DNA of 64,000 nucleotides from an uncultured Nitrososphaerota archaeon (GTDB lineage Archaea; Thermoproteota; Nitrososphaeria; Conexivisphaerales; DTJL01). The stretch covers positions 1-64,000 of the forward strand of contig CAWJIE010000002.1 in assembly GCA_963842885.1 (NCBI GenBank). Direction: 5' to 3'. How positions within the stretch are numbered: position 1 is the stretch's first letter; each line of letters opens with the position of its first letter. The notes under the pieces were generated by a model, which made no database searches, had not been told where the DNA came from, and worked only from the letters and a program-made list of their open reading frames with translations. Position numbers and translations under genes: made by a program. This document shows positions 1 to 64,000 of this stretch, piece by piece.

Positions 1-574
1 ATGGGACTATCTCTGGTCTTATCGCAGGGCGGAATGCTTTTTTACAGGGACCGCCGCCCACGGCATCGCAGCCGTGTTCCCCGGAGCATTCAATCTATTC
101 GGTGTTCACATTAATAACGACAAATTGGCATTGATTCTAATAAGCGTTGCTGTGACATTAGTTCTATTTTGGATTTATGAAAAGACCGCCTTTGGACGTA
201 CATTGCGTTCGGTGGCATTTAATCCGGAAACGGCTTCATTGCTCGGCGTGAACGTAAATTTAATACTATTAGCCGCTCTGATAATGGGCTGCACTATTGC
301 CGGTCTGGCAGGAGGTATCCTTGCACCCAGTTACGGTATTAGCCCTCAAATGGGACAAAATGTGCTATGGACAGTCATGTTGATGTGCATGCTGGGAGGC
401 ATGGATAGTTTATTGGGAGCAGTTATAGGAGGATTGGTAATTGGCCAATTACTAAGTTTCGGCCAATATTATATTGGCGACGCCATTCAGATAGTAGTAT
501 TTGCCTTTATTGGTATTTTACTTTATTTTAGACCAAATGGTTTGTTGGGCCGGGGAATCAATATCGGTATTTAA
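1..574 (+). CDS. livH: Branched-chain amino acid ABC permease (LivH-like), 5' partial
   Basis: KTAFGRTLRSVAFNPETASLLGVN and LGGMDSLLGAVIGG motifs; ends FRPNGLLG. Confidence 0.85.
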   Translation, partial: WDYLWSYRRAECFFTGTAAHGIAAVFPGAFNLFGVHINNDKLALILISVAVTLVLFWIYEKTAFGRTLRSVAFNPETASLLGVNVNLILLAALIMGCTIAGLAGGILAPSYGISPQMGQNVLWTVMLMCMLGGMDSLLGAVIGGLVIGQLLSFGQYYIGDAIQIVVFAFIGILLYFRPNGLLGRGINIGI

Positions 575-667
575 AATCGGATAAAGCGATGCTTGTCGGG
601 TTAAACACAAGAAAAATGCAGGATTAAGATAAATTTACAGGAAATATCGTTGTCGAGATTCATTTAA

Positions 668-1700
668 ATGAGTAAACGTATTCTTCGCTATAAAAACTGG
701 CTATTGGCTTTAGTCCTGATTATTATTTGTGCTCTGATACCTCTGTTCACGCAAAATTCTTATTACCTCGACCTGGTAATAATCACCATGGTAAATGCTG
801 TGCTGGGAATAGCCTTTATCATGACGTTAAAAACTGGATTGATGAACTTGGGTATTCAGCCTTCTTCTGGGGTATAGGAGCTTATGCTTCCGCAATTTTG
901 CACCACTAAATATCAATTGTCATTTTGGATCAGCTTGCCGATATCGATCCTGATAACTATCGTGTTTGCTTTATTGATCGGCTTTTTCCTGATTCGAAGT
1001 GGCGGCGGCGGCTTTGGCTTTGTAATGCTTTCCTCCGTTATCGGTATGCTATTTTCGGTAACTGTGGGCGGTATTAAATTTTTAGGCGGTTATAATGGAA
1101 TTGCGAATATACCTCCACCGACTCCTATCAAGCTGCCTTTTTTACCACCTGTAGAATTTGTTTCCAAGATTCCTTATTTATATTTGGCTTTAATTTTACT
1201 GTTGCTGGTGATTATCATCGCGAAATCCTTTTATTTAGGTTGGACAGGCAGAGCCTGGAATGGCTATCGGTTTGAATCCTCGCTTGGCGGAATCGCTAGG
1301 TATCAATCTATTTAGATATAAATTACGGTCCTTTGTTCTAGTCTTCGGTATTGGCAGGTTTGTCGGTTGCTTTTATGCCCAATATGAGGGTGACGTGGTT
1401 CCCGACACTTTCAGCATGTGGTCGATGTTTATATCCAGATTTACGCTATATTGGGTGGATTAGAGTTACGTTATATATTGGGCCCATTGGTCGGCTCATC
1501 GGAATACACGTGTTTATTGGCCGTAGCGGGCAGCGAGCCAAGCCTGGCTCCACTCATAGTTTTGGGCTTCTTTAATTGTTTTAATCATTTTCTTACCACA
1601 AGGAATTTTAGTTACCTCAAAGGTGGCCAATCTTAACGAAGATTTGGCTTTCTAAACTGGGTAATTTGATAAAATCACGATTATCCAGGATATCGAACGG
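668..1700 (+). CDS. livM: Branched-chain amino acid ABC permease (LivM-like), frameshifted; end approximate
   Basis: Fragments 668-877, 884-1315, 1260-1463 and 1418-1636 join into a LivM-type protein (GGYNGIANIP; AIGLNPRLAESLGIN). Confidence 0.8.
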
Positions 1701-1707
1701 AGAACAC

Positions 1708-2468
1708 GTGATACTTCAAGTGACAAATTTAACTAAAAATTTTGGTGGTTTGTGCGCCGTTAACCATTTAAGTTTCGATGTTAATGAAAATGAGATTCTA
1801 GGTATCATCGGCCCGAATGGAGCGGGAAAAAGCACCGTAATGAATTTAATCAGTGGTTTTTACCCACTCTCCCAAGGAAAGATAATTTTTAACGGTCGTG
1901 ATATTACCGGTTTGCCTGACCATCAGATTGCCCGAGCCGGCATAAGTCGTAATTTTCAGGCATCCTCTTTATTTATGGGCCTGCCCGTGATCGAAAATGT
2001 TTTCATGGGTTATCATATGAGATATAAAACCAGCATGTGGAAGAGACTATTACGGTTGCCATCGGACGTAAAGAAGAGAAAGGCTTCAGACAGGAGGGGG
2101 AGAAGCTGCTGGAAAAGATGGGGCTGGGTCATTAAAAACGAGCTGGCGAAGAACTTATCTTATGGATATCAGAGAATCTTGGGAGTTTGTATAGCTTTGA
2201 CCACTAATCCCAAACTTTTACTTTTGGATGAACCGGTAGACCGGCATGAACCAGAGTGAAATAAATAGTATGTCAAACATCATTCGGCAAATACGGGATA
2301 GCGGCTATAACTATTGTGATTATTGAACACAATATGGAGGCGGTAATGAGTTTATGTGACCGCATAATCGTTCTAAACTTCGGGCAAAAAATAGCCGAAG
2401 GATTGCCTGAAGAAATACAACAAAATCAAAGTGTTATCGAGGCATATTTAGGCAATGATCAGGAATAA
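1708..2468 (+). CDS. livG: ABC ATP-binding protein (LivG-like), frameshifted
   Basis: [22 protein letters not shown]; C-terminus IEHNM...VIEAYLG in shifted frames. Confidence 0.85.
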
Positions 2469-2471
2469 ATC

Positions 2472-3181
2472 ATGCTGTTGGAAATAAAAACCTTAAGGTA
2501 CATTATGCCAAGGCAAAAGCGATAGAAGACATTTCTCTGAACGTTAATGAAGGTGAAGTAGTTTCTATGGTAGGGGCTAATGGTGCCGGTAAGACTACAC
2601 TCTTGAGGACAATATCGGGATTGAAAAAGCCCAAACTCGGGAGAGATATGGTTTCAAAGCCGAAGAATAGATGGCATGGCTGCTCATGATATTGTTAAGC
2701 TGGGGATTTCTCAAGTTCCTGCCGAGAGAAGATACTATCGCCCATGACTGTGTTGGATAACTTGAAGATGGGCAGTATCTTCGCACCGCGATAAAAAAAA
2801 TATAACCGGGACATGGAAACTATCTTCGAGCATTTTCCGATTCTAAAAGAAAGACAGAAACAGATGGGAGGCCGGTTGAGCGGAGGAGAACAGCAAATGC
2901 TGGCAGTGGCTCGGGCTCTAATGGCTAGTCCTAAATTGCTTTTAATGGATGAGCCCAGTATAGGTCTGTCTCCGATCCTGGTATCTGAAATAGGGAAAAT
3001 CATCCGTGACATCAATAAAGGCGGCATCAGTATTCTGCTGGTAGAACAAAATTGCCGTCTGGCTCTTATGAACTGGCCCAGTAGAGCTTATGTTTTGGAA
3101 CTGGGGAAAATAGTCCTGAAGGGTGCCGCCGCAGAATTACTCAATGATGACCGGGTAAAAAAATATTATTTAGGCGGTTAA
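2472..3181 (+). CDS. livF: ABC ATP-binding protein (LivF-like), frameshifted
   Basis: GANGAGKT near 2570; LSGGEQQML, LLMDEPS, LLVEQN, YYLGG. Confidence 0.85.
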
Positions 3182-3349
3182 TGTCGTCCACCATCTCCAA
3201 ACGCATCGCATAAGACCGACAGTTCTTAACACATACAATCGGGCATTTTCCCGGTACTGCCGGCCGCATTTATTGCTTTCAATGTCTTCCTTTTCCCGCT
3301 GGCCTTTGTTTCGGCGGACGTCGAGGACGAGAAATAAAAGATATAAACG

Positions 3350-3419
3350 GGCGGCTCGCTTTTAAACCGGTAGTCTCATAAGCCCCTGGTCACCAGTCCG
3401 AATCCAGTCGCCGCCACTA
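3350..3419 (+). pseudogene. Degenerate tRNA-Met/Ile2 (CAT) remnant
   Basis: Acceptor stem GGCGGC...GCCGCC-A-CTA, anticodon loop CTCATAA, T-loop-like TCCGAATCC; D arm destroyed. Confidence 0.55.
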
Positions 3420-3521
3420 TTTTATGACAAACTCTAGTACATTTCAAAAGAAATTCCGGCTATTCGCCGTCGATTTTTTTATATGTTAGCTTTTACGTCG
3501 ATGGCTGAGAAAGATTGCAGG

Positions 3522-3926
3522 CTATTTTGCTATTGGCCCACAATGAAGACAGTAACCTCGGTGAACACAGATAACGCCACCGCATTTTATGCAATGCCAC
3601 CGCTCCTTCTCATTTTCAATAAAGGCACTTAAACCGATTCCTTTAATACTCTCAAGGTTTTCTATCATGCTCATTGCGTATTTCGTTCTGTATCGTTTAT
3701 CCAATTGCTTTAATCGTTTACAAGGATATTTTTCGCATTCAAAACAGAATTTAGATTGGCTTAGCTTGATCATTTCACAGTTTCTAATAATGCATTTTAT
3801 GCAGGAAGCCGATTTATTGGTATCTTCTCCATGACAGCCGGGGCATTTCCTTTCTTTTCTAAGATGGGCAAGGCAAATACCACAATTCATACCACATGGA
3901 GCTATAAGTTGAGTTCCTATCGGCAT
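3522..3926 (-). CDS. DUF3795-family Cys-rich protein
   Basis: APCGMNCGIC...CPGC...C..C.IRNC...CFECEKYPC pattern. Confidence 0.8.
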   Translation of the reverse strand: MPIGTQLIAPCGMNCGICLAHLRKERKCPGCHGEDTNKSASCIKCIIRNCEMIKLSQSKFCFECEKYPCKRLKQLDKRYRTKYAMSMIENLESIKGIGLSAFIENEKERWHCIKCGGVICVHRGYCLHCGPIAK

Positions 3927-4609
3927 GTATCACACTCCTTTTGATGCATATATTGATTAATCTTAAATGGAAATACGGACACCAAAGACCGGTTACTCTG
4001 CAGGCCTATAGTATTTAGCGGTATCGACCATCGCTTTCACATTTTCCCAGTCTAATATAATAACGTAAATAATACGTAATTAATAGCACGTTGACCTTGC
4101 CCCATTAATTTGGCGCGGCTATAAGAGTTTACCGGTGATTCAGGGATTAGTCGGGCGTCACGGAGGGAAAATAAAGGCATACAAAAGGACTGAGGGTAGT
4201 CTATCGTAGAATATTATGACGAGGAGAATGATTATTCTGAAAAAACTTTAATATACATCTTTAAAAATAAAGGAATATAGACAATAGCAGCCAAGGCTAA
4301 TGTGCGGAGCTGTCTAGCTACTTAACTTTATTTAACCAAATAATACGTCTCTATCATGAAAGTTATAAAGCGAGAAATAGAAATTCAAAAATAGATGCAA
4401 TATTAAGTCCAGTTAATATTTCTTTTCCCCAGCTATTATATTGTAATCCACCGGCCGCTCTTTGTCTACTCCAACATTCCAAAATATTTTAGCACCTGAA
4501 AATGAATATTGTATTAAGATAAGGATTGAAGCTATAATTCACCATTTCTTCATGTTAAATTAATATGGGTTGTTTAATATGGAAAGTAAAAGAAGGAAAG
4601 GAGGGACTA

Positions 4610-5080
4610 TTGAAAAGAAGGACTAAGATTCTACTCATTGTCCTGGGATCAGTTGCCGTACTGTCCCTGATAGTGGGCGGTGTCATGGTGCTCGCGGATA
4701 GCGGGTCGACGACTACAACTACTCCATCGACGACTACCGGCACCAGCCCTAACGATGCTTTCCTGACAGCGCTGGCTGCCAAACTGAATATTCCGGTAGA
4801 CACGCTTAAAACCGCCATTAAGGATGCACAAACTGAAGTGCAAGGGCAGGCACTGAAAGACCGCCTGCAAAAGCTGGTGGACGCGGGCAAGATGACCCAG
4901 GATCAGATGGACCAGTACTTGCAGTGGTGGAACTCGAAACCTGCTTTCTCAAATAACATAAGTCCTAATTGGTTTGGCGGCGGTAGACCGGGCTTCGGAA
5001 TGATGGGAGGGCGGGGACATGTCGGCGGTGGTTTTCGTTTGCCCAAAACTACGACTACAACGACGAGCCCGGGTACCTAA
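4610..5080 (+). CDS. Hypothetical exported protein
   Basis: GGAGG-like RBS before TTG 4610; signal peptide, Thr-rich linkers, Gly-rich tail. Confidence 0.7.
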   Translation: MKRRTKILLIVLGSVAVLSLIVGGVMVLADSGSTTTTTPSTTTGTSPNDAFLTALAAKLNIPVDTLKTAIKDAQTEVQGQALKDRLQKLVDAGKMTQDQMDQYLQWWNSKPAFSNNISPNWFGGGRPGFGMMGGRGHVGGGFRLPKTTTTTTSPGT

Positions 5081-5099
5081 TACACACGCCCAGTAACAT

Positions 5100-5133
5100 A
5101 AAGGGTAGGACATGAAATGCCGTCCTACCCTTT
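5100..5133. terminator. Bidirectional intrinsic terminator
   Basis: AAAGGGTAGGAC...GTCCTACCCTTT hairpin between convergent genes. Confidence 0.75.
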
Positions 5134-5204
5134 ACTGTTTATGTACCCCATCATCCTCATCCACACTCGGATAACCCCGCAAAGAGGATTTCTGTTTGTT
5201 CTAT

Positions 5205-6038
5205 TTACAGATGTGTCGCCAGCCAGTATTCCATATCGACAAATACGGTTTCGCTGCCAGGCTCGTTGAATATCTCGTGGTAGAAACCATCATAATATTT
5301 TAAAGTCTTATCTTTAGAACTAATGCTATCGAAAAGTACCTTGCTGCTCTTGGGATCAGATAAGTAATCTTCAGTACCGCTCATTATCAATATTGGTATG
5401 CGAATATCATTCGTATGGCTCTGAAAGTTATGCATGGCATCTAAAAGCTCGATGCCAAGCCTGGCCGTGATCTTGCCGCGATACACGAGGGGGTCGTGAA
5501 GATAAGCGTCAACCACGTTTTTATCGCGGCTGATAGCCGAAGCATCTAACCTATCGATACCTAACCACGGTGCACAAACAGAGAGTATCCGTCCTAAAAA
5601 TACCTCGGCTTTGGGAGCACTGGTTCCAGGCTGGAAGGTAGCACCGGAGATGATTAAACCATCGAATTCTTTCTGATGCTGCAATGCGTATTCGGTAACG
5701 ATAAGACCCCCGATACTGTGCCCCGCCAGGAATACTTTACGCAAAGGATTCTCGCGGCGCACCAGATCGAAAAACGTCTTTAAATCATCCAGGTAAAAGG
5801 AAAATTTTTCGACATAACCCGGTTTGCCAGCCGATTGCCCGTGTCCTCTTTGATCGAACGTATAGAAGGAATATCCTCGCGGTACGAAATAATTCATCAG
5901 GTTGATATATCTTCCACTATGTTCGAATAGACCATGAACGAGAAGAAGTACGGCAGCTGTTTTACCGTCAGGCTCGTAAGCACGATAAAATAGCTCCATA
6001 TTCTTTTGTCCGGTAAAGGTACCCGATTTAAATTTCAT
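5205..6038 (-). CDS. Lysophospholipase / alpha-beta hydrolase
   Basis: VHGLFEHSGRY, DQRGHG, GHSIGG, GFYHEIFNE. Confidence 0.9.
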   Translation of the reverse strand: MKFKSGTFTGQKNMELFYRAYEPDGKTAAVLLLVHGLFEHSGRYINLMNYFVPRGYSFYTFDQRGHGQSAGKPGYVEKFSFYLDDLKTFFDLVRRENPLRKVFLAGHSIGGLIVTEYALQHQKEFDGLIISGATFQPGTSAPKAEVFLGRILSVCAPWLGIDRLDASAISRDKNVVDAYLHDPLVYRGKITARLGIELLDAMHNFQSHTNDIRIPILIMSGTEDYLSDPKSSKVLFDSISSKDKTLKYYDGFYHEIFNEPGSETVFVDMEYWLATHL

Positions 6039-6228
6039 CTATAATAGCTTGAAAGCGGATATATCAATCTCACCCTATTATAGCAACGTATCAATTATCA
6101 GGACAATAGGATTAAGCATATCGGCTTCCCGCGATATTCCAGAAATTCATATCGATCAGGTTATCCGATATCGATTTTGACAATTGCAGTAATTATAACT
6201 AGTACCAAGTAACACTTATTATTTGTTG

Positions 6229-6252
6229 GTGGCACAGGCGTCCCTGCCTGTG
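6229..6252 (+). repeat. REP-like palindrome (single copy)
   Basis: GTGG-CACAGGC-N6-GCCTGTG, GC-rich in an AT-rich spacer. Confidence 0.35.
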
Positions 6253-6710
6253 AGCCAAGCGAAATAATTCAAGTTACAAGCTACTAGACGGCAATACGAG
6301 AACCACTATTCTAAGATATAATATGTGGCATATGATATATTAGTTGGAAGGAAACAACGATAATTGTGTTCTGCAGCAGCTATGAAAGCTTTAGTTTACA
6401 TAGCCGAACCCAACATTGAAAACTCTAATAACGCACTGTCTGCCGCTATCGGAAGCTATCAGGGGCTACGAGATCGTTGCAAAGAAATTGGACAAAATTA
6501 TTAAAAAGGTGTTCAGGTGTTAGCCGGATAAAGCCGCCGGTAGACTAGCGGACTAATATTTACTGTTTGCATTTTATTGATACGAGTGGCAGAATAGATA
6601 AAAATCAGAAGGATAATATTATTAATAAATAATTAATATTATTAGCCGATAATATTAATTACAGTAATGAAATCACCTATCTTAATAACTATAGTCGTCA
6701 ACGTGGGAGT

Positions 6711-8134
6711 TTGCTTGTGAATAATTCACCCGAAAATAAGCCGTGGGTTATCTGTCCTTATTGCCATAAACCCAATCCGGTGGGAAGGGAATTCTGCCAG
6801 TATTGCTGGTCGCCTAAAATACAATCGGAAAAGGCACTGACCAACTTAGAAATGGAAGAGGCGGTCAAACAGTGGAAAGCTCAGGTGAAACGCAAACGTA
6901 ATAAAAATATACTTATAATCAGCACCGTTTCACTGATTGTTGCTGCCATTTTTACTCTTTTTATTTTGTATACCAGGACCGATGTTTTTTTCAAGCCTAT
7001 TATTTCGCTTAATTCCAACTCTACAGCTAGCGATTGGACAATGTTCCGTCAAAACCAGCAGCGTACCGGGGTTTCAGGTCAGGTAGAACAGCTACCCGTG
7101 GGTAAGGTACTCTGGACGTTCGCCGCCAGTGCGGGTATACATTCTTCACCGGCAGTAGTCGATGGGACAGTTTATGTCGGTTCCCGGGATTATAAACTCT
7201 ATGCGATAGATGCCGCTACCGGTAAAGAGAAATGGGCATTTAAAACCGGGAGCTGGGTAGAATCTTCACCGGCGGTAGCGAATGGGGTCGTTTATTTCGG
7301 CTCTAATGACGGCTATTTCTATGCCGTCAAACGCAGAAACTGGCACCAAAATTTGGTCTTTTAAAACAAAATATGCCGTTAAAAGTTCTCCGGCAGTCTC
7401 CGGGGGTGTGGTTTATTTCGGTGCCGACGACGGTTATTTATATGCGTGAAAAGTCAGTGACGGTAAGCGAATTTGGCACTATAAGATAAGAGGTCTGGTA
7501 CAAGGGTCTCCCAGTGGTGGCCAACGGTATAGTTTATGTTTGTGCCGGAGATGCGCTGTATACGCTGGATGCTTCCTCGGGTAGGTTCCGGATGCATTTC
7601 GAGACTTATTATTCTACCGATTCATCTCCGGCAGTTAACGGCACGACTGTTTATTTTGGAAACTCGGGAGGTAGTTTGTATGCCGTTGACGGCAACGCAC
7701 GCAGCTGGCCTTGGGAATTTGATATAAGAAAATGGTGGATAAACTTTTGGCTTATGGGGATCTTGCCTGAACCACCTCCACAATCAGGATCGCTATGGGG
7801 TGTTAGTCTGGGCACGGGAATGCATACGTCGCCTGCTATTTCGAATGATACGGTTTATATCGGGGTTGATAATAACCTTATCGCCGTCGATACTCAGAGT
7901 CATAAGACTTTATGGATGTTTACAACGGGCAAATTATTTGAATCTTCACCGGTTGTAGCTGCCGGTACCATTTTCTTCGGTAATGATGATGGGAATATAT
8001 ATGCTATTGACACAGCCAGCGGACAGCAAATATGGAAATTAGAAACCGGCGGCACTGTAGAATCTTCTCCCGCCCTGGTGAATGGCATCCTTTATATCGG
8101 TTCGGAAGATGGTAAGTTATACGCTATTAAATAA
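6711..8134 (+). CDS. Zn-ribbon + TM + PQQ-type beta-propeller repeat protein, frameshifted
   Basis: CPYC/CQYC, a TM helix, repeated SSPAVxxGxVYxGSxDxxLYA units. Confidence 0.85.
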
Positions 8135-8145
8135 CCGGCTCTTAA

Positions 8146-9025
8146 TTACTCTTTTTGTTTTTCCAAATAACTTACGATTAACGCTGCGGGTCCCATATGG
8201 ACACCGAGCATCGGACCTACTCGGGACACGATTATTTTACTCCTGTTAATAATTTTAGCCGAGGCTATCTTATCGGCCAAAATTACTGCATCTTCCGGTG
8301 TCGTGTTGTATACTACGGTGAGTTCACTAACGTTACCATCGCCTTTGGCAATCTCCACCAGGCGGTCAATCCCTTTACTGCGGCTGCGTACCTGCCCCGC
8401 CGGAACGACTTCACCATCCTTTAGCGAAAGCACCGGTTTAACATTTAAAAGAGAACCTAGTAATGCTTTGGCCTTACCGATACGGCCACCCAGCAGTACG
8501 TATTTAAGGGTGTCGAGTACACCCGTAAGATGTACGGAGGACACTAATTTATTTACTTCCGTAACAATATCATTAAGATTCGTGCCTTCTTTGGCCATTT
8601 TTGCCGCCGAGATTACGATTAGACCCAGTGCCATGCTGAGTACCTGCGAATCGATAACTTCAATGGAGCAATCTTTTATACCTATTTTAGCCTGTAATGC
8701 CGAGTTATAAGTACCGCTTAACTTACTGGAAATATGTATGGATACGATGCCCGTACATTCTTTTGATAATTTCTGGTATACTTCGGCAAAATCTTGAGGG
8801 CTGGGCTGAATAGTACTGGGATGAATAGTGCCAGTGGATAAACGTTGATAAAACTCGTCACCGGTAATATTAGGAGTTTTTGTATCTTTCATTACGTGAT
8901 CTGTACCATCCCTATATACTTGTTCCCCGAACCGTACATATAGAGGTACAACGGAAATATCGAGGTCCTTTATCATGGGGCCGGTAAGTCGGCACTACTA
9001 TCGGTGACAATTTTTCAACCGCCAT
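8146..9025 (-). CDS. DegV family fatty-acid-binding protein (5' frameshift)
   Basis: IVTDSSADL start region, TIQPSP, ISSKLSGTYNSA, GVHMGP. Confidence 0.9.
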
Positions 9026-9231
9026 TATTTATTCCCTCCTCATGATTTCTATGCTGGCCGTATTCCCTAAACAGAATGACTTAATTATAAACTATAATTT
9101 ATTCATTTTGTCAATTATTATTATATAGACACAAATATAGCGACGATGCTATACTGCGTTTTAGAAAATTTATTTAGCTATGATCATTGATTCAAGAAAC
9201 CAGAACAAACAAAAGGAAATTATAAACCAAA

Positions 9232-9740
9232 ATGTCCGTCCTTTCCGCAGAGATATCAAACGGCTAATTACACAACAGCCGCCTTTGCTTGAAGGATACT
9301 GCAATATCGAGGAGCAGTTACAGCCGAACGGGTTCGATATCACTTTAAAAGAAATAGCAACGTTACAAACTCCGGGTAGAATCGAAATCGATAACAGCCG
9401 CCGTGTTATATCGAGCCTGAAGTGGATCGATTTTGACAATGCCGGATGCGTTACTCTTTTACCCGGATGTTATATCGTTACTTTTAATGAAATCGTCCAC
9501 TTACCGAAAAATATCATGGCATTGGGTAAAACAAGGTCGAGTTTATTACTGCTGTGGCGTGGCGGTACATAACGCAGTTTGGGACGCAGGGTACAATGGA
9601 CGTTCAGGCCTTAATAGATGATTGTTATAACTCATATGGTTTTCGGTCACAGCATAACGCTCGTGTGCTACAGTTGATTTTCTTAAACCTTTCCTCGGGA
9701 GACCGAGGTCAAAGGGATATATCAGGGGAAGAATGTTTAG
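9232..9740 (+). CDS. dut: dUTPase / dCTP deaminase family, frameshifted
   Basis: QLQPNGFDITL, TFNEIVHLP, RSSLL, VWDAGYNGRS. Confidence 0.75.
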
Positions 9741-9757
9741 TTGAGAGCGGTATTACG

Positions 9758-10658
9758 TTAGACGATTAAACGTAAAGCGGCAGGAACCACACTGAATCTG
9801 CGGGTCCTTCTCCTAAAAATTCGCCATCAGCGTAAACGAGAGCCCGTTCGGATGATTCGACAGAGATATCGGTTGTCTTATCCAACTTGATTTTGGGCAG
9901 GTGGATATGTGTGCCTTTATATACTCTGGAAACGTTTTAATAAATTCCAATTTACCCATATCTCCGACAATAACGTATCTAATAATCCGTCATCCAGTTT
10001 AGCAAAAGGCGCAAAATTCATACCGCCTCCGGCGTAACCGCCGTTGGCAACGATTACACTGACGACACGCTGTTTGTCAATGTTACCGCCGCTCCTTATT
10101 ATTACATGCTTGTTTTATAACTTAGCAGGGTCCGTACCAATCCCATTAGATAGGGATGTGCCGCCAAAATATTCGGTATTTTTCCCGTATTCTCCACTAC
10201 CGCCGCATCAAGCCCTATTCCGGCCGTATTAAGGAAGAACCGTGTAATTTCTGGCCTTTTTTATGAAGTATTCGATTATGCCTACGTCTATCGATAACCG
10301 GCCGGGGCTGGATAGGCGTCGAACAGGCTTTCACGTAGTCCCCGGAATACCGGCGGAACGAATAAAATCGCCGCCCGTACCGGTACTGATTATACCTAGT
10401 ACCGCATCTTTGGAATTTTGTGAATTTAAATACCGTTGGCAACCTCATTCACCGTACCGTCGCCGCCTACCGCAACGATGCGGCTCGTACCCTCTGCGGC
10501 GCTTCTTTCGCCAGCTCTATGGCATGACCCGAACCTTGGGTATATTGATAGTCAAAATGAAGACCAAGGTGTTTTAACAAGTCCAGGATAACCGCCCATT
10601 TCCGGCGAGAGGAATTAGCACCGGCGGCAGGATTAACAATGAATTTGGTACTAAGCAT
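9758..10658 (-). CDS. Diacylglycerol kinase family (YegS-like), heavily frameshifted
   Basis: FIVNPAAG; GGDGTVNEV near 10450; IVANGGYAGGG near 10040; C-terminus VVPAALRLIV. Confidence 0.8.
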
Positions 10659-10710
10659 TAAATAATTATCCTCTAAGTTAATTATAACACATCCCGGTTA
10701 TGTAAATAAG

Positions 10711-11196
10711 TTAGTCTAGATAGCTGATCGTAGAATGAGGGACGGTCTACATATATCTACGTGATATTCGTCTTCACGGAATAGAGCTTAAAAACTCATC
10801 ATCATTGTATTTACGATAGCTGACGAATCGTTTGATACGTGAGTTTACCAGCATCTTAGCACATAATACACATGGAGTGTGGGTACAATATATCGTACTG
10901 CCCTCCAAGACTGACTCCGTGCAGACCGGCTTGAATTATGACGTTCTGTTCCGCATGGATGGCCCGGCATATTTCCTGACGGGTACCGGAAGGGATTCCT
11001 AGTTCATCTCTCAAACAGCCTAGTTCGAGACAATCTTTCAGACTCGCTGCGGCACCGTTATATCCGGTAGCCGAATATGTTTATCTCTAACCGCCACCGC
11101 ACCCATGTGATGCCTGCGGCAGGTAGAACGTTCCGCAACTACCGTGGCCAGCTTTAAAAAATACTCATCCAGATTCGGTCTGATATAATCATTCAT
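10711..11196 (-). CDS. dCMP deaminase (ComEB-like), frameshifted
   Basis: [27 protein letters not shown]; IHAEQNVI; PCVLCAKML. Confidence 0.85.
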
Positions 11197-11735
11197 CTTA
11201 AGAATTTTATAACCTTTCGAGTTTCTTTTCTGTAGACTCTTAAGTGATGATTCATTAAGCAATGTGAAATCCAGCCATAGCTATAGGACCGCCTTTGTTT
11301 ATATTTTCAATTTCCGCTTTATCTCTTGCCGAGGCTTCTTCACGCGTTAACGGACGGATTTCCTCGTCGCCAGGGCGGGTATCCTGGTTTCCGGTGAAGC
11401 CCAAACGGCAACCAGCTTAAGGCATCACCGTAAATTGATTTCAAAATCAGAATTCTTCCCAGGAATAAAGACCATCGAGCACAACATTGGAATTTTTCAA
11501 AGCGGCGTTTATTTTAGGCATATTTAATTTGGCATAGGCTGACATGCCATGATTTTTTACGAGCGATTCTCTGACCATGACGTTCATTTTCTTCATTAAG
11601 GACGAGCCCACGTCTAGCTATTTCTTCATCGGTGATATCACCGAATCTGATACGAAGATAACCGTTTTTTTCGAATTCATGGGTGACTTCTGATTTTCCT
11701 GAACCGGGCATACCGACTACTGCTACTATATTCAT
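11193..11735 (-). CDS. P-loop kinase (dephospho-CoA kinase-like), frameshifted
   Basis: MNIVAVVGMPGSGKS...RIRFGDIT. Confidence 0.65.
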
Positions 11736-11889
11736 AAACTATATTAATTTAGTAAGTATATCTGAGAATGGCAAAATATAAGCATTTATGATTCTCCGAT
11801 ACGGATGATATTTCTAACACCATATGAATCACATTGAACATTGATTGTTTAGCCAATATGTTTAATTTTGATTGTAGTTAAATATAAAA

Positions 11890-13220
11890 GTGAGTAACAA
11901 GAATAACAAAATTTTGCCAATATATTACTGGTTTCCTGCAAGGACCGGAGAACTGCAGCGAAGCACGGTATGAAAATATTTCTGGTCGGCGGAATAGTAC
12001 GTGATTTACTGCTCGGTTTATCCAATACGGATATAGATATTTAGTAGAAGGCGACGCGATTGCCCTGGCACGAGCATTAAGACCGACCAATGTAAAAATT
12101 ACCCTGCATCCGGAATTTCGTACAGCCAATGTAAAATGGCATAGAATGGAGTATAGATTTTGCTACCGCCCGTACTGAAATATACAGTAAGCCTGGGGTA
12201 TTACCCGAGGTAAGTGCCAGTATCCGTGAACATCGATCTCATGCGTCGTGATTTTTCCATTAATGCAATGGCAGTATCATTGGCTCCGGAGAACTACGGA
12301 GAGTTATTCGATCCCTATAACGGATATCAAGATTTACAAAACAAGCAAATCAGGGTTTTACATGACAAATAGTTTTATAGATGACGCTACCCGTATATGG
12401 CGTGCTATCCGCTATGAACAACGTTTGGATTTTGTTATCGAACCCGTTACGCTGCGTTTGCTTAAACGTGATATCAATTTGCTGGATACTATCAGTAGCG
12501 ACCGGATTCGTCATGAATTGGAACTGGTCTTAAAAGAAAAATATCCGGAAAAAGTATTACACCGTGCAGCAACCCTGGGTATTTTGTCTAAGATTCATCC
12601 GGGCTTGAAAATAGATGAATGGCTTTGCGAAAGGTACGAAGAAGCAAGAGAGATAGGATTAGCGAATTCTTCTCTGGTTGCCGTCTATCTCGCATTATTG
12701 TTTTACCGCTTGACCAATATAGAACTGGACAATTTACTGACACGTTTTCATTTCACCAGAGCCGTTAATAAAATATTGAAAGAAACAATGGAACTAAAAG
12801 ATAAATTACCCGGTTTAGATAAAACCGGACTAATCCGGAGCGACATATATTTTTTACTTCATAATTACAGCCAACTGGCTATTGTGGCTAACTCGCTGGC
12901 GACAGATTCTACGACGGTGGAAAGGAATATTGATGCTTTTCCTGTCAAGATTACAACATATTAAACCACGCCTGAACGGTGATGATTTAAAGAAAATGGG
13001 TATTAAAGAAGGGCCTAAAATCAAAGATGTCTTACATCTGCTGCATACTGCCCGTCTTGACGGTAAGGTAACTACCAAACAGGGAGAAGTCAGACTTGTT
13101 TATAACTGGATTGATTTGAACTCAAACCATAGCAGACTATTATCAAAACTGAAGCTGAACTTCAAAAACAAAGAATTAGCGGAGAATATATTTGCTTTAC
13201 ATACTTTACGGACCGGATGA
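11890..13220 (+). CDS. cca: CCA-adding enzyme / poly(A) polymerase family, frameshifted; end approximate
   Basis: LVGGIVRDLL, DFATARTE, RRDFSINAMA, SFIDDATRIWRA, LNGDDLKKMG. Confidence 0.85.
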
Positions 13221-13386
13221 TTATTCAAGACATCAAGCGTTGGCTGATATTAAAAAAAGTCTTGGTGACGATGTCTCTACAGGCACTAATGTCACCAGCA
13301 TCGATGGGACAACGGTTAACATTAATGAATTCAAAGTAGCATGTGAAACCGTCCCCTTGAGCAAGGCAATCTTAACCAGTAGATGA
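13192..13386 (+). pseudogene. holA: DNA polymerase III delta subunit N-terminus, truncated at the segment junction
   Basis: MLYILYGPDDYS...ACETVP, then similarity is lost. Confidence 0.7.
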
Positions 13387-13400
13387 CATAACACAACCAT
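13360..13400. other. Bacterial/archaeal sequence junction
   Basis: Abrupt GC and codon-usage shift; holA and a PAS gene are both truncated here. Confidence 0.85.
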
Positions 13401-13758
13401 TGCTCTTCGCCGGCGAGTAGGCGGAGATGCGGAACCACTTCTGGAGCGGCTCGAAGAACTCTTCGAAGGAGGCGTCGGTCCCTTCAAGGGCAACCCGGCC
13501 ATAGGTCCCTATCCAATCGAACTTCGAAGAGGCCAAGTTGGGGAAGAGCTCGGTGGCCCTCTTGCCGACGACCTCGGCGGGCCTCAGGCCGGTGAGTTTC
13601 TGAAAGTTGTCGTTCACCTTCAGGTACAGGAAGTCGACGGGTCTCCCGCCCGCATCGACCATGATCTTGCAGTAGGCGAAGCCGTCCGGCATGTTGGAGA
13701 GGAGCAGGGAGTAGTCGGCCTCGCTCCTCCCTACGGCGTCTTCGTCCGTAGGGCTCAT
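13372..13758 (-). CDS. PAS-domain sensor N-terminus, truncated
   Basis: NMPDGFAYCK...VNDNFQKLTGL...VVGKRATELFP...KWFRISAYSP. Confidence 0.75.
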   Translation of the reverse strand: MSPTDEDAVGRSEADYSLLLSNMPDGFAYCKIMVDAGGRPVDFLYLKVNDNFQKLTGLRPAEVVGKRATELFPNLASSKFDWIGTYGRVALEGTDASFEEFFEPLQKWFRISAYSPAKSNGCVMSSTG

Positions 13759-14051
13759 GCCACTTAACTCTTCTGCCCCACTGCGATATACGCTCTTTGG
13801 AAAGCGCCGACTTTCATGAAAGCCGGAGCGCAGCTCCGTCCCGACACAACGCCCCCGCGCGCCGTCCTGTATGGCGCACCACTCGTACAGGTCTTTCCCA
13901 AATACTAGGCATGGCGAATACAAGATGACTAGATGCGGTTGGATGATTGGTGGCGCACAAAGGCGAGCGCGGCAGTTCGGACAGCTGCGAGGGAGTCTCA
14001 AGCCAATCTTCTATTGTAGAAAAAAATACAGCTCAAATGTTTAAGCTAAGC

Positions 14052-14132
14052 CTAGGCCTTCTTCTCTTCTGGCTTGGCTGGTACAGCTACCTTCTTCACG
14101 GCCTTCTTGACCTTCTTAGCTTTCTTTGGCAA
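14052..14132 (-). CDS. Small Lys-rich peptide, 26 aa (MPKKAKKVKKAVKKVAVPAKPEEKKA)
   Basis: Hand translation from TTG; TATA-like ATATTATTAA at 14171-14180 on the minus strand. Confidence 0.45.
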   Translation of the reverse strand: MPKKAKKVKKAVKKVAVPAKPEEKKA

Positions 14133-14210
14133 CCGACCCGGCTCCGCGGAGTCTGGTAAGCCGTCCCCGGTTAATAATATGTGGCTCTCCTCGGACTGGA
14201 CGCTGGCGAG

Positions 14211-14462
14211 CTACGAGTATGCCCTTCCCCTGTGGCTGATCCTGAGGATGAGCACGGTGTCGCCCGCCCTCGCGTATATCACTCTGTATTCCCCCACCCG
14301 TAACTTGTAGAGCCCCTTGAACTCCCCTTTCAAGGCCTCCCCCGCACCTGGATCCTTCGAAAGGACCTCATGGACCTCTCTCAGCACCCTGTCCGCGACT
14401 CCCCTGTCCAGCTGCTTCAGGTCGTGGTAGGTGGAGGACTTGTAGACTATCCTATAGGCCAA
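14211..14462 (-). CDS. relE: RelE/ParE family toxin
   Basis: LKGEFKGLYKLRVGEYRVIY...ISHRGRAY. Confidence 0.9.
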   Translation of the reverse strand: MAYRIVYKSSTYHDLKQLDRGVADRVLREVHEVLSKDPGAGEALKGEFKGLYKLRVGEYRVIYARAGDTVLILRISHRGRAYS

Positions 14463-14670
14463 GCTTCGTCCTCAGTTCCTTCTCCGAGACGATCCTGTCC
14501 TCTTTGTCGTTCAACCGACCTAGGGCGATCAGGTAGTCCTCGTATTCGTCCAGGTATTCCTGCAGGGCCCTCTTGATGATGTAGGTCTTTGGCCTATCGA
14601 GGGCCTTGGCAAGCTCGTTCAGCTTCTTGGAGGTCTCATCGGAGAGCCTCACTGAGGTGGCTTCGGTCAT
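14452..14670 (-). CDS. relB: RHH antitoxin (RelB/CopG-like)
   Basis: TSVRLSDETSKKLNELAKALDRPKTYIIKRAL; overlaps toxin start. Confidence 0.85.
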   Translation of the reverse strand: MTEATSVRLSDETSKKLNELAKALDRPKTYIIKRALQEYLDEYEDYLIALGRLNDKEDRIVSEKELRTKLGL

Positions 14671-14679
14671 GCTGTACCG

Positions 14680-14710
14680 CAAGTATTACTTGTATGACAT
14701 GTATTTAAGG
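14680..14710 (-). promoter_or_regulatory. TA promoter: TATA plus palindromic operator
   Basis: Minus-strand CCTTAAATAC (14701-14710); palindrome CAAGTA-T-TACTTG at 14680-14692. Confidence 0.55.
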
Positions 14711-14750
14711 AGATCATCACGTGGCCTCTGTTCTCTCATGTCGCTCTTCT

Positions 14751-14766
14751 TTCCAGCAGCAATAGA
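14751..14766 (+). repeat. Module F (TTCCAGCAGCARTAGA), copy 1
   Basis: Also at 22962 and 26603. Confidence 0.6.
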
Positions 14767-14823
14767 TACCCCAGGTTATGACGTCCAACAGGAAAGAGGG
14801 CGTTGTTATCATTCTGACGAAGG

Positions 14824-14875
14824 CCTCTCAATAGGTTAATCATCTTTATCCTATTTTGGACAACAGGTTAATTGA
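14824..14875 (-). repeat. Module A (AT-rich), inverted copy
   Basis: Reverse complement reads TCAATTAACCTGTTG...ATAAAGATGATTAACCTATTGAGAGG; supplies the TAA of the adjacent gene. Confidence 0.8.
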
Positions 14876-15395
14876 ACGGGAGCAGTCTGGGCACCGTTGT
14901 ATGGACTCCTCCGAAGTGGACTGTGACTTTAGGGTATGCACTGTATCTCTGGAGCTGAAGGTCGCTTGTAGCGTTCACTACGACCTGGCTGTCGTTCGGA
15001 TTGTAGAGCACGACGTAGTAGGTTCCCTGCCGAAGCTGGTATGACATGGTGGTGTTGAAGGATGGGTTGACCAGGCGGAGGTCCCACACGTTCTGACCAA
15101 GCTGTACGGCTAAGAAGGGGTTCCTGCTGAAGTTGGCGTACTGGGATTCCTCTACAACAACGAAGTACCAACTCCCGCTGCCTTCAAATCCACCGTTGAG
15201 ATATGCTTGCGAGGCGGTCACGTTTATGTTGGCTATCACCAGCTGCTGGTGCCCTGAGACGGTATACGAAGTGCCTAGGTCGATCAGTGTCGAGAATGTA
15301 GCCTGTGAAGTCTCTCCCGCTATCCTGTAGACGGCTAGTAGGGCTACGATGACAACGACGAGAGCAACAACTACCTGCTCCGTTCTCTCCTTCAT
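14868..15395 (-). CDS. Hypothetical membrane-anchored beta-rich protein
   Basis: N-terminal TM; GTYYVVLYN motif. Confidence 0.65.
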   Translation of the reverse strand: MKERTEQVVVALVVVIVALLAVYRIAGETSQATFSTLIDLGTSYTVSGHQQLVIANINVTASQAYLNGGFEGSGSWYFVVVEESQYANFSRNPFLAVQLGQNVWDLRLVNPSFNTTMSYQLRQGTYYVVLYNPNDSQVVVNATSDLQLQRYSAYPKVTVHFGGVHTTVPRLLPFN

Positions 15396-15562
15396 TGCGT
15401 CCATTTGTAAGTGCTGTCCCCCGCAAGATAAGGCTTTGGCCGCTGAATCAGGAATTAATGCCACTGAATCGAACACGCGTTCGGGAAGCCTCTAATCGGC
15501 TGGAGAGTCGTCCCGTAGACTTTTTCGCAGCGGAGAACTCATCTCTCGGTGGCTCCCCATTT

Positions 15563-15577
15563 TCGCAGGTCCAAGCC
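15563..15577 (+). repeat. Core D (TCGCAGGTCCAAGCC), copy 1 of 13
   Basis: Exact 15-mer. Confidence 0.95.
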
Positions 15578-15604
15578 CACGTTCAGGATTACCGTATACG
15601 AACC

Positions 15605-15955
15605 CTAGGGCGATGTCGGAAGGTAGACAACCGTCGCACCAGCCACCCCGACTATCTTGACATCGTAAACGCTCGACGACACTACACAATCGAATATGGG
15701 ATGGGATGGTATGGTTGGCGGTTCGGACGGGTTATAACCCACCGCGAGCCAGACCCCGTCGCAGGCATTGGGCACGTACAGGAAGTAGACGCCCTTCGAG
15801 TCGTTTGAGGCCGCGATGACGTTGTATACCGTGGCGTTGGCAGGACCCCGGATAGATGAGGGGATGGCTACTACTGTAACCTGAGGAGGGCTTCCGGCGA
15901 GTGAGCCGTTCACAGAAGGCTGGCCGACTGCAATCCAGGCCAGAACCGAGAGCAA
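15605..15955 (-). CDS. Hypothetical secreted protein
   Basis: Hydrophobic N-terminus; start uncertain. Confidence 0.5.
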   Translation of the reverse strand: MLSVLAWIAVGQPSVNGSLAGSPPQVTVVAIPSSIRGPANATVYNVIAASNDSKGVYFLYVPNACDGVWLAVGYNPSEPPTIPSHPIFDCVVSSSVYDVKIVGVAGATVVYLPTSP

Positions 15956-16104
15956 GAGGTAAGGCCACTGGAGTGGTGGAGCCGTCGAGTTGTAGAGTTA
16001 GGCGTAGACCTTCGTCACGCCGTAGGCAAGATAGAGCAAAGACTGGATTGAGTTAGATGGCGACGCGTGCAAGAGATGCACCGCCACCGCGGAGTACATC
16101 TGAA

Positions 16105-16167
16105 GGTTCTGTGACGTCTTCGGTTGCTGTCTACAGTGGCGCCATCGCAGAACGACCGACAACGACA
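16105..16167 (+). repeat. Module E hairpin repeat, copy 1
   Basis: Matches 22864-22926; GTTCTG...CAGAAC inverted ends. Confidence 0.8.
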
Positions 16168-16252
16168 CAGAAGCCTGTCCTAGTTGACGCCGTCTATCTC
16201 TCCCGGCAAAGCGACTCGATCGCGGACAACGGAGACGCCGAGATGGCTGGCG

Positions 16253-16831
16253 CTATCGGGCGGCGTCTTCCGAGCCGTATCCAGCTTCCTTCGAAAGGAG
16301 GCCCTCCACATTCTCCTCCTTCGCCCTCCTCCGAAGGTAATCGATGTCCAATCGGTCCACGAAGCCATGGAAGAGGGCCGAAGCCTGCTCGGCGTCACGT
16401 TCGCTCTTCCAGAACTTCGCCGCCGCCAGCCTGTCGATTATCAGGTCCTCGACCCCGACGACCCTCACCTCGTAGGGTCCGACTTCGATGATGCGGGCCT
16501 TTTCCGTCCTGGACGGGTAGGACCCCACTATGTGGACGGCCACCGCGAGCCTCTCGTTGAGCCAGACCATCCCCTCCCGTACGAAGCCCATCTGGGCCAG
16601 GACCTCCTCGGTCGATTCGCGGTCCGTTGTGGTGATGTCGATGTCCCCGGTGGTGTACTGACCCGCCGTATAGGTCTCCACGGCCTGCCCTCCGACCAGG
16701 AAGACGGAACCTCCGCGCCTTGAAAGCCGGCTTGAGATGTACCCGATGAGCAGCATCTTCCTCTTCAGCTCGTTCGGCTCCTTTCTCAGCTTTGATACAA
16801 TCTCCTTCGGACCCCAGAATCGTCTCTTCAT
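16253..16831 (-). CDS. Nucleotidyltransferase (DUF6036/AbiEii-like), putative toxin
   Basis: VFLVGGQAVETYT...TTGDIDI; VEDLIIDRL. Confidence 0.75.
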   Translation of the reverse strand: MKRRFWGPKEIVSKLRKEPNELKRKMLLIGYISSRLSRRGGSVFLVGGQAVETYTAGQYTTGDIDITTTDRESTEEVLAQMGFVREGMVWLNERLAVAVHIVGSYPSRTEKARIIEVGPYEVRVVGVEDLIIDRLAAAKFWKSERDAEQASALFHGFVDRLDIDYLRRRAKEENVEGLLSKEAGYGSEDAAR

Positions 16832-16877
16832 TCCATCCTTGGCAGGGCGTCCTGCGGACCTTGGGCTCGTGCGGAGA

Positions 16878-17288
16878 TCACCTCATGCGATAGGTCGATT
16901 CTCCGACCTCCTCGAACATCTCCGCGAACCTGGCGCGAGCGACCTTGGCGAGCGCGGAGAGCTCTCCTTCGACCCTGGGGAGGCTCCCAATGGAGACCCG
17001 GCGCCTTCCCTCCCTCGTCCTGAGCGAGACGGCGAACTGCCGGCGCCTGGCCTCAAGGGCCTCCGCGAAGGTGAGGGGGATCCTCCCTATCTCGTCGTTC
17101 ACCTTCCTCCAGTCCACCCGTCGAGACCGTTCGGCCGCCCTTCTGACATCTTCGGGGACGCCGGAGGCTAGCTTCGGGAGGGGCCCAAGGTAGCAGAGGG
17201 TCTTCTGCCTTACCCGCCCTCCCTCCCTCACTCCTTCGACCAGGTAGGCGTACCTTCTCCCACCGATGCTCTTGACCCTCACGAACAT
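16878..17288 (-). CDS. Hypothetical protein with IS1634-transposase-like N-terminal motif; putative antitoxin
   Basis: MFVRVKSIGGRRYAYLVEGVREGGRVRQKTLCYLG; 136 aa, no DDE core. Confidence 0.6.
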   Translation of the reverse strand: MFVRVKSIGGRRYAYLVEGVREGGRVRQKTLCYLGPLPKLASGVPEDVRRAAERSRRVDWRKVNDEIGRIPLTFAEALEARRRQFAVSLRTREGRRRVSIGSLPRVEGELSALAKVARARFAEMFEEVGESTYRMR

Positions 17289-17404
17289 TAGGTGAAACAT
17301 TGGAGGCATCAGTATAATAGTGTTGTGCCTAAGAATGCCAAGGACAGGGTCGTCGAGGTCGGTACCGGACTCCCCCAGCATCAGCGGAATCGAGTCAGCT
17401 CATT

Positions 17405-17419
17405 TCGCAGGTCCAAGCC
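17405..17419 (+). repeat. Core D, copy 2
   Basis: Exact 15-mer. Confidence 0.95.
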
Positions 17420-17519
17420 TACATGTGAGCCCTACCCAAGAATCCCATGCCCCAGACGAATGTCTCTGAAACGACCTGGTTACGCTTTAATACTTTTGCC
17501 GACTCCATCTAATCTAGTA

Positions 17520-18029
17520 TTGGACAAGTACGAGCTCCGACTAATTCTATTGGCCTGTGCCGCGGTCTTGGTTACGGCAGCACTTATTTTTGGGCTGGGG
17601 TTGGTCAGCCCAACGTTTACTGATCTCAATCAGCCGCGTGAGACGCTGCTTATCGCCTCGAACGCCACACTGTTGGCCACTTGTCCTACTGACGGGACGC
17701 CTCCCTGCTGGTACATCAGCCTGTACGCTGCTAACTATGGCAATGTCGTGACCATCCTCAGTCAGATTCAGCTGAACGGGACTTCCTACATCCCCACCAA
17801 TGATTGGCCCATTACCTATCAGCTGAGCGAGTCGTCCAAGCAAGGCGTCGTCGTCGCTTCGCCCATATCTGTGCAGGTCAAGGTGGGACAGAACTTCTCG
17901 ACTCAGTTCTACCTGGACAGCTCGGGCGCTGCCGTGGGAGGAGAGAAGTTCACCAGTGGCCAACAGGTCGTCATTAATCTGCTGACCTCAGACGGAGATT
18001 CTTTTCCTTGCGAATTTACTTTGCCGTAA
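17520..18029 (+). CDS. Hypothetical secreted pilin-like beta-sandwich protein
   Basis: TTG after TTTAATAC TATA; N-terminal TM; N.G...I..I.LNG; FTSGQQVVINLLTSDG. Confidence 0.6.
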   Translation: MDKYELRLILLACAAVLVTAALIFGLGLVSPTFTDLNQPRETLLIASNATLLATCPTDGTPPCWYISLYAANYGNVVTILSQIQLNGTSYIPTNDWPITYQLSESSKQGVVVASPISVQVKVGQNFSTQFYLDSSGAAVGGEKFTSGQQVVINLLTSDGDSFPCEFTLP

Positions 18030-18071
18030 CGCCTCCCATCTCTTCTAAAGTCATGGCTTAACAGCCCATTT

Positions 18072-18086
18072 TCGCAGGTCCAAGCC
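18072..18086 (+). repeat. Core D, copy 3
   Basis: Exact 15-mer. Confidence 0.95.
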
Positions 18087-18195
18087 TACGTCCTTAGCAG
18101 CGTCTTACCATTTTCGTAGACTGAAGCAGGGGTCACTTGTCCCTGCCTGTCCACGAACGTGGTATTATATCTCCGAGCCAGCGTACCATGATATT

Positions 18196-18990
18196 ATGTC
18201 CGACGAGCCCGACGCTGCGAGCTTTGACAAGTCACCGGCGGAGCTGTTCGACGCATTAGGTCACCCCATTCGCATCAAGATGCTTCATGCCCTCGAAGAC
18301 GGCCCGTTAGGCTTCTCGGAGCTGAGGCGCAAGGTTGGTCTCGAAAGCAGCGGCCACCTTCAGTTCCACCTCGGGAAGCTTAGCGGCATGGTCAGAAGCG
18401 AACCAGATGGTAGCTATTCACTGACTGATGACGGGAAGGAGGCGCTGAGAGTTGTGTCCACCTCCAAGGGCACTGGCTCCGGAGAATCTCGCGACGACAG
18501 GAAGGTCCTCCTCAGCAGAACTATCCTGGCTGGCCTTGTCGCTGCGATGCTCCTACTGGCTGCAGTTGCTGTGGTTCAGGAATTCGAGGTTTCAGGCCAG
18601 CTAAGTCAGATCTCATCTCTTCAATCCCAGGTTTCCTCGTTGCAGGACCAACTGTATCACTACGTGATTCCCGATGACGTATGCGACAAGCTCGGGAGCG
18701 GCGACTGCTTCAAGGTACTCGCATCGCTGGTCATGGAGAACCCCAGGTTCATCACAGCCGAGAACGGCACCAACTATTCATATTATGGTCCTGGCGGCGA
18801 GGAATCTTCGATCATCAACGACTCGGTGGTTCGCACCATCAGCCTGGTCTTCAGTTCGAATCAGACGAACATGAATCTGTTCGCCTGGATCCCTCTGGGT
18901 GGAGGGATCGCTGGCTATGGAGGCTACTACGACATAGCGGATATGACCTTCTTCTTTTTCCCCTCCACCTTAAGCTCCCCTCCAACATGA
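18196..18990 (+). CDS. ArsR-type wHTH + TM + extracellular domain
   Basis: FDALGHPIRIKML...GFSELRRKVG..SSGHLQFHL; TM at about aa 110-127. Confidence 0.8.
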   Translation: MSDEPDAASFDKSPAELFDALGHPIRIKMLHALEDGPLGFSELRRKVGLESSGHLQFHLGKLSGMVRSEPDGSYSLTDDGKEALRVVSTSKGTGSGESRDDRKVLLSRTILAGLVAAMLLLAAVAVVQEFEVSGQLSQISSLQSQVSSLQDQLYHYVIPDDVCDKLGSGDCFKVLASLVMENPRFITAENGTNYSYYGPGGEESSIINDSVVRTISLVFSSNQTNMNLFAWIPLGGGIAGYGGYYDIADMTFFFFPSTLSSPPT

Positions 18991-19094
18991 GCTTCTGACC
19001 TAAAAGGACCAGATAAGCTCAGAGAGGACGGATGCGACTATCTGCCTGGTCCCACCGAAGTGATACCAATAGAGGGTTTTCTCCTCCAATCAAC

Positions 19095-19239
19095 CTATTG
19101 ATTTCAATAACTTAAAGATGATTAACCTATTTAGAGGTCGTCGTCGGTCAGGATTCCCGTCTTGGCCAGATGACAGGTCACAGGGAAGGCCCTGAAAGTA
19201 CAATTCTTGTTTGCCTAAGCTAGAGGTTGGGCAAACTTA
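19095..19239 (+). repeat. 145-bp composite A+B+C, copy 1
   Basis: Gapless match to 30803-30947 with 7 mismatches by hand count. Confidence 0.9.
19209..19236. repeat. Module C, dif-like 11-6-11 palindrome
   Basis: GTTTGCCTAAG-CTAGAG-GTTGGGCAAAC. Confidence 0.85.
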
Positions 19240-19531
19240 GAATCGTCCCAGCAAAACAATAAACAAACTTACTTTGCTATTAGACGGTTAATTCAGACAT
19301 ATCATTTGGCCGAACAGGTCTGCGACCATCTTGAACTATTCGAGTCCCTATCAGGAGCAGGTTTGGTTCTAGCCCTGGCGGCGGCTATGTCTCCATTTAT
19401 GCTGGGAAGGACCTTAAGTGGCCTCTCCGTTGCCATCAGAGCCTATTATGCAACCTTTTTGTCTAGGCCAATTGGAGTTGGTCTCTTGCCGAAGCAAAAG
19501 GATAAGATTACATCGCTCCTACATCTGGACC

Positions 19532-20188
19532 ATGGTCGATGGGCTTGTCGAAGTGTTCGTGGACGAGGCCGGTGACCTCGGCTTTGGCAGGCGGGCCACC
19601 CGATATTTCGTGGTGGCTTATGTGATCCCTTCCCAGCCCGACAGGGCCAGAGCGAACATCATCCATCTGATCAGGGCGTTGAGGCTTCACAACCGGGTAT
19701 CCATCAAGGAGTTCAAGCATAGCCGGGACTCGCCCAAGGTGCGCAGCAAGCTTCTTGAGACCATTGCGGCTTTGGATGCTAAGGTGGGGGTTGTAGTGGT
19801 CAACAAAGAGTCTGTTGAACTGGATCTCAGAGACAAGCCAGGGGTCCTTTACAACTATCTCTGTGCACATTACATCGTCTCAGGCCTGCTGAGTCTCCAT
19901 CCAAAGAAGGTCATAGTGAGGATGGATAGGAGGATGTCCGCGGAGGGCATCCAGAGTTTCAATCGATATTTCGCTAACAAGCTCTCTTGGAGGAGCATGG
20001 AGGCCGACCTGGCCGAGCCCGAAGTCGAAGTTCACCATGTTGACTCGGCCCGCGAGAAATGTATCCAGATAGCGGATTATGTCGCAGGGGCCTGTTTCAT
20101 GAAGTTCGAGCGCAATGATCCCCTGGAATACGACATGCTCAAGTCAAAGATCGTCTTCAATACAGGTTGGGGAATACAGAATTGGTGA
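19532..20188 (+). CDS. DUF3800 family (RNase H-like) protein
   Basis: VFVDEAGDLG...YFVVA...EFK...DS...CIQIADYVAG. Confidence 0.85.
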   Translation: MVDGLVEVFVDEAGDLGFGRRATRYFVVAYVIPSQPDRARANIIHLIRALRLHNRVSIKEFKHSRDSPKVRSKLLETIAALDAKVGVVVVNKESVELDLRDKPGVLYNYLCAHYIVSGLLSLHPKKVIVRMDRRMSAEGIQSFNRYFANKLSWRSMEADLAEPEVEVHHVDSAREKCIQIADYVAGACFMKFERNDPLEYDMLKSKIVFNTGWGIQNW

Positions 20189-20262
20189 GTCTTCCCCCCA
20201 ATCCCAGCCTGCATCCACAGGCATCATCTCAAGGGGAAGACCCCCGGTTGCCCGGGTTTTAC
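20189..20262 (-). ncRNA. Candidate structured RNA convergent on DUF3800
   Basis: Minus strand: CCCGG-GCAA-CCGGG (GNRA loop), then GTCTTCCCC...GGGGAAGAC stem extended by G-U pairs, enclosing GCCTG/CAGGC. Confidence 0.55.
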
Positions 20263-20526
20263 ACCAAGAATCCATATGAACTGGTTGTATTTCAGATTAA
20301 GTGAGCCCTTTCAAAGCGAAACATACCTCGAGGTCATTGTATGAGACGGTTAGAAGGTCAACTGTACTTCACATGAGACGCTTTGTATTCAAAAGTGCCT
20401 TTGTCTCAGTAGACTTGTGTTCGCTCGGCAGTGAGAAGTCTTCTGTTATGTTCCGTGCGCTTTAACTTGACCTTGGTTGGTCGTCGATGGCGACAGTAAA
20501 GGAACCAGCAGCGGCTGACGCTGGGA

Positions 20527-20940
20527 TCAACCTGTCGGACCGCCGCGGGGCGTAGCGTGGGTGAATGAGAGCGTGTGCTCGAAGACCCTTCTTCGGAACC
20601 TCTCGATGGCTTCTGCACGATATCCTTTCTCCCCCCAGCAGTGTTTCTCCTCAAGCACAAGCTCCCTGTAGTGTCCTGCCCAGAGGAGACGGAAAGCGGT
20701 CAGGATGGGACGCAGATGACCCTCTTCAAGTCGGCAGTCGCCTCCGGGCGGAGTCGACAGGAGGCGCATGGCGGCTGAAAGGTCCTCCCGCGTCAGGATG
20801 TCCCTCTGCCCAATCCTGTCGTCCACGTTCTTGAAAAGGGCCAATATCACCTGTCCAGCGCCGTCTTCCAGGTCGCGGTCATCGATGTCCTTGGCCACTC
20901 TGGTCAGTTCAGATCGGAAGTCCTCTAGTGTTGCGAGCAT
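20527..20940 (-). CDS. Hypothetical protein
   Basis: 137-aa ORF with GGAGG upstream; no recognised motif. Confidence 0.55.
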   Translation of the reverse strand: MLATLEDFRSELTRVAKDIDDRDLEDGAGQVILALFKNVDDRIGQRDILTREDLSAAMRLLSTPPGGDCRLEEGHLRPILTAFRLLWAGHYRELVLEEKHCWGEKGYRAEAIERFRRRVFEHTLSFTHATPRGGPTG

Positions 20941-21074
20941 TGAAGACTAGACCTCCCAGAGCATTCAAGAAAGCATGCGGGGTGGAGGGAGCTTCCTTAT
21001 CTTGGCCGTCGGCGTATCAGAGGGCAGCTACGGATTTAAGCCCAGGCCGACCGGCTCAGTGACAGGTCCGCTCG

Positions 21075-22829
21075 GTGAAGTTCTGTCCTCGATGCAACAA
21101 CCGCATGAAAGCCGTTCGCCCAGGCTCGTCCGTCTGCGTCAGATGCGGATACAGGGAAGACACGAAGAAGGCCGGAAAGGATTCCACGCTGGCAGGCAGC
21201 TTCCCATACGAGTCGATGAGGCCGCACCAGAAGGAGGTCATCGAACAGATAGGGGCGGCCCTGGGCTCGAAACGGTTCATAATACTCGAAGCGCCCGTGG
21301 GGTTCGGCAAGTCCGCCGTCGCGGCCACCTTCTGCAGACACTTGGCCTCGGCCCACGTGCTGACGTCGACGAAACAGCTGCAGGAGCAGTACGCCGCCGA
21401 CTTCGGCTTCCCTGTAGTCAAGGGGAGGTCCAACTTCCGGTGCCTGGTGCCCACGACCTCCGGGGCGTTCCTGCAGTGCGACAAGGGGAGGTGCAGGGCC
21501 GACTGGAAGCTCAAGGACTGCCCCCACTACCTCACCTTCGAAGAGTACGAGGAGCACAAGCTGGGAAGGTGCGGGGGTGATTCCAAGTGCGAGCGGCTCA
21601 AGGACGGTAGGCTCTGCCTCTACTACGACCAGAAGTGGTCCGGGTTCGATGCTCCCAGCACGGTCTACAACTACCCGTTCTTCTTCAGCGAGATGAAGCA
21701 CGCAGGGGACATACCACACCGACGCCTCCTCGTCTGCGACGAAGTCCACGACCTTGAGAAGCAGATAGTGAGCTTCGCATCCTTCGCCCTCGAGAGAAGC
21801 GCGCTACAGCCCTATCATGACAGGGTCAGGCACGGAGAGAAGCTCGTCATACCCGACATGGGCAGGGACAATCCGGCCTCCTGGCTGGACGTGCTCCTCC
21901 GCTTCAAGGAGGAGCTTGAGGAGTTCCTGGATTCAAGCCATGCAGGAGACGACGAACAGGGGAGGGTCGCCGTATGCATGGACATGGTCGACGCGATCAT
22001 GAGCTTCGCGGAGGACCTCAAGGCGAATCCCACTAACTGGGTGGTGAGCAGCCTGGAGAAGGACGGTGAAGGCTCTGTCGAAGAGGTCGGGTTCCAGCCG
22101 ATCCTCGTCGGCAAGTATACGGCACCCCTCTTCAGCGTGGCTGATTCCATACTCCTGATGTCAGCCACGGTCTTCTCGAAGGAGAGGCTGTGCGACGTGC
22201 TCGGAATAAGAGAGGAGGAGGCATGCTTCGTCCGAGTGTCCGAGTCGTCGTTTCCGGTGGAGAACAGGAAGATACGCGCCCTGAACGTGGCCCAGCTGAA
22301 CCAGGCGACCATGGAGGCTTCCCTTCCAATCATCTCGCGGGCGATCGACGAGATAATGAGCAATCACCCGGGAGAGAGGGGGGTGGTACACACCACCTCA
22401 TACAAACAGGTCAACTACATAATGGAGCATCTCTCGGAACCGAACAGGGATAGGCTGACTACAACCGAAGGGAACCCCGATAGGTCTGGACTCCTGCGAG
22501 GGCACGGCGTGAAGACCGGGTCTGTCTTGATCTCCCCGAGCCTCTTCCAAGGGGTGGACCTGAAGGACGAGCTGTCCCGGTTTCAGGTCATAGTCAAGGT
22601 TCCATACCCGGACCTTTCCGACAGGAGGACCGCGGTGTTGCTTCAGAGGAACCAGACCTGGTATGACTGGCAGACGGCGCTCCGGCTAGTGCAGACCTAC
22701 GGCAGGAGCGTAAGGAGCGAAACGGACTATGCGGTCACGTACGTGCTCGATTCGCACTTCATGAGTTTCCTTCGCATCCATCGAGACCTTTTCCCGGCAT
22801 ACTTCCTTGAAGCCCTGGTGGAACGATAA
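21075..22829 (+). CDS. DinG/XPD-type SF2 helicase with N-terminal Zn ribbon
   Basis: CPRC..CVRC; EAPVGFGKS; DEVH; MSAT; GVDL; QTYGRSVRS. Confidence 0.9.
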   Translation: MKFCPRCNNRMKAVRPGSSVCVRCGYREDTKKAGKDSTLAGSFPYESMRPHQKEVIEQIGAALGSKRFIILEAPVGFGKSAVAATFCRHLASAHVLTSTKQLQEQYAADFGFPVVKGRSNFRCLVPTTSGAFLQCDKGRCRADWKLKDCPHYLTFEEYEEHKLGRCGGDSKCERLKDGRLCLYYDQKWSGFDAPSTVYNYPFFFSEMKHAGDIPHRRLLVCDEVHDLEKQIVSFASFALERSALQPYHDRVRHGEKLVIPDMGRDNPASWLDVLLRFKEELEEFLDSSHAGDDEQGRVAVCMDMVDAIMSFAEDLKANPTNWVVSSLEKDGEGSVEEVGFQPILVGKYTAPLFSVADSILLMSATVFSKERLCDVLGIREEEACFVRVSESSFPVENRKIRALNVAQLNQATMEASLPIISRAIDEIMSNHPGERGVVHTTSYKQVNYIMEHLSEPNRDRLTTTEGNPDRSGLLRGHGVKTGSVLISPSLFQGVDLKDELSRFQVIVKVPYPDLSDRRTAVLLQRNQTWYDWQTALRLVQTYGRSVRSETDYAVTYVLDSHFMSFLRIHRDLFPAYFLEALVER

Positions 22830-22863
22830 AGCACATCGGAGATTGCAGACAGAAGGGCGATCC

Positions 22864-22926
22864 GGTTCTGGGACGTCTTCGGTTGCTGTCGGTACTGGCG
22901 CCATCGCAGAACAACCGACGACAACA
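22864..22926 (+). repeat. Module E, copy 2
   Basis: Matches 16105-16167. Confidence 0.8.
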
Positions 22927-22961
22927 TGGCCTAGCCACTCTAGGGGTTTCGCATATCGTCT

Positions 22962-22977
22962 TTCCAGCAGCAATAGA
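22962..22977 (+). repeat. Module F, copy 2
   Basis: TTCCAGCAGCAATAGA. Confidence 0.6.
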
Positions 22978-23039
22978 CACCGGACTGCGTGTTCCAAGGT
23001 CTAGAGATAATAGCCCAAGTGACTATACCTAGTAGCCAG

Positions 23040-23603
23040 ATGAAGACGGACAGGAAGTGGATGGCGCTCGTCATTGGGTTCACCCTCATGGCTGCCATGC
23101 TGTTCGTCCCCATCGTCCCCATGAAAGACGTGGGCAGTACGCTTGTCACCCTTTCTCCGGCCAGCCCAGAGGGAATATCTCCCTCCGCCGCGCAGGATAA
23201 CTCTTCGGTCGCCTACTGCGAGGGCTTTCCTATCGGCAGCTCCCTGCCTCCCGGGTGCGCAGTGGAGAGCGACCCGTCGGGAACCCACTACTTCAGGGAC
23301 CTTGGCAATGGCACTTGGGAGACGGATCTGGCCACATACGAAAGCATGCTTCAGGATCCCTACTCCGGCTTCGGTGGCACTGTCCAAATCGTCAACGATA
23401 CGGTGTACTTCAAGGGTACGGCGCAGAGCAACCTCACCTCGGGTGGGCCTTACGGCCCACTGTCGTCGCTTAACTCTTTTGGGCCCGCGCCAGACGTATG
23501 GTACCTGCTGACTGTAGTGGAGTGGATTGCGGTGCCGCTGGTTCTGGGCTTCCTCCTGTTTCTGGTGTGGGAGCACGGTGGAAAGTGGGGCAAGTTGACT
23601 TGA
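23040..23603 (+). CDS. Hypothetical membrane protein (N- and C-terminal TM)
   Basis: Two hydrophobic helices around an S/T-rich loop. Confidence 0.65.
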   Translation: MKTDRKWMALVIGFTLMAAMLFVPIVPMKDVGSTLVTLSPASPEGISPSAAQDNSSVAYCEGFPIGSSLPPGCAVESDPSGTHYFRDLGNGTWETDLATYESMLQDPYSGFGGTVQIVNDTVYFKGTAQSNLTSGGPYGPLSSLNSFGPAPDVWYLLTVVEWIAVPLVLGFLLFLVWEHGGKWGKLT

Positions 23604-23821
23604 GAAGGGCTTACATTGCGGTCACGGTTGTCGTGGTGGCTTTCGTTGTTTTCGCCTTCTTCGTTCCGTTCATATCTGAGACTGTAAACCTGTGCCCCAC
23701 CAACGCTGCGTCTTGCCCAGCGATGGACAGTAATTACCCTGTCACCGATTCCTTGACTTACCACTTCTTTCGTTTCGGAGTTGTGGCGTCCAGTTACTTT
23801 TACCGAATCTTAACATCGTGA
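23600..23821 (+). CDS. Small hypothetical membrane protein
   Basis: TTGA start/stop overlap; TM ending FFVP; Cys pair. Confidence 0.55.
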   Translation: MRRAYIAVTVVVVAFVVFAFFVPFISETVNLCPTNAASCPAMDSNYPVTDSLTYHFFRFGVVASSYFYRILTS

Positions 23822-23875
23822 GTTCTGCTTCGCATTAGAATCTGGTCGCTGTAGGGTGCTCTCCTTTCGTCTCAC

Positions 23876-23942
23876 TCAACCAACCTATTGTTCCAATAAC
23901 ACAATGATGAATCAAGTCAGCCCATTTTCGCAGGTCCAAGCC
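23876..23942 (+). repeat. Module A' + core D, copy 4 (23928-23942)
   Basis: CAACCTATTGTTCCAATAACACAATGATGAA...GTCAGCCCATTTTCGCAGGTCCAAGCC. Confidence 0.9.
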
Positions 23943-24072
23943 AACGTTTGAGGCTGGTGGTCATCGTCATTCTTTACAGCGGCAATAGATGTCCAAGGCT
24001 TGAGGCAGCCTCTCGCAGGCTTGAGTGAGGCAACCCCTCGCAGGCTTGGGAGAGGCATCATTCAAATAGGAC

Positions 24073-26577
24073 TTGCCAGCATTTTCAATTGTGCAGAATT
24101 GGGTGCTGGCGACGGTCGTGGTGCTTCTCCTGCTGGTCGCAGGCTCGACCCTCTTCCTGCTCCATCCCCCAGCCTCCGCCGAAGACAGCTCGGCGCCCAC
24201 GGACCAGGTAACGCCTTCTCGGGCCCCGTGGTTCCTCGGCGCCGTTACGACGCAGCAGGCGACGGCGCAGGAGATTGACGCAGAGTTCTACGTCCCGCAA
24301 GGGATGCCCGGCGTCGCGGACACCTACTATCCTCTCATGGCGTCCGCCTACGACTCCAATTCGAGCTACGACCAGATAGGAATCCTTGCCTGGCATGGCA
24401 CGTGGTCCGCGACGACATCGAGCACCGTCGTGAACGGCACCACAACCGTCTACGATACTCAGGTCTGGGAGGAGCTCCCCTCCGGCTATTACTGGTTCAG
24501 GATGGCGATATCGAGTGGCGTCGTCACGTACACGGTGGCTGCGGAGAACGGCTCCGTCCTCCTCGACGAGGAAGCGCGCACAGGCGGGGGATACTTCCTC
24601 GTCTCGTCCTCTTTCCTGAACAACTACACTTTCACCTCATCCATGGGCTATACCGTCTTCGAAGAGGTCTACAATGCCACCGGCGGTGTGCCCGCCTTCA
24701 ACCTGTTCTGCAGGGAGAGCTATTTCGTCTCTAACGGGACGAGGTTCGAATCCAGCTGGACGGCGTTTCAGTCGGGGAGCGTGCCATCGGGGATCGGCGT
24801 CTCGATCAACGGCTCCTCTCTGATAATCAGGAACGTCTCGCCCCTCGTGACCCTTGCCAGCGACAAGTCCCAGTACTACACGAAGGAGTCCATCCTGCTT
24901 TCGGCTGACGCCGTCGGAACCGTGGGGGAGATCACCTATGGCTGGTACGTAGACGGGCTGCAATCAGCCGCCACCGAGGGCCCCGACTTCAACCTGACAC
25001 TCGGAACGGCCTCCGTCTATCAGGTGGAGGTGGAAGTGCAGGACGCCACAGGGACCTTGGCCAGCAACGTGCTGGAGCTGGCTGTGACCAAGATATTCCT
25101 CACAATCTCCAGCGAACTTGGGACGGTCACGGGGGCTGGCCTCTACGATTATGGAGACCTGGCGGCGGTCGTCGTGACCCCGGCGGCCATATCGACCGGA
25201 ACCGGGACGAGGGTAGCGCTCACCGGATGGCAGAGCACATCGTCGGACGGGTATGTCGGCTCAAATCAATCCTTCGTCATCCTCCTTGACCACAACGTCA
25301 CCGAAGTCGCGACGTGGACGAACCAGAGCCTCGTCAGCTTCAGGTCGGACCCCGCCGGCCTCTCTCAGGACGCATGGTACGACTGCGGGCCGGAGAACAT
25401 CACCCTTCCAGCGGTCTGGAGCAACGACTCGTACAGCAGGATGTCCCTGACGGGCTTCACCGTCGACGGCGTCTACACGCCGACCGGCAGGGAGGGGTGG
25501 GTCTTCTCCACCGACCTGGAGGAACCTGTGACGCTGAACCTCAACGGAGTTCAGCAGTACAGCATCATCCTGGAGGGCTACGACGGGCCCTACAACTCCA
25601 GCTCGCAGACGGGAGACCTGTGGTTCGATTCGGGCTCGGACGCCGTGGTGAGCCTCCCTCTCAACTTCACCCAGGGCCTCACCAGGAGCGTGTTCTTGGG
25701 ATGGGAGAATGGCTCCACTGATAACACCGTCACATACCCTGCGATAGACAGCAGCCACACCCTCACCCCCGTTTTCAAGCTGCAGTACTTCGTGTATGTC
25801 GGAGTCAACTATGTCTTCTCTCCCATCCCGGTGGAGCTGACTGTTGGCCCTCCGAATGGCTATCTTTCCCTGCCTTCAATCCCACTGGGTGCTGAAGGAG
25901 CCTGGTTCGACTCGGGCTCCTTGATACCCACCGCCTTGGAGGCTTGGAGTCAGGCCGGGGTGAACGACTCGAGACTCACGCTGTATTACGTCTATATGTC
26001 CTTCACAGCGAACGACACGGAATCCGGCGTGATCTATCCCGTATCGTATGGTCTGCTATACGGCGTTACAGGGGGGAGTATCAACGCCTCCTCGGTGTCG
26101 CTGTCCAGCATAACCAGTTTGGGAATCAACGGTACCCTCCCCCCCTTCCAGCTGCCCAGCGATGAAATGCCGAAGATCGAAGGGAGACAGCTGGTCGTGG
26201 ACAGGCCTCTCTATCTCGAGTACCTTTACTCCCCCGAATTCTATTTCAGCCTGAAGACCCCATTCGGCGGCTTCGAAGGGTGGGTGGCCCAGAATTCGGG
26301 TTCCCCGCCGAACGTTGCATCGGGGGAATTCTCCTACAGCGCTCCCGACTTGGCCGGCTTCCTTGGAACCCAGAGGTTCGCCGGATGGGTGGGGACCGTG
26401 AACAGCACTTCGCCTACCCTGGACCTGACCGTAAGCCAATCCTACGTGGAGACCGCGCATTACGTTACGGACATCGGAGCGGTGGCCTCCATCGTCGCGG
26501 CCGTAGCCGCGCTCGTGATAGGGGCATATTTCATGCTGAGCCAGCGTTACTCATCACGCACTCGGAAACGAATTTGA
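24073..26577 (+). CDS. Large secreted surface glycoprotein with C-terminal TM
   Basis: Signal peptide, many N-x-S/T sequons, GAGLYDYG/WFDSGS/FLGW repeats, TM plus basic tail. Confidence 0.8.
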   Translation: MPAFSIVQNWVLATVVVLLLLVAGSTLFLLHPPASAEDSSAPTDQVTPSRAPWFLGAVTTQQATAQEIDAEFYVPQGMPGVADTYYPLMASAYDSNSSYDQIGILAWHGTWSATTSSTVVNGTTTVYDTQVWEELPSGYYWFRMAISSGVVTYTVAAENGSVLLDEEARTGGGYFLVSSSFLNNYTFTSSMGYTVFEEVYNATGGVPAFNLFCRESYFVSNGTRFESSWTAFQSGSVPSGIGVSINGSSLIIRNVSPLVTLASDKSQYYTKESILLSADAVGTVGEITYGWYVDGLQSAATEGPDFNLTLGTASVYQVEVEVQDATGTLASNVLELAVTKIFLTISSELGTVTGAGLYDYGDLAAVVVTPAAISTGTGTRVALTGWQSTSSDGYVGSNQSFVILLDHNVTEVATWTNQSLVSFRSDPAGLSQDAWYDCGPENITLPAVWSNDSYSRMSLTGFTVDGVYTPTGREGWVFSTDLEEPVTLNLNGVQQYSIILEGYDGPYNSSSQTGDLWFDSGSDAVVSLPLNFTQGLTRSVFLGWENGSTDNTVTYPAIDSSHTLTPVFKLQYFVYVGVNYVFSPIPVELTVGPPNGYLSLPSIPLGAEGAWFDSGSLIPTALEAWSQAGVNDSRLTLYYVYMSFTANDTESGVIYPVSYGLLYGVTGGSINASSVSLSSITSLGINGTLPPFQLPSDEMPKIEGRQLVVDRPLYLEYLYSPEFYFSLKTPFGGFEGWVAQNSGSPPNVASGEFSYSAPDLAGFLGTQRFAGWVGTVNSTSPTLDLTVSQSYVETAHYVTDIGAVASIVAAVAALVIGAYFMLSQRYSSRTRKRI

Positions 26578-26602
26578 AGCGGTCTTGACGATATCATAGT
26601 AC

Positions 26603-26618
26603 TTCCAGCAGCAGTAGA
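26603..26618 (+). repeat. Module F, copy 3
   Basis: TTCCAGCAGCAGTAGA. Confidence 0.55.
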
Positions 26619-26650
26619 TAACCAAAAGTACCCATGAAAGGGCGATTCGT

Positions 26651-26713
26651 GTTTGTCTAAGCTACAGATTGGACAAACTTAAAACTGAGTCAGCCCATTC
26701 GCAGGTCCAAGCC
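26651..26713 (+). repeat. Module C (26651-26678) + core D, copy 5 (26699-26713)
   Basis: GTTTGTCTAAG-CTACAG-ATTGGACAAAC; D starts 21 nt after C ends. Confidence 0.9.
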
Positions 26714-26847
26714 CACGTCCAGCCAGGGGTTCCAGCCAGACTGGTTTCGAACCTTGTTGTCATAGCTAGTCATGAGTTACCTTGACATGAATTCACCGCA
26801 GGTGGGGATGCGAAGTACCTGCAGGTTAGGCTCGTGCACGCGATGCG

Positions 26848-27627
26848 TTATTCCCAGCGGAAGTAACGGATCGCTATGAATGAGAAGATAAGTGCGTAAA
26901 CGACCATCGTAAGTATAGTGGTAAGCGGCGGAGTGGCATTAAAGACCGAATAAAGTAGAACCCTAACGGCCGCGCCAGACGGAGAATAGTACATGATCGT
27001 CGCCAATGGCCCACCTACCGTGGCAGGCGGAACCCAGAGACCTGAAAGGAAGAGCAAGAGAAAGGTCAGCAACCCAGTCAAGCCGGTTGCGACCGACTGT
27101 GATGGAACCAGGGCCGCAACAACCAAGCCAAGAGAAAATATCACCGCAATCGAGAGAACGACCGAGAGAACAAAGTACGGAATACTTACGTCAAGTGGCG
27201 CCCCGAAGATCAATTCGCTTCCAAAGATGACAATCAAGATTGCCGCCAAGGCCAGCACGAGGTTGACGCTCAATTGGGCTCCGAGCAGTCTCGAGGGAGA
27301 CTCTGGAGTCGTTGAGACTCTTCGCAGCCACCCCATCTCCCGATACCTCACCAGGGTGACAGGCAAGATATAGATTCCCAGGAAAATAAATGCAAAAACC
27401 ATGATTATTGGAACGTAAAGGTCCAAGACTGTATAGCCTGTATTGGCCACGTTCCCTGGGTTTGCTATTCCGATGAGGCCGAATACTACGAGCAGGATGA
27501 TTGGAACACCGATCCCCACCCCCAATCCTGTTGGTTCTCGCAGGGCGAGCTTCCCCTCGACCTTGAGGAGTTCCGCAAAGTGGCCCCGTGATTCCTTCTC
27601 TTTCGATTCGCCCGGGACCGAGGTCAT
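26848..27627 (-). CDS. ABC-2 type permease
   Basis: YREMGWLRRVSTTP; six TMs; ends FRWE. Confidence 0.9.
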   Translation of the reverse strand: MTSVPGESKEKESRGHFAELLKVEGKLALREPTGLGVGIGVPIILLVVFGLIGIANPGNVANTGYTVLDLYVPIIMVFAFIFLGIYILPVTLVRYREMGWLRRVSTTPESPSRLLGAQLSVNLVLALAAILIVIFGSELIFGAPLDVSIPYFVLSVVLSIAVIFSLGLVVAALVPSQSVATGLTGLLTFLLLFLSGLWVPPATVGGPLATIMYYSPSGAAVRVLLYSVFNATPPLTTILTMVVYALIFSFIAIRYFRWE

Positions 27628-28602
27628 GGTTGGACCCCTCCTGAAGCACCGGACACGTCGTCCCTGGTCAGCTTCACGAACGCATCGTCAAGGTTTCCTC
27701 CTCTTGCTTCTATATCGGAGACGTGCACTCCAATTCTCGCGAGTGAGTTGATGACAGATGCTGCCTAGATCGCCCGTGCCTGTGACGGTTATGTATCTTT
27801 CTTTCCTCTCGATTTGATTCACACCAGGTATGGCATACAACGTCTTGTCGTCAACTGGCTGTGACGGGACAAAACGCACCCTGTTCCCTCCTGCCTGCGC
27901 TGCGATCGCTTCAGGCGTGTCCAGTGCTCTAAGCATACCATGGTTGATGAGGGCGAGGCGGTCACACAATCTTTCCGCCTCATCCATGTAGTGAGTGACC
28001 AGTATCACGGTGACGCCGCGTTCCCTCATGCGTTCTATGAGGGCCCATGTCTCACGCCTTGCTTCCGGATCTAGTCCCGTAGTCAACTCATCCAGTATGG
28101 CTACCTTAGGGTTTCCCACCAGGGCAAGCGCTATCGACAACCTCTGCTTCTGACCGCCGGACAACTTCTTGAAAACCGAATTCTCGATCTCCTTGATTCC
28201 CAGTGACTCGAGCAGTTCGTTCGTATCTAGTGGATTCGAGTAGAAAGAGGCGAAAAGTCTCACCGCCTCTCCTACCTTGAGGCGCGGAGGGAGCTGGCTT
28301 TCCTGCAGTTGAACACCGACAAATTCTCTTATCCTGTTCCTATCCTTCTGCGGAGAAAGCCCATAGACACTGATTAATCCTGAATCCGGAACGCGAAGTC
28401 CAGAGATACACTCCACCGTGGTGGTCTTGCCAGCACCGTTAGGTCCGATGATTCCAAAAATCTCTCCTTCCTGTATCGAGAAGGAAACGTCGTTGACTGC
28501 AACGAATTCCCCATACCTTTTGACAAGATGTTGAACCGTGACCACCGATTCAGATTCCGTGTGCAAGCCCCCCGATGAATCAGGAACTTGAGGACGACTC
28601 AT
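27624..28602 (-). CDS. ABC multidrug-type ATP-binding protein (C-terminal frameshift)
   Basis: GPNGAGKT, LSGGQKQR, ILDELTTGLD, THYMDEAE. Confidence 0.9.
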
Positions 28603-28843
28603 TAGATCACATCAACGGACGAACAGGCCCCACGATAGAATTGAGCTGCTCACCGGCGAAGGCCGGCCTTTCAACACTGGTTCCACCCGAGTCCTTCCAT
28701 CGTCCAGCTACCCTGCCATCATCTACGAGATAAGGATGACTAGCTATCGAAACTTGGAGCACCACCCAAGCCTGCCGACCCTCAGCCGCTAGCTAGGGCA
28801 TTTAACTCGTCATGAAACCCTACGCATTAGTCGACACATTTCT

Positions 28844-28858
28844 TCGCAGGTCCAAGCC
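28844..28858 (+). repeat. Core D, copy 6
   Basis: Exact 15-mer. Confidence 0.95.
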
Positions 28859-28926
28859 CACGTCTGAGGGCCACGGTTGTAGTATAGCCTTCTTGCGAGA
28901 GGCGAGGTTCACCAAGAAATCTACTA

Positions 28927-29247
28927 TCATAGGATTGCCATAGCCAGTCCAGGGAGGAAGCCAAGCGCCCCAACCCAGCGGACAGAGCCCTTCAAGCGAA
29001 GAATGATGACAGATGCGACGGTGGCAAGAGGAAGGAATTGAAGGCCCCAAGTGAACAAGCTGTTGTAAAGATAGGACTCTGACGGAGCCAGCGTATCAGG
29101 AGTGACAACAACCCAAGCAATCCTGTAGAAGAATCCGAGAATGAATCCAGCTGAGAACCCAGTAAAGAACCGCCTCCACCGACTCATTGAACTGGATAAC
29201 GCCCAGGTCCATTTTGAATCTTCCTTCCACTCACCATGATAACACAA
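28927..29247 (-). CDS. Small hypothetical membrane protein (3 TM); start uncertain
   Basis: Only plausible ORF between D copies 6 and 7. Confidence 0.55.
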   Translation of the reverse strand: MCYHGEWKEDSKWTWALSSSMSRWRRFFTGFSAGFILGFFYRIAWVVVTPDTLAPSESYLYNSLFTWGLQFLPLATVASVIILRLKGSVRWVGALGFLPGLAMAIL

Positions 29248-29283
29248 AGACGAAGGAAGTCAGCCCATTCGCAGGTCCAAGCC
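29239..29283 (+). repeat. Partial A' + core D, copy 7 (29269-29283)
   Basis: ATAACACAAAGACGAA...GTCAGCCCATTCGCAGGTCCAAGCC. Confidence 0.9.
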
Positions 29284-29316
29284 TTCACAGAGAGCAAAGT
29301 TATCACATTTGACCTC

Positions 29317-30672
29317 TTAGAGCAGAACGATGACAATGTCTCTTATGCAGTCTATAAAGGTGAGACCTATCACAAGCCAAAGTGCTATGATGAGAAGGAA
29401 GTCCGCGGTGGTGTTCGGATTTCTCGGTTTTGACTTTCCTCTCCTTCGCCTTCTCTTTTCGAATCGATGAACGAAGAAGTTCGCTAATAGAAATGGAGTT
29501 GCTATCAGGAGAACATGGAGGACTGTAGAGATAAAGAAATTGAATGTTGAGGCAAATGTCCAAACCTCAAGTGGGTTGCTTTCGTGCACCAACCCCCTCT
29601 GTACTCCATAGAGGGACACGATGCTGGCTAGAAAATTCGCTGAGACGCTCCAAAGCCACCCGTAGGAAATGGTGTCGTGCTCGAATTCTGATATGTCAGG
29701 ACCTCCAACAGGAACGAAGATCTTGGTCAGCCACTTGAGAGCAATGTTGTTTTTCTTTTCGAAGACAGAGAGGAGGCAGCCGCTCAGGACGATCCACGCG
29801 GCGTAGGTGCCTATGGTGAGGGTGACGATGACGGATGATTCCATCTGCGCGAGTGCTGTCCGTTGTGCCACCTGTGTGATGACGGAGGCCAGAATTCCCC
29901 CCAGGGCCACCATTGAAAACAGCTGCTTCATGCCGACTTCATGAGGTCGACCATATAGGAGGAAGCCGAGGCAGAAGGCGAGGACAGGACCCGACAGTAG
30001 TTGCGCGAGGTCGGTGTACCACGGTGGAAAATTCCCAGGAGGATAGAGCAGATAGTCGATGGCGACCGACCCTGCTCCTACCGCTACGAAGCCTATTACC
30101 AGCCAAGCTGCGAGGAGGAAGCTCTTACTGCGGGCGGGGCTGGCTATCGTAAGGGCACCTCGGCGCCACTGCGAAAGGAACGCCCCTGCCAGCATGACCA
30201 GTGAGACGTTGAGCGCGTTCTCCAGCGCGCCCACTGTGTTGTTTTGTATGAGGGATTGTATGAAGGGCATGCTCAGGTCGAGCTGATAGCTGCACGTACC
30301 AGATGCGTTGGCGAGATAGGGAGGGAGTCTAATGCAGCCCTGTGTAATGGTCATGGGCACCATCCCGACCAGGAACCCAGCGGCCAGGGTCATGACGAAG
30401 ATCCCCATCAGGTCGAACGACTTGAGCCTCTGCTGGACGAAATACCCTGCGAAAGGCACCAGCACCAGATACAGAACGAAGAACGAGATCTGGGACGCCA
30501 CAATGTAGCCCAAAGGGCGTGGGGCAAACGAAGGAGGGACGACCAGGTATTCCTCCGCGAAGCTGACCGCCCAGAGGAGGAGGGCGACGCCGAACCACAC
30601 TCCCCACACCCCCCAGTTCCTTTTCGGCGTGGGTGCTTGTGATGGTTCTCCCGCCGCGACGTCCTCTGACAT
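29317..30672 (-). CDS. Hypothetical polytopic membrane protein
   Basis: Many TM segments; lower-GC C-terminal part with ESNPL motif. Confidence 0.7.
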   Translation of the reverse strand: MSEDVAAGEPSQAPTPKRNWGVWGVWFGVALLLWAVSFAEEYLVVPPSFAPRPLGYIVASQISFFVLYLVLVPFAGYFVQQRLKSFDLMGIFVMTLAAGFLVGMVPMTITQGCIRLPPYLANASGTCSYQLDLSMPFIQSLIQNNTVGALENALNVSLVMLAGAFLSQWRRGALTIASPARSKSFLLAAWLVIGFVAVGAGSVAIDYLLYPPGNFPPWYTDLAQLLSGPVLAFCLGFLLYGRPHEVGMKQLFSMVALGGILASVITQVAQRTALAQMESSVIVTLTIGTYAAWIVLSGCLLSVFEKKNNIALKWLTKIFVPVGGPDISEFEHDTISYGWLWSVSANFLASIVSLYGVQRGLVHESNPLEVWTFASTFNFFISTVLHVLLIATPFLLANFFVHRFEKRRRRRGKSKPRNPNTTADFLLIIALWLVIGLTFIDCIRDIVIVLL

Positions 30673-30754
30673 TCGGAGATGGCTTGCTTGACCCTCCGAT
30701 TTAAAATATCATGTTCTGGTGGCTGAGGTCTCAGGTGGGCATGGTTCCCTCTAT

Positions 30755-30777
30755 CCATTTCGCAGCCCCAAGCCCAC
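30755..30777 (+). repeat. Degenerate core D
   Basis: CCATTTCGCAGCCCCAAGCCCAC. Confidence 0.7.
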
Positions 30778-30802
30778 ACCCGACCGCCTCAGTCTGATTA
30801 TT

Positions 30803-30980
30803 CTATTGTTTTCAATAACATAAAGATGATTAACCTATTGAGAGGTCGTCGTCGGTCAGGATTCCCGTCTTGGCCAGATGACAGGTCACAGGGAAGGCCC
30901 TGAAAGTACAATTCGTGTTTGTCTAAACTACAGGTTGGGCAAACTTAAGCCTGGGTCTGCCCCTTCGCAGTCACAAGCTC
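30803..30980 (+). repeat. Composite A+B+C, copy 2 (C at 30917-30944) + degenerate D at 30965
   Basis: GTTTGTCTAAA-CTACAG-GTTGGGCAAAC; TCGCAGTCACAAGC 21 nt later. Confidence 0.9.
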
Positions 30981-31078
30981 GCGACACGACCCGAGAGGCA
31001 CTGATTCCAAAACCACGCCTTCGGTTGCTCGGGACGCCCATACAGGGATACTGACCCTATGCTAAGACACCTGATCCA

Positions 31079-32506
31079 CTAATGTGAATGAGTCGCATCT
31101 ACGTCGCTAGGTAACCAGAGCCAGAAAGCGAAGAATGCGGTGGCTACCCAGAGGGCAACGAATAGCCCTGCCACGCACAACTGGGAAAGAGCGCTGCCCC
31201 AATAAGTCGGGGGGAGCCACCAGACGTCGAGCCTTGTCTGAAGGAGCCATGGCAGGTTGAGTTCTAGGAATTGGTAATCTAGCGGACCGCCGGATATAGA
31301 AAAGGCCGAGGTCAGTGCCCCGGTTCCTTCCACGAACGAACTGAAAACAAAGGTGGCAAGAAACAAGATGAGGCCCTTCCCCTTGGCCCTCGCAAGTACG
31401 ACTGAGATTGGGATGCAAAGAAAGGGCATCGCCAATATGAGAAACCTCGGCCCGTAGCCCGTCCCGCCCGCCCAGTCCTGCCACGCCGAATATGCGAACA
31501 GGACGACCAGAAAGGAGGACAGGAAGAGCACCGCGTCAGGAATCAAATCCGAGTCCTCTTTCATCTTGACGATGCCGTAGAGGCCGATCAGAGCAATTGG
31601 CGCCAAAAAGAGGATGCCACGGTAAGGCGAGCCCAGGTATGCAGCAACGTGTTCCACGAAGCCAGAAAAGCTGAACTGCGAGAGCAGGCTGGTTGCTCCG
31701 GTCTTGAGCTGCTCCGGAAAAATCAGAGGGTTGCCGAAGGCAATATAGTTGTAAGAAAAGTGCAACGCGGGAGCGGTCAAGGACCCAAGCCCTAGAAGCC
31801 CCATGTTCCTCAACTTCACGTGAGAGAGGGCCATGTAGGCTAAGAAAGGGAGGACGAGCAGGATGGCGAAGTATTCGACAAAGCAGGAGATCCCCAAGGA
31901 AATCCCTGCCAGGACTAGCCTCCAGCTCTTTCGTTCCTCTTTGACGACCTTAAGGAGAAGATACAGCGCTAGGACCGCAAAGAGCAGAGAGGCTTCGTGA
32001 ATGAAGATGACCGTTGCAAAAGGCCATACAGAAGTGCCGAACGCAAGAGAAAAGGCTGCCAGTAGGCTGGCGGCGGGCGGACCGTAGTACCTGCATATCT
32101 TGTATACGATGACGGTGGCCAACGAAGCCGCAAAGGCTAGGAACGCTTCGTCCAACAAAGCCGCGTTACCGAACGTCGTAAATGAACCTCCGTCCAAGAC
32201 GAATCCCAGCGCCGCAAAAGGCAGCGACAGTACCGCGAAGCCAGGCGAGATTGCACTGTAGTAGTGGCCGTTGAGGAGCCCCTTGTCGACCGTCTGCACG
32301 ATCAGCTGCCCCGGCGTCCCTAAGCTAAAGGAGTGATACTCCCAGAGGGCGTATTGGGTCCCAAGGATGCTCGCAGGGTAGTCGCTGGATATGAAGGTGT
32401 TCAGGGACAGCAAGAAGACAGATAGCGGGATGAGGAAAGCTAGAATGAGGTACGGCCTCTCTCCCCAATCCAACGGAATGCGAGAAGCGTCAGAAGTTGT
32501 TGCCAA
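31079..32506 (-). CDS. Membrane glycosyltransferase (GT-C/PMT-like)
   Basis: Polytopic; YNYIAFGNP, WAGGTGYGPRFL. Confidence 0.7.
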   Translation of the reverse strand: MATTSDASRIPLDWGERPYLILAFLIPLSVFLLSLNTFISSDYPASILGTQYALWEYHSFSLGTPGQLIVQTVDKGLLNGHYYSAISPGFAVLSLPFAALGFVLDGGSFTTFGNAALLDEAFLAFAASLATVIVYKICRYYGPPAASLLAAFSLAFGTSVWPFATVIFIHEASLLFAVLALYLLLKVVKEERKSWRLVLAGISLGISCFVEYFAILLVLPFLAYMALSHVKLRNMGLLGLGSLTAPALHFSYNYIAFGNPLIFPEQLKTGATSLLSQFSFSGFVEHVAAYLGSPYRGILFLAPIALIGLYGIVKMKEDSDLIPDAVLFLSSFLVVLFAYSAWQDWAGGTGYGPRFLILAMPFLCIPISVVLARAKGKGLILFLATFVFSSFVEGTGALTSAFSISGGPLDYQFLELNLPWLLQTRLDVWWLPPTYWGSALSQLCVAGLFVALWVATAFFAFWLWLPSDVDATHSH

Positions 32507-32716
32507 TCAGGGCAGGGTTCCCAGTACGTTGTGGGAAGCCGCAGTCCCATAAGCCTATCGAACTTCAGTTTCAACAGGCTGCACGGTTGAGGCCTACTTC
32601 TCTTCACGCTCAGTATTGATCTCAATACGTTGAAGATGAGTGAATGAGGGTTCGGTCTCTGCCGCCGTCTCACGGAGAACTATGACGATTCTTATCCAAG
32701 ACCTCAACAAAACTAG

Positions 32717-32826
32717 GTTTGTCTAAGGAACCTCTTCAATTGCCAAAAACAGCGGCTCTTCGTGTTTGCCTAACCTACAGGTTGGGCAGACTCAAGACCG
32801 AGTCAGCCCGTTCGCAGGTCCAAGCC
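32717..32826 (+). repeat. Half-site (32717) + module C (32764-32791) + core D, copy 8 (32812-32826)
   Basis: GTTTGTCTAAG 47 nt before GTTTGCCTAAC-CTACAG-GTTGGGCAGAC. Confidence 0.9.
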
Positions 32827-32848
32827 GCTCAATACAAAAAGGAGAAGA

Positions 32849-33394
32849 GTGATACCTTGTCTTGGCGTGGGACGTTTGAGTAGAACGCATAGGGGCATCG
32901 GAAGGGTAGTACTAGTCGGCTTCGTCGTGTTGGTGGTCCTCATTTCGATTTCAACCGTATGGGCCCTGGGGAGCTACGTGCGGAAGCCTTCGGAAGAGGG
33001 GTTCGGGATCTACTCCCTCAAGGACAATACCCTGTTGATCTCTGATGCCGACGTCCTTTCATACAATTGGACCAGTCAGGAGATGGCTATCACCGCTCAA
33101 GCCTCCGAGAGGTTGAACCAGACGGAAGACCTCTACGGTTACTTGCCAGGGTTTGTAGTCAGGGTAGATGGAGTGGAAGTGTACCGCGGTATCTTCAGAG
33201 AGATCACCATGAATGCGATACCGGCTTCTCCGAATATCTCTATAATATTCCCTTCCGTGATCCTTCCGTCTGGATCAGCAAACTACGGGGCCATCCGGTG
33301 GTTCTTCCCATTCTTTCAGCCACCGAGCGACCAACCAGCGAACAACACGAAGCTCCTTCAGTACTTCGAGAAGGCACAGAAACTAGTACACTAG
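32849..33394 (+). CDS. Hypothetical membrane-anchored protein
   Basis: N-terminal TM; only gene between D copies 8 and 9. Confidence 0.7.
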   Translation: MIPCLGVGRLSRTHRGIGRVVLVGFVVLVVLISISTVWALGSYVRKPSEEGFGIYSLKDNTLLISDADVLSYNWTSQEMAITAQASERLNQTEDLYGYLPGFVVRVDGVEVYRGIFREITMNAIPASPNISIIFPSVILPSGSANYGAIRWFFPFFQPPSDQPANNTKLLQYFEKAQKLVH

Positions 33395-33426
33395 CAGGAA
33401 AATCGCGCCGAGCGCGGACGCTCCAG

Positions 33427-33495
33427 TCAATTAACCTACCGTTTTCAATAACACAGAGATGAACGAGGTCAGGCCAATTTTCGCAGGTCCAAGCC
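33427..33495 (+). repeat. Module A' + core D, copy 9 (33481-33495)
   Basis: TCAATTAACCTACCGTTTTCAATAACACAGAGATGAA...TCGCAGGTCCAAGCC. Confidence 0.9.
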
Positions 33496-33587
33496 CAGGC
33501 CTCTATACTGGGAGATGGATGATTGTTCAAGGACGCAAGATTGTTCCACTTAGTTTATAGCGCCAATCGAAGGCGCGAGGGACTACA

Positions 33588-33905
33588 ATGCCGAAATACG
33601 TCGTCATTTCAAATCATCCTCCCGAAAGCTGCCCTTCAGCGAATGGAGTCCTAATGCAGAGGACCAAGACGATGGAGAAGGATCTGGGTCCGTTCCTGGA
33701 GAAATACAAGGTCAAGCCGGAAGTCATACACCATCTCGATCCGGGCCACAAGATGCTCTGGGTTTTGGAAGCACCCAACGCTGAAGCCGTCAGAGACATG
33801 ATTTACGCGAGCGGCCTGTCTCAGTGGAACGACTTCGAATTCTACATGGCTTCGACCTTGGGCCAGATACTCAGCTGGACCGAGAAGCTGCAGCCTGTAT
33901 GGTAG
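33588..33905 (+). CDS. Small ferredoxin-like fold protein (GYD/DUF3303-like)
   Basis: MPKYVVISNHPPESCP...WVLEAPNAEAV; TTTATA about 35 nt upstream. Confidence 0.65.
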   Translation: MPKYVVISNHPPESCPSANGVLMQRTKTMEKDLGPFLEKYKVKPEVIHHLDPGHKMLWVLEAPNAEAVRDMIYASGLSQWNDFEFYMASTLGQILSWTEKLQPVW

Positions 33906-34000
33906 AGTAAACGGTCGTCAAACCCCGTTCTTTTTGCATCCTAGGAAAGCTGGGTACCGGATGGTCTGTGTCGCATTCATCTTCCACTGTCAGCACATTC

Positions 34001-34085
34001 TCGCAGGTCCAAGCCCGCGTCCTGACTGAATTCGTCCAATTATCAAATTGTCCTCAATAACATAAAGATGATTAACCTATTGAGG
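34001..34085 (+). repeat. Core D, copy 10 (34001-34015) + module A (34037-34085)
   Basis: Exact 15-mer, then CAATTATCAAATTG...CAATAACATAAAGATGATTAACCTATTGAGG. Confidence 0.9.
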
Positions 34086-34106
34086 CATCAGTGTGCCTCT
34101 TTCGCT

Positions 34107-34782
34107 GGTTTGAACCCCGCTTCCGGTGCTCCTATCCCGGCCGGAGCGCTACATGCCATGATTCCATCTCAAGCTGCGCACTGGCGCGGCAATGCTACCC
34201 GGGACCATCTTGTCTACAAGCGCAGGCCGACCGACGCAAGGAGGAACGGACCGGCGAGAATGCCCCGCGTCAGCAGGCTCGTATCAAGGGGTGGGTTCGG
34301 GGCGAAAGAGCCGGGGCTTGTCGCCCGCCTCCTCGATCGCCCATATGACGGGGAGGCAAGGGTGTTCGAAGGCGTCCGGCGAGCCCTCCTCCACCGGGCA
34401 TCCGGTGACGCACCGGTCGAGCCTCGGGTCGACCGGACAGCGCCGGAGCTCAGGGCCCTGGAGGAGCCTCTCCTCATCCAGGAGCTTGCCGCAGTCCGCG
34501 CAGTAGGTGCGCACGACGAGGAAGTTGCCGTCCGCCGCCTTCTCGCCGCGGACCCTCACGTGCTTGCAGTCGGCGTCATGGGAGGAGGGAGCTGGCTCGG
34601 AACCGCGGAAGGAACGATCTCTTGACCTACGGAGGGAGTCGGACACGCCCCGAGCACTTGGACACGAAGTTGAGTTTCATGCTATTAAGCGTTGGGAGCA
34701 CAGACATCGGGCTGCACGCCTGCCCTGGCGGCGACAGTCGCCGAAGGAATTGGGCTCAGCAGGGAGGGTCCAGGAGGATGGG
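34107..34782 (+). repeat. 676-bp duplicated unit, copy 1
   Basis: Highly similar to 50731-51406; offset 16624 at both ends. Confidence 0.9.
34284..34646 (-). CDS. Cys-rich putative Zn-finger protein (in duplicated unit)
   Basis: CKH...YCADCG...CP...C..GC...HPC; open in both copies. Confidence 0.5.
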   Translation of the reverse strand: MSDSLRRSRDRSFRGSEPAPSSHDADCKHVRVRGEKAADGNFLVVRTYCADCGKLLDEERLLQGPELRRCPVDPRLDRCVTGCPVEEGSPDAFEHPCLPVIWAIEEAGDKPRLFRPEPTP

Positions 34783-34988
34783 AAGGAGCAGAACCGTTCG
34801 TTGCTCTCGGAATTGCGTGGGGGAGGAGGAGGACCAGGCTGCGCGCGGAGTGGACCTCGGGTGATACCACGAAGCGCTTCTTCGATCACGTGCCAAAGAA
34901 GAGGGCCAGGAAACCATGACCCGATGCCGAGGAAGGTCACCTTCCTCAGCTAGGAGGACACGCCCATGCAGCGGGCCATGGAGATTCA

Positions 34989-36506
34989 GTGGCTGGTAAC
35001 CTCAGCCAATGGAGTGGTTCTAAGGAGGCCTCCCGTGACCCCGACTCCGTGCGGTCAGAACAGGCCGGTCTGTACAGGTGGACCGTGCTCCTGATAACGT
35101 CCATCGGGGCCTTCATGACGCCGCTCGACAGTACCATAGTGAGCGTATCCCTTCCCTCCATCGCCCAGGGGCTGAAGATGGACTACGAGTCGGTCATATG
35201 GGTGCCTACCGCGTATCTCGTCGCCCTGACCGTGCTACTCCTGAGCCTGGGGAGGCTCTCCGACAGCAGGGGAAGGAAGCCGATTTTCATTTCAGGGTTC
35301 GCCATCTTCTCGGTATCCTCCTTCCTCTGCGGCAACGCGTCCAGCGGCCTCGAACTGGTCGTGTTCAGGGCCATCCAGGGGGCCGGGGCGGCCTTCATAG
35401 GGGCCACCTCGACGGCCATAATCACGGACACCTTCCCTTCGAGTGAGAGGGGGAAGGCGCTGGGCATCAACACGATGTCCGTCTACGTGGGCCTCTCGGT
35501 GGGCCCCAGCCTGGGAGGCTTCCTGACGTTCGCCTATGGCTGGCGCTCGATATTCTACGTCAACGTGCCCATCGGGCTGCTCGTGATAGCGCTCGCGCTA
35601 ACCAGGTTGAAAGAGTCCCCCGTCCTCGGTCCCAGGAAGGGATTCGACCTCCTGGGAGCGGGCACCTTCTCCGCGGGGCTCGTAGCCGTGCTCGTCGGCC
35701 TGACGGTGGGGGACAGCCTGGGCTGGGGATCGCCTTTCATAATCGGGCTTCTGGCGACCGGCGGGCTCCTCCTGATCTCCTTCGCCGCCATCGAGAGGGG
35801 AAGGGGGACAAAGGCCATGCTAGACCTCTCCCTCTTCACCGGAAATCGGCTCTTCGCGGCGGCGAACCTCTCCGCCCTGCTGAACTACACCTCCTACTTC
35901 GGGGTGAGCTTCTTCATCTCCTTCTACCTACAGAGGGTCCTGGGATACGACGCCCTCCGGGCAGGCCTGGTGCTCCTCGTGATGCCGGTCTGCATGGCGT
36001 TGCTCTCGCCCGTCAGCGGTTGGCTGTCGGACAGGTTCGGCTCGCGCGGCCTCAGCTCGCTGGGCATGGCCCTGATCGCCTCAGGGCTCCTCATGATGAG
36101 CACCCTGGGCATCTCCTCGCCTTCGACCCAGGTGATCTCAGGCCTCCTCGTCATAGGTATCGGCATGGGGCTCTTCTCCTCCCCCAACACAAGCGCCGTG
36201 ATGGGCTCCGTGGAGAGGGATAAGCTGGGGGTCGCCAGCGGGACGCTGGCCACGATGAGGTTCAGCGGCCAGTCCCTGAGCCTCGCTTTGATGGGGGCCG
36301 TGGTGGCCAGCGCGGCGTCCGCGGGCCTCCTGTCTTCGCTGTTCACCGGCGTGGGGACCTCTCAGCTGAACGTCGCCGCGGGCTCCTTCGTCGAGGGAAT
36401 GAGGAGGGCCTTCATGGTCTCCGCGGTCATCGCAGCCATGGGCTTCTTCACCTCCCTGCAGCGCGGGGCAAAGGGACGTGGGGAGCAGGCCGCTCACGTT
36501 CCCTAG
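34989..36506 (+). CDS. MFS drug efflux transporter (DHA2/EmrB-QacA)
   Basis: LDSTIVSVSLP, GRLSDSRGRK, FRAIQGAG, FYVNVPIG. Confidence 0.92.
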   Translation: MAGNLSQWSGSKEASRDPDSVRSEQAGLYRWTVLLITSIGAFMTPLDSTIVSVSLPSIAQGLKMDYESVIWVPTAYLVALTVLLLSLGRLSDSRGRKPIFISGFAIFSVSSFLCGNASSGLELVVFRAIQGAGAAFIGATSTAIITDTFPSSERGKALGINTMSVYVGLSVGPSLGGFLTFAYGWRSIFYVNVPIGLLVIALALTRLKESPVLGPRKGFDLLGAGTFSAGLVAVLVGLTVGDSLGWGSPFIIGLLATGGLLLISFAAIERGRGTKAMLDLSLFTGNRLFAAANLSALLNYTSYFGVSFFISFYLQRVLGYDALRAGLVLLVMPVCMALLSPVSGWLSDRFGSRGLSSLGMALIASGLLMMSTLGISSPSTQVISGLLVIGIGMGLFSSPNTSAVMGSVERDKLGVASGTLATMRFSGQSLSLALMGAVVASAASAGLLSSLFTGVGTSQLNVAAGSFVEGMRRAFMVSAVIAAMGFFTSLQRGAKGRGEQAAHVP

Positions 36507-36536
36507 GAGGATCGTCCGGCCTCTCATGCATAGGCC

Positions 36537-36698
36537 ATGTCGAGCAACACGGACGGCCGGAAGGACATCACCTCCAACTTCCGAGGCACCCTCGTTCCCG
36601 AGTTCCCGGGGTCTCTAGCATCATTCGCTCTGGTAATCGGCGCGCTCATGGCCATGGTCATCGAACGCAAGGTGGGGCCTCAGCACGGTTCGGTTTGA
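36537..36698 (+). pseudogene. Orphan PEF-CTERM sorting-signal fragment (53 aa)
   Basis: Hand translation: ...TLVPEFPGSLASFALVIGALMAMVIERK. Confidence 0.55.
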
Positions 36699-36747
36699 AC
36701 ATGGCATCCTATGTCCCTATCTCGGCAATGACACGAATCTCTGAAGT

Positions 36748-36773
36748 CAGCAGGTAGGGTCCAGGAGGATGGG
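36748..36773 (+). repeat. Module G (CAGCAGGKAGGGTCCAGGAGGATGGG)
   Basis: Also at 34757-34782 and 51381-51406. Confidence 0.8.
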
Positions 36774-36819
36774 CCCCGAGCCAATCAGCTTCAGTATCGG
36801 GACGGCGCAAGAGAGAGAA

Positions 36820-36884
36820 GGCCTCCCTGTGCTCCACCCAGGAGAAGGCGCTCCAGGAGGCGGTGTGGAAGATTGCTCGTTTGT
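36820..36884 (+). repeat. Direct repeat H, left of the AbiE pair
   Basis: Aligns without gaps to 38257-38321. Confidence 0.75.
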
Positions 36885-36978
36885 CGAGCCCCCGGCCTGC
36901 CTCCCATTGGAAGCGGCGAGCGGGCAAGGAATGTGTACCCAACTTATATTTATATATAAGTTCGGTCAGACCTCCGCC

Positions 36979-37641
36979 ATGGAGCAAATGCCGCTTCACG
37001 TCAGGCTCAGGAAGAGAGGACATAGAGAGGTGGCCATGGCCCAGGACCTTCTGGTCTCGGCGGCATACGATGCCTTCCCCGCTCTTGTGCTTCATGGAGG
37101 GACCGCCATCTGGAGGTGCTACGGGGGGAGCAGGTTCTCCGAGGACGTGGACGCCTACCTTCCGCCGCCGGTGGGAGGGGATGCCATGCCCGCGCTGAAA
37201 GACGTGCTGGTCGCGAGGGGGTTCGTAGTCCTGAAGCTCAAGAGGAGCAGGAACGCCATCTACGCACGGCTTTCGTACGCCGACGCTGAGGTGCGCTTCG
37301 AGGCCCTTGTCAAGGAGCCAGGAGCCTCGGTGGTCCGCACGTTCGAGATGGTCGACGGGTCCCGGATTGCCGTCAACACCCTCTCCCCGGAGGCCCTCTT
37401 GGCAGAGAAGGCCAGGGCCTACGTCGACAGGAGGAAGGTGAGGGACCTCTTCGACGTCTTCTTCCTCCTGAGCCTCGCCTCTAGGGGCCCGGAAGTGGAG
37501 GCAAGCGTTGGGGAGCTCATCGACGGGTTCGTTCCACCGGTGGACGAAAGGGCGCTGAAAGCCCTGGTAATCTCCGGGGCAGTCCCCACTACGGAGGGGA
37601 TGGTGGAGGCGATTCGCTCATGGGCAAGAAGGTCCACATAG
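36979..37641 (+). CDS. abiEii: AbiEii family nucleotidyltransferase toxin
   Basis: LHGGTAIWRCY..SRFSEDVD; EKARAY..RRKVRDLFD; TATA near 36945-36959. Confidence 0.88.
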   Translation: MEQMPLHVRLRKRGHREVAMAQDLLVSAAYDAFPALVLHGGTAIWRCYGGSRFSEDVDAYLPPPVGGDAMPALKDVLVARGFVVLKLKRSRNAIYARLSYADAEVRFEALVKEPGASVVRTFEMVDGSRIAVNTLSPEALLAEKARAYVDRRKVRDLFDVFFLLSLASRGPEVEASVGELIDGFVPPVDERALKALVISGAVPTTEGMVEAIRSWARRST

Positions 37642-38198
37642 ACGCCGTCCGCGCCTTCATCAAAACCACACCGGTCTTCAGGGCCAGGGACGTCGAGGTC
37701 ATAGCCGGTGACAGGCGGTACACCCACCTCCTGCTGCACAACATGGCGAGGCGAAGGGAGATCGTGAGGCTCACGAGGGGCTTCTACTCCCTGGAGGGGG
37801 ACCCTGTCCTTTCGGTGTTCTGCTTCAGGCCGGCCTACATAGGGCTCCAAGAAGCCCTGAGCATGAGGAACCTCTGGGAGCAGGAGACGAATGTCGTGAT
37901 AGTCACGGCGGCCAGCGCGAGGGCAGGGGTGCGGGAGGTGGCCGGAAGCAACGTCGTGGTGCGCCCCATCCCCGTCGGTCAATTCTTCGGCTACGAGTTC
38001 CTTCCGTACGGAGAATATAGAGTGCCAGTCTCGGACCCAGAGAAGACCCTCATCGACCTTGTGAGCCTCGGCGAGGCCTCTGACGTGGGGTCGCTCGGAG
38101 AGCTGTTGGGCGCCGTGAGCAGAGGGAAGGTTCGGGAGTATCTTGCGGCCTACCCGGCGCCGGTTCGACAATCAGTGCTGAGCCTCCTGGAGACTTGA
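37620..38198 (+). CDS. abiEi: AbiEi-like antitoxin
   Basis: IVRLTRGFY...PAYIGLQEALS...VSDPEKTLID. Confidence 0.8.
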   Translation: MGKKVHIDAVRAFIKTTPVFRARDVEVIAGDRRYTHLLLHNMARRREIVRLTRGFYSLEGDPVLSVFCFRPAYIGLQEALSMRNLWEQETNVVIVTAASARAGVREVAGSNVVVRPIPVGQFFGYEFLPYGEYRVPVSDPEKTLIDLVSLGEASDVGSLGELLGAVSRGKVREYLAAYPAPVRQSVLSLLET

Positions 38199-38256
38199 GC
38201 CCCGAGGTCGATCTTGTCCGCTGTCAAAATGGAAGCCTAGGGGCGGAGGGCAAAAG

Positions 38257-38321
38257 GGCCTCTCTGTTGGCCACTCGGGAGAAGGCGCTCCGGGAGGCGG
38301 CGTGGAAGATGACGCACTTGT
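38257..38321 (+). repeat. Direct repeat H, right of the AbiE pair
   Basis: Aligns to 36820-36884. Confidence 0.75.
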
Positions 38322-38568
38322 GACTCCTCTGCATCGGGGATGCTGACGAACCAGGGGGTGCCCGGCGCCCTTCTGGTAGGGGTTCAGAAGGTCCTCCCCC
38401 TGCTGCGTCGAGGCCCGCATCGGGGGTCGCCCGGCGCATACCCTGGCATCGAAAGGTTCCTGATCGCGCTGCAGGGACCGGGCCGGCGAAGGGGATGACA
38501 TTCGGTCGAGAGAAGACCTATATGTCGAAGGCGCGTGATTGCAGGTGGAAACTTAGTAGGTGAACCTG

Positions 38569-40191
38569 ATGGCGTCAAATTCGTCTTCACTCCCCGTGAT
38601 CGTGCTGAAAGGGGGGTCGACGGAGGCAAAGGGAAGGGAGGCCCTGCAGAACAACATAAACGCCGCCAAGCTGGTGGCGGAGCTGGTCGAGTCCTCACTG
38701 GGCCCGAGGGGGATGGACAAGATGCTCGTCGACAGCATGGGGGACGTCACCATAACCAACGACGGGGCCACGATGCTCAAGCAGATGGACATACAGCATC
38801 CAGGCGCCAAGATGCTGGTCGAGATCGCCAAGGCGACGGACAGCGAGGTGGGGGACGGCACCACCTCCGCGGTCATCCTGGCCGGCTCGCTCTTGGAGAA
38901 GGCCGAGGAGCTCCTCGACAAGGACGTCCATCCCAACATCATCGTTGACGGCTACACCCTGGCTTCGGAGAAGGCGCTGGAAATCCTGGCAAAGATCGCC
39001 ATCAAGGTGGACCCGACCAACAAGGAGTGGCTCGTCAAGGTATCTAAGACGAGCCTGGCTTCGAAGCTTGTGTCCCAGGAGAGCGAAGAGCTTTCGAACA
39101 TCGTAGTGGACGCCGTCCTCCATGTGGTGGAGAAGTCCGGAGAGAAGCTGAAGGTGGACATCGACAACGTCAAGGTCGAGAAGAAGCCCGGGAAGTCCCT
39201 CAGCGACACTTCTCTCATCAATGGGATCATCATAGACAAGGAGGTCGTCCACGCGGGCATGCCGAAGAAGGTGGAGGGGGCGAAGATCGCGCTTCTCAAC
39301 TCGCCTCTTGAGATCGAGAAGACCGAGATGAGCGCCGAGATCAGGATATCCGACTCCACCAAGATGAAGTCCTTCCTCGACGAAGAGACGAGGATGCTCA
39401 AGGGGATGGTGGACAAGGTCGCCGAAGTAGGCGCGACCGTAGTATTCTTGCAGAAGGGCATCGACGACATCGCCCAGCACTATCTCGCGAAGGCCGGGAT
39501 AATGGCGGTCCGCCGCGTGAAGGAGAGCGACATGACCCGCCTCGCCAAGGCCACGGGAGGGAGGATGGTCACCAACCTGAGCGAGCTGACAGGCGACGAC
39601 CTGGGCTACGCCGGGCTGGTGGAGGAGAGGAAGGTAGAGCAGGACAAGTGGGTCTTCGTCGAGGGCTGCAAGAACCCCAAGGCCGTCAGCATACTCCTGA
39701 GGGGAGGCACCCAGAGGGTGGTGGACGAAGCTGAAAGGGCCGTCCACGACGCGATAATGGTGGTCAAGGACGTGATAGAGAAGCCCTCCGTCGTCTGCGG
39801 AGGAGGGGCCCCGGAGGCCGAGATCGCCCATCGCATCAGGAGGTGGACTCACACGCTGTCAGGGAGGGAGCAGCTGGCAGCGCAGGCCTTCGCCGACGCC
39901 CTGGAGGTCGTCCCGCTGACCCTGGCGTCGAACGCGGGCATGGACCCCATCGATACGCAGGTGGACCTTCGGGCGGCGCACGCGAAGGACAGGACCTGGG
40001 CCGGGATCAACGTGTTCGACGGGAAGGTCGGCGACATGGAGAAGGAGGAGGTCTTCGAGCCCACGGTGGTGAAGTCCCAGATCATAAAGTCGGCGACTGA
40101 GGCCGCGGTCATGATCCTGAGGATCGACGACGTCATCGCTTCGAAGGGAATGGGGAGGGAGGGCGGAGGCCCGCCCCCTGGCGGCATGTAG
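38569..40191 (+). CDS. ths: Thermosome (group II chaperonin) subunit
   Basis: SLGPRGMDKML, ITNDGATML, GDGTTS, GGGAPE, ILRIDDVI. Confidence 0.97.
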   Translation: MASNSSSLPVIVLKGGSTEAKGREALQNNINAAKLVAELVESSLGPRGMDKMLVDSMGDVTITNDGATMLKQMDIQHPGAKMLVEIAKATDSEVGDGTTSAVILAGSLLEKAEELLDKDVHPNIIVDGYTLASEKALEILAKIAIKVDPTNKEWLVKVSKTSLASKLVSQESEELSNIVVDAVLHVVEKSGEKLKVDIDNVKVEKKPGKSLSDTSLINGIIIDKEVVHAGMPKKVEGAKIALLNSPLEIEKTEMSAEIRISDSTKMKSFLDEETRMLKGMVDKVAEVGATVVFLQKGIDDIAQHYLAKAGIMAVRRVKESDMTRLAKATGGRMVTNLSELTGDDLGYAGLVEERKVEQDKWVFVEGCKNPKAVSILLRGGTQRVVDEAERAVHDAIMVVKDVIEKPSVVCGGGAPEAEIAHRIRRWTHTLSGREQLAAQAFADALEVVPLTLASNAGMDPIDTQVDLRAAHAKDRTWAGINVFDGKVGDMEKEEVFEPTVVKSQIIKSATEAAVMILRIDDVIASKGMGREGGGPPPGGM

Positions 40192-40337
40192 GGAAGTTCC
40201 TTTCACGTTTCTCCGGATCTGTCAAGGCCCAGCGTCTGCTGGCCTAGGAACTGGAGAAAATCCCGGTGCGTCTGCCAACCTTTTTAATGTAACTCGTTCT
40301 AATTCATAGGATGTCGGACATCTTCTGGTGACCCGTT

Positions 40338-40658
40338 TTGTCCTCTAGGAGGGAAACGTTCCCCGGCGACCAGGCCGCGCAGACGGAGCGCTGCCCACGT
40401 TGCGGCAGGCGACCCATGGTCATCGACTCTGCCAAGGGAGAGATGGTCTGCAGCTTCTGCGGATTCGTCGTCAAGGAACGCATCGAGGAGACGGGTCCGG
40501 AGTGGCGCGCGTTCTCCAAGGAGGAGAAGGATGACAGGAGCAGGGTGGGGATCCCCGCTTCTCTTGCCATGCACGACATGGGCCTGGCTACGGTCATCGG
40601 CTCGGAGAACAGGGATGCCTCTGGAAGAAACCTGACATGTGCGTCAGGACGTGCGTAA
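40338..40658 (+). pseudogene. tfb: Transcription initiation factor B, N-terminal fragment
   Basis: CPRC..CSFCG..GPEWRAF..RSRVG.P..MHDMGLAT; stops before the cyclin repeats. Confidence 0.85.
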
Positions 40659-40832
40659 GGTCGTATTCGTACGCCTACGACCTGAACCCCCTGAACCTCG
40701 TGGACCTCGTCGGTGACGCGAGGATCCAGCTCAACCAGAGGGTATCGGCGCCCCCCTGAGGGGACGCGGCCGAACAGAGAAACCACGAAGTATTTGAGAG
40801 CGGGCGTGCCAGCCGCTGGAGAGTAAGCCCCG

Positions 40833-42335
40833 ATGGACGAGTCGCCCGCGGAAGTCAGCAGAGAGATTCCGGTCCAGGAGGGCCTTTCGCCTCAAGCCGT
40901 GCGCGGAATGGCCGAGTTCGTCAAGGCGCACTATCTGGATGCGCGCCGAGGACGGGCCGGCCGCCCGTATCAGGAGGGCTGGTCCGAGGCTGAGAAGGCC
41001 GTGCAGCTGTCTTGGAAGGTATGGTCGCCCCCGAACAGGACGCCAGCCGGCGCGTTGGCCCTTGAGACCTATGCTCGCCTGTCCATAGGGCCGCGCTCCG
41101 TCTCCATCTCGTTCACGGACCTGGACGCCAGGGATGCGGAGGGAGTCAGAACTTGCAGGCGAGTGGCCGACGACGTCGAGGCCCTCGCCACCTCCTTCCT
41201 GACGATCGCCAAGACGACCAGCCTATACTTCATCTTCTCCAGCGGGGCTGTTCAGGCCATACGTGACGTCCCGGGCGCGTCCGACGGGATAAGGAGGGGA
41301 GTCATGAAGAGGATCTTCACCGGGAACATGGTGAACCTCTACCTGATCATCATGGCGGCCAGCTTCGGGCTCTTCTTCCTGCTGGGCGATATGGCGATCT
41401 TCGCCGTCATTGGAATCCAGCTCGTAGCGCTCTTCTTCTCGGACCGGCTGGCCCTCGGGGTCGGAAGGGTCCGTCCTACGGCAGAGAGACCTAAGGTGAC
41501 CGTCGTCAGCGTCCCCGTCTCCCCCGAGACGAAGAAGTGGATCACGAAGCACCCGAAGGGCATCGTGCCGGACACCACGGAGCGGCTCGAAGAGGCGCTC
41601 TCTCTCGACGCTCGGGATGAATCCCAGGCGACGGTCGCGGTTGAGGAGGCGCTCGCGCGCTCGGGATTCAAGTCGCCGCACGGGGAGGTCAAGATAGTCA
41701 CCAGGGACGTCTACGGCCTCGTCAAGGGGGTGGCCGATCGCTTCCGGCTCCCGGTCCCGAAGATCGTCATCATGAACAACATCGCCGCCAACGCGGCCGC
41801 GACGGGCTTCTCCCCACGCCGATCCGCGATAAGCATCACCGCGGGGTCCCTGGAGGACCTGGACGACCCCGAGTTCTCCGCGGTCGTGGGCCACGAAATG
41901 GGCCACATCAAGGGGAGGGATTCGCCCATACTCTTCTGCGTGACCTTCCTCCTCTACGTCGGGGGGTTCTACCTGTGGCTCCCGGTGCTGCTCTACCTGG
42001 GGCTCTTCTACTATCTGGTGGTCTTCGCCATCATCTTTGGCGTGGGGAAGGTCCTGGAGACGAGGGCCGACACGGAATCGGTCGTGAACCTGGGTCAGCC
42101 CGGCGTCTTGGCCGCCGCCCTCACCAACATCGGGTTCCGCCAGCTCTATTTCGAACGCTACTCCCGAGGCCTGAAGCTCCTCGACTGGCTGAGGTTCGAC
42201 CCGCACCCTCCGATCTACTTCAGGGTACAGAGGCTCTCCCGTCTCGCGTCGACAGGAGCCAACATCAGGCACACCTTTATCGTCTCCGTCAGGGATTGCA
42301 CCCTGGGCTTCCTTCGGGCCCTCCTTGGGCGCTAG
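40833..42335 (+). CDS. M48 (HtpX-like) membrane metalloprotease with N-terminal extension
   Basis: NAAATG, VGHEMGH, ETRAD, HPPIYFRV. Confidence 0.85.
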   Translation: MDESPAEVSREIPVQEGLSPQAVRGMAEFVKAHYLDARRGRAGRPYQEGWSEAEKAVQLSWKVWSPPNRTPAGALALETYARLSIGPRSVSISFTDLDARDAEGVRTCRRVADDVEALATSFLTIAKTTSLYFIFSSGAVQAIRDVPGASDGIRRGVMKRIFTGNMVNLYLIIMAASFGLFFLLGDMAIFAVIGIQLVALFFSDRLALGVGRVRPTAERPKVTVVSVPVSPETKKWITKHPKGIVPDTTERLEEALSLDARDESQATVAVEEALARSGFKSPHGEVKIVTRDVYGLVKGVADRFRLPVPKIVIMNNIAANAAATGFSPRRSAISITAGSLEDLDDPEFSAVVGHEMGHIKGRDSPILFCVTFLLYVGGFYLWLPVLLYLGLFYYLVVFAIIFGVGKVLETRADTESVVNLGQPGVLAAALTNIGFRQLYFERYSRGLKLLDWLRFDPHPPIYFRVQRLSRLASTGANIRHTFIVSVRDCTLGFLRALLGR

Positions 42336-42470
42336 GGCGCCGGCTCATCTTCCCTGTGGAGAGGACCCCACCGTGTTACCGTTAGGACGCGGACTTGCAA
42401 GCCATCGCAGCAGCTCCGGACAGCACCCCATGACCCGCCAATAATCTATTCACGCGTCAGCGGGACAACG

Positions 42471-42506
42471 TTTATAATTAGAGCATCTATGTACAATTGT
42501 ACATAG
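42471..42506 (+). promoter_or_regulatory. TATA box + perfect 20-bp palindromic operator
   Basis: TTTATAATTA at 42471; CTATGTACAATTGTACATAG at 42487-42506. Confidence 0.75.
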
Positions 42507-42520
42507 GAGATTAGTTCGCT

Positions 42521-43292
42521 GTGAACAGCACTCGAACCGGGGTCAGGAGGAACAGAAACGCCCTAGTGACAAGGGGCCTCATCGCAGCCGTCGAATCTCT
42601 CGAAAGGCGGGGCGTGGAGCCGACCTTCAGCGAGATCCTGGCCGATCTCAGGTCGAGCGGGATCCTCTCCAACCATAGGTCGTTGAGAACCTACCTTGAT
42701 TCGCTCGTGCTTTCGGGAATCCTGAAAGTGAAAAAGGAGGAAGCGAGGCGGAAGAACGTGAGGCCGAAGGAGATTCTATTCTCTCACCCACGGACGCCCC
42801 CATGTCGAAGCCGGAGACGGCGCTTTGCTCTTCCATGGGCTCAACTGGACCATCCCGGTGAAGTCCTCGATCAAGCTGATGACGGACGAAGAAGGGGTGG
42901 CGAGGGCCCGGCTCGTAGACGGGACACTGTATGCCTCCCTTGAGGACATGGTGGTTGCTAACCTGGCGGCGAAGAGGAGGGCCGCCCTCGAAAGGGCGCT
43001 CCCCCTGTGCGCGGCGCTCCTGGCCACGTGCAGCTTCGACCCAGTCTATCTGGACAGGAGGGCCAAAGAGATGGGCGTCGGAGGGCTGGTGAAGGAGCTG
43101 CTCGATGAAATAGGCTACATCGTGTCCTCCCCCAGACCAGAGGTCGAGGACATCAGGACCCTCTACGCCGTAAGGAGACGGCTCGGGTCCCTTCGCAGGA
43201 ACGTCGCCCTTCATGACCAGGAACCGCGCTGGGACCTGCTGTCGCCTCATGAGTTGGTGGATGTGGCCGGGAAGCAGCTGGGGTTGGAGTGA
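42521..43292 (+). CDS. wHTH-containing putative antitoxin, frameshifted near 42780
   Basis: PTFSEIL...SLRTYLDSL..SGIL; continues in ORF 42825-43292. Confidence 0.6.
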
Positions 43293-43978
43293 AGATGAAG
43301 CCCTCCCGCCCTCCCGCCAGAGTGTGGATAGGCGTCCTGGGCCGCATCCTGCCCGTCCTGTCGAGGGGAGAGGCCAACGACGTGGTGCTCTTCGGCTCTC
43401 AGGCCATGAGCGTCTACACTCCCAGGGCCCTGGCGAGCAAGGACATGGACCTCATCGTCCCGGGTATGACCCTTCGAGTCATGAGGGAGCTCTGCGACGA
43501 ACTCGCCAAGGTGGCGGTGGGGAGGCCCAGCTACGACTACCTTTCATCCGAGTACTCGGGGAGGGAGTATCCCATCTTCCATGTCTACTTCAGGCACGAC
43601 AGCGGGTATCCGATGGTCGTCGAAATCTTCCTGAACTTCCTGGGCTTCGAATCCAAGAGGCTTGCGCCCTTCCTCACCTTCAGGGAAAGGTGGGGGGCGA
43701 GGGTCCAGGTCCCGACGCCGGAGGCAATCATAGGAACGAGGTTGTCCTTCAGGCCCCCCGAGCGGATCACGCCCTTCAACGCGAGGAGGTTGTCACGTTT
43801 CATAACGGGGATGGGCAGGGGGGTCGACTGGGCTAAGGTGAACTCGTTCGTCGACGCCTTCGAGCTCAGGGCCGTAGCCACGGAGAACCTGCGGGCGCTT
43901 GCCTCAAAGCGAATCTTCATCGCCGGGACGTCCCATTTCCTCAAGGGGCAACCGGGAGACGCGCCGAACTCCGCATGA
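43289..43978 (+). CDS. Nucleotidyltransferase (DUF6036/AbiEii-like), putative toxin
   Basis: VLFGSQAM...SKDMDL...VPTPEAII; GTGA overlap with upstream gene. Confidence 0.7.
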   Translation: MKMKPSRPPARVWIGVLGRILPVLSRGEANDVVLFGSQAMSVYTPRALASKDMDLIVPGMTLRVMRELCDELAKVAVGRPSYDYLSSEYSGREYPIFHVYFRHDSGYPMVVEIFLNFLGFESKRLAPFLTFRERWGARVQVPTPEAIIGTRLSFRPPERITPFNARRLSRFITGMGRGVDWAKVNSFVDAFELRAVATENLRALASKRIFIAGTSHFLKGQPGDAPNSA

Positions 43979-44010
43979 CCGTTCGTTGCGGGTAGCCACG
44001 GGCCCGCCAC

Positions 44011-44505
44011 TTGTTGGCCCCATGGATAGCATTATGCATCGATGGGGTTAAATCCGACCTAGATTTCTGCGCTTGTGACATGGCAGCCACGCAGAGCGGG
44101 CTCCTAACCAGCCTGATAGAACTCCTGACGCCGACGGCAGCGCTCCTTACGATCGTCATCGAACTGTGGAACATGACGTCCGTAACCATAAGGCTCTTTT
44201 CGGTCATCGACCTCGTCATACTTGTCTTCGTAGCTCTCATCTGCTTCATGGAGCTGAAGTCTGAAAGGCTTGGAGACCGAGGCCTCAGCCTATCCGCGTT
44301 CTTCCTCCTGTGGCCCTTCCTCGTCCTTCTTGGTCTGGCGGTGGCTGCCCCGGTGATGTCGCTCCTGGGGATCGTCTTCATTCCCTGGAGGACGAATACG
44401 AGGGATTGGTGGGCGGGCATGGGGATCGCCTTGGCCGGGATAGTGGTGACCGGCCTGCTGGCCTGGAGGTTGGTCCTGCTGACCAAGCCGCGTCTTCGAA
44501 CCTGA
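44011..44505 (+). CDS. Hypothetical 4-TM protein; start uncertain
   Basis: Hydrophobic ORF. Confidence 0.55.
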   Translation: MLAPWIALCIDGVKSDLDFCACDMAATQSGLLTSLIELLTPTAALLTIVIELWNMTSVTIRLFSVIDLVILVFVALICFMELKSERLGDRGLSLSAFFLLWPFLVLLGLAVAAPVMSLLGIVFIPWRTNTRDWWAGMGIALAGIVVTGLLAWRLVLLTKPRLRT

Positions 44506-44569
44506 AATAGTGCTCCCACAACCCTGACCATGCTCCTCGATCGCGCTCGTGCTCTCACGTCGGACGCGG

Positions 44570-44649
44570 CGTGGCCAAGGTCGCATCCATCTGCACGAGG
44601 GCGCTGGGCGAAGGTCCGCTGCGGGTCTGAGCCCTCGGGACTACTGTGG
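44570..44649 (+). pseudogene. 3' remnant of a PAP2 phosphatase paralog
   Basis: VAKVASICTRALGEGPLRV* versus VAKVTSIFTRALGEGPLRL* at 52105-52165. Confidence 0.75.
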
Positions 44650-44779
44650 ACCCTCCGAACGATGTAAAGGGGCCACCCTGCGGCGGCGGCGGCCAACCTC
44701 GCCCGATGAGGATCCAGACGTCTTCGCCCCCCTCCCCAAAGCTCTAATAGAGTGAGCCCGCCAACGAGATGGGAAGGCC

Positions 44780-45001
44780 ATGTCGTCTGAATTCGAAAAG
44801 TTGGTGAAGAGGCTGGAGAAGCTGGAGACGAGAGTGCAGCTCGCGGAGGAGAAGCAGTCCGTGGCGGTGGAAGGGGCTCTCGGGGACGAGGAGACGAAGC
44901 TTAAGGCCGGGGAGAAGAAGAGGGTGGACCAGCTGGAGGCCAAGGTGAAAGAGCTGGAAGCGAAGCTAAAGGCCCTAGAAAAGAAGCGTGCGAAGAAGTA
45001 G
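44780..45001 (+). CDS. Small coiled-coil protein
   Basis: Heptad E/K/L pattern. Confidence 0.65.
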   Translation: MSSEFEKLVKRLEKLETRVQLAEEKQSVAVEGALGDEETKLKAGEKKRVDQLEAKVKELEAKLKALEKKRAKK

Positions 45002-45052
45002 GCCTCATCCCTTCCGGCAGGAAGCACGACGGCGGAACCATAACGAGACTAG

Positions 45053-45166
45053 GTTTGCCTAAGGAGCCACTTCAAGACCTAAAATGAATGACTAGTAGTG
45101 TTTGTCTAAGCTACAGCTTGGGCAAACTAGAAATCGGACCAGCCCATTTCTTCGCAGGTCCAAGCC
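45053..45166 (+). repeat. Half-site (45053) + module C (45100-45127) + core D, copy 11 (45152-45166)
   Basis: GTTTGCCTAAG 47 nt before GTTTGTCTAAG-CTACAG-CTTGGGCAAAC. Confidence 0.9.
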
Positions 45167-45211
45167 CACGCCCGCGCTAAACTTGGAACCAGTCACGGCC
45201 ACAAAACAGAT

Positions 45212-45469
45212 TCAAGGTGATTCCTCTTGGTCTTCTTTCTTGTTCAGCTCTTTGAACATCAGAGAATTGTAGTAGGCACCAAGGAGGCCTACAACTAGCC
45301 CACAACCGCCGATCAACAGGTCCAGTGGCAATACGAAGTAATGGGGAGAGAAGAGGTAGTATGTGACCAGGGGATATCCGATTGCGAGCAAGCAAAGCAC
45401 CACTCCGACGATACCCATTATGTTGTTCCGCCTAAAATGACGAACACGAGGATATCTCTCGGCCCCCAC
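45212..45469 (-). CDS. Small 2-TM hypothetical protein
   Basis: Only plausible ORF between D copies 11 and 12. Confidence 0.6.
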   Translation of the reverse strand: MGAERYPRVRHFRRNNIMGIVGVVLCLLAIGYPLVTYYLFSPHYFVLPLDLLIGGCGLVVGLLGAYYNSLMFKELNKKEDQEESP

Positions 45470-45523
45470 TACCGTAAACCCCCGGTGTCAAGAACCATCA
45501 CTATCCTAATGAGGCTTTCCAGT

Positions 45524-45590
45524 TCAATTATCAAATTGTTTTCAATAACATAGATATGAATAAGCCAGCCCGTTTTCGCAGGTCCAAGCC
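45524..45590 (+). repeat. Module A' + core D, copy 12 (45576-45590)
   Basis: TCAATTATCAAATTGTTTTCAATAACATAGATATGAA...TCGCAGGTCCAAGCC. Confidence 0.9.
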
Positions 45591-45755
45591 CCCAAGAATC
45601 CCATCCATAGACCCAGTTGGGTCCTAGTCCTCCCGCGCCCGCCCGCCCAAAGGGGACACCTCCGTTTCTCCGGTTCTCCCCCAAAGAGATCCTTTCCTGA
45701 CGGCAACCGCAAACTTATCGGTTTTGGAATACGCCCCCTTCCCATCTGCTTCCCA

Positions 45756-46451
45756 TCAGGCTTGCCCAAGCGCGTCAACAATAAGATGCCTTTCGGCCCG
45801 CCTGAGTTCAACGTCCAAAGTTGATGGGGCAAGACTGTGGATTCCGGCTAGTTGCTTGATGCTCGTCTTCTTTGGTATATCGAAGTAACCCATGCTGTAA
45901 GCAGTGGAGAGAGCTCTCCGCTGTTTCTCTGTCATCTTGTCCATTGACGACCTTGAGAGCCTCAGGTCTTCGAGTTCCACAATCCTGTAGGGCACTCCAA
46001 CCCGATCAACCATCTTGCAGAAGCGTCTTACTATCTTCGGATTTCCAAGATACGTGATTCTGAACCTCCCATTTCTGATTTCGTATGGTGGGATGAAATA
46101 TCCGCCTATCGCAAGGAAATCCAAGAAACTGGGGGAAGCCTTCTTGAGCTCAGGCTTGAACCTCGTGAAATATGTGAAGAGATTCCCTTTTTCGTGTCGA
46201 AGCATCTCGAAGAATAGTTTGCTGCTCGTCGTTTCGCGAATCAATTCCTCCAATCTGCTTGCCGGTTCGCGGAGTTTCACCCTGAATATGAACGCAACCT
46301 CGTCAGAGAGCTCAAGGAAGTAAAGCACCTCAAACCATTCGACTTTTAGGACTTTTAGGAGGGTCGCCTCGCGGAATTTGTCCAGGTCGTTCTCCGCAAA
46401 TTCGATCGTGAGCCGGCGCATCCATGTATGTAAGAAGGTCGCCCCTTCCAT
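45756..46451 (-). CDS. HTH_10 (Bat-type) transcriptional regulator
   Basis: MTEKQRRALSTAYSMGYFDIPK...LRRAE. Confidence 0.85.
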   Translation of the reverse strand: MEGATFLHTWMRRLTIEFAENDLDKFREATLLKVLKVEWFEVLYFLELSDEVAFIFRVKLREPASRLEELIRETTSSKLFFEMLRHEKGNLFTYFTRFKPELKKASPSFLDFLAIGGYFIPPYEIRNGRFRITYLGNPKIVRRFCKMVDRVGVPYRIVELEDLRLSRSSMDKMTEKQRRALSTAYSMGYFDIPKKTSIKQLAGIHSLAPSTLDVELRRAERHLIVDALGQA

Positions 46452-46528
46452 TTAAGGGTATAAAAGGATGGCGAATCTATTCGCATCAATGTTAAAACGC
46501 TATCATCACGAAATCAGTACGGGTTACG

Positions 46529-48124
46529 ATGTCAAGCAAGTATGATGTGGTTGTTGCCGGCGGCGGACAGCATGGGCTCATTACTGCGTGCTATCTAGCA
46601 AAGGCAGGGCTGAGCGTCTGTGTAGTGGAAAAGCTCGATGCGACGGGCGGAGGGCTCGTGACCAGGGAACTCAATGCGCCGGGATTCAAGCATGACATGG
46701 CCTCGGTTGCTCACATCTACATCCAGGCTAACCCTCTCCTTGTGAACGACGAGCTTGGACTCCTATCCAAGTATGGGCTCAAGTACATTGTCCCTACCGA
46801 ACCGGTGGTAGTAGTCTTCCCGGATGGAAGAGAGATGGTAATCTGGCGAGACGTCGATAAGACCTGTGAGTCTATCGCCCAGTTCAACAAGAAAGATGCT
46901 GAGGCTTACAGGAAGCTCTACGAATGGGCACGTCCAGGTTTGAATATGCTGATTGGTGGCATGTTTGTTCCACCCCCGCCCCTGTCAGGCATGATTTCGT
47001 TGCTCGAAGGGAGCGATTATGGGCGAGAGATGAAAAGAGGGTTGCTACTGAGCGCTTTGGATATCGCTAACGACTGGTTTGAAGGAGACGCAATAAAGAT
47101 CGCGATGCTCAGGCTCATATCTGAGCTATTGATGGCCCCGCAGACAAAGGGGACCGGACTGAACTTTTACCTCATGGTTCCCATGTTGCACGCTTACGGA
47201 TATGGGTTTGCGGAGGGAGGTGCACACGCACTCGCTGAAGCCCTGGAGCGTTGCCTCAAGGCGAATGGCGGAACGATCATGGTTAACAGTCCCATTAGGC
47301 GCTTCAAGATAGATCAGGGGAAGGCCACTGGTGTTGTATTGGAATCTGGCGAGGAGGTCCAAGCCAGCAAGCTCGTAGTCTCCAACCTAAACGTCAAGCA
47401 GATGTTTCTTGAGATGATTCCGACCGAGAATCTGCCTCCTGATGTGCCAGGGAAGGTTCGGCGGATTAAGCAAAGCGACTTCATGCCCTTCCATCAGTTA
47501 CTGGCACTGAACGAAGCGCCCAGGTTCGACACTGGCGGCATGGCCGATAGGGCCTCAGGTGTCTATCACATTTCCTCGTACAAGCTTGCAGATCTTTTGA
47601 GGGGATTCGACGACTATAGCTACGGAATCATGAATTCAGTAATGCCTTTGACCGTGTGTCAAACATTGTTTGATCCCACACGAGCGCCAAAGGGCAAGCA
47701 TACCGTGTATCTCCTTCACTTTGCCCCCGCCAGGCTGGCAGACGGAGGGCTTGAGGGATGGGATAAGATAAAGCAGAAGGCAGCTGATGACATCCTTGGG
47801 ACTGTACGCAGGCACGTCGTGAACCTGGATGACAAGAATATCGTAGGCAGAACAATATTGAGCCCGCTTGACTTCTACAAGTACAATCGTTCATGGTATG
47901 AAGGAGACTTCTGCCACTTTGGCAGCATGCTGGGCCAGCTCTTCGCGGACAGACCCCTCTCTGATTGGCCGCCCTTCAAGACCCCGATAGACAAGCTGTA
48001 CCTCACCGGTCCAAGCGCACCTGGGACTGGCGGCGGCGTAACTGGCGCAGCTGGAAGAGCCGCTGCCATGACCATCCTTCAAGACCTGGGCATTAGTTTC
48101 GACAAGGTAATCGCCGCCAAGTAG
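46529..48124 (+). CDS. FAD-dependent oxidoreductase, phytoene dehydrogenase-like
   Basis: DVVVAGGGQHGL, PGFKHD, DPTRAPKGKH, TPIDKLYL. Confidence 0.88.
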   Translation: MSSKYDVVVAGGGQHGLITACYLAKAGLSVCVVEKLDATGGGLVTRELNAPGFKHDMASVAHIYIQANPLLVNDELGLLSKYGLKYIVPTEPVVVVFPDGREMVIWRDVDKTCESIAQFNKKDAEAYRKLYEWARPGLNMLIGGMFVPPPPLSGMISLLEGSDYGREMKRGLLLSALDIANDWFEGDAIKIAMLRLISELLMAPQTKGTGLNFYLMVPMLHAYGYGFAEGGAHALAEALERCLKANGGTIMVNSPIRRFKIDQGKATGVVLESGEEVQASKLVVSNLNVKQMFLEMIPTENLPPDVPGKVRRIKQSDFMPFHQLLALNEAPRFDTGGMADRASGVYHISSYKLADLLRGFDDYSYGIMNSVMPLTVCQTLFDPTRAPKGKHTVYLLHFAPARLADGGLEGWDKIKQKAADDILGTVRRHVVNLDDKNIVGRTILSPLDFYKYNRSWYEGDFCHFGSMLGQLFADRPLSDWPPFKTPIDKLYLTGPSAPGTGGGVTGAAGRAAAMTILQDLGISFDKVIAAK

Positions 48125-48187
48125 CAAGATGTCACGATCTAGACAGGGGTTGTGACATGACTGCCTCCCCCTAGAAAGGCGACGGAC

Positions 48188-48445
48188 ATGAGCCCTGACA
48201 ATACTGCCGACCCCATGAGAATGACGGACATGCACGGGAACGCCGTGATAGAAATGAGGTCCATCGAACGGTGGGAAGACGCACTCGTGATCCAGGCAAA
48301 AGTGTACGGAACGATGTCGATGACCCTATACATCAAGCCTGAAGAGATGTGGAGAAGCAGAAAACTCCTGTCTTGGTCAGTGGTGCTGTATCTCCCGAGG
48401 ATGATCATCAGGGGCTGGTGGCGCTCCAGAAAGAAATCGAAGTAG
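48188..48445 (+). CDS. Small hypothetical partner of the oxidoreductase
   Basis: Co-oriented 85-aa ORF (LVIQAKVYGTMSM...PEE). Confidence 0.6.
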   Translation: MSPDNTADPMRMTDMHGNAVIEMRSIERWEDALVIQAKVYGTMSMTLYIKPEEMWRSRKLLSWSVVLYLPRMIIRGWWRSRKKSK

Positions 48446-48788
48446 CGGGGCACCGAGATGGTATTGGCTTCTCAATTCCGGCTTCACGACCTTATCCGCA
48501 AGCATGTTCGCACCAAGCGCGTCTTCACGTACCTTCCCTCAGGTAGCACAGGCAAGGTGATAGAGGTCTACGGCAGACGAGGCATGCCTCTAGGCATCAG
48601 TGTGAGTAGGACGGTGTCGCCAAGCTTCGTTCTCTTGGGCTTCGGAGGGGTCTATTGTCAAGGCCACATAGGGGTGACTGAACCATTCTTCAACTCTACC
48701 ACCTACTCCTATCTATTCACTTGGAACTCCTCTGACCTTTCTCAGTTTTGCCACGGACTCTACTATCATTGAGAGAGTCAGCCCATCT

Positions 48789-48803
48789 TCGCAGGTCCAA
48801 GCC
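48789..48803 (+). repeat. Core D, copy 13
   Basis: GAGTCAGCCCATCTTCGCAGGTCCAAGCCCACG. Confidence 0.95.
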
Positions 48804-48905
48804 CACGTTCTCGACCAGGACACCTTTGTGAATGGTTCACGTTGGCGACTATAGTCTTTGCCTTCCGGCTAGTATTAATAGATGCCCCATTAGCGTTTGG
48901 GGTGT

Positions 48906-50426
48906 TCATGGAATCCTCTCTTCGATTGATTGAGACGTTGGCGCGCGGCGCTTTCTGAAGAGGAAGAAACCAGCCGCGGCGACCACGACTGCCACTGCCA
49001 CTCCGCCCAGAATCAGCGTCGTAGTCGTCGGCAGTGTTGTTTGAGGGCCGCCCATGGCAAACGGAGAACCTGACAGGGCCGAGACGGGAATATCACCGCA
49101 AACCATGACACCAGGCGTGGCAGTCATGTTGGCTGCTTGAATCCATGAACCTGCTGAGTAATAATCAATCACCGTGCTGGCATCCGCGCTAGCATTTGAT
49201 ATGCAGACGTTTGCAGTCCCTCCCATGATTCCAGTTATGCTCAGTTCATAGAATCCGAATGAAGTGCCGCTGGATCCATTGACGCTCAATCCGCCTGTGT
49301 TCGTGGGCTGACTGGTCAATCGCGAGGCGATTATCTCAGCAGTTCCGTTCGTGCCGGCGATACTAACGTTCAATCCTATGGTAGGAAAGGCCACGGTGGA
49401 GGCAGACCCTGCAGTAACGTTGGCGGATGCCTGCTGGCCGGATAGGCAACTTTCGACCATTATTGGACTCCCTGTCATCGTTCCCATGTTGTTTATGACA
49501 CCTATACTGTTTATGGCACCTCCGCAGTTGTTGAAGAAATAGCCAGGGTTGTTGATCGTAGCTGCGGCGTTGTTATTCAGCGTGCCAAAATTGCCCGTCG
49601 AATCGAAGTTGTTAAAGACACCATAGTTGTTGAAGGTTTCATTGAGCCAGATGCTATTAGCTCCGTAGTTGTCAAAGGTACCGTAGTTATTGATCGTTCC
49701 AGGTGCAACTCCGACATTGGCGAGTACCGCGCCACTCTCGACTGTGACAGTGCCGCCCAACTGGTTGTCAAGTGCGCCACCACTGAGGGAGGTTGCGCCC
49801 TGGTCATCCAGAAGACCGGCGTTAGCAAAGACACCGCCGATGTGCAGCCCAGACGGGTCGGGGGCGGAGGTGACGAACGTGCCAGAATTATCGAGCGTAC
49901 CGTCGGTATTCATGCTGAAACCTCCAGAGTTCGAAATCGTGCCAGTGTTGGTTATCGCGCCGTCCATGCTAACCGTTCCGGACGTGTCAATCGTACCCGA
50001 ATTCAAGAGCGTGCTTCCTGGGCCTACGTTAAGCCACCCACTATTGTCAATCATTCCTCCGCTATCAACTGACACTACGCCAGATCCCCCAAATATGCCG
50101 GAATTGTCCAAAGTGCCTTGGATAGTAACCATGCCCCCGGCATCCAGCTTGGTGCCCGAGTCTATTTGGATGGTCGTTCCGGATGGAATTGTAAATCCGG
50201 GGCCCGCCTCACACGTGAGAGCCCCCGATGGGGGTGTGGGACCCTGCCATGTACCATTGAAGGGAGCAGCCGCACAGCTATCTGCGCTCAATATGATTGT
50301 CGACTGGGCATGCACAGGACGGACGCTCAGCGGACCAGCAACCGCTGGCAGAGAGAAGGCCACAAAAGCGAGAAGGAACAACAGACCGACCCGTACGAAA
50401 GCTACCCCGGTTCGTTGCATCTTCAA
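48906..50426 (-). CDS. Secreted beta-helix-like adhesin (NxGT repeats) with C-terminal TM
   Basis: Signal peptide, repeated LDNSG/INNYG units, TM plus RKRR. Confidence 0.8.
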   Translation of the reverse strand: MKMQRTGVAFVRVGLLFLLAFVAFSLPAVAGPLSVRPVHAQSTIILSADSCAAAPFNGTWQGPTPPSGALTCEAGPGFTIPSGTTIQIDSGTKLDAGGMVTIQGTLDNSGIFGGSGVVSVDSGGMIDNSGWLNVGPGSTLLNSGTIDTSGTVSMDGAITNTGTISNSGGFSMNTDGTLDNSGTFVTSAPDPSGLHIGGVFANAGLLDDQGATSLSGGALDNQLGGTVTVESGAVLANVGVAPGTINNYGTFDNYGANSIWLNETFNNYGVFNNFDSTGNFGTLNNNAAATINNPGYFFNNCGGAINSIGVINNMGTMTGSPIMVESCLSGQQASANVTAGSASTVAFPTIGLNVSIAGTNGTAEIIASRLTSQPTNTGGLSVNGSSGTSFGFYELSITGIMGGTANVCISNASADASTVIDYYSAGSWIQAANMTATPGVMVCGDIPVSALSGSPFAMGGPQTTLPTTTTLILGGVAVAVVVAAAGFFLFRKRRAPTSQSIEERIP

Positions 50427-50730
50427 AACCTTATAAATAATAGAGGGAAGTTGGATATAAATATTTCAGGATTGGTTGAAAGTTATAAAAACGTCTATAG
50501 ACACTATGACCAATCATGATATCTTTGTTGAATTCTAGCGTGCTTTCAGCATGACACTGGTAGCATGTGCTTGCAATTCGTGCTGAGTCTACAGAATCCA
50601 GTTTGGCACGACTTCGGCACCGATATAGCCACGAATCCGCTCCGGCCCACCACGATCGCTGCACTTGAGCATAGCATCCTATGCTCCTATCCCGGCTGGT
50701 GTATCCTCGTCCAAGATCAGAGGCGGCGCA

Positions 50731-51406
50731 GGTTTGAACCCCGCTTCCGGTGCTCCTATCCCGGCCGGAGCGCCACATGCCATGATTCCATCTCAAGCTG
50801 CGCACTGGCGCGGTAATGCTACCCGGGACCATCTTGTCTACAAGCGCAGGCCGACCGACGCAAGGAGGAACGGACCGGCGAGAATGCCTCGTGCCCGCGG
50901 GCTCGTATCAAGGTGTGGGCTCGGGGCGAAAGAGCCTGGGCTTGTCGCCCGCCTCCTCGATCGCCCATATGACGGGGAGGCAAGGGTGTTCGAAGGCGTC
51001 CGGCGAGCCCTCCTCCACCGGGCATCCGGTGACGCACCGGTCGAGCCTCGGGTCGACCGGACAGCGCCGGAGCTCAGGGCCCTGGAGGAGCCTCTCCTCA
51101 TCCAGGAGCTTGCCGCAGTCCGTGCAGTAGGTGCGCACGACGATGAAGTTGCCGTCCTCCGCCTTCTCGCCGCGGACCCTCACGTGCTTGCAGTCGGCGT
51201 CATGGGCGGAGGGAGCTGGCTCGGAACCGTGGAAGGAACGATCTCTTGAATCATGGAGGGAATCGGACACGGCCCCGAGCACTTGGACATGGTTTGAATC
51301 TAATGCCATTAAGCGTTGGGAGCACAAGCATCGGGCTGCACGCCTGCCCTGGCGGCGACAGTCGCCGAAGGGATTGGACTCAGCAGGGAGGGTCCAGGAG
51401 GATGGG
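50731..51406 (+). repeat. 676-bp duplicated unit, copy 2
   Basis: Matches 34107-34782. Confidence 0.9.
50908..51270 (-). CDS. Cys-rich putative Zn-finger protein, paralog of 34284-34646
   Basis: Near-identical translation. Confidence 0.5.
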   Translation of the reverse strand: MSDSLHDSRDRSFHGSEPAPSAHDADCKHVRVRGEKAEDGNFIVVRTYCTDCGKLLDEERLLQGPELRRCPVDPRLDRCVTGCPVEEGSPDAFEHPCLPVIWAIEEAGDKPRLFRPEPTP

Positions 51407-51490
51407 CTCGATGTGACTTTCAATGTTGAAACGAAGCGGGCAGCGTTCGGCTCGGATAAATACCCGTGGTTCTCACTTCGCTGGAAGGGG

Positions 51491-52165
51491 ATGGTCATCG
51501 GAGGACTAAGGCCGAGGATTGGCGCGTTTTCCTTGCTCGGCTTCCTCGTCATCGGCGCGCTGGTCTTTTCGAACATTTCACAGGCCCTTGACGCCCAGCT
51601 GGCCCTGGCGGTCGACCATGCGGACCTTGGCGGCCCGGCGACGGCGGTGATGGTCCTCGCGTCGACCTACGGCAGGGAACTCTTGTGGGTCCTTGTGGTC
51701 GGCGTAATGCTTGTCCTCGGAGACAGGGACACGAAGCTTCTTGCCATCGAGCTCTCCGCACTATTAGTAGCAGGGTTGGTCGGCGGAGACCTGATCAAGG
51801 ACGTGGTGTACAGGGCGAGGCCCTTTGAGACCCTGAGCGGAGTAGTACTGCGCGTCCAGCCGCCCATGGATTCCTCGTTTCCATCGGGGCACGCGCTCAC
51901 GGTCTCCATCGGTGCTGCCTTCGCATTGACTAAGTTCAGGAGGAAGGCCGTCGCCCTGCTTCTCGCTTGCGAGGCCGCCGTGGTCTGCTACTCGCGCGTC
52001 TACGTGGGCGTCCATTACCCTCTCGATGTGGTGGGGGGAGCGCTTCTTGCCGTCGGCATCGTATCGATGGGACTTTTCCTCCTCGACAGGGACTTCGAGC
52101 GCGTCGTGGCCAAGGTCACATCTATTTTCACAAGGGCGCTGGGCGAGGGTCCCCTGCGGCTCTGA
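51491..52165 (+). CDS. PAP2 family phosphatase
   Basis: K....RARP, SFPSGH, SRVYVGVHYPLDV. Confidence 0.92.
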   Translation: MVIGGLRPRIGAFSLLGFLVIGALVFSNISQALDAQLALAVDHADLGGPATAVMVLASTYGRELLWVLVVGVMLVLGDRDTKLLAIELSALLVAGLVGGDLIKDVVYRARPFETLSGVVLRVQPPMDSSFPSGHALTVSIGAAFALTKFRRKAVALLLACEAAVVCYSRVYVGVHYPLDVVGGALLAVGIVSMGLFLLDRDFERVVAKVTSIFTRALGEGPLRL

Positions 52166-52433
52166 CCTCTTAAGACTGCTGTGGGCTCGCCCATGAAGAC
52201 GACGAGGACGGGCCCCGACGGAGCCATCGGAGAAGCGGGTCTAGGGAGATGGTCTAGGAGCCGACGAGCTATAGAATGGGGGAGACGCCTCGACTTGGAC
52301 TTAACTGGTGGCCCTGTATCGGTTGTGGTGGGTCAGCACCTTCGCATCACGCCTCACCCTCTGATGCTCTTGCCGGGACAGGGACTGGGGATGCTCAAAT
52401 CTGAAACTGATATGGAGCGTCAGGCAAGCTGTC

Positions 52434-54554
52434 TTATGCCGTCGTCAGAGGTACACAAGTGCTCGGCGGAGAAGCTGGCTCGCTTGGGGGAGAAGGAGGC
52501 GCTGGAGCAACCGGCGCCTGCGATGCCTGACTCGGTGAAGGCCGCCTTCTCCGCCTGATTAGTATTACGCCTAGAACGGCGACAATGACGATGGCTATTG
52601 CTGCAACTGCAAGGTACAGCTGAGTCGAGTCAACAGCCCATGTGGCCGTGATAGTCTTAGGAGAATCGACCGTCACCGACGCCGTGCTGCTCCTGGCGGT
52701 GGAGTCTCCGGACCAGCCCGTGAACACATGGTAGGTGAGTAACCCCGCCGGCACGCTGGAAGGCGACAGAGAGAAGGAGGCGGCAGAACCAGAGTCATAC
52801 CATCCTGCGCCAGCGACGCTGCCATATTCCGATGTGACCGTGACATAGTACTGCGTCTTCCATGAAGCGGACTCTGATACGGGGCCCGCCAGGACGACAT
52901 AGCCAGGATTGTTCGATCCCGAATAGCTCCCCGACCAGCTTGAGAAGACGTACTGAGTGCCCGTCCCTCCCGCTGCGGGGGTGGTGACGCCGAAGCTGGC
53001 CGAGGCGCTGGCGTTGTACCAGCCGGCTCCCTGGGGAGGGCCGTACGAAGAAGTGACCGTGAGGTAGTATTGTGTCGTCCAGGTGCTTGCAGACTCATTG
53101 ATCGCATCATTCATCGTCACCGAGCCCGGGTTATTCGTGCCGCTGTAACTCCCTGCTCCCGCCCCAGTCCAGACTGGGTAGGCGTACTGGACTCCTGTGA
53201 TTCCTGCCTGTGGGGTCGAGATCTGGAAGTCCGCGGTCGAACTGGCATTGTACCAGCCAGTTCCAGTGGGGCTTCCGTAGGTTGACGTGACGTTGAGATA
53301 GTATTGATGGTGATAGGTGAAGGAGATCGTCTGGGTTGCCGATGCGGTGCCCGATGTCGTCTCCGACGTACTCCACCTCTCGGTCGGACCGGAGCCGGGC
53401 AGGCTCGCGTTGACCGACCAGGTACTCCCCAAGTCCAGCGAGTAGCTCTGGGGGGCCGAGCCCAGCGTAGCCGTCAAGGTGTTACCGTCGCTGACGTAGG
53501 TCAGAGTCGGGGAGGAGTAGCCAACTCCTCCTCCAAGGACGGAGGTGCTGAACGTCACGGGCACTTCGGACACAGCGGGCACGGCGCCGCTGATGAACTC
53601 GTAGCCCTTCGCCGCCATGGTCGTGCCGTTCGTGCTAAAGTACTGGAGCTGAGACGGATTCGAAAACGCGAGGTAGAGATAATCGGAGAAGATGGTCGCT
53701 CCGGTGTTAGGGTCCCAGTCGTCGGCCCAGAGCCAGCCTGAGGAGAGGGCGGTGGTGGAGTTGGTGTAGATGACCGGAGAGATGGTGCCTATGCTGGCGG
53801 TCGAATGCCACCACTCGGTCATGAGGCCCGTGAACAGACCATTCCCGTTGTCAGGGCCGCCGGTCTGCCCGACGAAGGTCGTCGCTCCGTGAGCGGTGTA
53901 AGCCTCCTGTGCGCTGGCGCTCGTGTTCCAGTCGAAGGCATACATCACGACGTTTCCGCCGGAGAAGGAGAGGCTGAGAAGGACGATGTCGCCTTCGTTG
54001 ACCGCGCCGCTGAGGGTGGCCAAGCCCCCGCCTCCCGAAGCCGGGAAGACGGAGTTGCCCCCGCTATCGAAGACCTCATAATTCAAGCTGAAGCCGGAGT
54101 TGTGGCCCCCGTTCGCGTTCGGCCAGTTCCAGGAGATCCCTACCTGGTACCAGTATCCCTGATTGGACAGCCCATTGAGGAGATAACCGGGCCCGAATCC
54201 GTTTGCGTCCGACTGTGCCACGGCTGTAACGTTGTAGGCAAGGTAGGCGAAGCTTTGTGTGAAGGTGATCCCGAGTTGGACGTCGTAGTAGCTGGCCGAC
54301 CTGTGAGCGATGGTGACTGGCCCTCCTGAACCGGCCGATTCAGTCTGCACCAGCAGGGGTCCGGGACGAGGCAATCCGGCGAAGGAGGCGGCCGGAGAGG
54401 ACGTCCTCGGGCTCGACTGAAGGGTTGACGCCGCAGCAGAGGAGGCGAGAGGGAGGGTGCCCCGAGCGGCAGAAGCGGAGGTGGCGGGCTGGAAGACGGT
54501 GACGCAGGAGGCTACCATAAGGATGAAGAGGACAGCCAACACATGGTACCGCAA
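52434..54554 (-). CDS. Secreted surface protein with GxGWY/FxxW repeats and C-terminal TM
   Basis: Signal peptide; three QYYxxVTSxYG..GAGWY units; TM plus RRRRR. Confidence 0.85.
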   Translation of the reverse strand: MRYHVLAVLFILMVASCVTVFQPATSASAARGTLPLASSAAASTLQSSPRTSSPAASFAGLPRPGPLLVQTESAGSGGPVTIAHRSASYYDVQLGITFTQSFAYLAYNVTAVAQSDANGFGPGYLLNGLSNQGYWYQVGISWNWPNANGGHNSGFSLNYEVFDSGGNSVFPASGGGGLATLSGAVNEGDIVLLSLSFSGGNVVMYAFDWNTSASAQEAYTAHGATTFVGQTGGPDNGNGLFTGLMTEWWHSTASIGTISPVIYTNSTTALSSGWLWADDWDPNTGATIFSDYLYLAFSNPSQLQYFSTNGTTMAAKGYEFISGAVPAVSEVPVTFSTSVLGGGVGYSSPTLTYVSDGNTLTATLGSAPQSYSLDLGSTWSVNASLPGSGPTERWSTSETTSGTASATQTISFTYHHQYYLNVTSTYGSPTGTGWYNASSTADFQISTPQAGITGVQYAYPVWTGAGAGSYSGTNNPGSVTMNDAINESASTWTTQYYLTVTSSYGPPQGAGWYNASASASFGVTTPAAGGTGTQYVFSSWSGSYSGSNNPGYVVLAGPVSESASWKTQYYVTVTSEYGSVAGAGWYDSGSAASFSLSPSSVPAGLLTYHVFTGWSGDSTARSSTASVTVDSPKTITATWAVDSTQLYLAVAAIAIVIVAVLGVILIRRRRRPSPSQASQAPVAPAPPSPPSEPASPPSTCVPLTTA

Positions 54555-54679
54555 ATCGATCTGACCGACCCGTCGACGAGCGAGCTAGCTGGGTATTTAT
54601 GCTACTAGTCATATTCGTAGCTCTCGTCCTCCTGGGATACGTGGGCCTGAGGCCAGGTATCTGCAAAGGGTAGCCGCGA

Positions 54680-54755
54680 CCGCCGAACTGGAAATGATCT
54701 TGGCGTACTGCCAGTAGACGAGGTCCCGCACCGTCCTGAAGGCAGCTGGAGGCAT
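54680..54755 (-). pseudogene. N-terminal fragment of a conserved archaeal protein (recalled as HNH-associated)
   Basis: MPPAAFRTVRDLVYWQYAKIISSSA, then degenerates. Confidence 0.4.
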
Positions 54756-54885
54756 ACGCATCATCTGATGCGGCACGGAGACGCAAGGCTCGCATTTGGC
54801 CAAGTGAGACATGTCCCAGGCCCCAGCCTGACGGCCTTTCGTCACATCCTGTAGCCTTAACTATAGTGTGCGGCTAGACGGTTGA

Positions 54886-55446
54886 GTGATGATGCCTTCG
54901 GAATTCAAGGAGGTCTTCTTCGACATGGAGACCACGGGCTTCGACCCCTTCGACTGCCACATAATCACAATCCAGGTCAGGGAGGACGGCAAGACGACCG
55001 TCTGGCCCGTATGGACCTCCTCGGAGCGCCAGGTCGTCAACTCCTTCCTCTCCTACACCGACTCCGTCTTCAGGAAGGAGACGCGCTTCATCGGCTACAA
55101 CCTCCTGAAGTTCGACGTCCCCTTCCTCACGGAGAGGATGCACTCCCTGGGCCTCCTCACCTACGACTCCTGGGCGAGGGTGAACAGGGAGCTGGGCTGG
55201 TTCGACATGTACCAGCTCCTGGGTGACCGTTTCGGGAGGTTCAGGGAGTGGAAGCTGGGATTGACCGGGAGGGCTGCGGAGACGGTGAACAAGGAGATAC
55301 CACAGCTTTACGTCGAGAAGAAGTACAACACGGTAATCGAGTACATCGAGGACGAGATGGAGGGCTACGAGTTGGTGTACCAGGCGATCAAGAGGGAGAA
55401 GTTCTACTCGGAGCTCATGGCGCTCAGGGAGAGGCTGCTGAACTGA
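54886..55446 (+). CDS. RNase H-like / DEDD 3'-5' exonuclease domain protein
   Basis: FFDMETTG, IGYNLLKFDVPFL, WFDMY, YIEDE. Confidence 0.8.
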   Translation: MMMPSEFKEVFFDMETTGFDPFDCHIITIQVREDGKTTVWPVWTSSERQVVNSFLSYTDSVFRKETRFIGYNLLKFDVPFLTERMHSLGLLTYDSWARVNRELGWFDMYQLLGDRFGRFREWKLGLTGRAAETVNKEIPQLYVEKKYNTVIEYIEDEMEGYELVYQAIKREKFYSELMALRERLLN

Positions 55447-55668
55447 CTCTGCCTAAGCGCTGCTGGTTCCGGGAGGAACCTCCTCCCGCCTTCCAGGATA
55501 TGAGATTCTGTTGCATGCTCGTCGGCCACGGCTTCGCCCGTCCCTGGAGTATGGTTGCCCTATTCACAGCCTGAAGCCCCATCTTCGTCAGAGCCACTTC
55601 CGTCGACAAACGGGTCAGAAGGAATTCCCAACCTTGCATCTAAATCCCCCTAGCTACATGGTGCCGAT

Positions 55669-55980
55669 ATGAGCGTGAAAAAGGGAGGGGTGGAGTGGGA
55701 GGAGGAGCCGTCCGAAGGATTGGCGGAGCTGGATGTGGCAGACCTGGACCTCGCCTGGGGGGTGTTGAAGGAGGGATTGGCGGATGCGAAGGACGTGCTT
55801 GAGGGGAAGGTCACGCCGGAGGACAGCGCGTTCGCCTCCGAGGAGCGGGCCAAACGCATCATGGAGGCGGCCCAGCAGGTAAAGGGCGCCCTGTTCGAGA
55901 TGGAGATGTTCCCCCTCTGGAACATGCTCGGAGATCGTCCGCGAGCGCAAGATGATGGGGCTCGACTCCTAGGGTGTTAG
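55669..55980 (+). CDS. Hypothetical acidic protein
   Basis: 103-aa ORF with host-like codon usage. Confidence 0.5.
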   Translation: MSVKKGGVEWEEEPSEGLAELDVADLDLAWGVLKEGLADAKDVLEGKVTPEDSAFASEERAKRIMEAAQQVKGALFEMEMFPLWNMLGDRPRAQDDGARLLGC

Positions 55981-56061
55981 CCGCATCCGTCCCAAAGCAG
56001 AGGAGACGGGCGGCAGAGTGCCCTGGCTTCGCAAGACCTAGCCTCATTCCTCGAGGCACGG

Positions 56062-56271
56062 CTATCCGCGCTTGGCCTTAGTCTCCGTCCCTTCCATCTG
56101 CCTTACTCTTGAGAGAACCGCCCTGCCTTTCCGGGTGGCTGAGAATATCTTTCCGACCCTGGCTCCGGGAGTGAGGCACTCCACCAGCTCCTTCGATTGC
56201 AGCTCCCGCAGGGCTCTTCTTACGTTCGTGAGGCTGGCGACCAGCTCGCGCGCAAGGGCCGTAGGGGTCAT
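56062..56271 (-). CDS. Small wHTH protein, possibly 5'-truncated
   Basis: TPTALA...NVRRALRELQSKELVECL...ATRKG; in-frame TAG just upstream. Confidence 0.65.
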   Translation of the reverse strand: MTPTALARELVASLTNVRRALRELQSKELVECLTPGARVGKIFSATRKGRAVLSRVRQMEGTETKAKRG

Positions 56272-56475
56272 CCGTTTCTAGAGTCTGTTGAGATGTGGAG
56301 CGGTCTCTCTCACATGATAGGTCGTGAGATGCTGCCCGCCGCCGATCTGCTGACCTTTGGCCCGTCTCTGGAATATCGGCGCTCTTCTCATGGCGGGAGA
56401 CCCGAACTGAGGAACTGCGTTTCATGCGCCCCTAAGTTAAAATACCATGCTCGTCTCTCATCTGTGTGGTTCAGA

Positions 56476-57351
56476 GTGGGGAGTCTCCCTAGGGGCAGGG
56501 CAGTGGCGCCGTTTCCGCCGCGAATGTGGCTGCCCCTGTATGCGCTCAAGAAGCTGGGCAAGGTCTACTCCAAGACTAAGCTCCAGAAGCTGGTCTTCCT
56601 GGCCCAGTATGAGGCTCGTCTCGACCTCTACGACTTCAGGAAGTACCCTTACGGCCCCTATTCCCCTGACCTGAACCTTGAGACGCTGATGTATCCGACC
56701 CTGATCAAGGCGGAGATCAACACGTCCTCCCTCGACCCCCAGAGGCAGTACTACCTGTTCGAGCTCGGACCCGAAGGTGGGAAAGCCCTCTCAGCCCTGA
56801 CGGCGAAGGTCGGCAGGGCCTACCTCAAGAGAGTCGACGAAACGCTACAGCACTACTCGAAGATGAAGACGCCGGAGCTCCTGGAAGACGTCTACAGGCG
56901 GTTTGCCCTGAAGGACGAAGATTCGGCCAAGCTCGAGACAAGCGTCAAAGTGGAGCTGGAGCCAATCAGGTCCGCGAACGATCAGTACTTCTACACGCAC
57001 GGCAACAGGCAATCCTTCTTCCTTCTGCTGCAGCTCCACCTCCTTGAGCGTGCCATCGGCGCCCTTGGCAAGACCCCCGACACCGTGCAGAGGGGGGTCA
57101 TCCTCAACCTAGGCCAGGAGATGATCGCGAAGACCAGGGACGCCCTGGGCGACATGGCCGCGGGGGCCGACTCGTCAATGCTGCGCCCCAAGTTCGTCGA
57201 CCTGGGGGACCTGACCAGGTACCTTCGCGAGTACTGTGACGCCAGGGGCATCCTTCGGGACACCTTGAAGCAGCAGCTGAAGGAGCTGATGTCGGAGGAC
57301 GAAGCCAAACGTCTCGCAGAGGCCCTAGCCCAAGTGGAGCTGGCCGCATAG
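56476..57351 (+). CDS. Panacea/SocA (DUF4065)-like antitoxin with C-terminal helical extension; start uncertain
   Basis: SKTKLQKLVFLAQ...FRKYPYGPYSPDL...ELLEDVY. Confidence 0.75.
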   Translation: MGSLPRGRAVAPFPPRMWLPLYALKKLGKVYSKTKLQKLVFLAQYEARLDLYDFRKYPYGPYSPDLNLETLMYPTLIKAEINTSSLDPQRQYYLFELGPEGGKALSALTAKVGRAYLKRVDETLQHYSKMKTPELLEDVYRRFALKDEDSAKLETSVKVELEPIRSANDQYFYTHGNRQSFFLLLQLHLLERAIGALGKTPDTVQRGVILNLGQEMIAKTRDALGDMAAGADSSMLRPKFVDLGDLTRYLREYCDARGILRDTLKQQLKELMSEDEAKRLAEALAQVELAA

Positions 57352-57929
57352 TCCTCCTCGACGCAAATGTATGCCTAGCCTACTGTATCAGCTTCAAGTA
57401 TGGAAGACGGCCCATACGGCTGAAATACTCCAAGAGCATGACGTGGTACCTCACTCAACAGTTGGGAAGACCCGGAGTGGGCGTGTCAGAGCTCGTCGCG
57501 GGAGAGACTGGCAACAAGATATGGGATCTGGTCACCAACATCTGGTACAGGGAGCGGATGGCGAACCTTGTCGCGCCGGAGACGCTGGTCGACCTGGCCT
57601 TCGAGAGACTGAGAAGGCTCCTCGCCAAGTCCGAGAAGATACGCGACGAAAGAGGACATCTTCAGGATGTGAAGGAGATGTACCGCTCAATTTGGGAGGA
57701 CCCCTCCAAGGCGGACATGGTGAGGACTTGGGCCCGGTTGAAGGGCAAGAAGCCCGAAGACGGCCCGCCCTCCGGCAACGACCTTGTGATACTCTCGACT
57801 GCGGCCAAGCTATCCGAAACGCGCGATACGGAGCTGCTAACGTTCGACTCCGACTTCACGGTGTTCTCAGACGAAATCAAGGAGAGGTTCAGGGTCAGGG
57901 TCAGCAACGCGGGCGCCATACCTTCATAA
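57348..57929 (+). CDS. PIN-domain ribonuclease toxin (non-canonical start)
   Basis: In-frame upstream extension IVLLDANV; SGNDLVIL..A; LLTFDSDF. Confidence 0.7.
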   Translation: MVLLDANVCLAYCISFKYGRRPIRLKYSKSMTWYLTQQLGRPGVGVSELVAGETGNKIWDLVTNIWYRERMANLVAPETLVDLAFERLRRLLAKSEKIRDERGHLQDVKEMYRSIWEDPSKADMVRTWARLKGKKPEDGPPSGNDLVILSTAAKLSETRDTELLTFDSDFTVFSDEIKERFRVRVSNAGAIPS

Positions 57930-57961
57930 GAGCCATGCACTCTACGCATTCTAAGGGCGGC

Positions 57962-59017
57962 ATGTCCATGAGAGAGCAGGCGAGCGAGATCGGAATGGAG
58001 CTTCACGTGACAGAGGGCCCGCTGAGGGTCGGCCTCACCTTCGACACCAGAGACGACTTCAGGTTCGCCAGCCCCGAGCCGGAGGACTGGGACGCCGAGT
58101 TCGCCGTGTCGGTGGCCGTAGACGACATCGCCCACGCCCTCGAAGACCTGGGCCACGAAGCGCTCTACATCGGGAGCGGGAGGAAGCTGCTGGACGGCTT
58201 CGGGGAGTACAGGGGGAAGGTGGACATCGTCTTCAACATCGCGGAGGGCTACTTCGGCAGGGCGAGGGAGGCCCAGGTCCCGGCCATGCTCGAGATGGCC
58301 GGCGTCCCCTACGTGGGCTCCGACGCCTACTCCCTGGCGCTCTCCCTTAACAAGTGGCACACTAAAGTCCTCGCCTCCTACTACCAGGTCAGGACCCCCG
58401 GCTTCTCCCTGGTCCGCAACGAGGAGGAGATCGAACTCTGCCGCCCCAGGTCCTACCCGGCCATCTGCAAGCTCTGCTACGAGGGAAGCAGCAAGGGCCT
58501 AAGAGAGGACTCGATCGTCCACGATAGAGCTGGAATGAAGCGACAGGTCAGGTTCCTCCTGCGGACGTACAGACAACCGGTCCTGGTCGAGGAGTTCATC
58601 AAGGGAAAGGAGATAGACGTCCCGATAATAGGGACCCTCCCGAAGAAGGCCTTCGGCGTGGTGGGGATTTCGTTGGGCGGCTCCCTAAGTCTGGGGGAAA
58701 GGTTCCTCACCTCCAAGATAGTCGGAGCGGACTCCTACGGGTTCAAGTTCCCGCTCGAAGAGCCCTTCGTTCAAGAGGCCGACTCCATGTCCGTCTTGAT
58801 GTACAGCATCCTTGACTGCAGGGACTTCGGCCGAGTCGACATGCGGATAGACGAAGAGGGGAGGCCCTACTTTCTGGAGATCAACCCCTACCCCTACCTG
58901 GGGAAGCACAGCAGCTTCAACGAAATCGCTGTGAAGTCAGGCCTGGGCTACACGAAGATGATAGGGTTGATACTGCAGAGCGCGCTCGAAAGGCAGACCG
59001 TGAAGAGACACGCCTAG
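57962..59017 (+). CDS. ATP-grasp ligase, D-Ala-D-Ala ligase-like
   Basis: VFNIAEG..GRAREAQVP, YVGSD, EGSSKG, VEEFI.G.E, GRVDMR, LEINP. Confidence 0.88.
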   Translation: MSMREQASEIGMELHVTEGPLRVGLTFDTRDDFRFASPEPEDWDAEFAVSVAVDDIAHALEDLGHEALYIGSGRKLLDGFGEYRGKVDIVFNIAEGYFGRAREAQVPAMLEMAGVPYVGSDAYSLALSLNKWHTKVLASYYQVRTPGFSLVRNEEEIELCRPRSYPAICKLCYEGSSKGLREDSIVHDRAGMKRQVRFLLRTYRQPVLVEEFIKGKEIDVPIIGTLPKKAFGVVGISLGGSLSLGERFLTSKIVGADSYGFKFPLEEPFVQEADSMSVLMYSILDCRDFGRVDMRIDEEGRPYFLEINPYPYLGKHSSFNEIAVKSGLGYTKMIGLILQSALERQTVKRHA

Positions 59018-61548
59018 TCGAGGATGTGGATGTCGCAGGGGTAGTAGTCCAGCTCGTAGAACCACTTCTGAGGCCGCCTTGTCCTGAACAGCACCTCCGC
59101 CTCCTTCAGCGCCGCATCGGCCTCGGAGGCAAGACCAAGGCTCCTGAGGGATCCGGCCTTGGCCTTGAGCCGCTTGGCCTTCACGAGCTCTGCATCCCCC
59201 TTCCACGAGTTGGGCTCGTACCACTCCAGCCACCGCAGCGCCTCACGATGCCTGCCGAGGGATGCTAACGTCGTGGCCAGGTTGAAGGAGAAGTAGTCCT
59301 GGATCAAGGACTCCCCAGACCCTTCGACCTGGGGGATCAGTGACTCCAGCTTGGAGAGGGCCAGCTCGGGCCTCCCCTCCATCCTCTCCAAAATCGCCAA
59401 GTTACTGGAAGAGCATATATCGTTGAAGGCTTCGCTGCTCCTCGTTTCGGCCTCTTCAAACATGGAGCGCGCCTTGCCCAGTTCGCCCGTCACCGTATAG
59501 ACGACGCCCAGGTTGTTCAGGGAGGCGTCGACTTCATACGCATCTATCCTCCTGTAGGTCTCCAGTGCCTCAAGCAGGTTCTTCTGGGCGCAGTCGAAAT
59601 CCCCCAGATACATGAGCTCCGCGCCGAGGTTGTTGAGGCACCTTGCGGTCTCGATGGTCGCCCCGGTCCTCCGGAAGGTCTCCAGAGCAGACCCGATGTA
59701 TCCTATGGCGCGGCGCGAATCGTAAATCATGCCCGACTTCCTCTGAAGCACCGCAAGGCCCGTTTCATCTCTCGCCAGATTGAAGGCCTTCTGGCTTTCG
59801 CCGAAGCGCTTGACGGCCTTGTCGAAATTGCCGAAGTGGTCCAACACGGTTGCCAAAGCCGAGAGGGCCCTCCCCAGCTCCTGCTGTCGTCCTAGCAACT
59901 GGAAGCCATTCACCGCGTCCTCCAGGTGTCTCACCGCTTCAGCGCTCACCTCTTTCGTTCCGATATAGCGACAGCATTCTCCCGCGATAAGGTGGCTCTC
60001 AGCCGACAAAGCGGGATTAACGTCATTTGACTCGATTAACCGAAGCGCCGTAGTCCTTGCCAGCTCGAACTTCCCGTCCTGGAATTCCGCGCTCGCGAGC
60101 CGGAGTAGGAGTCGTCCGTGCTCTAGACCTTCACGCCGGACGAAGCCCGAGTCGACTAGGGAAAGACACTGCTCCAGATCGGCTGCCGCTCCCGCGTATC
60201 CAAATTCCGCCGATGACCTTTCGGCCGCTTGACCGAATAGCCTGTAGGCGTCATCATACCTCTCTGCAAACCTGTAATGAGTCGCTATGTCCGCCAGACT
60301 TGTCGGACCGCCGCTCTTTCTTTCGAGGCATGATGCCACCTTGAGGTGGACCGCTGTCGAAATCGAGCCGAGCTCCGACAGGATCACTTCTCGGGTGATT
60401 TCATGGTCGAATTCGTACCGGTCGGGCGAATCAGCGACGCGGACGATGTGGTAAATCTCTTCCAAGGACTCCAAGCGGTGCTTAAGTCTCAGGACGTCCG
60501 TCTCCATGACATCCGCAAGGTCCGCGACTGAAAACTCGCGTCCAAGAGCCGCGGCGTAATCAAGCGAAAGTCTTGCCTCGGGGTCATCATCATTTATCCT
60601 GAGCAGATTTCTGGCGATGAGATTCCGTATTTCCTTCGGCGCGGCCTCATGCCCCGTGGAGAAGGTCGGCCAGCCCGGCTCCTTCTGCCCCTTGCCTGTC
60701 TCGATTGCCTCCCTGACGATGCCCGAGATGAGCATCGGGTTCCCCTCCGTCCGCTCCAGTAGGACGGCCATCTGGCCCTCGGCGATCAATCTGCCGGTCA
60801 ACAGCCTCTTTACCATCTCCGTCGAAGCCCCATGTGGGATCGGCCTCAGCTCTATCAGGTCGACCGATTTGCTGTCCGTGTCATGCAAAATGCCCTGAAG
60901 CGTCTCCGTGCTCTGTCGCTCCCGCTGCAAGCTCGGATACCCCTCTCTGAGGCAGAGCACAAGGAGGGCCTTGCACCTCCCTATCCTTTCGGTCAGATAG
61001 CCCAGAGACTCTAAGAGGAGGAGTCGGCCCACTGGGCATCGTCCACAAAGGCGACGACAGTCTTCTTCTTGGATAGCTTTTCTATGAGCGTCAGGACGAC
61101 TTCGTTCACGTAGTATGATTGTGAAAGGATCCTGAGGTCCGCTGCGGTCAGCCCAGAGAAGTCCTTGTAGGCATCCAACGATGCCCCAACCAAACCTCCA
61201 ATCGATGGGATGAGCTTTCCAAGGTTCATGGCCGTCAGGGCCACCTGCCTTCCGTACCGCAGGAGGGTCCCCTTCCTCAGGACGGGCTCGATCAGCTCAG
61301 TGATGGTGACGAAGGGCGCCGAAAGATACCTGGCGACCAGCTGCCCGGAGGATAACGGCCTCCTTCTCATCGAGACCTCCTAGGAATTCGTTGACAAGAG
61401 AAGTCTTCCCTATGCCGGGTTCACCCCTAACGAATACGACCCTGCCGGCGCCAGTCTCGACTACCTCTTTTAGAGCCTTTCGGAGAGCTGAGAGCTGCTC
61501 CTCCCTGTCAACGAAGATTGGCTGCGTTTCAGCCCTGGCCCTTGACAT
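59014..61548 (-). CDS. STAND-type AAA ATPase + wHTH + TPR repeats, two frameshifts (near 61345 and 61013)
   Basis: FVDREEQL, GEPGIGKT, FVDDAQWAD, TEGNP, AAALGREFS, FDHEITRE, LNNLG TPRs. Confidence 0.8.
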
Positions 61549-61717
61549 GGGTCATGGAAAAGGAGGTCGGAGGGCTTATTAATCCTGTCCTGCTGGCTCA
61601 CCCGTCAATTGAAACTAGGGCCTGGAGGCCGTATGCGGCTCCTGACTCTCATGTCTTGTATGCTCGATCCGGACGCATCAGCCTCGTTTTTGAGCTCTCG
61701 AGACGAGACAGAGCGCT

Positions 61718-62278
61718 ATGGCGAAAGCGTCGAAAGAACCGGGGTTGTCCCCCCAGATAAGGCGATGTCAACCCAGAGATGCAGAAGCTTTCCTAAGACT
61801 GGAGGCAATCTGCTTTGAAATGCGTTATCGAAATGAAGTACTGTACTACTGGCGTCCCGTCTTTGATTATGGCTGGATATTCAAGGTCATTTGTGGCGGC
61901 AGGATTGTGGGGGGAGTGATGGCGATGCCGACAAGACAGGGAATGATCTACATCAACTCCTTGTTTGTCCATCCACTCTTCAGGAATCGGGGGATAGCCA
62001 GGAGGCTTCTCAAGAAGGTCCTCATGCTCAGGACGCCCAAGGGCTTCGTACTCGACGTGAAGACAGAGAAGCGATACCTGATAGCGTTTTATGAGAAGGA
62101 AGGCTTTCGAATAGCGCGGAAGGAGGCCAACTACTACCTCGATGGTTCCTCCAGGGTAATCTTGATTAAGGATTCGCAGGAGCAGGTGTCCGTCAGCTCA
62201 ATCTTGAAACACTCATTATCGTCGCAGCATGAGCGAGTCCACAGCCTCGAAGCGTCCTGCAAACAGCCCTCGACATAG
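61718..62278 (+). CDS. GNAT acetyltransferase (RimI-like)
   Basis: LFVHPLFRNRGIARRLL, FYEKEGF, NYY. Confidence 0.85.
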   Translation: MAKASKEPGLSPQIRRCQPRDAEAFLRLEAICFEMRYRNEVLYYWRPVFDYGWIFKVICGGRIVGGVMAMPTRQGMIYINSLFVHPLFRNRGIARRLLKKVLMLRTPKGFVLDVKTEKRYLIAFYEKEGFRIARKEANYYLDGSSRVILIKDSQEQVSVSSILKHSLSSQHERVHSLEASCKQPST

Positions 62279-62418
62279 CTCTAGGGCATCTCATCTGGAA
62301 GGGATGGGCAAGAAGGCAGCCGTCGAAAAGAAGGAGGTATGAAAGCCTCTACCACTGGGAATGTTTCTTCAGCCGAGGTGAACGTTAAAGAACTGGAGCC
62401 GAAGATATCTGGTTCGGG

Positions 62419-63290
62419 ATGAAGCAGCGAACGGGAATACCGGCCCGTATCCAATCCTTGGTTCTCTCGGCGAACAATCACACCTGCTGCATATGCAGGG
62501 AACGCGACCGACCCGTCAACCTTCACCACATAGACGGGAATCCCGCGAACAGTGAGCCTTCGAACCTCGCTGTTGTTTGCATGAACTGTCACAGCAAGGT
62601 TACCGGCAAGCAGGGCCTTGGCAAGGCCTTCCTAGCAGATGAGGTTAGGGCCTACAAGAGGGGTTGGGAGGAGTACGTCAGGGCTCTAAAAGGCGATTTC
62701 GCATCTCCAAAGAGGATACTGAAAGGTGTTGAATCGCGGCTTGTCGAGTTTGACATACGCAAACAGGTCTATGAATTGGAAATCGAAGAGGACCCGAAGA
62801 GGATTCAGGCGATTCTCAGCCTCCTGTTCCTGTACGCCTTAGAAGAGCGCTTTGCTACCTACATCGTCAAGCAGATTCATGAGCAAGTATTCGGGATCAC
62901 CACGAAACATGACAGCGTGAGAGCGCGGCTGGTCGTGCAGTACCTTCCAATGTTCTTCGCCGGCCTCCCCTTCCCCGATCGCTATCCTTCTGAGCCTGAT
63001 GCAGAGACGGGCCTGATCTTATGCCATCGATACGATGCACCCCTTCGCGCTGTGTGAGCGTCAGGGCTGGTAGTCTGGAGACTCCGTTCAGAGGGCATGC
63101 ATTGAGGCGTTGCGCGAGATCTGGCTTCGCCCGTAGCTCTCACATGAAGAAGGCCGAAGAAGACTCACTGAAGGCCATTGCCAGCATCGGCGAGACGACT
63201 CAATCGGAGGAAGTGCGAAGACTCTCCGCCAAGTGCCTTGAGGACCTTAAGGCCGCGAACTCCGGGCCCGCCTCCCATCTCAGCCCTTGA
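62419..63290 (+). CDS. HNH endonuclease with C-terminal helical domain, probably frameshifted near 63020
   Basis: CCIC...LHHIDGNPANSEPSNLAVVCMNCH. Confidence 0.8.
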
Positions 63291-63459
63291 AGTGCTTTGG
63301 CTTCTCCAGCCAGCCGAGGTCCTTCAGGAAGTAAACCGCCGCGGCCCTCATGGCGTCGGCCTTCGACGCGAACAGCCCCGCCTCCACGACGGCCGCGAGC
63401 ATTTCGTCCAGCTGCTCCGTGACTGTGACTCTGACCTCGGATGCGCAAGCCTCAGACAT
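63280..63459 (-). CDS. Ribbon-helix-helix protein (59 aa, not in the ORF track)
   Basis: Hand translation MSEACASEVRVTVTEQLDEMLAAVVEAGLFASKADAMRAAAVYFLKDLGWLEKPKHFKG. Confidence 0.7.
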   Translation of the reverse strand: MSEACASEVRVTVTEQLDEMLAAVVEAGLFASKADAMRAAAVYFLKDLGWLEKPKHFKG

Positions 63460-63504
63460 GACGGCCTGTTGGGGTCCTTGTAGCCCGTTCGTAGACGGCG
63501 TCTT

Positions 63505-64000
63505 TCATGCCGGAAGTCCCCGGGCCTGCATCTCGGCGATGACGTTGTTCTTGGCCGTCTCCACGACCTTCTCCGCCTGCTGGGCCTTGGCCAAGTATTC
63601 CGACAACTCCTCCGGGGACATATCCTTGACGGTCTTCTCATGGCTTTCCTGGGCCTGCCGCGGGCCCTGCTGTGGGGCTCCGCTCCTGGCGACGCCGTGC
63701 TTGAAGCCGTCGCCGAAGCCCTCGGCCAGCGGCTTCCCGACTTTTTCGATTCCTTCCCTCACGGTTTTCCCTAACTCGGTCAGCTGCTCCCTGGCATACT
63801 TCTGGTCGGCCTGCTTCTGCTTCTGCTCCCAAATCCAGCGGGTGAGCTCGTCGTCGTGCGTCTTCGCCCACTTCTTGAAGTCCAGGTCGATCTTGGCGAC
63901 CTCCAGGTTTTCGGGGTTCTTCTCGCCGCCCATTATCCCCAGGCCCTTGAGCTTGCCGACCATCTCGACGGCGTAGCTAAAGGGGTCATTCCCCTGGAGC
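63505..64000 (-). CDS. Hypothetical helical protein, 5' end beyond the window
   Basis: Frame stays open from 63963 to the window edge. Confidence 0.6.
   Translation of the reverse strand, partial: LQGNDPFSYAVEMVGKLKGLGIMGGEKNPENLEVAKIDLDFKKWAKTHDDELTRWIWEQKQKQADQKYAREQLTELGKTVREGIEKVGKPLAEGFGDGFKHGVARSGAPQQGPRQAQESHEKTVKDMSPEELSEYLAKAQQAEKVVETAKNNVIAEMQARGLPA

Follow-up and report, generated by a model that had tools for sequence, protein, structure and literature searches.

What is the 15-nt sequence TCGCAGGTCCAAGCC that recurs between the genes of an archaeal genomic island, and do gene blocks begin and end at it? The window (the whole stretch analyzed, 64,000 nt of contig CAWJIE010000002.1) belongs to a 2.03-Mb Conexivisphaerales (Nitrososphaerota) genome (G000), and the original prediction was that it holds a gene-cassette array delimited by this sequence, the core of a site-specific capture system with a recombinase encoded outside the window. 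All 13 exact copies named in that prediction are present, on the + strand and, by crude gene calls, intergenic (Table 1); 0.20 copies are expected by chance, and none of 100 shuffles reached 14 matches. Genome-wide, 41 of 44 exact copies are intergenic by the same calls. Positions 1–15562, the part of 42% G+C that had been read as bacterial, contain no copy. The predicted wider consensus was likewise recovered: the site spans ~35 nt and consists of gtcaGCCCAT, 0–3 extra T/C, the core as invariant center, and YACGTCC (cACGTcc), with AGCCCA directly repeated ~20 nt apart (about two helical turns). Invariance across species is limited to the 15 nt of the core, and the neighboring bases of the site drift; thus, recognition by a protein or a guide fits better than mere homology. 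Four degenerate copies had also been proposed, of which two hold, at 30760 (+ strand, two mismatches) and at 30965 (+ strand, decayed, inside a unit 80% identical to the 26632–26717 unit); at 34102 and 50726, a site profile found no match at E ≤ 50, and both positions are the start of a 680-nt duplication (34103–34782 and 50727–51406).

Modules A–E recur between cores, and other units carry unique sequence. Module B is a 28-bp palindrome with 11-6-11 geometry; core-D-core units, with module D between cores, lack any gene, and module A+B pairs without a core lie at 19071–19275. Cassettes hold 0–3 genes, mostly for surface or membrane proteins, transporters, TA, and defense, in keeping with the predicted cargo of membrane or secreted orphans, transporters, and TA pairs. 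Because the 34–45 kb stretch is backbone-like (62–63% G+C), 15563–48803 is not one uniform cassette array.

Table 1. Repeat sites and the DNA between them in the window (position 1 is the first letter of the window).
Feature	Position	Core	Strand	Remarks
Site 1	15551–15585	15563–15577	+	Left box variant GTGGCTCCCCATTT
Cassette	15578–17404			116-aa secreted orphan, DUF6036 nucleotidyltransferase, 167-aa basic protein; 16104–17420 ~99% identical in another strain, with different neighbors there
Site 2	17393–17427	17405–17419	+	Breakpoint in near-identical strain and versus G001:C20
Cassette	17420–18071			Single 169-aa membrane or secreted orphan
Site 3	18060–18094	18072–18086	+	Start of homology to G003:C22
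Multi-gene block	18087–23927			DUF7347 HTH, coreless A+B modules, DUF3800, Rad3-like helicase, membrane orphans
Site 4	23915–23951	23928–23942	+	Module A precedes
Cassette	23943–26698		+	828-aa surface protein, signal peptide, C-terminal anchor, no Pfam family
Site 5 + upstream module B	26632–26721	26699–26713	+	Left end of ABC-transporter cassette
ABC-transporter cassette	26714–28843		-	ABC-2 permease and ABC ATPase; 88% identical block in G002:C112, enclosed by two cores in each genome, neighbors differ
Site 6 + upstream module C	28800–28867	28844–28858	+	Right end of ABC-transporter cassette
Mini-cassette, 410 nt	28859–29268		-	86-aa membrane protein
Site 7	29239–29285	29269–29283	+	Breakpoint in near-identical strain
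Cassette	29284–30759		-	427-aa polytopic membrane protein; 95% identical in G002:C96; paralogues in another G000 array
Decayed site	30748–30983	variant TCGCAGCCCCAAGCC, 30760–30774	+	Then full module A, module B, decayed core near 30965
Cassette	30984–32811		-	PMT_2 glycosyltransferase, 464 aa
Site 8 + upstream module B	32745–32830	32812–32826	+	
Cassette	32827–33480		+	181-aa membrane-anchored orphan
Site 9 + upstream module A	33427–33502	33481–33495	+	
Cassette	33496–34000		+	83-aa orphan; 94–96% identical in two G002 contigs
Site 10	33989–34084	34001–34015	+	Then full module A (34021–34084); homology to G002:C69 and G002:C121 stops at core
Backbone-like stretch between two sites	34103–45080			62–63% G+C; MFS transporter, AbiEii/AbiEi, thermosome, M48 peptidase, others; atypical for a cassette
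Site 11 + upstream module B	45081–45173	45152–45166	+	
Mini-cassette	45167–45508		-	68-aa membrane protein
Site 12 + upstream module A	45509–45592	45576–45590	+	
Block	45591–48774			HTH_10 regulator, FAD oxidoreductase, two small orphans
Site 13	48775–48810	48789–48803	+	

The attC sites of integrons are imperfect palindromes of 57–141 nt, of which a single strand folds into a hairpin, with an R'' box (RYYYAAC) and an R' box (GTTRRRY) in which crossover takes place. DNA folding of 60 of the present sites (170 nt each) on both strands gave mean z-scores against shuffles of +0.06 and -0.06, with inconsistent pairing of the core. A hairpin (module B), ~20 nt upstream of the core, is present in ~15% of sites; words resembling RYYYAAC/GTTRRRY occur only inside some module B copies, away from the breakpoint, and TCGCAGGTCCAAGCC contains no GTTRRRY. 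The site is asymmetric and polar, and convincing dyad symmetry is absent. The core can also be read as CGCAGG-TCCAAG-CCYACG, an imperfect dyad flanking a 6-bp spacer. The covariance models of Rfam 15 had no match in the whole window at gathering score and three weak matches in 15–35 kb at E ≤ 5, none of them at a site, and ARAGORN found no tRNA or tmRNA gene in the window. The sites are thus unlike attC and are not IS ends, as predicted; an even spread of sites and conserved gene order without breakpoints, which were tested for as well, were not found either.

Only part of one genus carries the site system. G000 has 70 copies with up to two mismatches (versus three for a control pattern), in 23 runs or singletons on eight contigs, none of these ~23 loci being at a tRNA gene. 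Three of four congeneric species hold 34–78 copies, and the fourth (G004) has few, decayed sites; the exact core is absent from all 36 genomes of other genera, families, or orders. The extended pattern was found on 20 stretches of genome contigs, which belong without exception to two named Conexivisphaerales/Nitrososphaerota MAGs, and on 57 metagenome stretches, with no viral contigs.

Sites take their polarity from the locus and not from the genes. Neighboring sites no more than 6 kb apart are co-oriented in 146 of 152 pairs (43/45 in G000, 53/56 at G001–G003 loci, and 50/51 at metagenome loci), and all four combinations of neighboring gene orientation relative to the site are present (14, 12, 11, and 6 cases), the upstream gene being co-oriented in 26 cases and opposed in 17. 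Median spacing is 0.7–1.1 kb, some units are 170–430 nt long or gene-free, and arrays reach 10 sites in 9.5 kb. Of the predicted gene-cassette array, polarity and core-bounded exchange stand; a single array or platform does not, given ~70 sites at ~23 loci.

Homology between loci breaks at the core. Among 202 unique sites, at loci fetched for comparison because they bear the core, 38 pairs share one flank only (17 the left, 21 the right), and per-position identity switches between -1 and about +5 of the core; all 20 pairs between G000 and another source share a single flank, none both. Of the homology-block ends less than 3 kb from a core, 14 of 44 lie within 20 nt of it, versus 1.8% expected under uniform placement. 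Three blocks (C2:26692–28864, C8:4315–4848, and C8:5500–6108) are enclosed by two cores in each of the genomes compared but have differing neighbors, and variants of the T-run left of the core go with the left cassette, those of YACG with the right. A ~98–99% identical strain, seen in contigs of two metagenome runs on peat from a single study, has different content between cores 17405 and 29269: window sequence 16104–17420 (eight differences) is followed by 1372 nt of other sequence and then by the window from 29266 (to 30448 in one run, to 30777 in the other), with the switches exactly at the two cores. These alignments support the core as the point of gene-block exchange. With only ~35 nt common to the sites, homologous recombination would place its crossovers there as well.

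Neither circular cassettes nor clean excision junctions were seen, and the joints that were listed rest on only 23–35 nt on the shorter side. Several homologous blocks leave a gap of 34–56 nt before the core, or are bounded by a core on one side only. The island has in part been rearranged without core sites: the M48 peptidase gene is found in three different contexts without cores (G000 and G003), and at C5:159–163 kb a 3.96-kb array has taken the place of the 5' end of a gene, at a position where two relatives show the genes side by side and lack a core. Little DNA synteny with relatives is seen in core-free parts of the window too; some of the island's plasticity is thus independent of the site.

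In the window, the rest of G000, and the 57 metagenome stretches, we found no recombinase with a link to the sites, so that of the predicted capture system it is exchange at the core, and not an enzyme encoded beyond the window, that was recovered. PF00589 has no match in the window; its nearest full-length match to any G000 array is 11 kb off (C4:323310–324515 versus 335466), and a 181-aa integrase fragment (C3:20410–20952) is flanked by sites of a loose run on C3. One of the 57 stretches (274 kb of site-bearing DNA in all) encodes a tyrosine recombinase. Tyrosine recombinases of the four site-bearing genomes are mutually 20–43% identical, with no clear shared orthologue; integrase genes or fragments lie inside some arrays (G003:C59, G003:C35, and the C3 fragment), and array integrases are mutually 22–26% identical; and one integrase family, with 96% conservation between G000 and G002, also occurs widely in genera without the site. 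G004 has an integrase fragment and no PF00589 match. In the tRNA-Glu T-arm, 12 of the 15 bases of TCGCGGGTCCAAATC equal the core, and tRNA-Glu and tRNA-Gly genes are adjoined by integrases; no array begins at a tRNA gene. IS110-family elements adjoin cores at four of five loci, and module D carries IS110 insertions; attC and REP are also targets of IS110-type elements. The tRNA-linked tyrosine integrases and the IS110-type DEDD recombinases are weak candidates for the recombinase.

These data are best read as a new cassette system, integron-like or NIME-like, with a putative trans-acting recombinase, and we rate the probability of this reading slightly above even. By this reading, the ~35-nt site would mark off small cassettes in the flexible genome of a subgroup of one Conexivisphaerales genus, each cassette starting with the YACGTCC side and bringing its own variable 3' segment (modules A–E or unique sequence) and left box. 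Strand exchange would occur inside the 15-mer, whereby every site of an array would be a hybrid of two neighboring cassettes, and serial insertion of units would keep the sites of a locus co-oriented. Following the example of attC clusters without an integrase, we infer conservative site-specific recombination by a sequence-specific trans enzyme encoded elsewhere, perhaps by a mobile element or by a portion of the genome missing from the assembly; because no recombinase is tied to the sites, this dedicated enzyme is deduced rather than observed. The further proposal of a new archaeal gene-capture system, with an asymmetric 15-nt core and a recombinase of a new family or mode, is tentative and somewhat doubtful; its enzyme might follow a guide RNA, as IS110 does with its bridge RNAs, or be an integrase of the tRNA type that works in trans.

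The main rival is homologous recombination at the repeat, by which a conserved intergenic repeat, as in the neisserial intergenic mosaic elements (NIME), would provide a short identity patch where the ordinary machinery exchanges neighboring genes with incoming or paralogous DNA, with no dedicated recombinase. We regard it as unlikely, although the layout parallels the Neisseria dRS3/RS arrays in the available part of their description (PMC1797815), and it would account for the recurring modules, the gene-free core-D-core units, the IS110 copies in module D, the lack of a linked recombinase, and crossovers within the ~35 nt that alone are shared. Against it, 15 nt are invariant across species while adjacent bases drift, whereas homologous recombination favors longer identity; the co-orientation of sites follows from serial site-specific insertion and is not required by homologous recombination; and the Neisseria authors too proposed a site-specific recombinase for dRS3 (PMC1797815). 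On this view, a nucleoid or accessory protein might bind the core.

The sites might instead be scars of many elements, each with its own tyrosine integrase, that used the same tRNA-derived att and later lost their integrases. Re-use of att in tandem arrays is known in archaea, and thaumarchaeal att repeats are short, as far as the available part of PMC6563490 describes them; the T-arm resemblance, the integrase genes and fragments in some arrays, and the state of G004, with few decayed sites and an integrase fragment, agree with such an origin. We nevertheless consider it improbable: the units, with a median spacing of ~1 kb, are far smaller than integrated elements and densely packed, none of the loci is at a tRNA gene, one integrase in 274 kb is few, and the array integrases diverge widely from one another. 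Least probable is a regulatory or structural signal (operator, insulator, terminator, or small-RNA element) at which breakpoints are incidental. Intergenic position, AGCCCA repeats two helical turns apart, and adjoining surface-protein genes, which are often co-regulated, would suit such a signal, but site orientation is independent of both neighboring genes, polarity follows the locus, no Rfam match or fold beyond shuffles was found at a site, and homology switches exactly at the core in the 38 pairs.

Among known systems, the pdif modules of Acinetobacter plasmids are gene modules bounded by short recombination sites, with the recombinase encoded elsewhere; pdif sites are dyad-symmetric XerC/XerD sites in alternating orientation. 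The present units are similarly bounded, and module B has a dif-like 11-6-11 geometry, but the sites are co-oriented and asymmetric, and breakpoints are at the core, not in module B. REP/BIME with RAYT was rejected, since the core is not palindromic and the matches to PF01797, the Y1 (HUH) transposase (one each in G000 and G002, none in G001, G003, and G004) each lie ~1 kb from a PF07282 (TnpB) match, in IS200/IS605 layout. Casposon or Cas1 arrays, with their 14–15-bp target-site duplications, were also rejected, with PF01867 (Cas1) in none of the five genomes of the genus and no terminal inverted repeats found flanking the units.

In the archaeal elements of PMC6563490, re-use of one att site produces tandem arrays; as in the part of that account available, short att-like direct repeats flank successive units here, and the core resembles the tRNA T-arm, the usual archaeal integration target. 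Unlike those elements, the present units are 10–50 times smaller and nearly all without integrases, and dozens of sites per genome are spread over many loci, none in a tRNA gene, with the 15-mer kept across species. In Neisseria, dRS3 is a 20-bp inverted repeat (ATTCCC-N8-GGGAAT) that flanks RS modules of 50–150 nt and is targeted by IS110-family recombinases (PMC1797815). To the extent of that source, both systems place a short conserved repeat between many families of short modules, in strain-variable intergenic arrays beside surface-protein genes that are proposed recombination substrates. The mosaic of modules is thus common to both, but the site here is asymmetric and polar, is no dRS3 inverted repeat and shares no sequence similarity with it; whole genes rather than mostly non-coding modules lie between the sites, and the host is an archaeon.

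Integron cassette arrays, above all sedentary chromosomal integrons and CALINs (attC clusters without an integrase), are also among the known systems nearest to this one, with archaeal examples in Ghaly et al. (2022; PMC9668308). Integrons have one platform per replicon and mostly single, co-oriented, promoterless ORFs. The differences are that the present sites lack the R''/L''-L'/R' imperfect palindrome, RYYYAAC/GTTRRRY ends at the crossover, and any folding signal; that no IntI or attI platform was found, and ~23 dispersed loci replace one array; that genes point both ways, with several or none in some units; and that the recombination core is an invariant 15-nt sequence, not a structure. 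The likenesses, within the available part of that source, are the gene-site-gene layout with ~1-kb units and co-oriented sites; cassettes with their own variable site region and conserved ends, so that array sites are two-cassette hybrids; greater similarity of sites within than between lineages; accessory cargo (TA, transporters, and surface proteins); recombinases mostly not beside the array; and repeats targeted by IS110/IS1111-type elements. If the tentative proposal of a new gene-capture system is true, polar arrays at many loci would move surface-protein, transporter, and defense genes between soil and peat species, as an independently evolved functional counterpart of integrons.

The 13 exact copies of the 15-nt core TCGCAGGTCCAAGCC in the window, which the original prediction had placed on the plus strand only, were all recovered at their positions and on that strand (Table), compared with 0.2 matches expected by chance; none of 100 dinucleotide-preserving shuffles of the window reached 14. 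Aligned copies have only ~35 nt in common, comprising a left box (gtcaGCCCAT), 0–3 extra T/C residues, the 15-mer, and cACGTcc; the core is invariant, the flanking bases of the site drift, and the AGCCCA repetition noticed in the wider consensus does recur, about two helical turns apart. Among the four supposed degenerate copies, one is a genuine core with two mismatches, while those at 34102 and 50726 mark instead the start of a 680-nt direct duplication.

The source genome (G000; 2.03 Mb, 58% G+C, 11 contigs) contains 44 exact copies (30 on the plus and 14 on the minus strand) and 70 copies with ≤2 mismatches, vs. three for a control pattern. These form 23 runs or singletons on eight contigs, mostly within stretches of slightly lower G+C, so that the single array originally proposed did not hold. 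Among 40 relatives, the exact core is found only in three of the four other species of the same genus (34, 78, and 76 copies with ≤2 mismatches); the fourth, G004, has only ~11 decayed copies (control, four), and the 36 genomes belonging to other genera, families, or orders contain no exact copy. The pattern of left box plus core matches 20 stretches in a species-representative collection, all from two MAGs titled Conexivisphaerales archaeon and Nitrososphaerota archaeon, as well as 57 metagenome stretches, with no matches in viral contigs. Module A, one of the repeats often found upstream of the core, is equally restricted (31 copies in G000, 21 in G002, 7 in G003, 1 in G001, and 0 in G004). 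Across genomes and metagenomes, this distribution indicates that the repeat is real, independent of any one assembly, specific to one clade, and archaeal, as had been predicted. Contigs often start or stop a few hundred bases or less from a site, including many short G002 contigs (Table), which suggests that assemblies break in the arrays, as expected if cassette content varies within the sampled populations.

Neighboring sites (≤6 kb apart) are co-oriented in 43 of 45 pairs in G000, in 53 of 56 in loci from G001–G003, and in 50 of 51 in non-redundant metagenome loci. The largest arrays have 10 sites in 9.5 kb, and spacing has a median of 0.7–1.1 kb (range 167–5967 nt). Orientation switches between loci (Table) and is unrelated to G+C skew along four contigs, by which replication-linked polarity was rejected.

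Compared with other species, the window between 14 and 34 kb is matched piecemeal, by pieces scattered over many contigs. An ABC-2 permease and ATPase block is 88% identical to its counterpart in G002; the homology starts at one core and stops just past the next, and the neighbors differ between the two genomes on both sides. T-run variants left of the core accompany the left block; the YACG side accompanies the right one. This places the exchange point inside the 15-mer. When the whole of G000 was compared by blastn with 39 core-containing loci, two further blocks proved to be core-bounded at both ends in both genomes (Table), and 14 of 44 homology-block ends (untruncated, and within 3 kb of a core) lay ≤20 nt from a core, vs. 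1.8% expected under uniform placement. Among 202 unique sites with ≥160 nt of flank, from G000, the three site-bearing congeners, and metagenomes, flanks are homologous on the left only in 17 pairs, on the right only in 21, and on both sides in 10, all of the latter being G002 loci paired with metagenome contigs; G000-to-other-source pairs are one-sided throughout (20/20). In this set, the changeover of position-wise identity, from linked to unlinked, falls in the interval −1 to about +5 of the core. Additionally, peat contigs from two metagenome runs of one study follow the window up to a core with eight differences, continue with 1372 nt of other sequence, and then resume the window (Table). 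Thus, a ~98–99% identical strain has different content between the cores at 17405 and 29269, both switches being at cores. Strain and species differences that end at the core, the test attached to the original prediction, therefore favor cassette exchange at the site. Further peat-metagenome joints with only 23–35 nt on the shorter side were left out of the evidence, and among the loci compared, which were chosen because they contain a core, there are no simple triples of the form A-core-B vs. A-core-Z-core-B.

Coordinates of sites and associated features (contig C2 carries the window; G000 unless stated)
Feature	Contig	Position	Strand	Remark
Exact cores, window	C2	15563, 17405, 18072, 23928, 26699, 28844, 29269, 32812, 33481, 34001, 45152, 45576, 48789	+	
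Core with two mismatches	C2	30760		
Low-G+C segment	C2	1-13300		No sites
DUF3800 gene	C2	19532-20188		
DUF3800-X RNA, weak match	C2	20183-20266	-	
ABC-2 permease + ATPase block	C2	26692-28864		G002:C112:2221-4391
Membrane-protein block, 427 aa	C2	29317-30704		G002:C96
Direct duplication, 680 nt	C2	34103-34782; 50727-51406		
Core-free region	C2	52-64 kb		
Matched by peat contigs, left	C2	16104-17420		Both runs
Matched by peat contigs, right	C2	29266-30448; 29266-30777		One run; other run
Orientation switch	C2	Up to 103895; from 104611	+; -	
Core-bounded blocks	C8	4315-4848; 5500-6108		
Locus L106, with cassette insertion of 3.96 kb	C5	155000-169000		
Inverted site pair	C3	179476; 189171	-; +	
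Sites near contig ends	C3; C9	25; 191		
IS110-family copies, ~1.3 kb	C3; C3; C7	1403-2709; 189224-190518; 18992-20293		
tRNA-Asp gene	C4	183690-183787		
Duplicated segment, 1.7 kb	C1; C3	3447-5142; 229833-231540		

Upstream sequence is unique at about half of the sites, and the rest carry recurring modules (A–E), every one of which belongs to the cassette (the gene block between cores) on its left. Module A (CAATTAACCTATTG-TTTTCAATAACAYAAAGATGA), with 32 copies in G000 in the survey of modules, is by our reading oriented like the nearest core and is either fused to left box and core or present in a longer form running into module D. Module B is a 28-bp 11-6-11 palindrome (GTTTGCCTAAGCTACAGGTTGGGCAAAC) in 43 distinct versions, the stem of which is kept with many G-T pairs; because double compensations are few despite the conserved stem, a hairpin structure is only putative. 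Modules C, D, and E are further recurring repeats near cores, and module D is also found directly after the core, so that some core-D-core units are without a gene. A coding role was rejected for modules A and D, which have no consistent opposite-strand ORF, and the varying length of the T-run means that no reading frame crosses the site. In addition to TA systems (ParE/RHH, DUF6036, and AbiE types), the cargo comprises ABC-2 transporter pairs, DUF3800, a Rad3-like helicase, a PMT_2 glycosyltransferase, regulators, and numerous orphans bearing a signal peptide or membrane anchor. Over all site-bearing loci, the commonest families are ABC-2 permeases, beta-propeller/Ig surface proteins, PAS histidine kinases, and cNMP-binding proteins. 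The DUF3800 gene directly adjoins a weak match to the Rfam DUF3800-X RNA (26.3 bits vs. a gathering score of 38.2; E 0.12).

The sites are not attC, as originally held: there is no RYYYAAC/GTTRRRY at the crossover, and the folding of 60 sites does not exceed that of shuffles on either strand (z ~0). Rfam gave no match at the sites (gathering score or E ≤ 5), and by ARAGORN the window contains no tRNA or tmRNA gene. Several enzyme classes were rejected: Cas1 is absent from all five genomes of the genus; Y1 transposases, with one IS200/IS605-type copy each in G000 and G002 only, fit no RAYT system; TnpB copies are not near sites; and the serine recombinase is a single gene in G000, absent from G001–G004 and so not common to the genus.

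Tyrosine recombinases are present in G000–G003, with none found in G004, and are 20–43% identical to one another; with no orthologue across the site-bearing genomes and none adjoining a G000 array, a cis-linked enzyme of this type was rejected. The 274 kb of site-bearing metagenome DNA encode one. In G002 (95% complete), the sole tyrosine recombinase lies directly after tRNA-Glu, with no core beside it, and is 96% identical to a truncated gene at the end of G000 contig C9; its family, however, is widespread in genera without the site. The T-arm of this tRNA-Glu (TCGCGGGTCCAAATC) matches the core at 12 of 15 positions. IS110-family elements adjoin cores at four of five loci. The three G000 copies are 92–95% identical (one with a broken gene) and are inserted in module D between TTCCAGCA and GCGACAGA, 15–50 nt from cores. 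Upstream of the transposase, their non-coding end has TGCTGGAA, which is the reverse complement of the 8 nt preceding the insertion point on the left, a pattern as expected of a bridge-RNA guide. Because these insertions hit module D and spare the core, and G001 and G003 yielded no IS110, an IS110 recombinase acting on the core was rejected.

The gene-capture reading of the original prediction is thus supported in part: the comparison of flanks and strains shows exchange at the core, but the recombinase and its recombination mode are putative. On balance, we favor site-specific recombination at the core by a candidate trans-acting enzyme. From its sequence, the core may be read as CGCAGG-TCCAAG-CCYACG, an imperfect dyad with a 6-bp spacer, like the sites of tyrosine recombinases. 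The islands are also rearranged without the site. The 427-aa membrane-protein block, 95% identical to its G002 counterpart, ends 34 and 56 nt before cores; the M48 peptidase gene has three contexts in three species, with cores absent in two; and the core-free end of the window likewise has little DNA synteny with relatives. At locus L106, G000 has a 3.96-kb cassette insertion with two cores, the bordering genes of which are adjacent in G003 and G002 with no core where the insertion is absent; in G000 the downstream gene, called pterin dehydratase-like on the strength of its translation and not of a family search, appears to have had its 5′ end replaced. Homologous recombination at a NIME-like repeat, by which copies of the repeat would themselves provide the homology for exchange, is a less probable explanation of the arrays and the main rival.

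Two further readings were considered. The sites could be scars of ordinary integrated elements, which we consider improbable. Two tyrosine recombinases are situated inside G003 arrays, one of them adjoining a DUF3987 gene, in surroundings that look like ordinary integrated elements. That the site is a regulatory signal seems very improbable. The cores are intergenic (13 of 13 in the window and 41 of 44 in G000, by our own codon-usage gene calls). The directions of the neighboring genes occur in all four combinations (14, 12, 11, and 6 in G000), on which ground a promoter or terminator was rejected. As to expression, the 15 runs listed as carrying matches included no RNA data set.

Further features of G000 were observed. 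The two inverted sites, 9.7 kb apart, both have module E (GAACGTACCTGTGAAATAAGG) upstream and could flank a segment capable of inversion. The copies of the 680-nt duplication (95–96% identical) enclose 16.6 kb with backbone-like genes (thermosome, M48 peptidase, and MFS) and three sites, and may result from duplication of a segment or insertion of a block. The window's initial ~13 kb (42% G+C vs. 58% for the genome) encode bacterial-type genes, several split into fragments (LivH/M-like permease pieces, ABC ATPase, Hydrolase_4, PQQ-propeller pieces, DegV, dCTP deaminase-like, and poly(A) polymerase-like), and are foreign DNA or else the product of a chimeric join where the contig begins. The tRNA-Asp gene (98 nt) has an extra stretch, probably an intron, that holds GGTCCAAGACCACG, matching the right half of the site at 13 of 14 bases. 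The duplicated 1.7-kb segment (97.9% identical) stops precisely where a tRNA-Gly gene has its 3′ end; in G003, an integrase follows the same tRNA. This pattern points to a hotspot of integration or to a strain-variant contig.

No published description of the site was found in the article texts searched, including text from a Conexivisphaerales preprint, and the 15-mer occurs in one unrelated paper. We group the system with cassette arrays in which short recombination sites link the units; a recognition mode or enzyme that proved new would set it apart as categorically new. To our knowledge, integrons are the only well-understood platforms for stockpiling and shuffling single-gene cassettes, and the arrays represent a second, apparently independent route to an integron-like layout, in non-ammonia-oxidizing peat Nitrososphaerota. 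Sequence, and not structure, defines the site, which is easy to search for and already marks ~240 cassette junctions (four genomes and the 57 metagenome stretches), so that the assembly and exchange of archaeal flexible islands of cell-surface and defense genes become testable, as does the enzyme behind them, which would be of interest as a recombination tool if it recognizes the 15-nt asymmetric core. The archaeal integrons known to date use the bacterial machinery, with canonical attC and IntI (PMC9668308). For Neisseria, dRS3 was proposed to be bound by a site-specific recombinase, with a phage IS110-like enzyme as the candidate, that promotes the exchange of adjacent surface-protein genes (PMC1797815), and tandem re-use of att sites is known for thaumarchaeal integrated elements (PMC6563490). 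In function, the nearest counterparts are integron cassette arrays or CALINs and, in Neisseria, the dRS3/RS mosaic arrays; the site works like these, without their defining features, and like the archaeal elements that re-use att sites in tandem.

Follow-up and report, generated by a model that had tools for sequence, protein, structure and literature searches.

Gene cassettes bounded by a co-oriented 16-nt box in one genus of Conexivisphaerales archaea

A 64,000-nt stretch of DNA from an uncultured Nitrososphaerota archaeon (hereafter ‘the window’) carries gene units laid end to end between copies of an invariant 16-nt core, TTCGCAGGTCCAAGCC. The units amount to exchangeable gene cassettes whose layout resembles that of integrons, but they are not integrons. 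The units themselves, the common orientation of their boundaries, their recurrence beside unrelated neighbours and the breaks of homology at the box that surrounds the core are directly visible in the DNA compared. With middling confidence, we read the intervals as the gene cassettes of a lineage-specific cassette-array system, belonging to one Conexivisphaerales genus and exchanged by recombination inside the box.

An array of co-oriented cores

At up to three mismatches, the core matched the window 15 times, in all 15 cases on the plus strand; dinucleotide shuffles averaged 0.71 matches, with at most 3 (none of 100 shuffles reached 15). Fourteen matches form an array within 15562–48803, 12 of them exact and those at 34000 and 30759 with one and two mismatches, respectively; the fifteenth, at 56028, has three mismatches and no box flanks. 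Start-to-start spacings are 1842, 667, 5856, 2771, 2145, 425, 1491, 2052, 669, 520, 11151, 424 and 3213 bp. The six of these intervals quoted in the initial annotation are exact, its coordinates being offset by +1.

Table 1 Features of the cassette array in the window. ORF p-values are the fraction of 100 dinucleotide shuffles, per unit, that yield a longest ORF equal to or exceeding the observed one.
Feature	Position	Strand	Basis or remark
Core 1, first of array, exact	15562..15577	+	core search
Core 2, exact	17404..17419	+	G013 homology stops here
TATA-like hexamer TTTAAT	17486..17491	+	34 nt before TTG 17520
Sole gene of 667-bp unit, 169 aa (189 aa from ATG 17460)	17520..18029	+	N-terminal membrane anchor; p=0.00
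Core 3, exact	18071..18086	+	DNA homology of DUF7347 wHTH gene family begins here
ORF-less A-B end-module composite without core	19071..19275	+	module search
Module C copy	22956..22981	+	others at 14745, 23968, 26597
Core 4, exact, module A before	23927..23942	+	core search
Sole 834-aa ORF of 2771-bp unit	24073..26577	+	ORF search
Module B hairpin, box and core 5 (26698–26713)	26632..26717	+	core search, folding
Two-gene ABC-2 exporter cassette	26848..28602	-	unit 26698–28858
Core 6, exact	28843..28858	+	core search
Sole gene of 425-bp unit, small multi-pass membrane protein, 106 aa	28927..29247	-	86 aa from ATG 29187; p=0.03
Core 7, exact	29268..29283	+	core search
451-aa polytopic membrane protein cassette	29317..30672	-	homologues in G012, peat runs
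Variant core TTCGCAGCCCCAAGCC, 2 mismatches	30759..30774	+	form found in G014
Core 9, exact, module B hairpin before	32811..32826	+	core search, folding
Sole gene of 669-bp unit, 181 aa	32849..33394	+	N-terminal membrane anchor; p=0.00
Core 10, exact, module A before	33480..33495	+	core search
TATA-like hexamer TTTATA	33554..33559	+	34 nt before ATG 33588
Sole gene of 520-bp unit, 105 aa, conserved family	33588..33905	+	relatives search; p=0.06
Core 11, 1 mismatch	34000..34015	+	metagenome contigs diverge just past core
Core 12, exact, module B hairpin before	45151..45166	+	core search, folding
Sole gene of 424-bp unit, small two-helix membrane protein, 85 aa	45212..45469	-	68 aa from ATG 45418; p=0.04
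Core 13, exact, module A before	45575..45590	+	core search
Core 14, exact, last of array	48788..48803	+	core search

The 2.03-Mb genome contains 58 copies with at most one mismatch (reversed control, 0), concentrated in a few variable islands rather than spread over the chromosome. Among 36 genomes of the order, high copy numbers were found in G000 (58), G011 (44), G012 (60) and G013 (24), all of one genus; G014 and G010 have one copy each, G014 in addition about six copies of a variant core, and the remaining 30 have none. The host lineage of the box is this one Conexivisphaerales genus (Nitrososphaerota), from soil and peat. In the examined DNA of four genomes, 98 of 179 cores with at most two mismatches are exact, whereas genes common to these genomes are only 77–88% identical. 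Adjacent cores within 8 kb are co-oriented in 98 pairs and opposed in 3.

Conservation drops steeply beyond ~35 nt. By inspection, the box consensus holds direct, not inverted, sub-repeats (GTC..AGCCCA twice); the inverted arms usual for tyrosine or serine recombinase core sites are absent from it, and no palindrome was found in the core. Viral contigs yielded 21 matches to the 16-mer, none with box flanks. A tRNA-derived attachment site of an integrative element was rejected: the best local match to 31 tRNA genes scores 12/36, and no integrase was found within units.

That the arrays are an assembly artefact, with repeats mis-joined in a metagenome-assembled genome, is highly improbable. G+C is 42% over the initial 14 kb of the window, where ORFs are broken, such that the contig may hold a bad join, and relatives' assemblies break at repeats, with units ending at contig ends; yet four genome assemblies show the same boxes and units, as do 118 stretches of independent metagenome contigs and Logan contigs from four runs of three studies.

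We also consider it improbable that the box is chiefly bound by a chromatin, insulator, replication or segregation protein, or acts as a strand-oriented motif, and is frequent in hypervariable islands by chance, with breakpoints falling there only because it is the sole conserved sequence. Box orientation does switch in blocks along contigs, one switch lying ~3 kb from cdc6/orc1 and near the cumulative GC skew peak of contig C4, and no enzyme was found. However, at least seven switches on four contigs, together with weak GC skew, indicate no clean replication link, and the clustering in few islands, the range of ~6 to 60 boxes among genomes of a single genus and the movement of whole units with half a box at either end all speak against such a role.

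Genes within the units

The initial annotation placed one plausible ORF in each of the five short intervals and one large ORF in the 2771-bp interval. Both hold: every short interval has a single ORF, which exceeds the length found in shuffled sequence (p from 0 to 0.06), and the 2771-bp interval has a single large one. The ORF takes up ~49–90% of its unit, and four of the five short-unit products have predicted membrane segments. While the 169-aa protein has a single homologue (48% identity) among 5.8 billion proteins, the 105-aa protein has 144 relatives, mostly also 105 aa long, and is conserved across Nitrososphaerota; its 520-bp unit is multi-copy in G012. The 834-aa gene has a core-flanked paralogue elsewhere in the genome (C3:176048–179491; 75% nucleotide identity). 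A weak paralogue of it, at 52434–54554, resembles archaeal surface proteins. Two of the longer intervals are not single cassettes: 18071–23927 contains several genes plus a box-less A-B boundary, and 34000–45151 about ten genes.

Across four genomes, we counted 141 inter-core units, 50 of them 350–800 bp in length. Exactly one ORF of at least 60 aa was present in 48 of these 50, and in 33 the longest ORF exceeded shuffles at p ≤ 0.05. Both gene orientations occur, as the ORF strands attest: in single-ORF units of this size the gene lies on the core's strand in 30 cases and opposite in 18, and ORFs of at least 100 aa within units number 130 on the box strand and 100 on the other. The units are in this sense orientation-independent, as had been proposed, which argues against the box acting as a promoter or terminator.

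The annotation had further noted TATA elements near 17486 and 33553 and called the units self-expressed. Both TATA-like hexamers are present and lie at -34 from a candidate start, where such hexamers are enriched genome-wide. A TATA-like box at this distance thus occurs in two of the five short units, and the other three lack a strict TATA-like hexamer; the upstream room of minus-strand genes is limited to the end module or the box itself. Overall, self-expression of the unit genes is only plausible as judged from sequence.

Exchange of units between genomes

Units recur in relatives and peat metagenomes at 78–95% identity with unrelated flanks, and their order differs among related strains. 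Core-to-core matches are 88%, 90.5%, 88% and 78% identical, while the adjoining 400 nt lie at noise level (49–62%). The ABC-2 exporter unit, for instance, has an 88% match on contig C112 of G012, running from core to core, and the 451-aa membrane protein cassette is 95% identical in G012 and was found in all four peat runs. The description of the intervals as unit modules is supported by whole units found elsewhere at 78–90% identity and with breaks at cores. In a peat-metagenome contig (record 1, run X1), window positions 16104–17420 are joined to 29266–30448 via 1373 nt of other DNA, with both breaks falling at cores. Of 34 internal ends of homology, 9 are no more than 15 nt away from a core, where 1.9% would be expected. 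On another metagenome contig (L153), an ORF-less unit of ~100 nt replaces the window's 424-bp unit, and on one identical to the window up to 19111 (100%), module A plus a core replaces the core-less A-B composite. In G013, window positions 17422–40776 are missing: the left break is at a core, and the junction consists of a core-like site, 35 nt and then the M48 promoter (window position 40777).

Besides the lack of inverted arms in the box, the mosaic housekeeping DNA and the failure to find a recombinase at the arrays (the latter two described below), further observations count against the cassette reading. The segment 34016–40776 has no core at its right end; a contig matching the window at 100% identity parts from it inside module A and not at a core; and the helicase, the 834-aa gene and the 105-aa gene have homologues on relatives' contigs without nearby boxes.

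It is possible, though we lean against it, that the box and the three modules (A, B, C) constitute modular intergenic repeats without a dedicated enzyme, and that cassettes turn over by ordinary homologous recombination: DNA of relatives would pair at two boxes or modules and replace what lies between, and direct boxes would recombine and delete units. The divergence inside module A fits this, as do the modules' independent dispersal (A, 25 copies, 11 far from any core; B, 20 and 7; C, 37 and 28) and the arrays' lack of a detected recombinase. Between G000 and G012, identity of housekeeping DNA jumps from 80% to 97%, a mosaic implying that homologous exchange between lineages is common. The same variant in both cores flanking the G012 ABC cassette would suit import as a whole piece, a single case at chance level, being matched in 696 of 2000 permutations. 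Homologous recombination alone does not explain why boxes are co-oriented over kilobases or how arrays came to have one between almost all genes. For so many cores to be exact while shared genes differ by 12–23%, selection or continual homogenisation is needed. Nor is the box palindromic, as REP sequences are, and the one Y1 transposase in the genome is that of an ordinary IS200/IS605 element without similarity to the modules.

Under the cassette-array reading, a cassette, 5' to 3' on the box strand, would start with the right part of the box (YACGTC...). Next would come a gene, usually a single one and oriented either way, that often has its own promoter, and then, in some cassettes, an end module (A, B hairpin, C or other). 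The cassette would end in GTCAGCCCA, a run of 0–3 extra T and the next invariant core. Joined head to tail into co-oriented arrays, cassettes would be gained, lost and swapped via recombination within the box. The agent would most likely be a sequence-specific recombinase that acts in trans from a gene elsewhere in the genome, excising a unit flanked by two direct boxes and inserting it again at any box. We infer three things: an enzymatic, site-specific break, the existence of circular intermediates and self-expression of the genes.

Our searches identified no recombinase tied to the arrays. PF00589 matched nothing in the window, and none of its four matches in the genome adjoins a box. When the five tyrosine recombinases of the genome and its IS110 protein served as tblastn queries (the G011 recombinase being added in one search), 445 kb of relatives' DNA gave three matches, namely two to tyrosine recombinases (~26% identity) and one to a second IS110 lineage, and 249 kb of metagenome DNA around boxes gave none. 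One array of G011 holds a tyrosine recombinase, to which G000 offers no more than a pseudogene match at 24% identity. The Y1, TnpB and serine enzymes are encoded away from the arrays, and no SSV-type integrase was found.

Two different IS110/IS1111-family elements lie in end modules C and A adjoining cores. The genome's DEDD transposase element (363 aa, PF01548 and PF02371, subterminal inverted repeats) uses module C as its target, sits there at the same exact position and in the same orientation in three of three copies, and contains in its non-coding end TTTCCAGCA, identical to the left half of the target. The second lineage, in G012, is inserted inside module A. No IS was found to interrupt a core; fixed-position insertion holds for modules C and A only. 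Siddiquee et al. 2024 (PMC11187229) describe IS1111 elements that likewise insert at integron attC sites, with IS1111/IS110 targets comprising attC (ISKpn4, ISPst6) or REP sequences (ISPa11), and two further papers concern bridge RNAs (PMC11208160, PMC11208158). The elements here resemble these in their fixed, one-orientation insertion into a repeat and differ in targeting modules beside the core, not the core itself. Known from DNA alone, they account for the IS copies, not for the movement of other cassettes.

Relation to known systems

Integron cassette arrays and CALINs, including archaeal integrons (Ghaly et al. 2022, PMC9668308), share with our arrays head-to-tail, mostly one-gene units with co-oriented sites, a recombination-site sequence at the 3' end of every unit, units common to several genomes with differing neighbours, ORF-less cassettes, arrays without an adjacent integrase and IS1111-type targeting of cassette ends. 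The site, however, is a non-palindromic invariant core in a ~35-nt box and not a folded attC (R''/L''/L'/R'). When 120-nt DNA folds were computed for all 14 window sites, 11 were unremarkable (z -0.8 to +1.0); only the three with a module B hairpin folded better than shuffles (z -1.7 to -2.1), and there the core stands outside the hairpin. The core also departs from the integron crossover sequence GTTRRRY, GTTGGGC being present only within the module B hairpin of some sites. In the whole-genome PF00589 search, no IntI was found next to an attI at an array head; this absence by itself does not exclude the integron family, as CALINs lack IntI too. Integron cassettes are described as generally co-oriented (PMC9668308), while genes here run both ways, some with their own TATA-like box, in a system confined to one genus. 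We conclude that these are not integrons because there is no attC fold and no IntI, genes occur in both orientations and two of five short units have TATA-like boxes.

Modular intergenic repeats are known from REP/BIME with RAYT, pneumococcal BOX and Neisseria NIME/dRS3. They, too, are short conserved boxes in intergenic mosaics (here A, B, C and core) with dozens of copies, and targets of IS110/Piv-type recombinases; in contrast, our core is non-palindromic, co-oriented and bounds gene-sized mobile units. RAYT-mobilised REP/BIME were rejected, given the absence of a palindrome, the one-way orientation and no RAYT-like gene tied to the core. The Xer-dependent pdif modules of Acinetobacter plasmids are similarly discrete, often one gene or a toxin-antitoxin pair between short recombination sites in varied contexts, but their 28-bp sites have inverted arms and alternate in orientation, whereas ours lack such arms and all point one way. 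The direct sub-repeats seen in the consensus do not fit a Xer/dif-type site (two inverted 11-bp arms, 6-bp spacer). MITEs were dismissed: genes are present in the units, and no terminal inverted repeat or target-site duplication was seen at unit ends.

A more specific reading, which we rate as rather unlikely, is that of an archaeal integron analogue with different chemistry, comprising a non-palindromic double-stranded 16-bp box and an in-trans enzyme other than the integron integrase. That enzyme could be an RNA-guided IS110/IS1111-type recombinase, relatives of which already target the neighbouring modules, or a wholly new one. If so, any gene between two direct boxes would be a mobile cassette, and own promoters together with either orientation would make the array a gene store independent of a common promoter.

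Integrons are the textbook device by which bacteria gather and reshuffle single genes. Those reported so far from archaea are only canonical attC/IntI systems (PMC9668308). This thaumarchaeal peat and soil genus has the integron layout, but with another site, both gene orientations, promoter-like boxes and no integron integrase. Should an enzyme drive the exchange, a new system of site-specific recombination awaits discovery, with a defined, directly testable 16-bp site; if it proceeds by homologous recombination at a selfish or domesticated repeat, it would be a clear natural case of repeats organising a flexible gene pool, one made up of transporters, surface proteins, toxin-antitoxin pairs and regulators. 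On either reading, the one-gene units provide a ready list of accessory genes traded by uncultured archaea.

A conserved box and its distribution

The initial annotation had marked a recurrent sequence 'D', which corresponds to the 16-mer TTCGCAGGTCCAAGCC. We refer to this sequence as the core and to the DNA between one core and the next as a unit, named by its left core. With up to three mismatches allowed, the window contains 15 matches, all on the plus strand, as compared to a mean of 0.71 in shuffled windows (0 of 100 shuffles reached 15). Fourteen matches fall within 15562-48803, while the fifteenth (56028) carries three mismatches and lacks the flanking consensus. The core spacings that we computed reproduced every core-to-core interval previously described, namely 667, 425, 669, 520, 424 and 2771 bp. 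Alignment on the core revealed a conserved box of ~35 nt, which reads (A)GTCAGCCCA, zero to three extra T, core, YACGTC. Among 57 copies, the extra T numbered 0 in 34, 1 in 8, 2 in 12 and 3 in 3. Since the length of this run differs between copies by 0-3 nt and shifts any frame, the box is not coding. The reading as a C/D-box sRNA was dropped along with the coding one, given the variable T run and a 1-nt indel by which copies of module C—one of three recurrent sequences (A, B and C) just before the box—differ. Comparison with tRNA ends gave a best score of only 12/36 and this origin was rejected, and Rfam at gathering thresholds returned no match in the whole window. Some other primary function of the box seems to us improbable.

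In the genome to which the window belongs (G000; 2.03 Mb in 11 contigs, the window being the first 64 kb of contig C2), the core occurs in 58 copies at up to one mismatch (38 forward, 20 reverse; 0 for a reversed-pattern control) and in 66 at up to two, clustered as islands on contigs C2, C3, C4, C5, C7, C8, C9 and C10. Three other genomes of the order, G011, G012 and G013, hold 44, 60 and 24 copies, respectively, and these four genomes belong to one genus. A single copy each was found in G014 and G010, and none in the other 30 of the order's 36 genomes. G014, from the genus of G000, has ~6 copies of a variant, TTCGCAGCCCCAAGCC, which is also present in the window at 30759. Public genome contigs contained 45 stretches with the core followed by YACG, all from three assemblies whose titles name a Conexivisphaerales or Nitrososphaerota archaeon; another 118 stretches with the box came from metagenome contigs of JGI and ENA. 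Viral contigs gave 21 exact 16-mer matches, none with box flanks. That the arrays are an artefact of assembly is highly improbable.

Archaeal gene content of the window includes a thermosome, an HTH_10 regulator and DUF7347 regulators, and its G+C content is 52-63% from ~14 kb onward. Positions 1-14000 have 42% G+C, as compared to ~58% for the genome, with broken ORFs and bacterial-looking fragments (a Liv-type ABC permease and ATPase in pieces, DegV, and a PQQ propeller in pieces); the array begins directly afterwards. Possible origins of this stretch are a chimeric join, foreign DNA of low coverage that contains indel errors, and a foreign island in decay.

Among neighbouring cores within 8 kb of each other, 98 pairs point the same way and 3 in opposite directions. 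Replication strand was rejected as the cause of box orientation, GC skew being too weak and orientation switches too numerous. On C2, opposite arrays meet head-on at 103894 (+) and 104611 (-), 717 nt apart, and the last end modules are similar on both sides. The C4 segment 338855-341129 (locus L066), flanked by two arrays of opposite direction, encodes a DpnII-like restriction enzyme and an N6/N4 methylase; a cdc6/orc1 gene is a few kb away.

Genes and promoters of the units

Cutting the arrays of G000, together with the fetched arrays of G011-G013, at their cores yielded 141 co-oriented units with a median length of 1017 bp. Among those of 350-800 bp, 48 of 50 contained exactly one ORF of at least 60 aa (30 on the box strand, 18 opposite), and the longest ORF exceeded that of shuffled sequence (p ≤ 0.05) in 33 of the 50. 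ORFs of at least 100 aa within units numbered 130 on the box strand and 100 on the opposite one.

Five short intervals of the window had been proposed to hold one plausible ORF each, and comparison with shuffles bore this out, each ORF being long for its size. The 2771-bp interval proved to hold a single large ORF of 834 aa. It has a paralogue on C3 that is flanked by cores (75% nucleotide identity), and a second, weak one (52434-54554) is similar to Flg_new_2 surface proteins of archaea, with an Atlas score of 0.96 that we take as a lead only. Inspection of the translations by eye suggested membrane segments in the proteins of units 17404, 28843, 32811 and 45151. The 105-aa protein of unit 33480 falls into a family with 144 relatives in Nitrososphaerota and Bathyarchaeia records, most of them exactly 105 aa long; the 169-aa protein of unit 17404 has a single relative, at 48% identity, among 5.8 billion proteins. 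Both gene orientations occur, as had been reported: of the short-unit ORFs, three are on the plus strand and two on the minus. Genes are oriented independently of the box.

To judge promoters, we relied on 1161 well-delimited starts of G000, a set that replaced an uninformative profile from the first ATGs of long ORFs. TATA-like hexamers were enriched 26-45 nt upstream of these starts, with 25-36 per 5-nt bin versus 3-9 at -80 to -56. That some units carry their own TATA held true: a TATA-like hexamer lies 34 nt before the TTG at 17520 and before the ATG at 33588, and the strict hexamer is absent from the other three short units.

Short units of the window, end modules and insertion-sequence copies in G000. 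For ORFs, the last column counts the shuffles, out of 100, with an ORF at least as long.
Feature	Position or copies	Content	Count
Unit 17404	window	ORF 189/169 aa	0/100
Unit 28843	window	ORF 106 aa	3/100
Unit 32811	window	ORF 181 aa	0/100
Unit 33480	window	ORF 105 aa	6/100
Unit 45151	window	ORF 85 aa	4/100
Module A	25 copies in G000	core downstream at 21-26 nt in 12	11 without core within 400 nt
Module B	20 copies in G000	core downstream at 19-23 nt in 8	7 without core within 400 nt
Module C	37 copies in G000	core at fixed spacing not applicable	28 without core within 400 nt
IS110/IS1111 copy	G000:C3:189229-190519	locus L060	
IS110/IS1111 copy	G000:C7:18996-20294	locus L071	
IS110/IS1111 copy	G000:C3:1403-2709	locus L057	

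Exchange of units between genomes

If units were modules, their homologues elsewhere should end at the core and adjoin other genes; units were indeed found to recur with different neighbours, similarity ending at cores. The two-gene ABC cassette at 26698-28858 matches contig C112 of G012 at 88% over its entire length between cores, compared with 58-62% in the 400-nt flanks, the noise level of the aligner. Three more unit pairs showed 90.5%, 88% and 78% identity within and 49-61% outside. A 451-aa cassette adjoins a core in G012 at 95% identity. In G012 the 520-bp unit is multi-copy, with some copies truncated at contig ends; metagenome contig L162 holds it complete, at 94% and with different neighbours. 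In metagenome contig L153, a ~100-nt ORF-less unit of module C replaces the 424-bp unit of the window. A 3998-nt contig from a peat-metagenome run (X1) links window 16104-17420 to window 29266-30448 through 1373 nt of other DNA, so that both breaks lie at cores. The 1373 nt equal the core-to-core length of an IS unit of G000 (C3:1351-2724), a match of length alone. Over all external DNA fetched, 9 of 34 distinct internal homology ends (alignments of at least 250 nt at 70% or more) fell within 15 nt of a core, versus 1.9% expected.

G013 carries the nucleotidyltransferase pair (window 16238-17422), a core-like site and, after 35 nt, the promoter of the M48 peptidase gene (window 40777). This junction of 17422 with 40777 implies that the intervening 23 kb with its ten cores is absent there, making the M48 locus an empty site. 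In G014, a variant core lies ~70 nt from the M48 peptidase gene. The block 17422-40776 also holds an MFS transporter, an AbiEii/AbiEi pair and a thermosome paralogue, and its right junction is without a core. For the isolated core at C5:35268, relatives offered no clean empty site, gene content differing there.

Several observations run against a simple picture: homologues of the helicase, 834-aa and 105-aa genes (65-80%) reside on relatives' contigs with no box nearby, the interval 18071-23927 comprises several genes, and the segment 34016-40776 has no core at its end. Four read joints (15580->28838, 26717->28837, and, backward, 23948->19087 and 32739->26650) were rejected as evidence of deletions or circles; with a shorter side below 40 nt each, they are matches to the repeats themselves. 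Neighbouring cores of the same variant, considered as a clue to the crossover point, amounted to one pair, not above chance.

Among the commonest cassettes are those with DUF7347 winged-helix regulators (window 18196-18990, L065:18370-19152, and loci L047, L089, L090, L112, L129, L157 and L159). Wherever copies were compared, a core precedes the gene on the same strand, at ~125 nt in the window copy, and in four of the copies DNA-level similarity begins at the core or within ~10 nt of it. The island also contains toxin-antitoxin-like pairs, a DUF6036 nucleotidyltransferase with a 167-aa partner (16253-17381) and AbiEii with AbiEi (36769-38198). Separately, the window harbors duplicates 16.6 kb apart, 34103-34402/50727-51026 and 34670-34782/51294-51406 (96% and 93% identity); one copy comes after core 34000, and the beginning of the PAP2 gene region is overlapped by the other.

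End modules, insertion sequences and recombination

At the junctions, sequence left of the core goes with the left cassette and sequence right of it with the right cassette. Every cassette therefore terminates in a site version of its own, just as integron cassettes terminate in attC. The end modules recur before the box at fixed spacing (B is a hairpin of ~11 bp). They are also dispersed on their own, and a composite A-B module was found without a gene. When folded as single-stranded DNA, only three window sites, those with module B, surpassed shuffles, and the core was never in a helix; an attC-like structure is thus absent.

G000 further holds an IS110/IS1111-family element encoding a 363-aa DEDD transposase, in two intact copies and one frameshifted copy. 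All three insertions occupy one position in one orientation within module C (...TTTCCAGCA / GCAATAGATA...), at least 14 nt upstream of the core. Subterminal inverted repeats are present in the element, and the left half of its target, the 9-mer TTTCCAGCA, recurs in the non-coding end as a candidate bridge/seek RNA guide. In G012 (L001, 1995-2437), module A is interrupted immediately upstream of a core by an element of a second IS110 lineage, 41% identical to the first. IS1111 elements are described as targeting attC sites or REP sequences (PMC11187229), which these insertions in modules C and A mirror. They fit a cassette and a repeat reading alike.

A recombinase was sought widely. Pfam detected none in the window (44 + 13 ORFs), and among 147 ORFs around the other arrays of G000, 150 of relatives' arrays and 70 of metagenome contigs it returned one tyrosine recombinase, in a G011 array, and one rve transposase, the remaining families being transporters, surface proteins, regulators and toxin-antitoxin genes. 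The G000 counterpart of the G011 enzyme is only a pseudogene match, 24% identical. PF00589 has four matches in G000, none beside boxes, and the only core-like sites lying 20 kb or less from any tyrosine recombinase were those of arrays already known. Other transposase or recombinase genes of G000 comprise one IS200/IS605 element, five lone TnpB genes and one serine recombinase; a family search for an SSV-type integrase found none there. With six known recombinases as queries, tblastn against 445 kb of relatives' DNA gave two tyrosine-recombinase matches (~26%) and the second IS110 lineage; the same six plus the G011 enzyme gave no match in the 249 kb of metagenome sequence that surrounds boxes. 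NCBIfam identified no recombinase among 23 unknown proteins. Two tyrosine-recombinase families from phylogenetic profiles were rejected, being present in G000, G011 and G012 at 26-41% identity but also in box-less genera. Large recurrent array proteins were rejected as DNA enzymes: the 506-aa protein is secreted, made of repeats and anchored at its C terminus, the 451-aa one (no Atlas result) is a polytopic membrane protein, and the 706-aa paralogue is similar to Flg_new_2 surface proteins.

One way to explain the exchanges is homologous recombination at a family of modular repeats. In its favor, the searches above yielded no enzyme and the modules are dispersed independently; moreover, a contig 100% identical to the window switches partner inside module A, and housekeeping DNA of G000 and G012 jumps from 80% to 97% identity. 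This switch, at ~6057 of locus L060 (G000:C3 ~194056), is abrupt, a sign of recent homologous exchange between lineages. We nonetheless consider this explanation less likely than not. Site-specific recombination at the box, by an enzyme presumed to act in trans, is favored by the exact 16-mer in 98 of 179 cores (up to two mismatches; counted within the examined DNA of four genomes) even though shared genes are 77-88% identical, by the 98 versus 3 directionality, and by units that bear half a box at each end; we put it at even chances.

In the literature searched, the core string appears in no related work, titles and abstracts on mobile genetic elements of Conexivisphaerales contain nothing on such arrays, and the integrons described are canonical systems only. 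Because the defining attC and IntI features were tested and not found, the array should not be filed as an integron; its layout works like that of an integron or CALIN.
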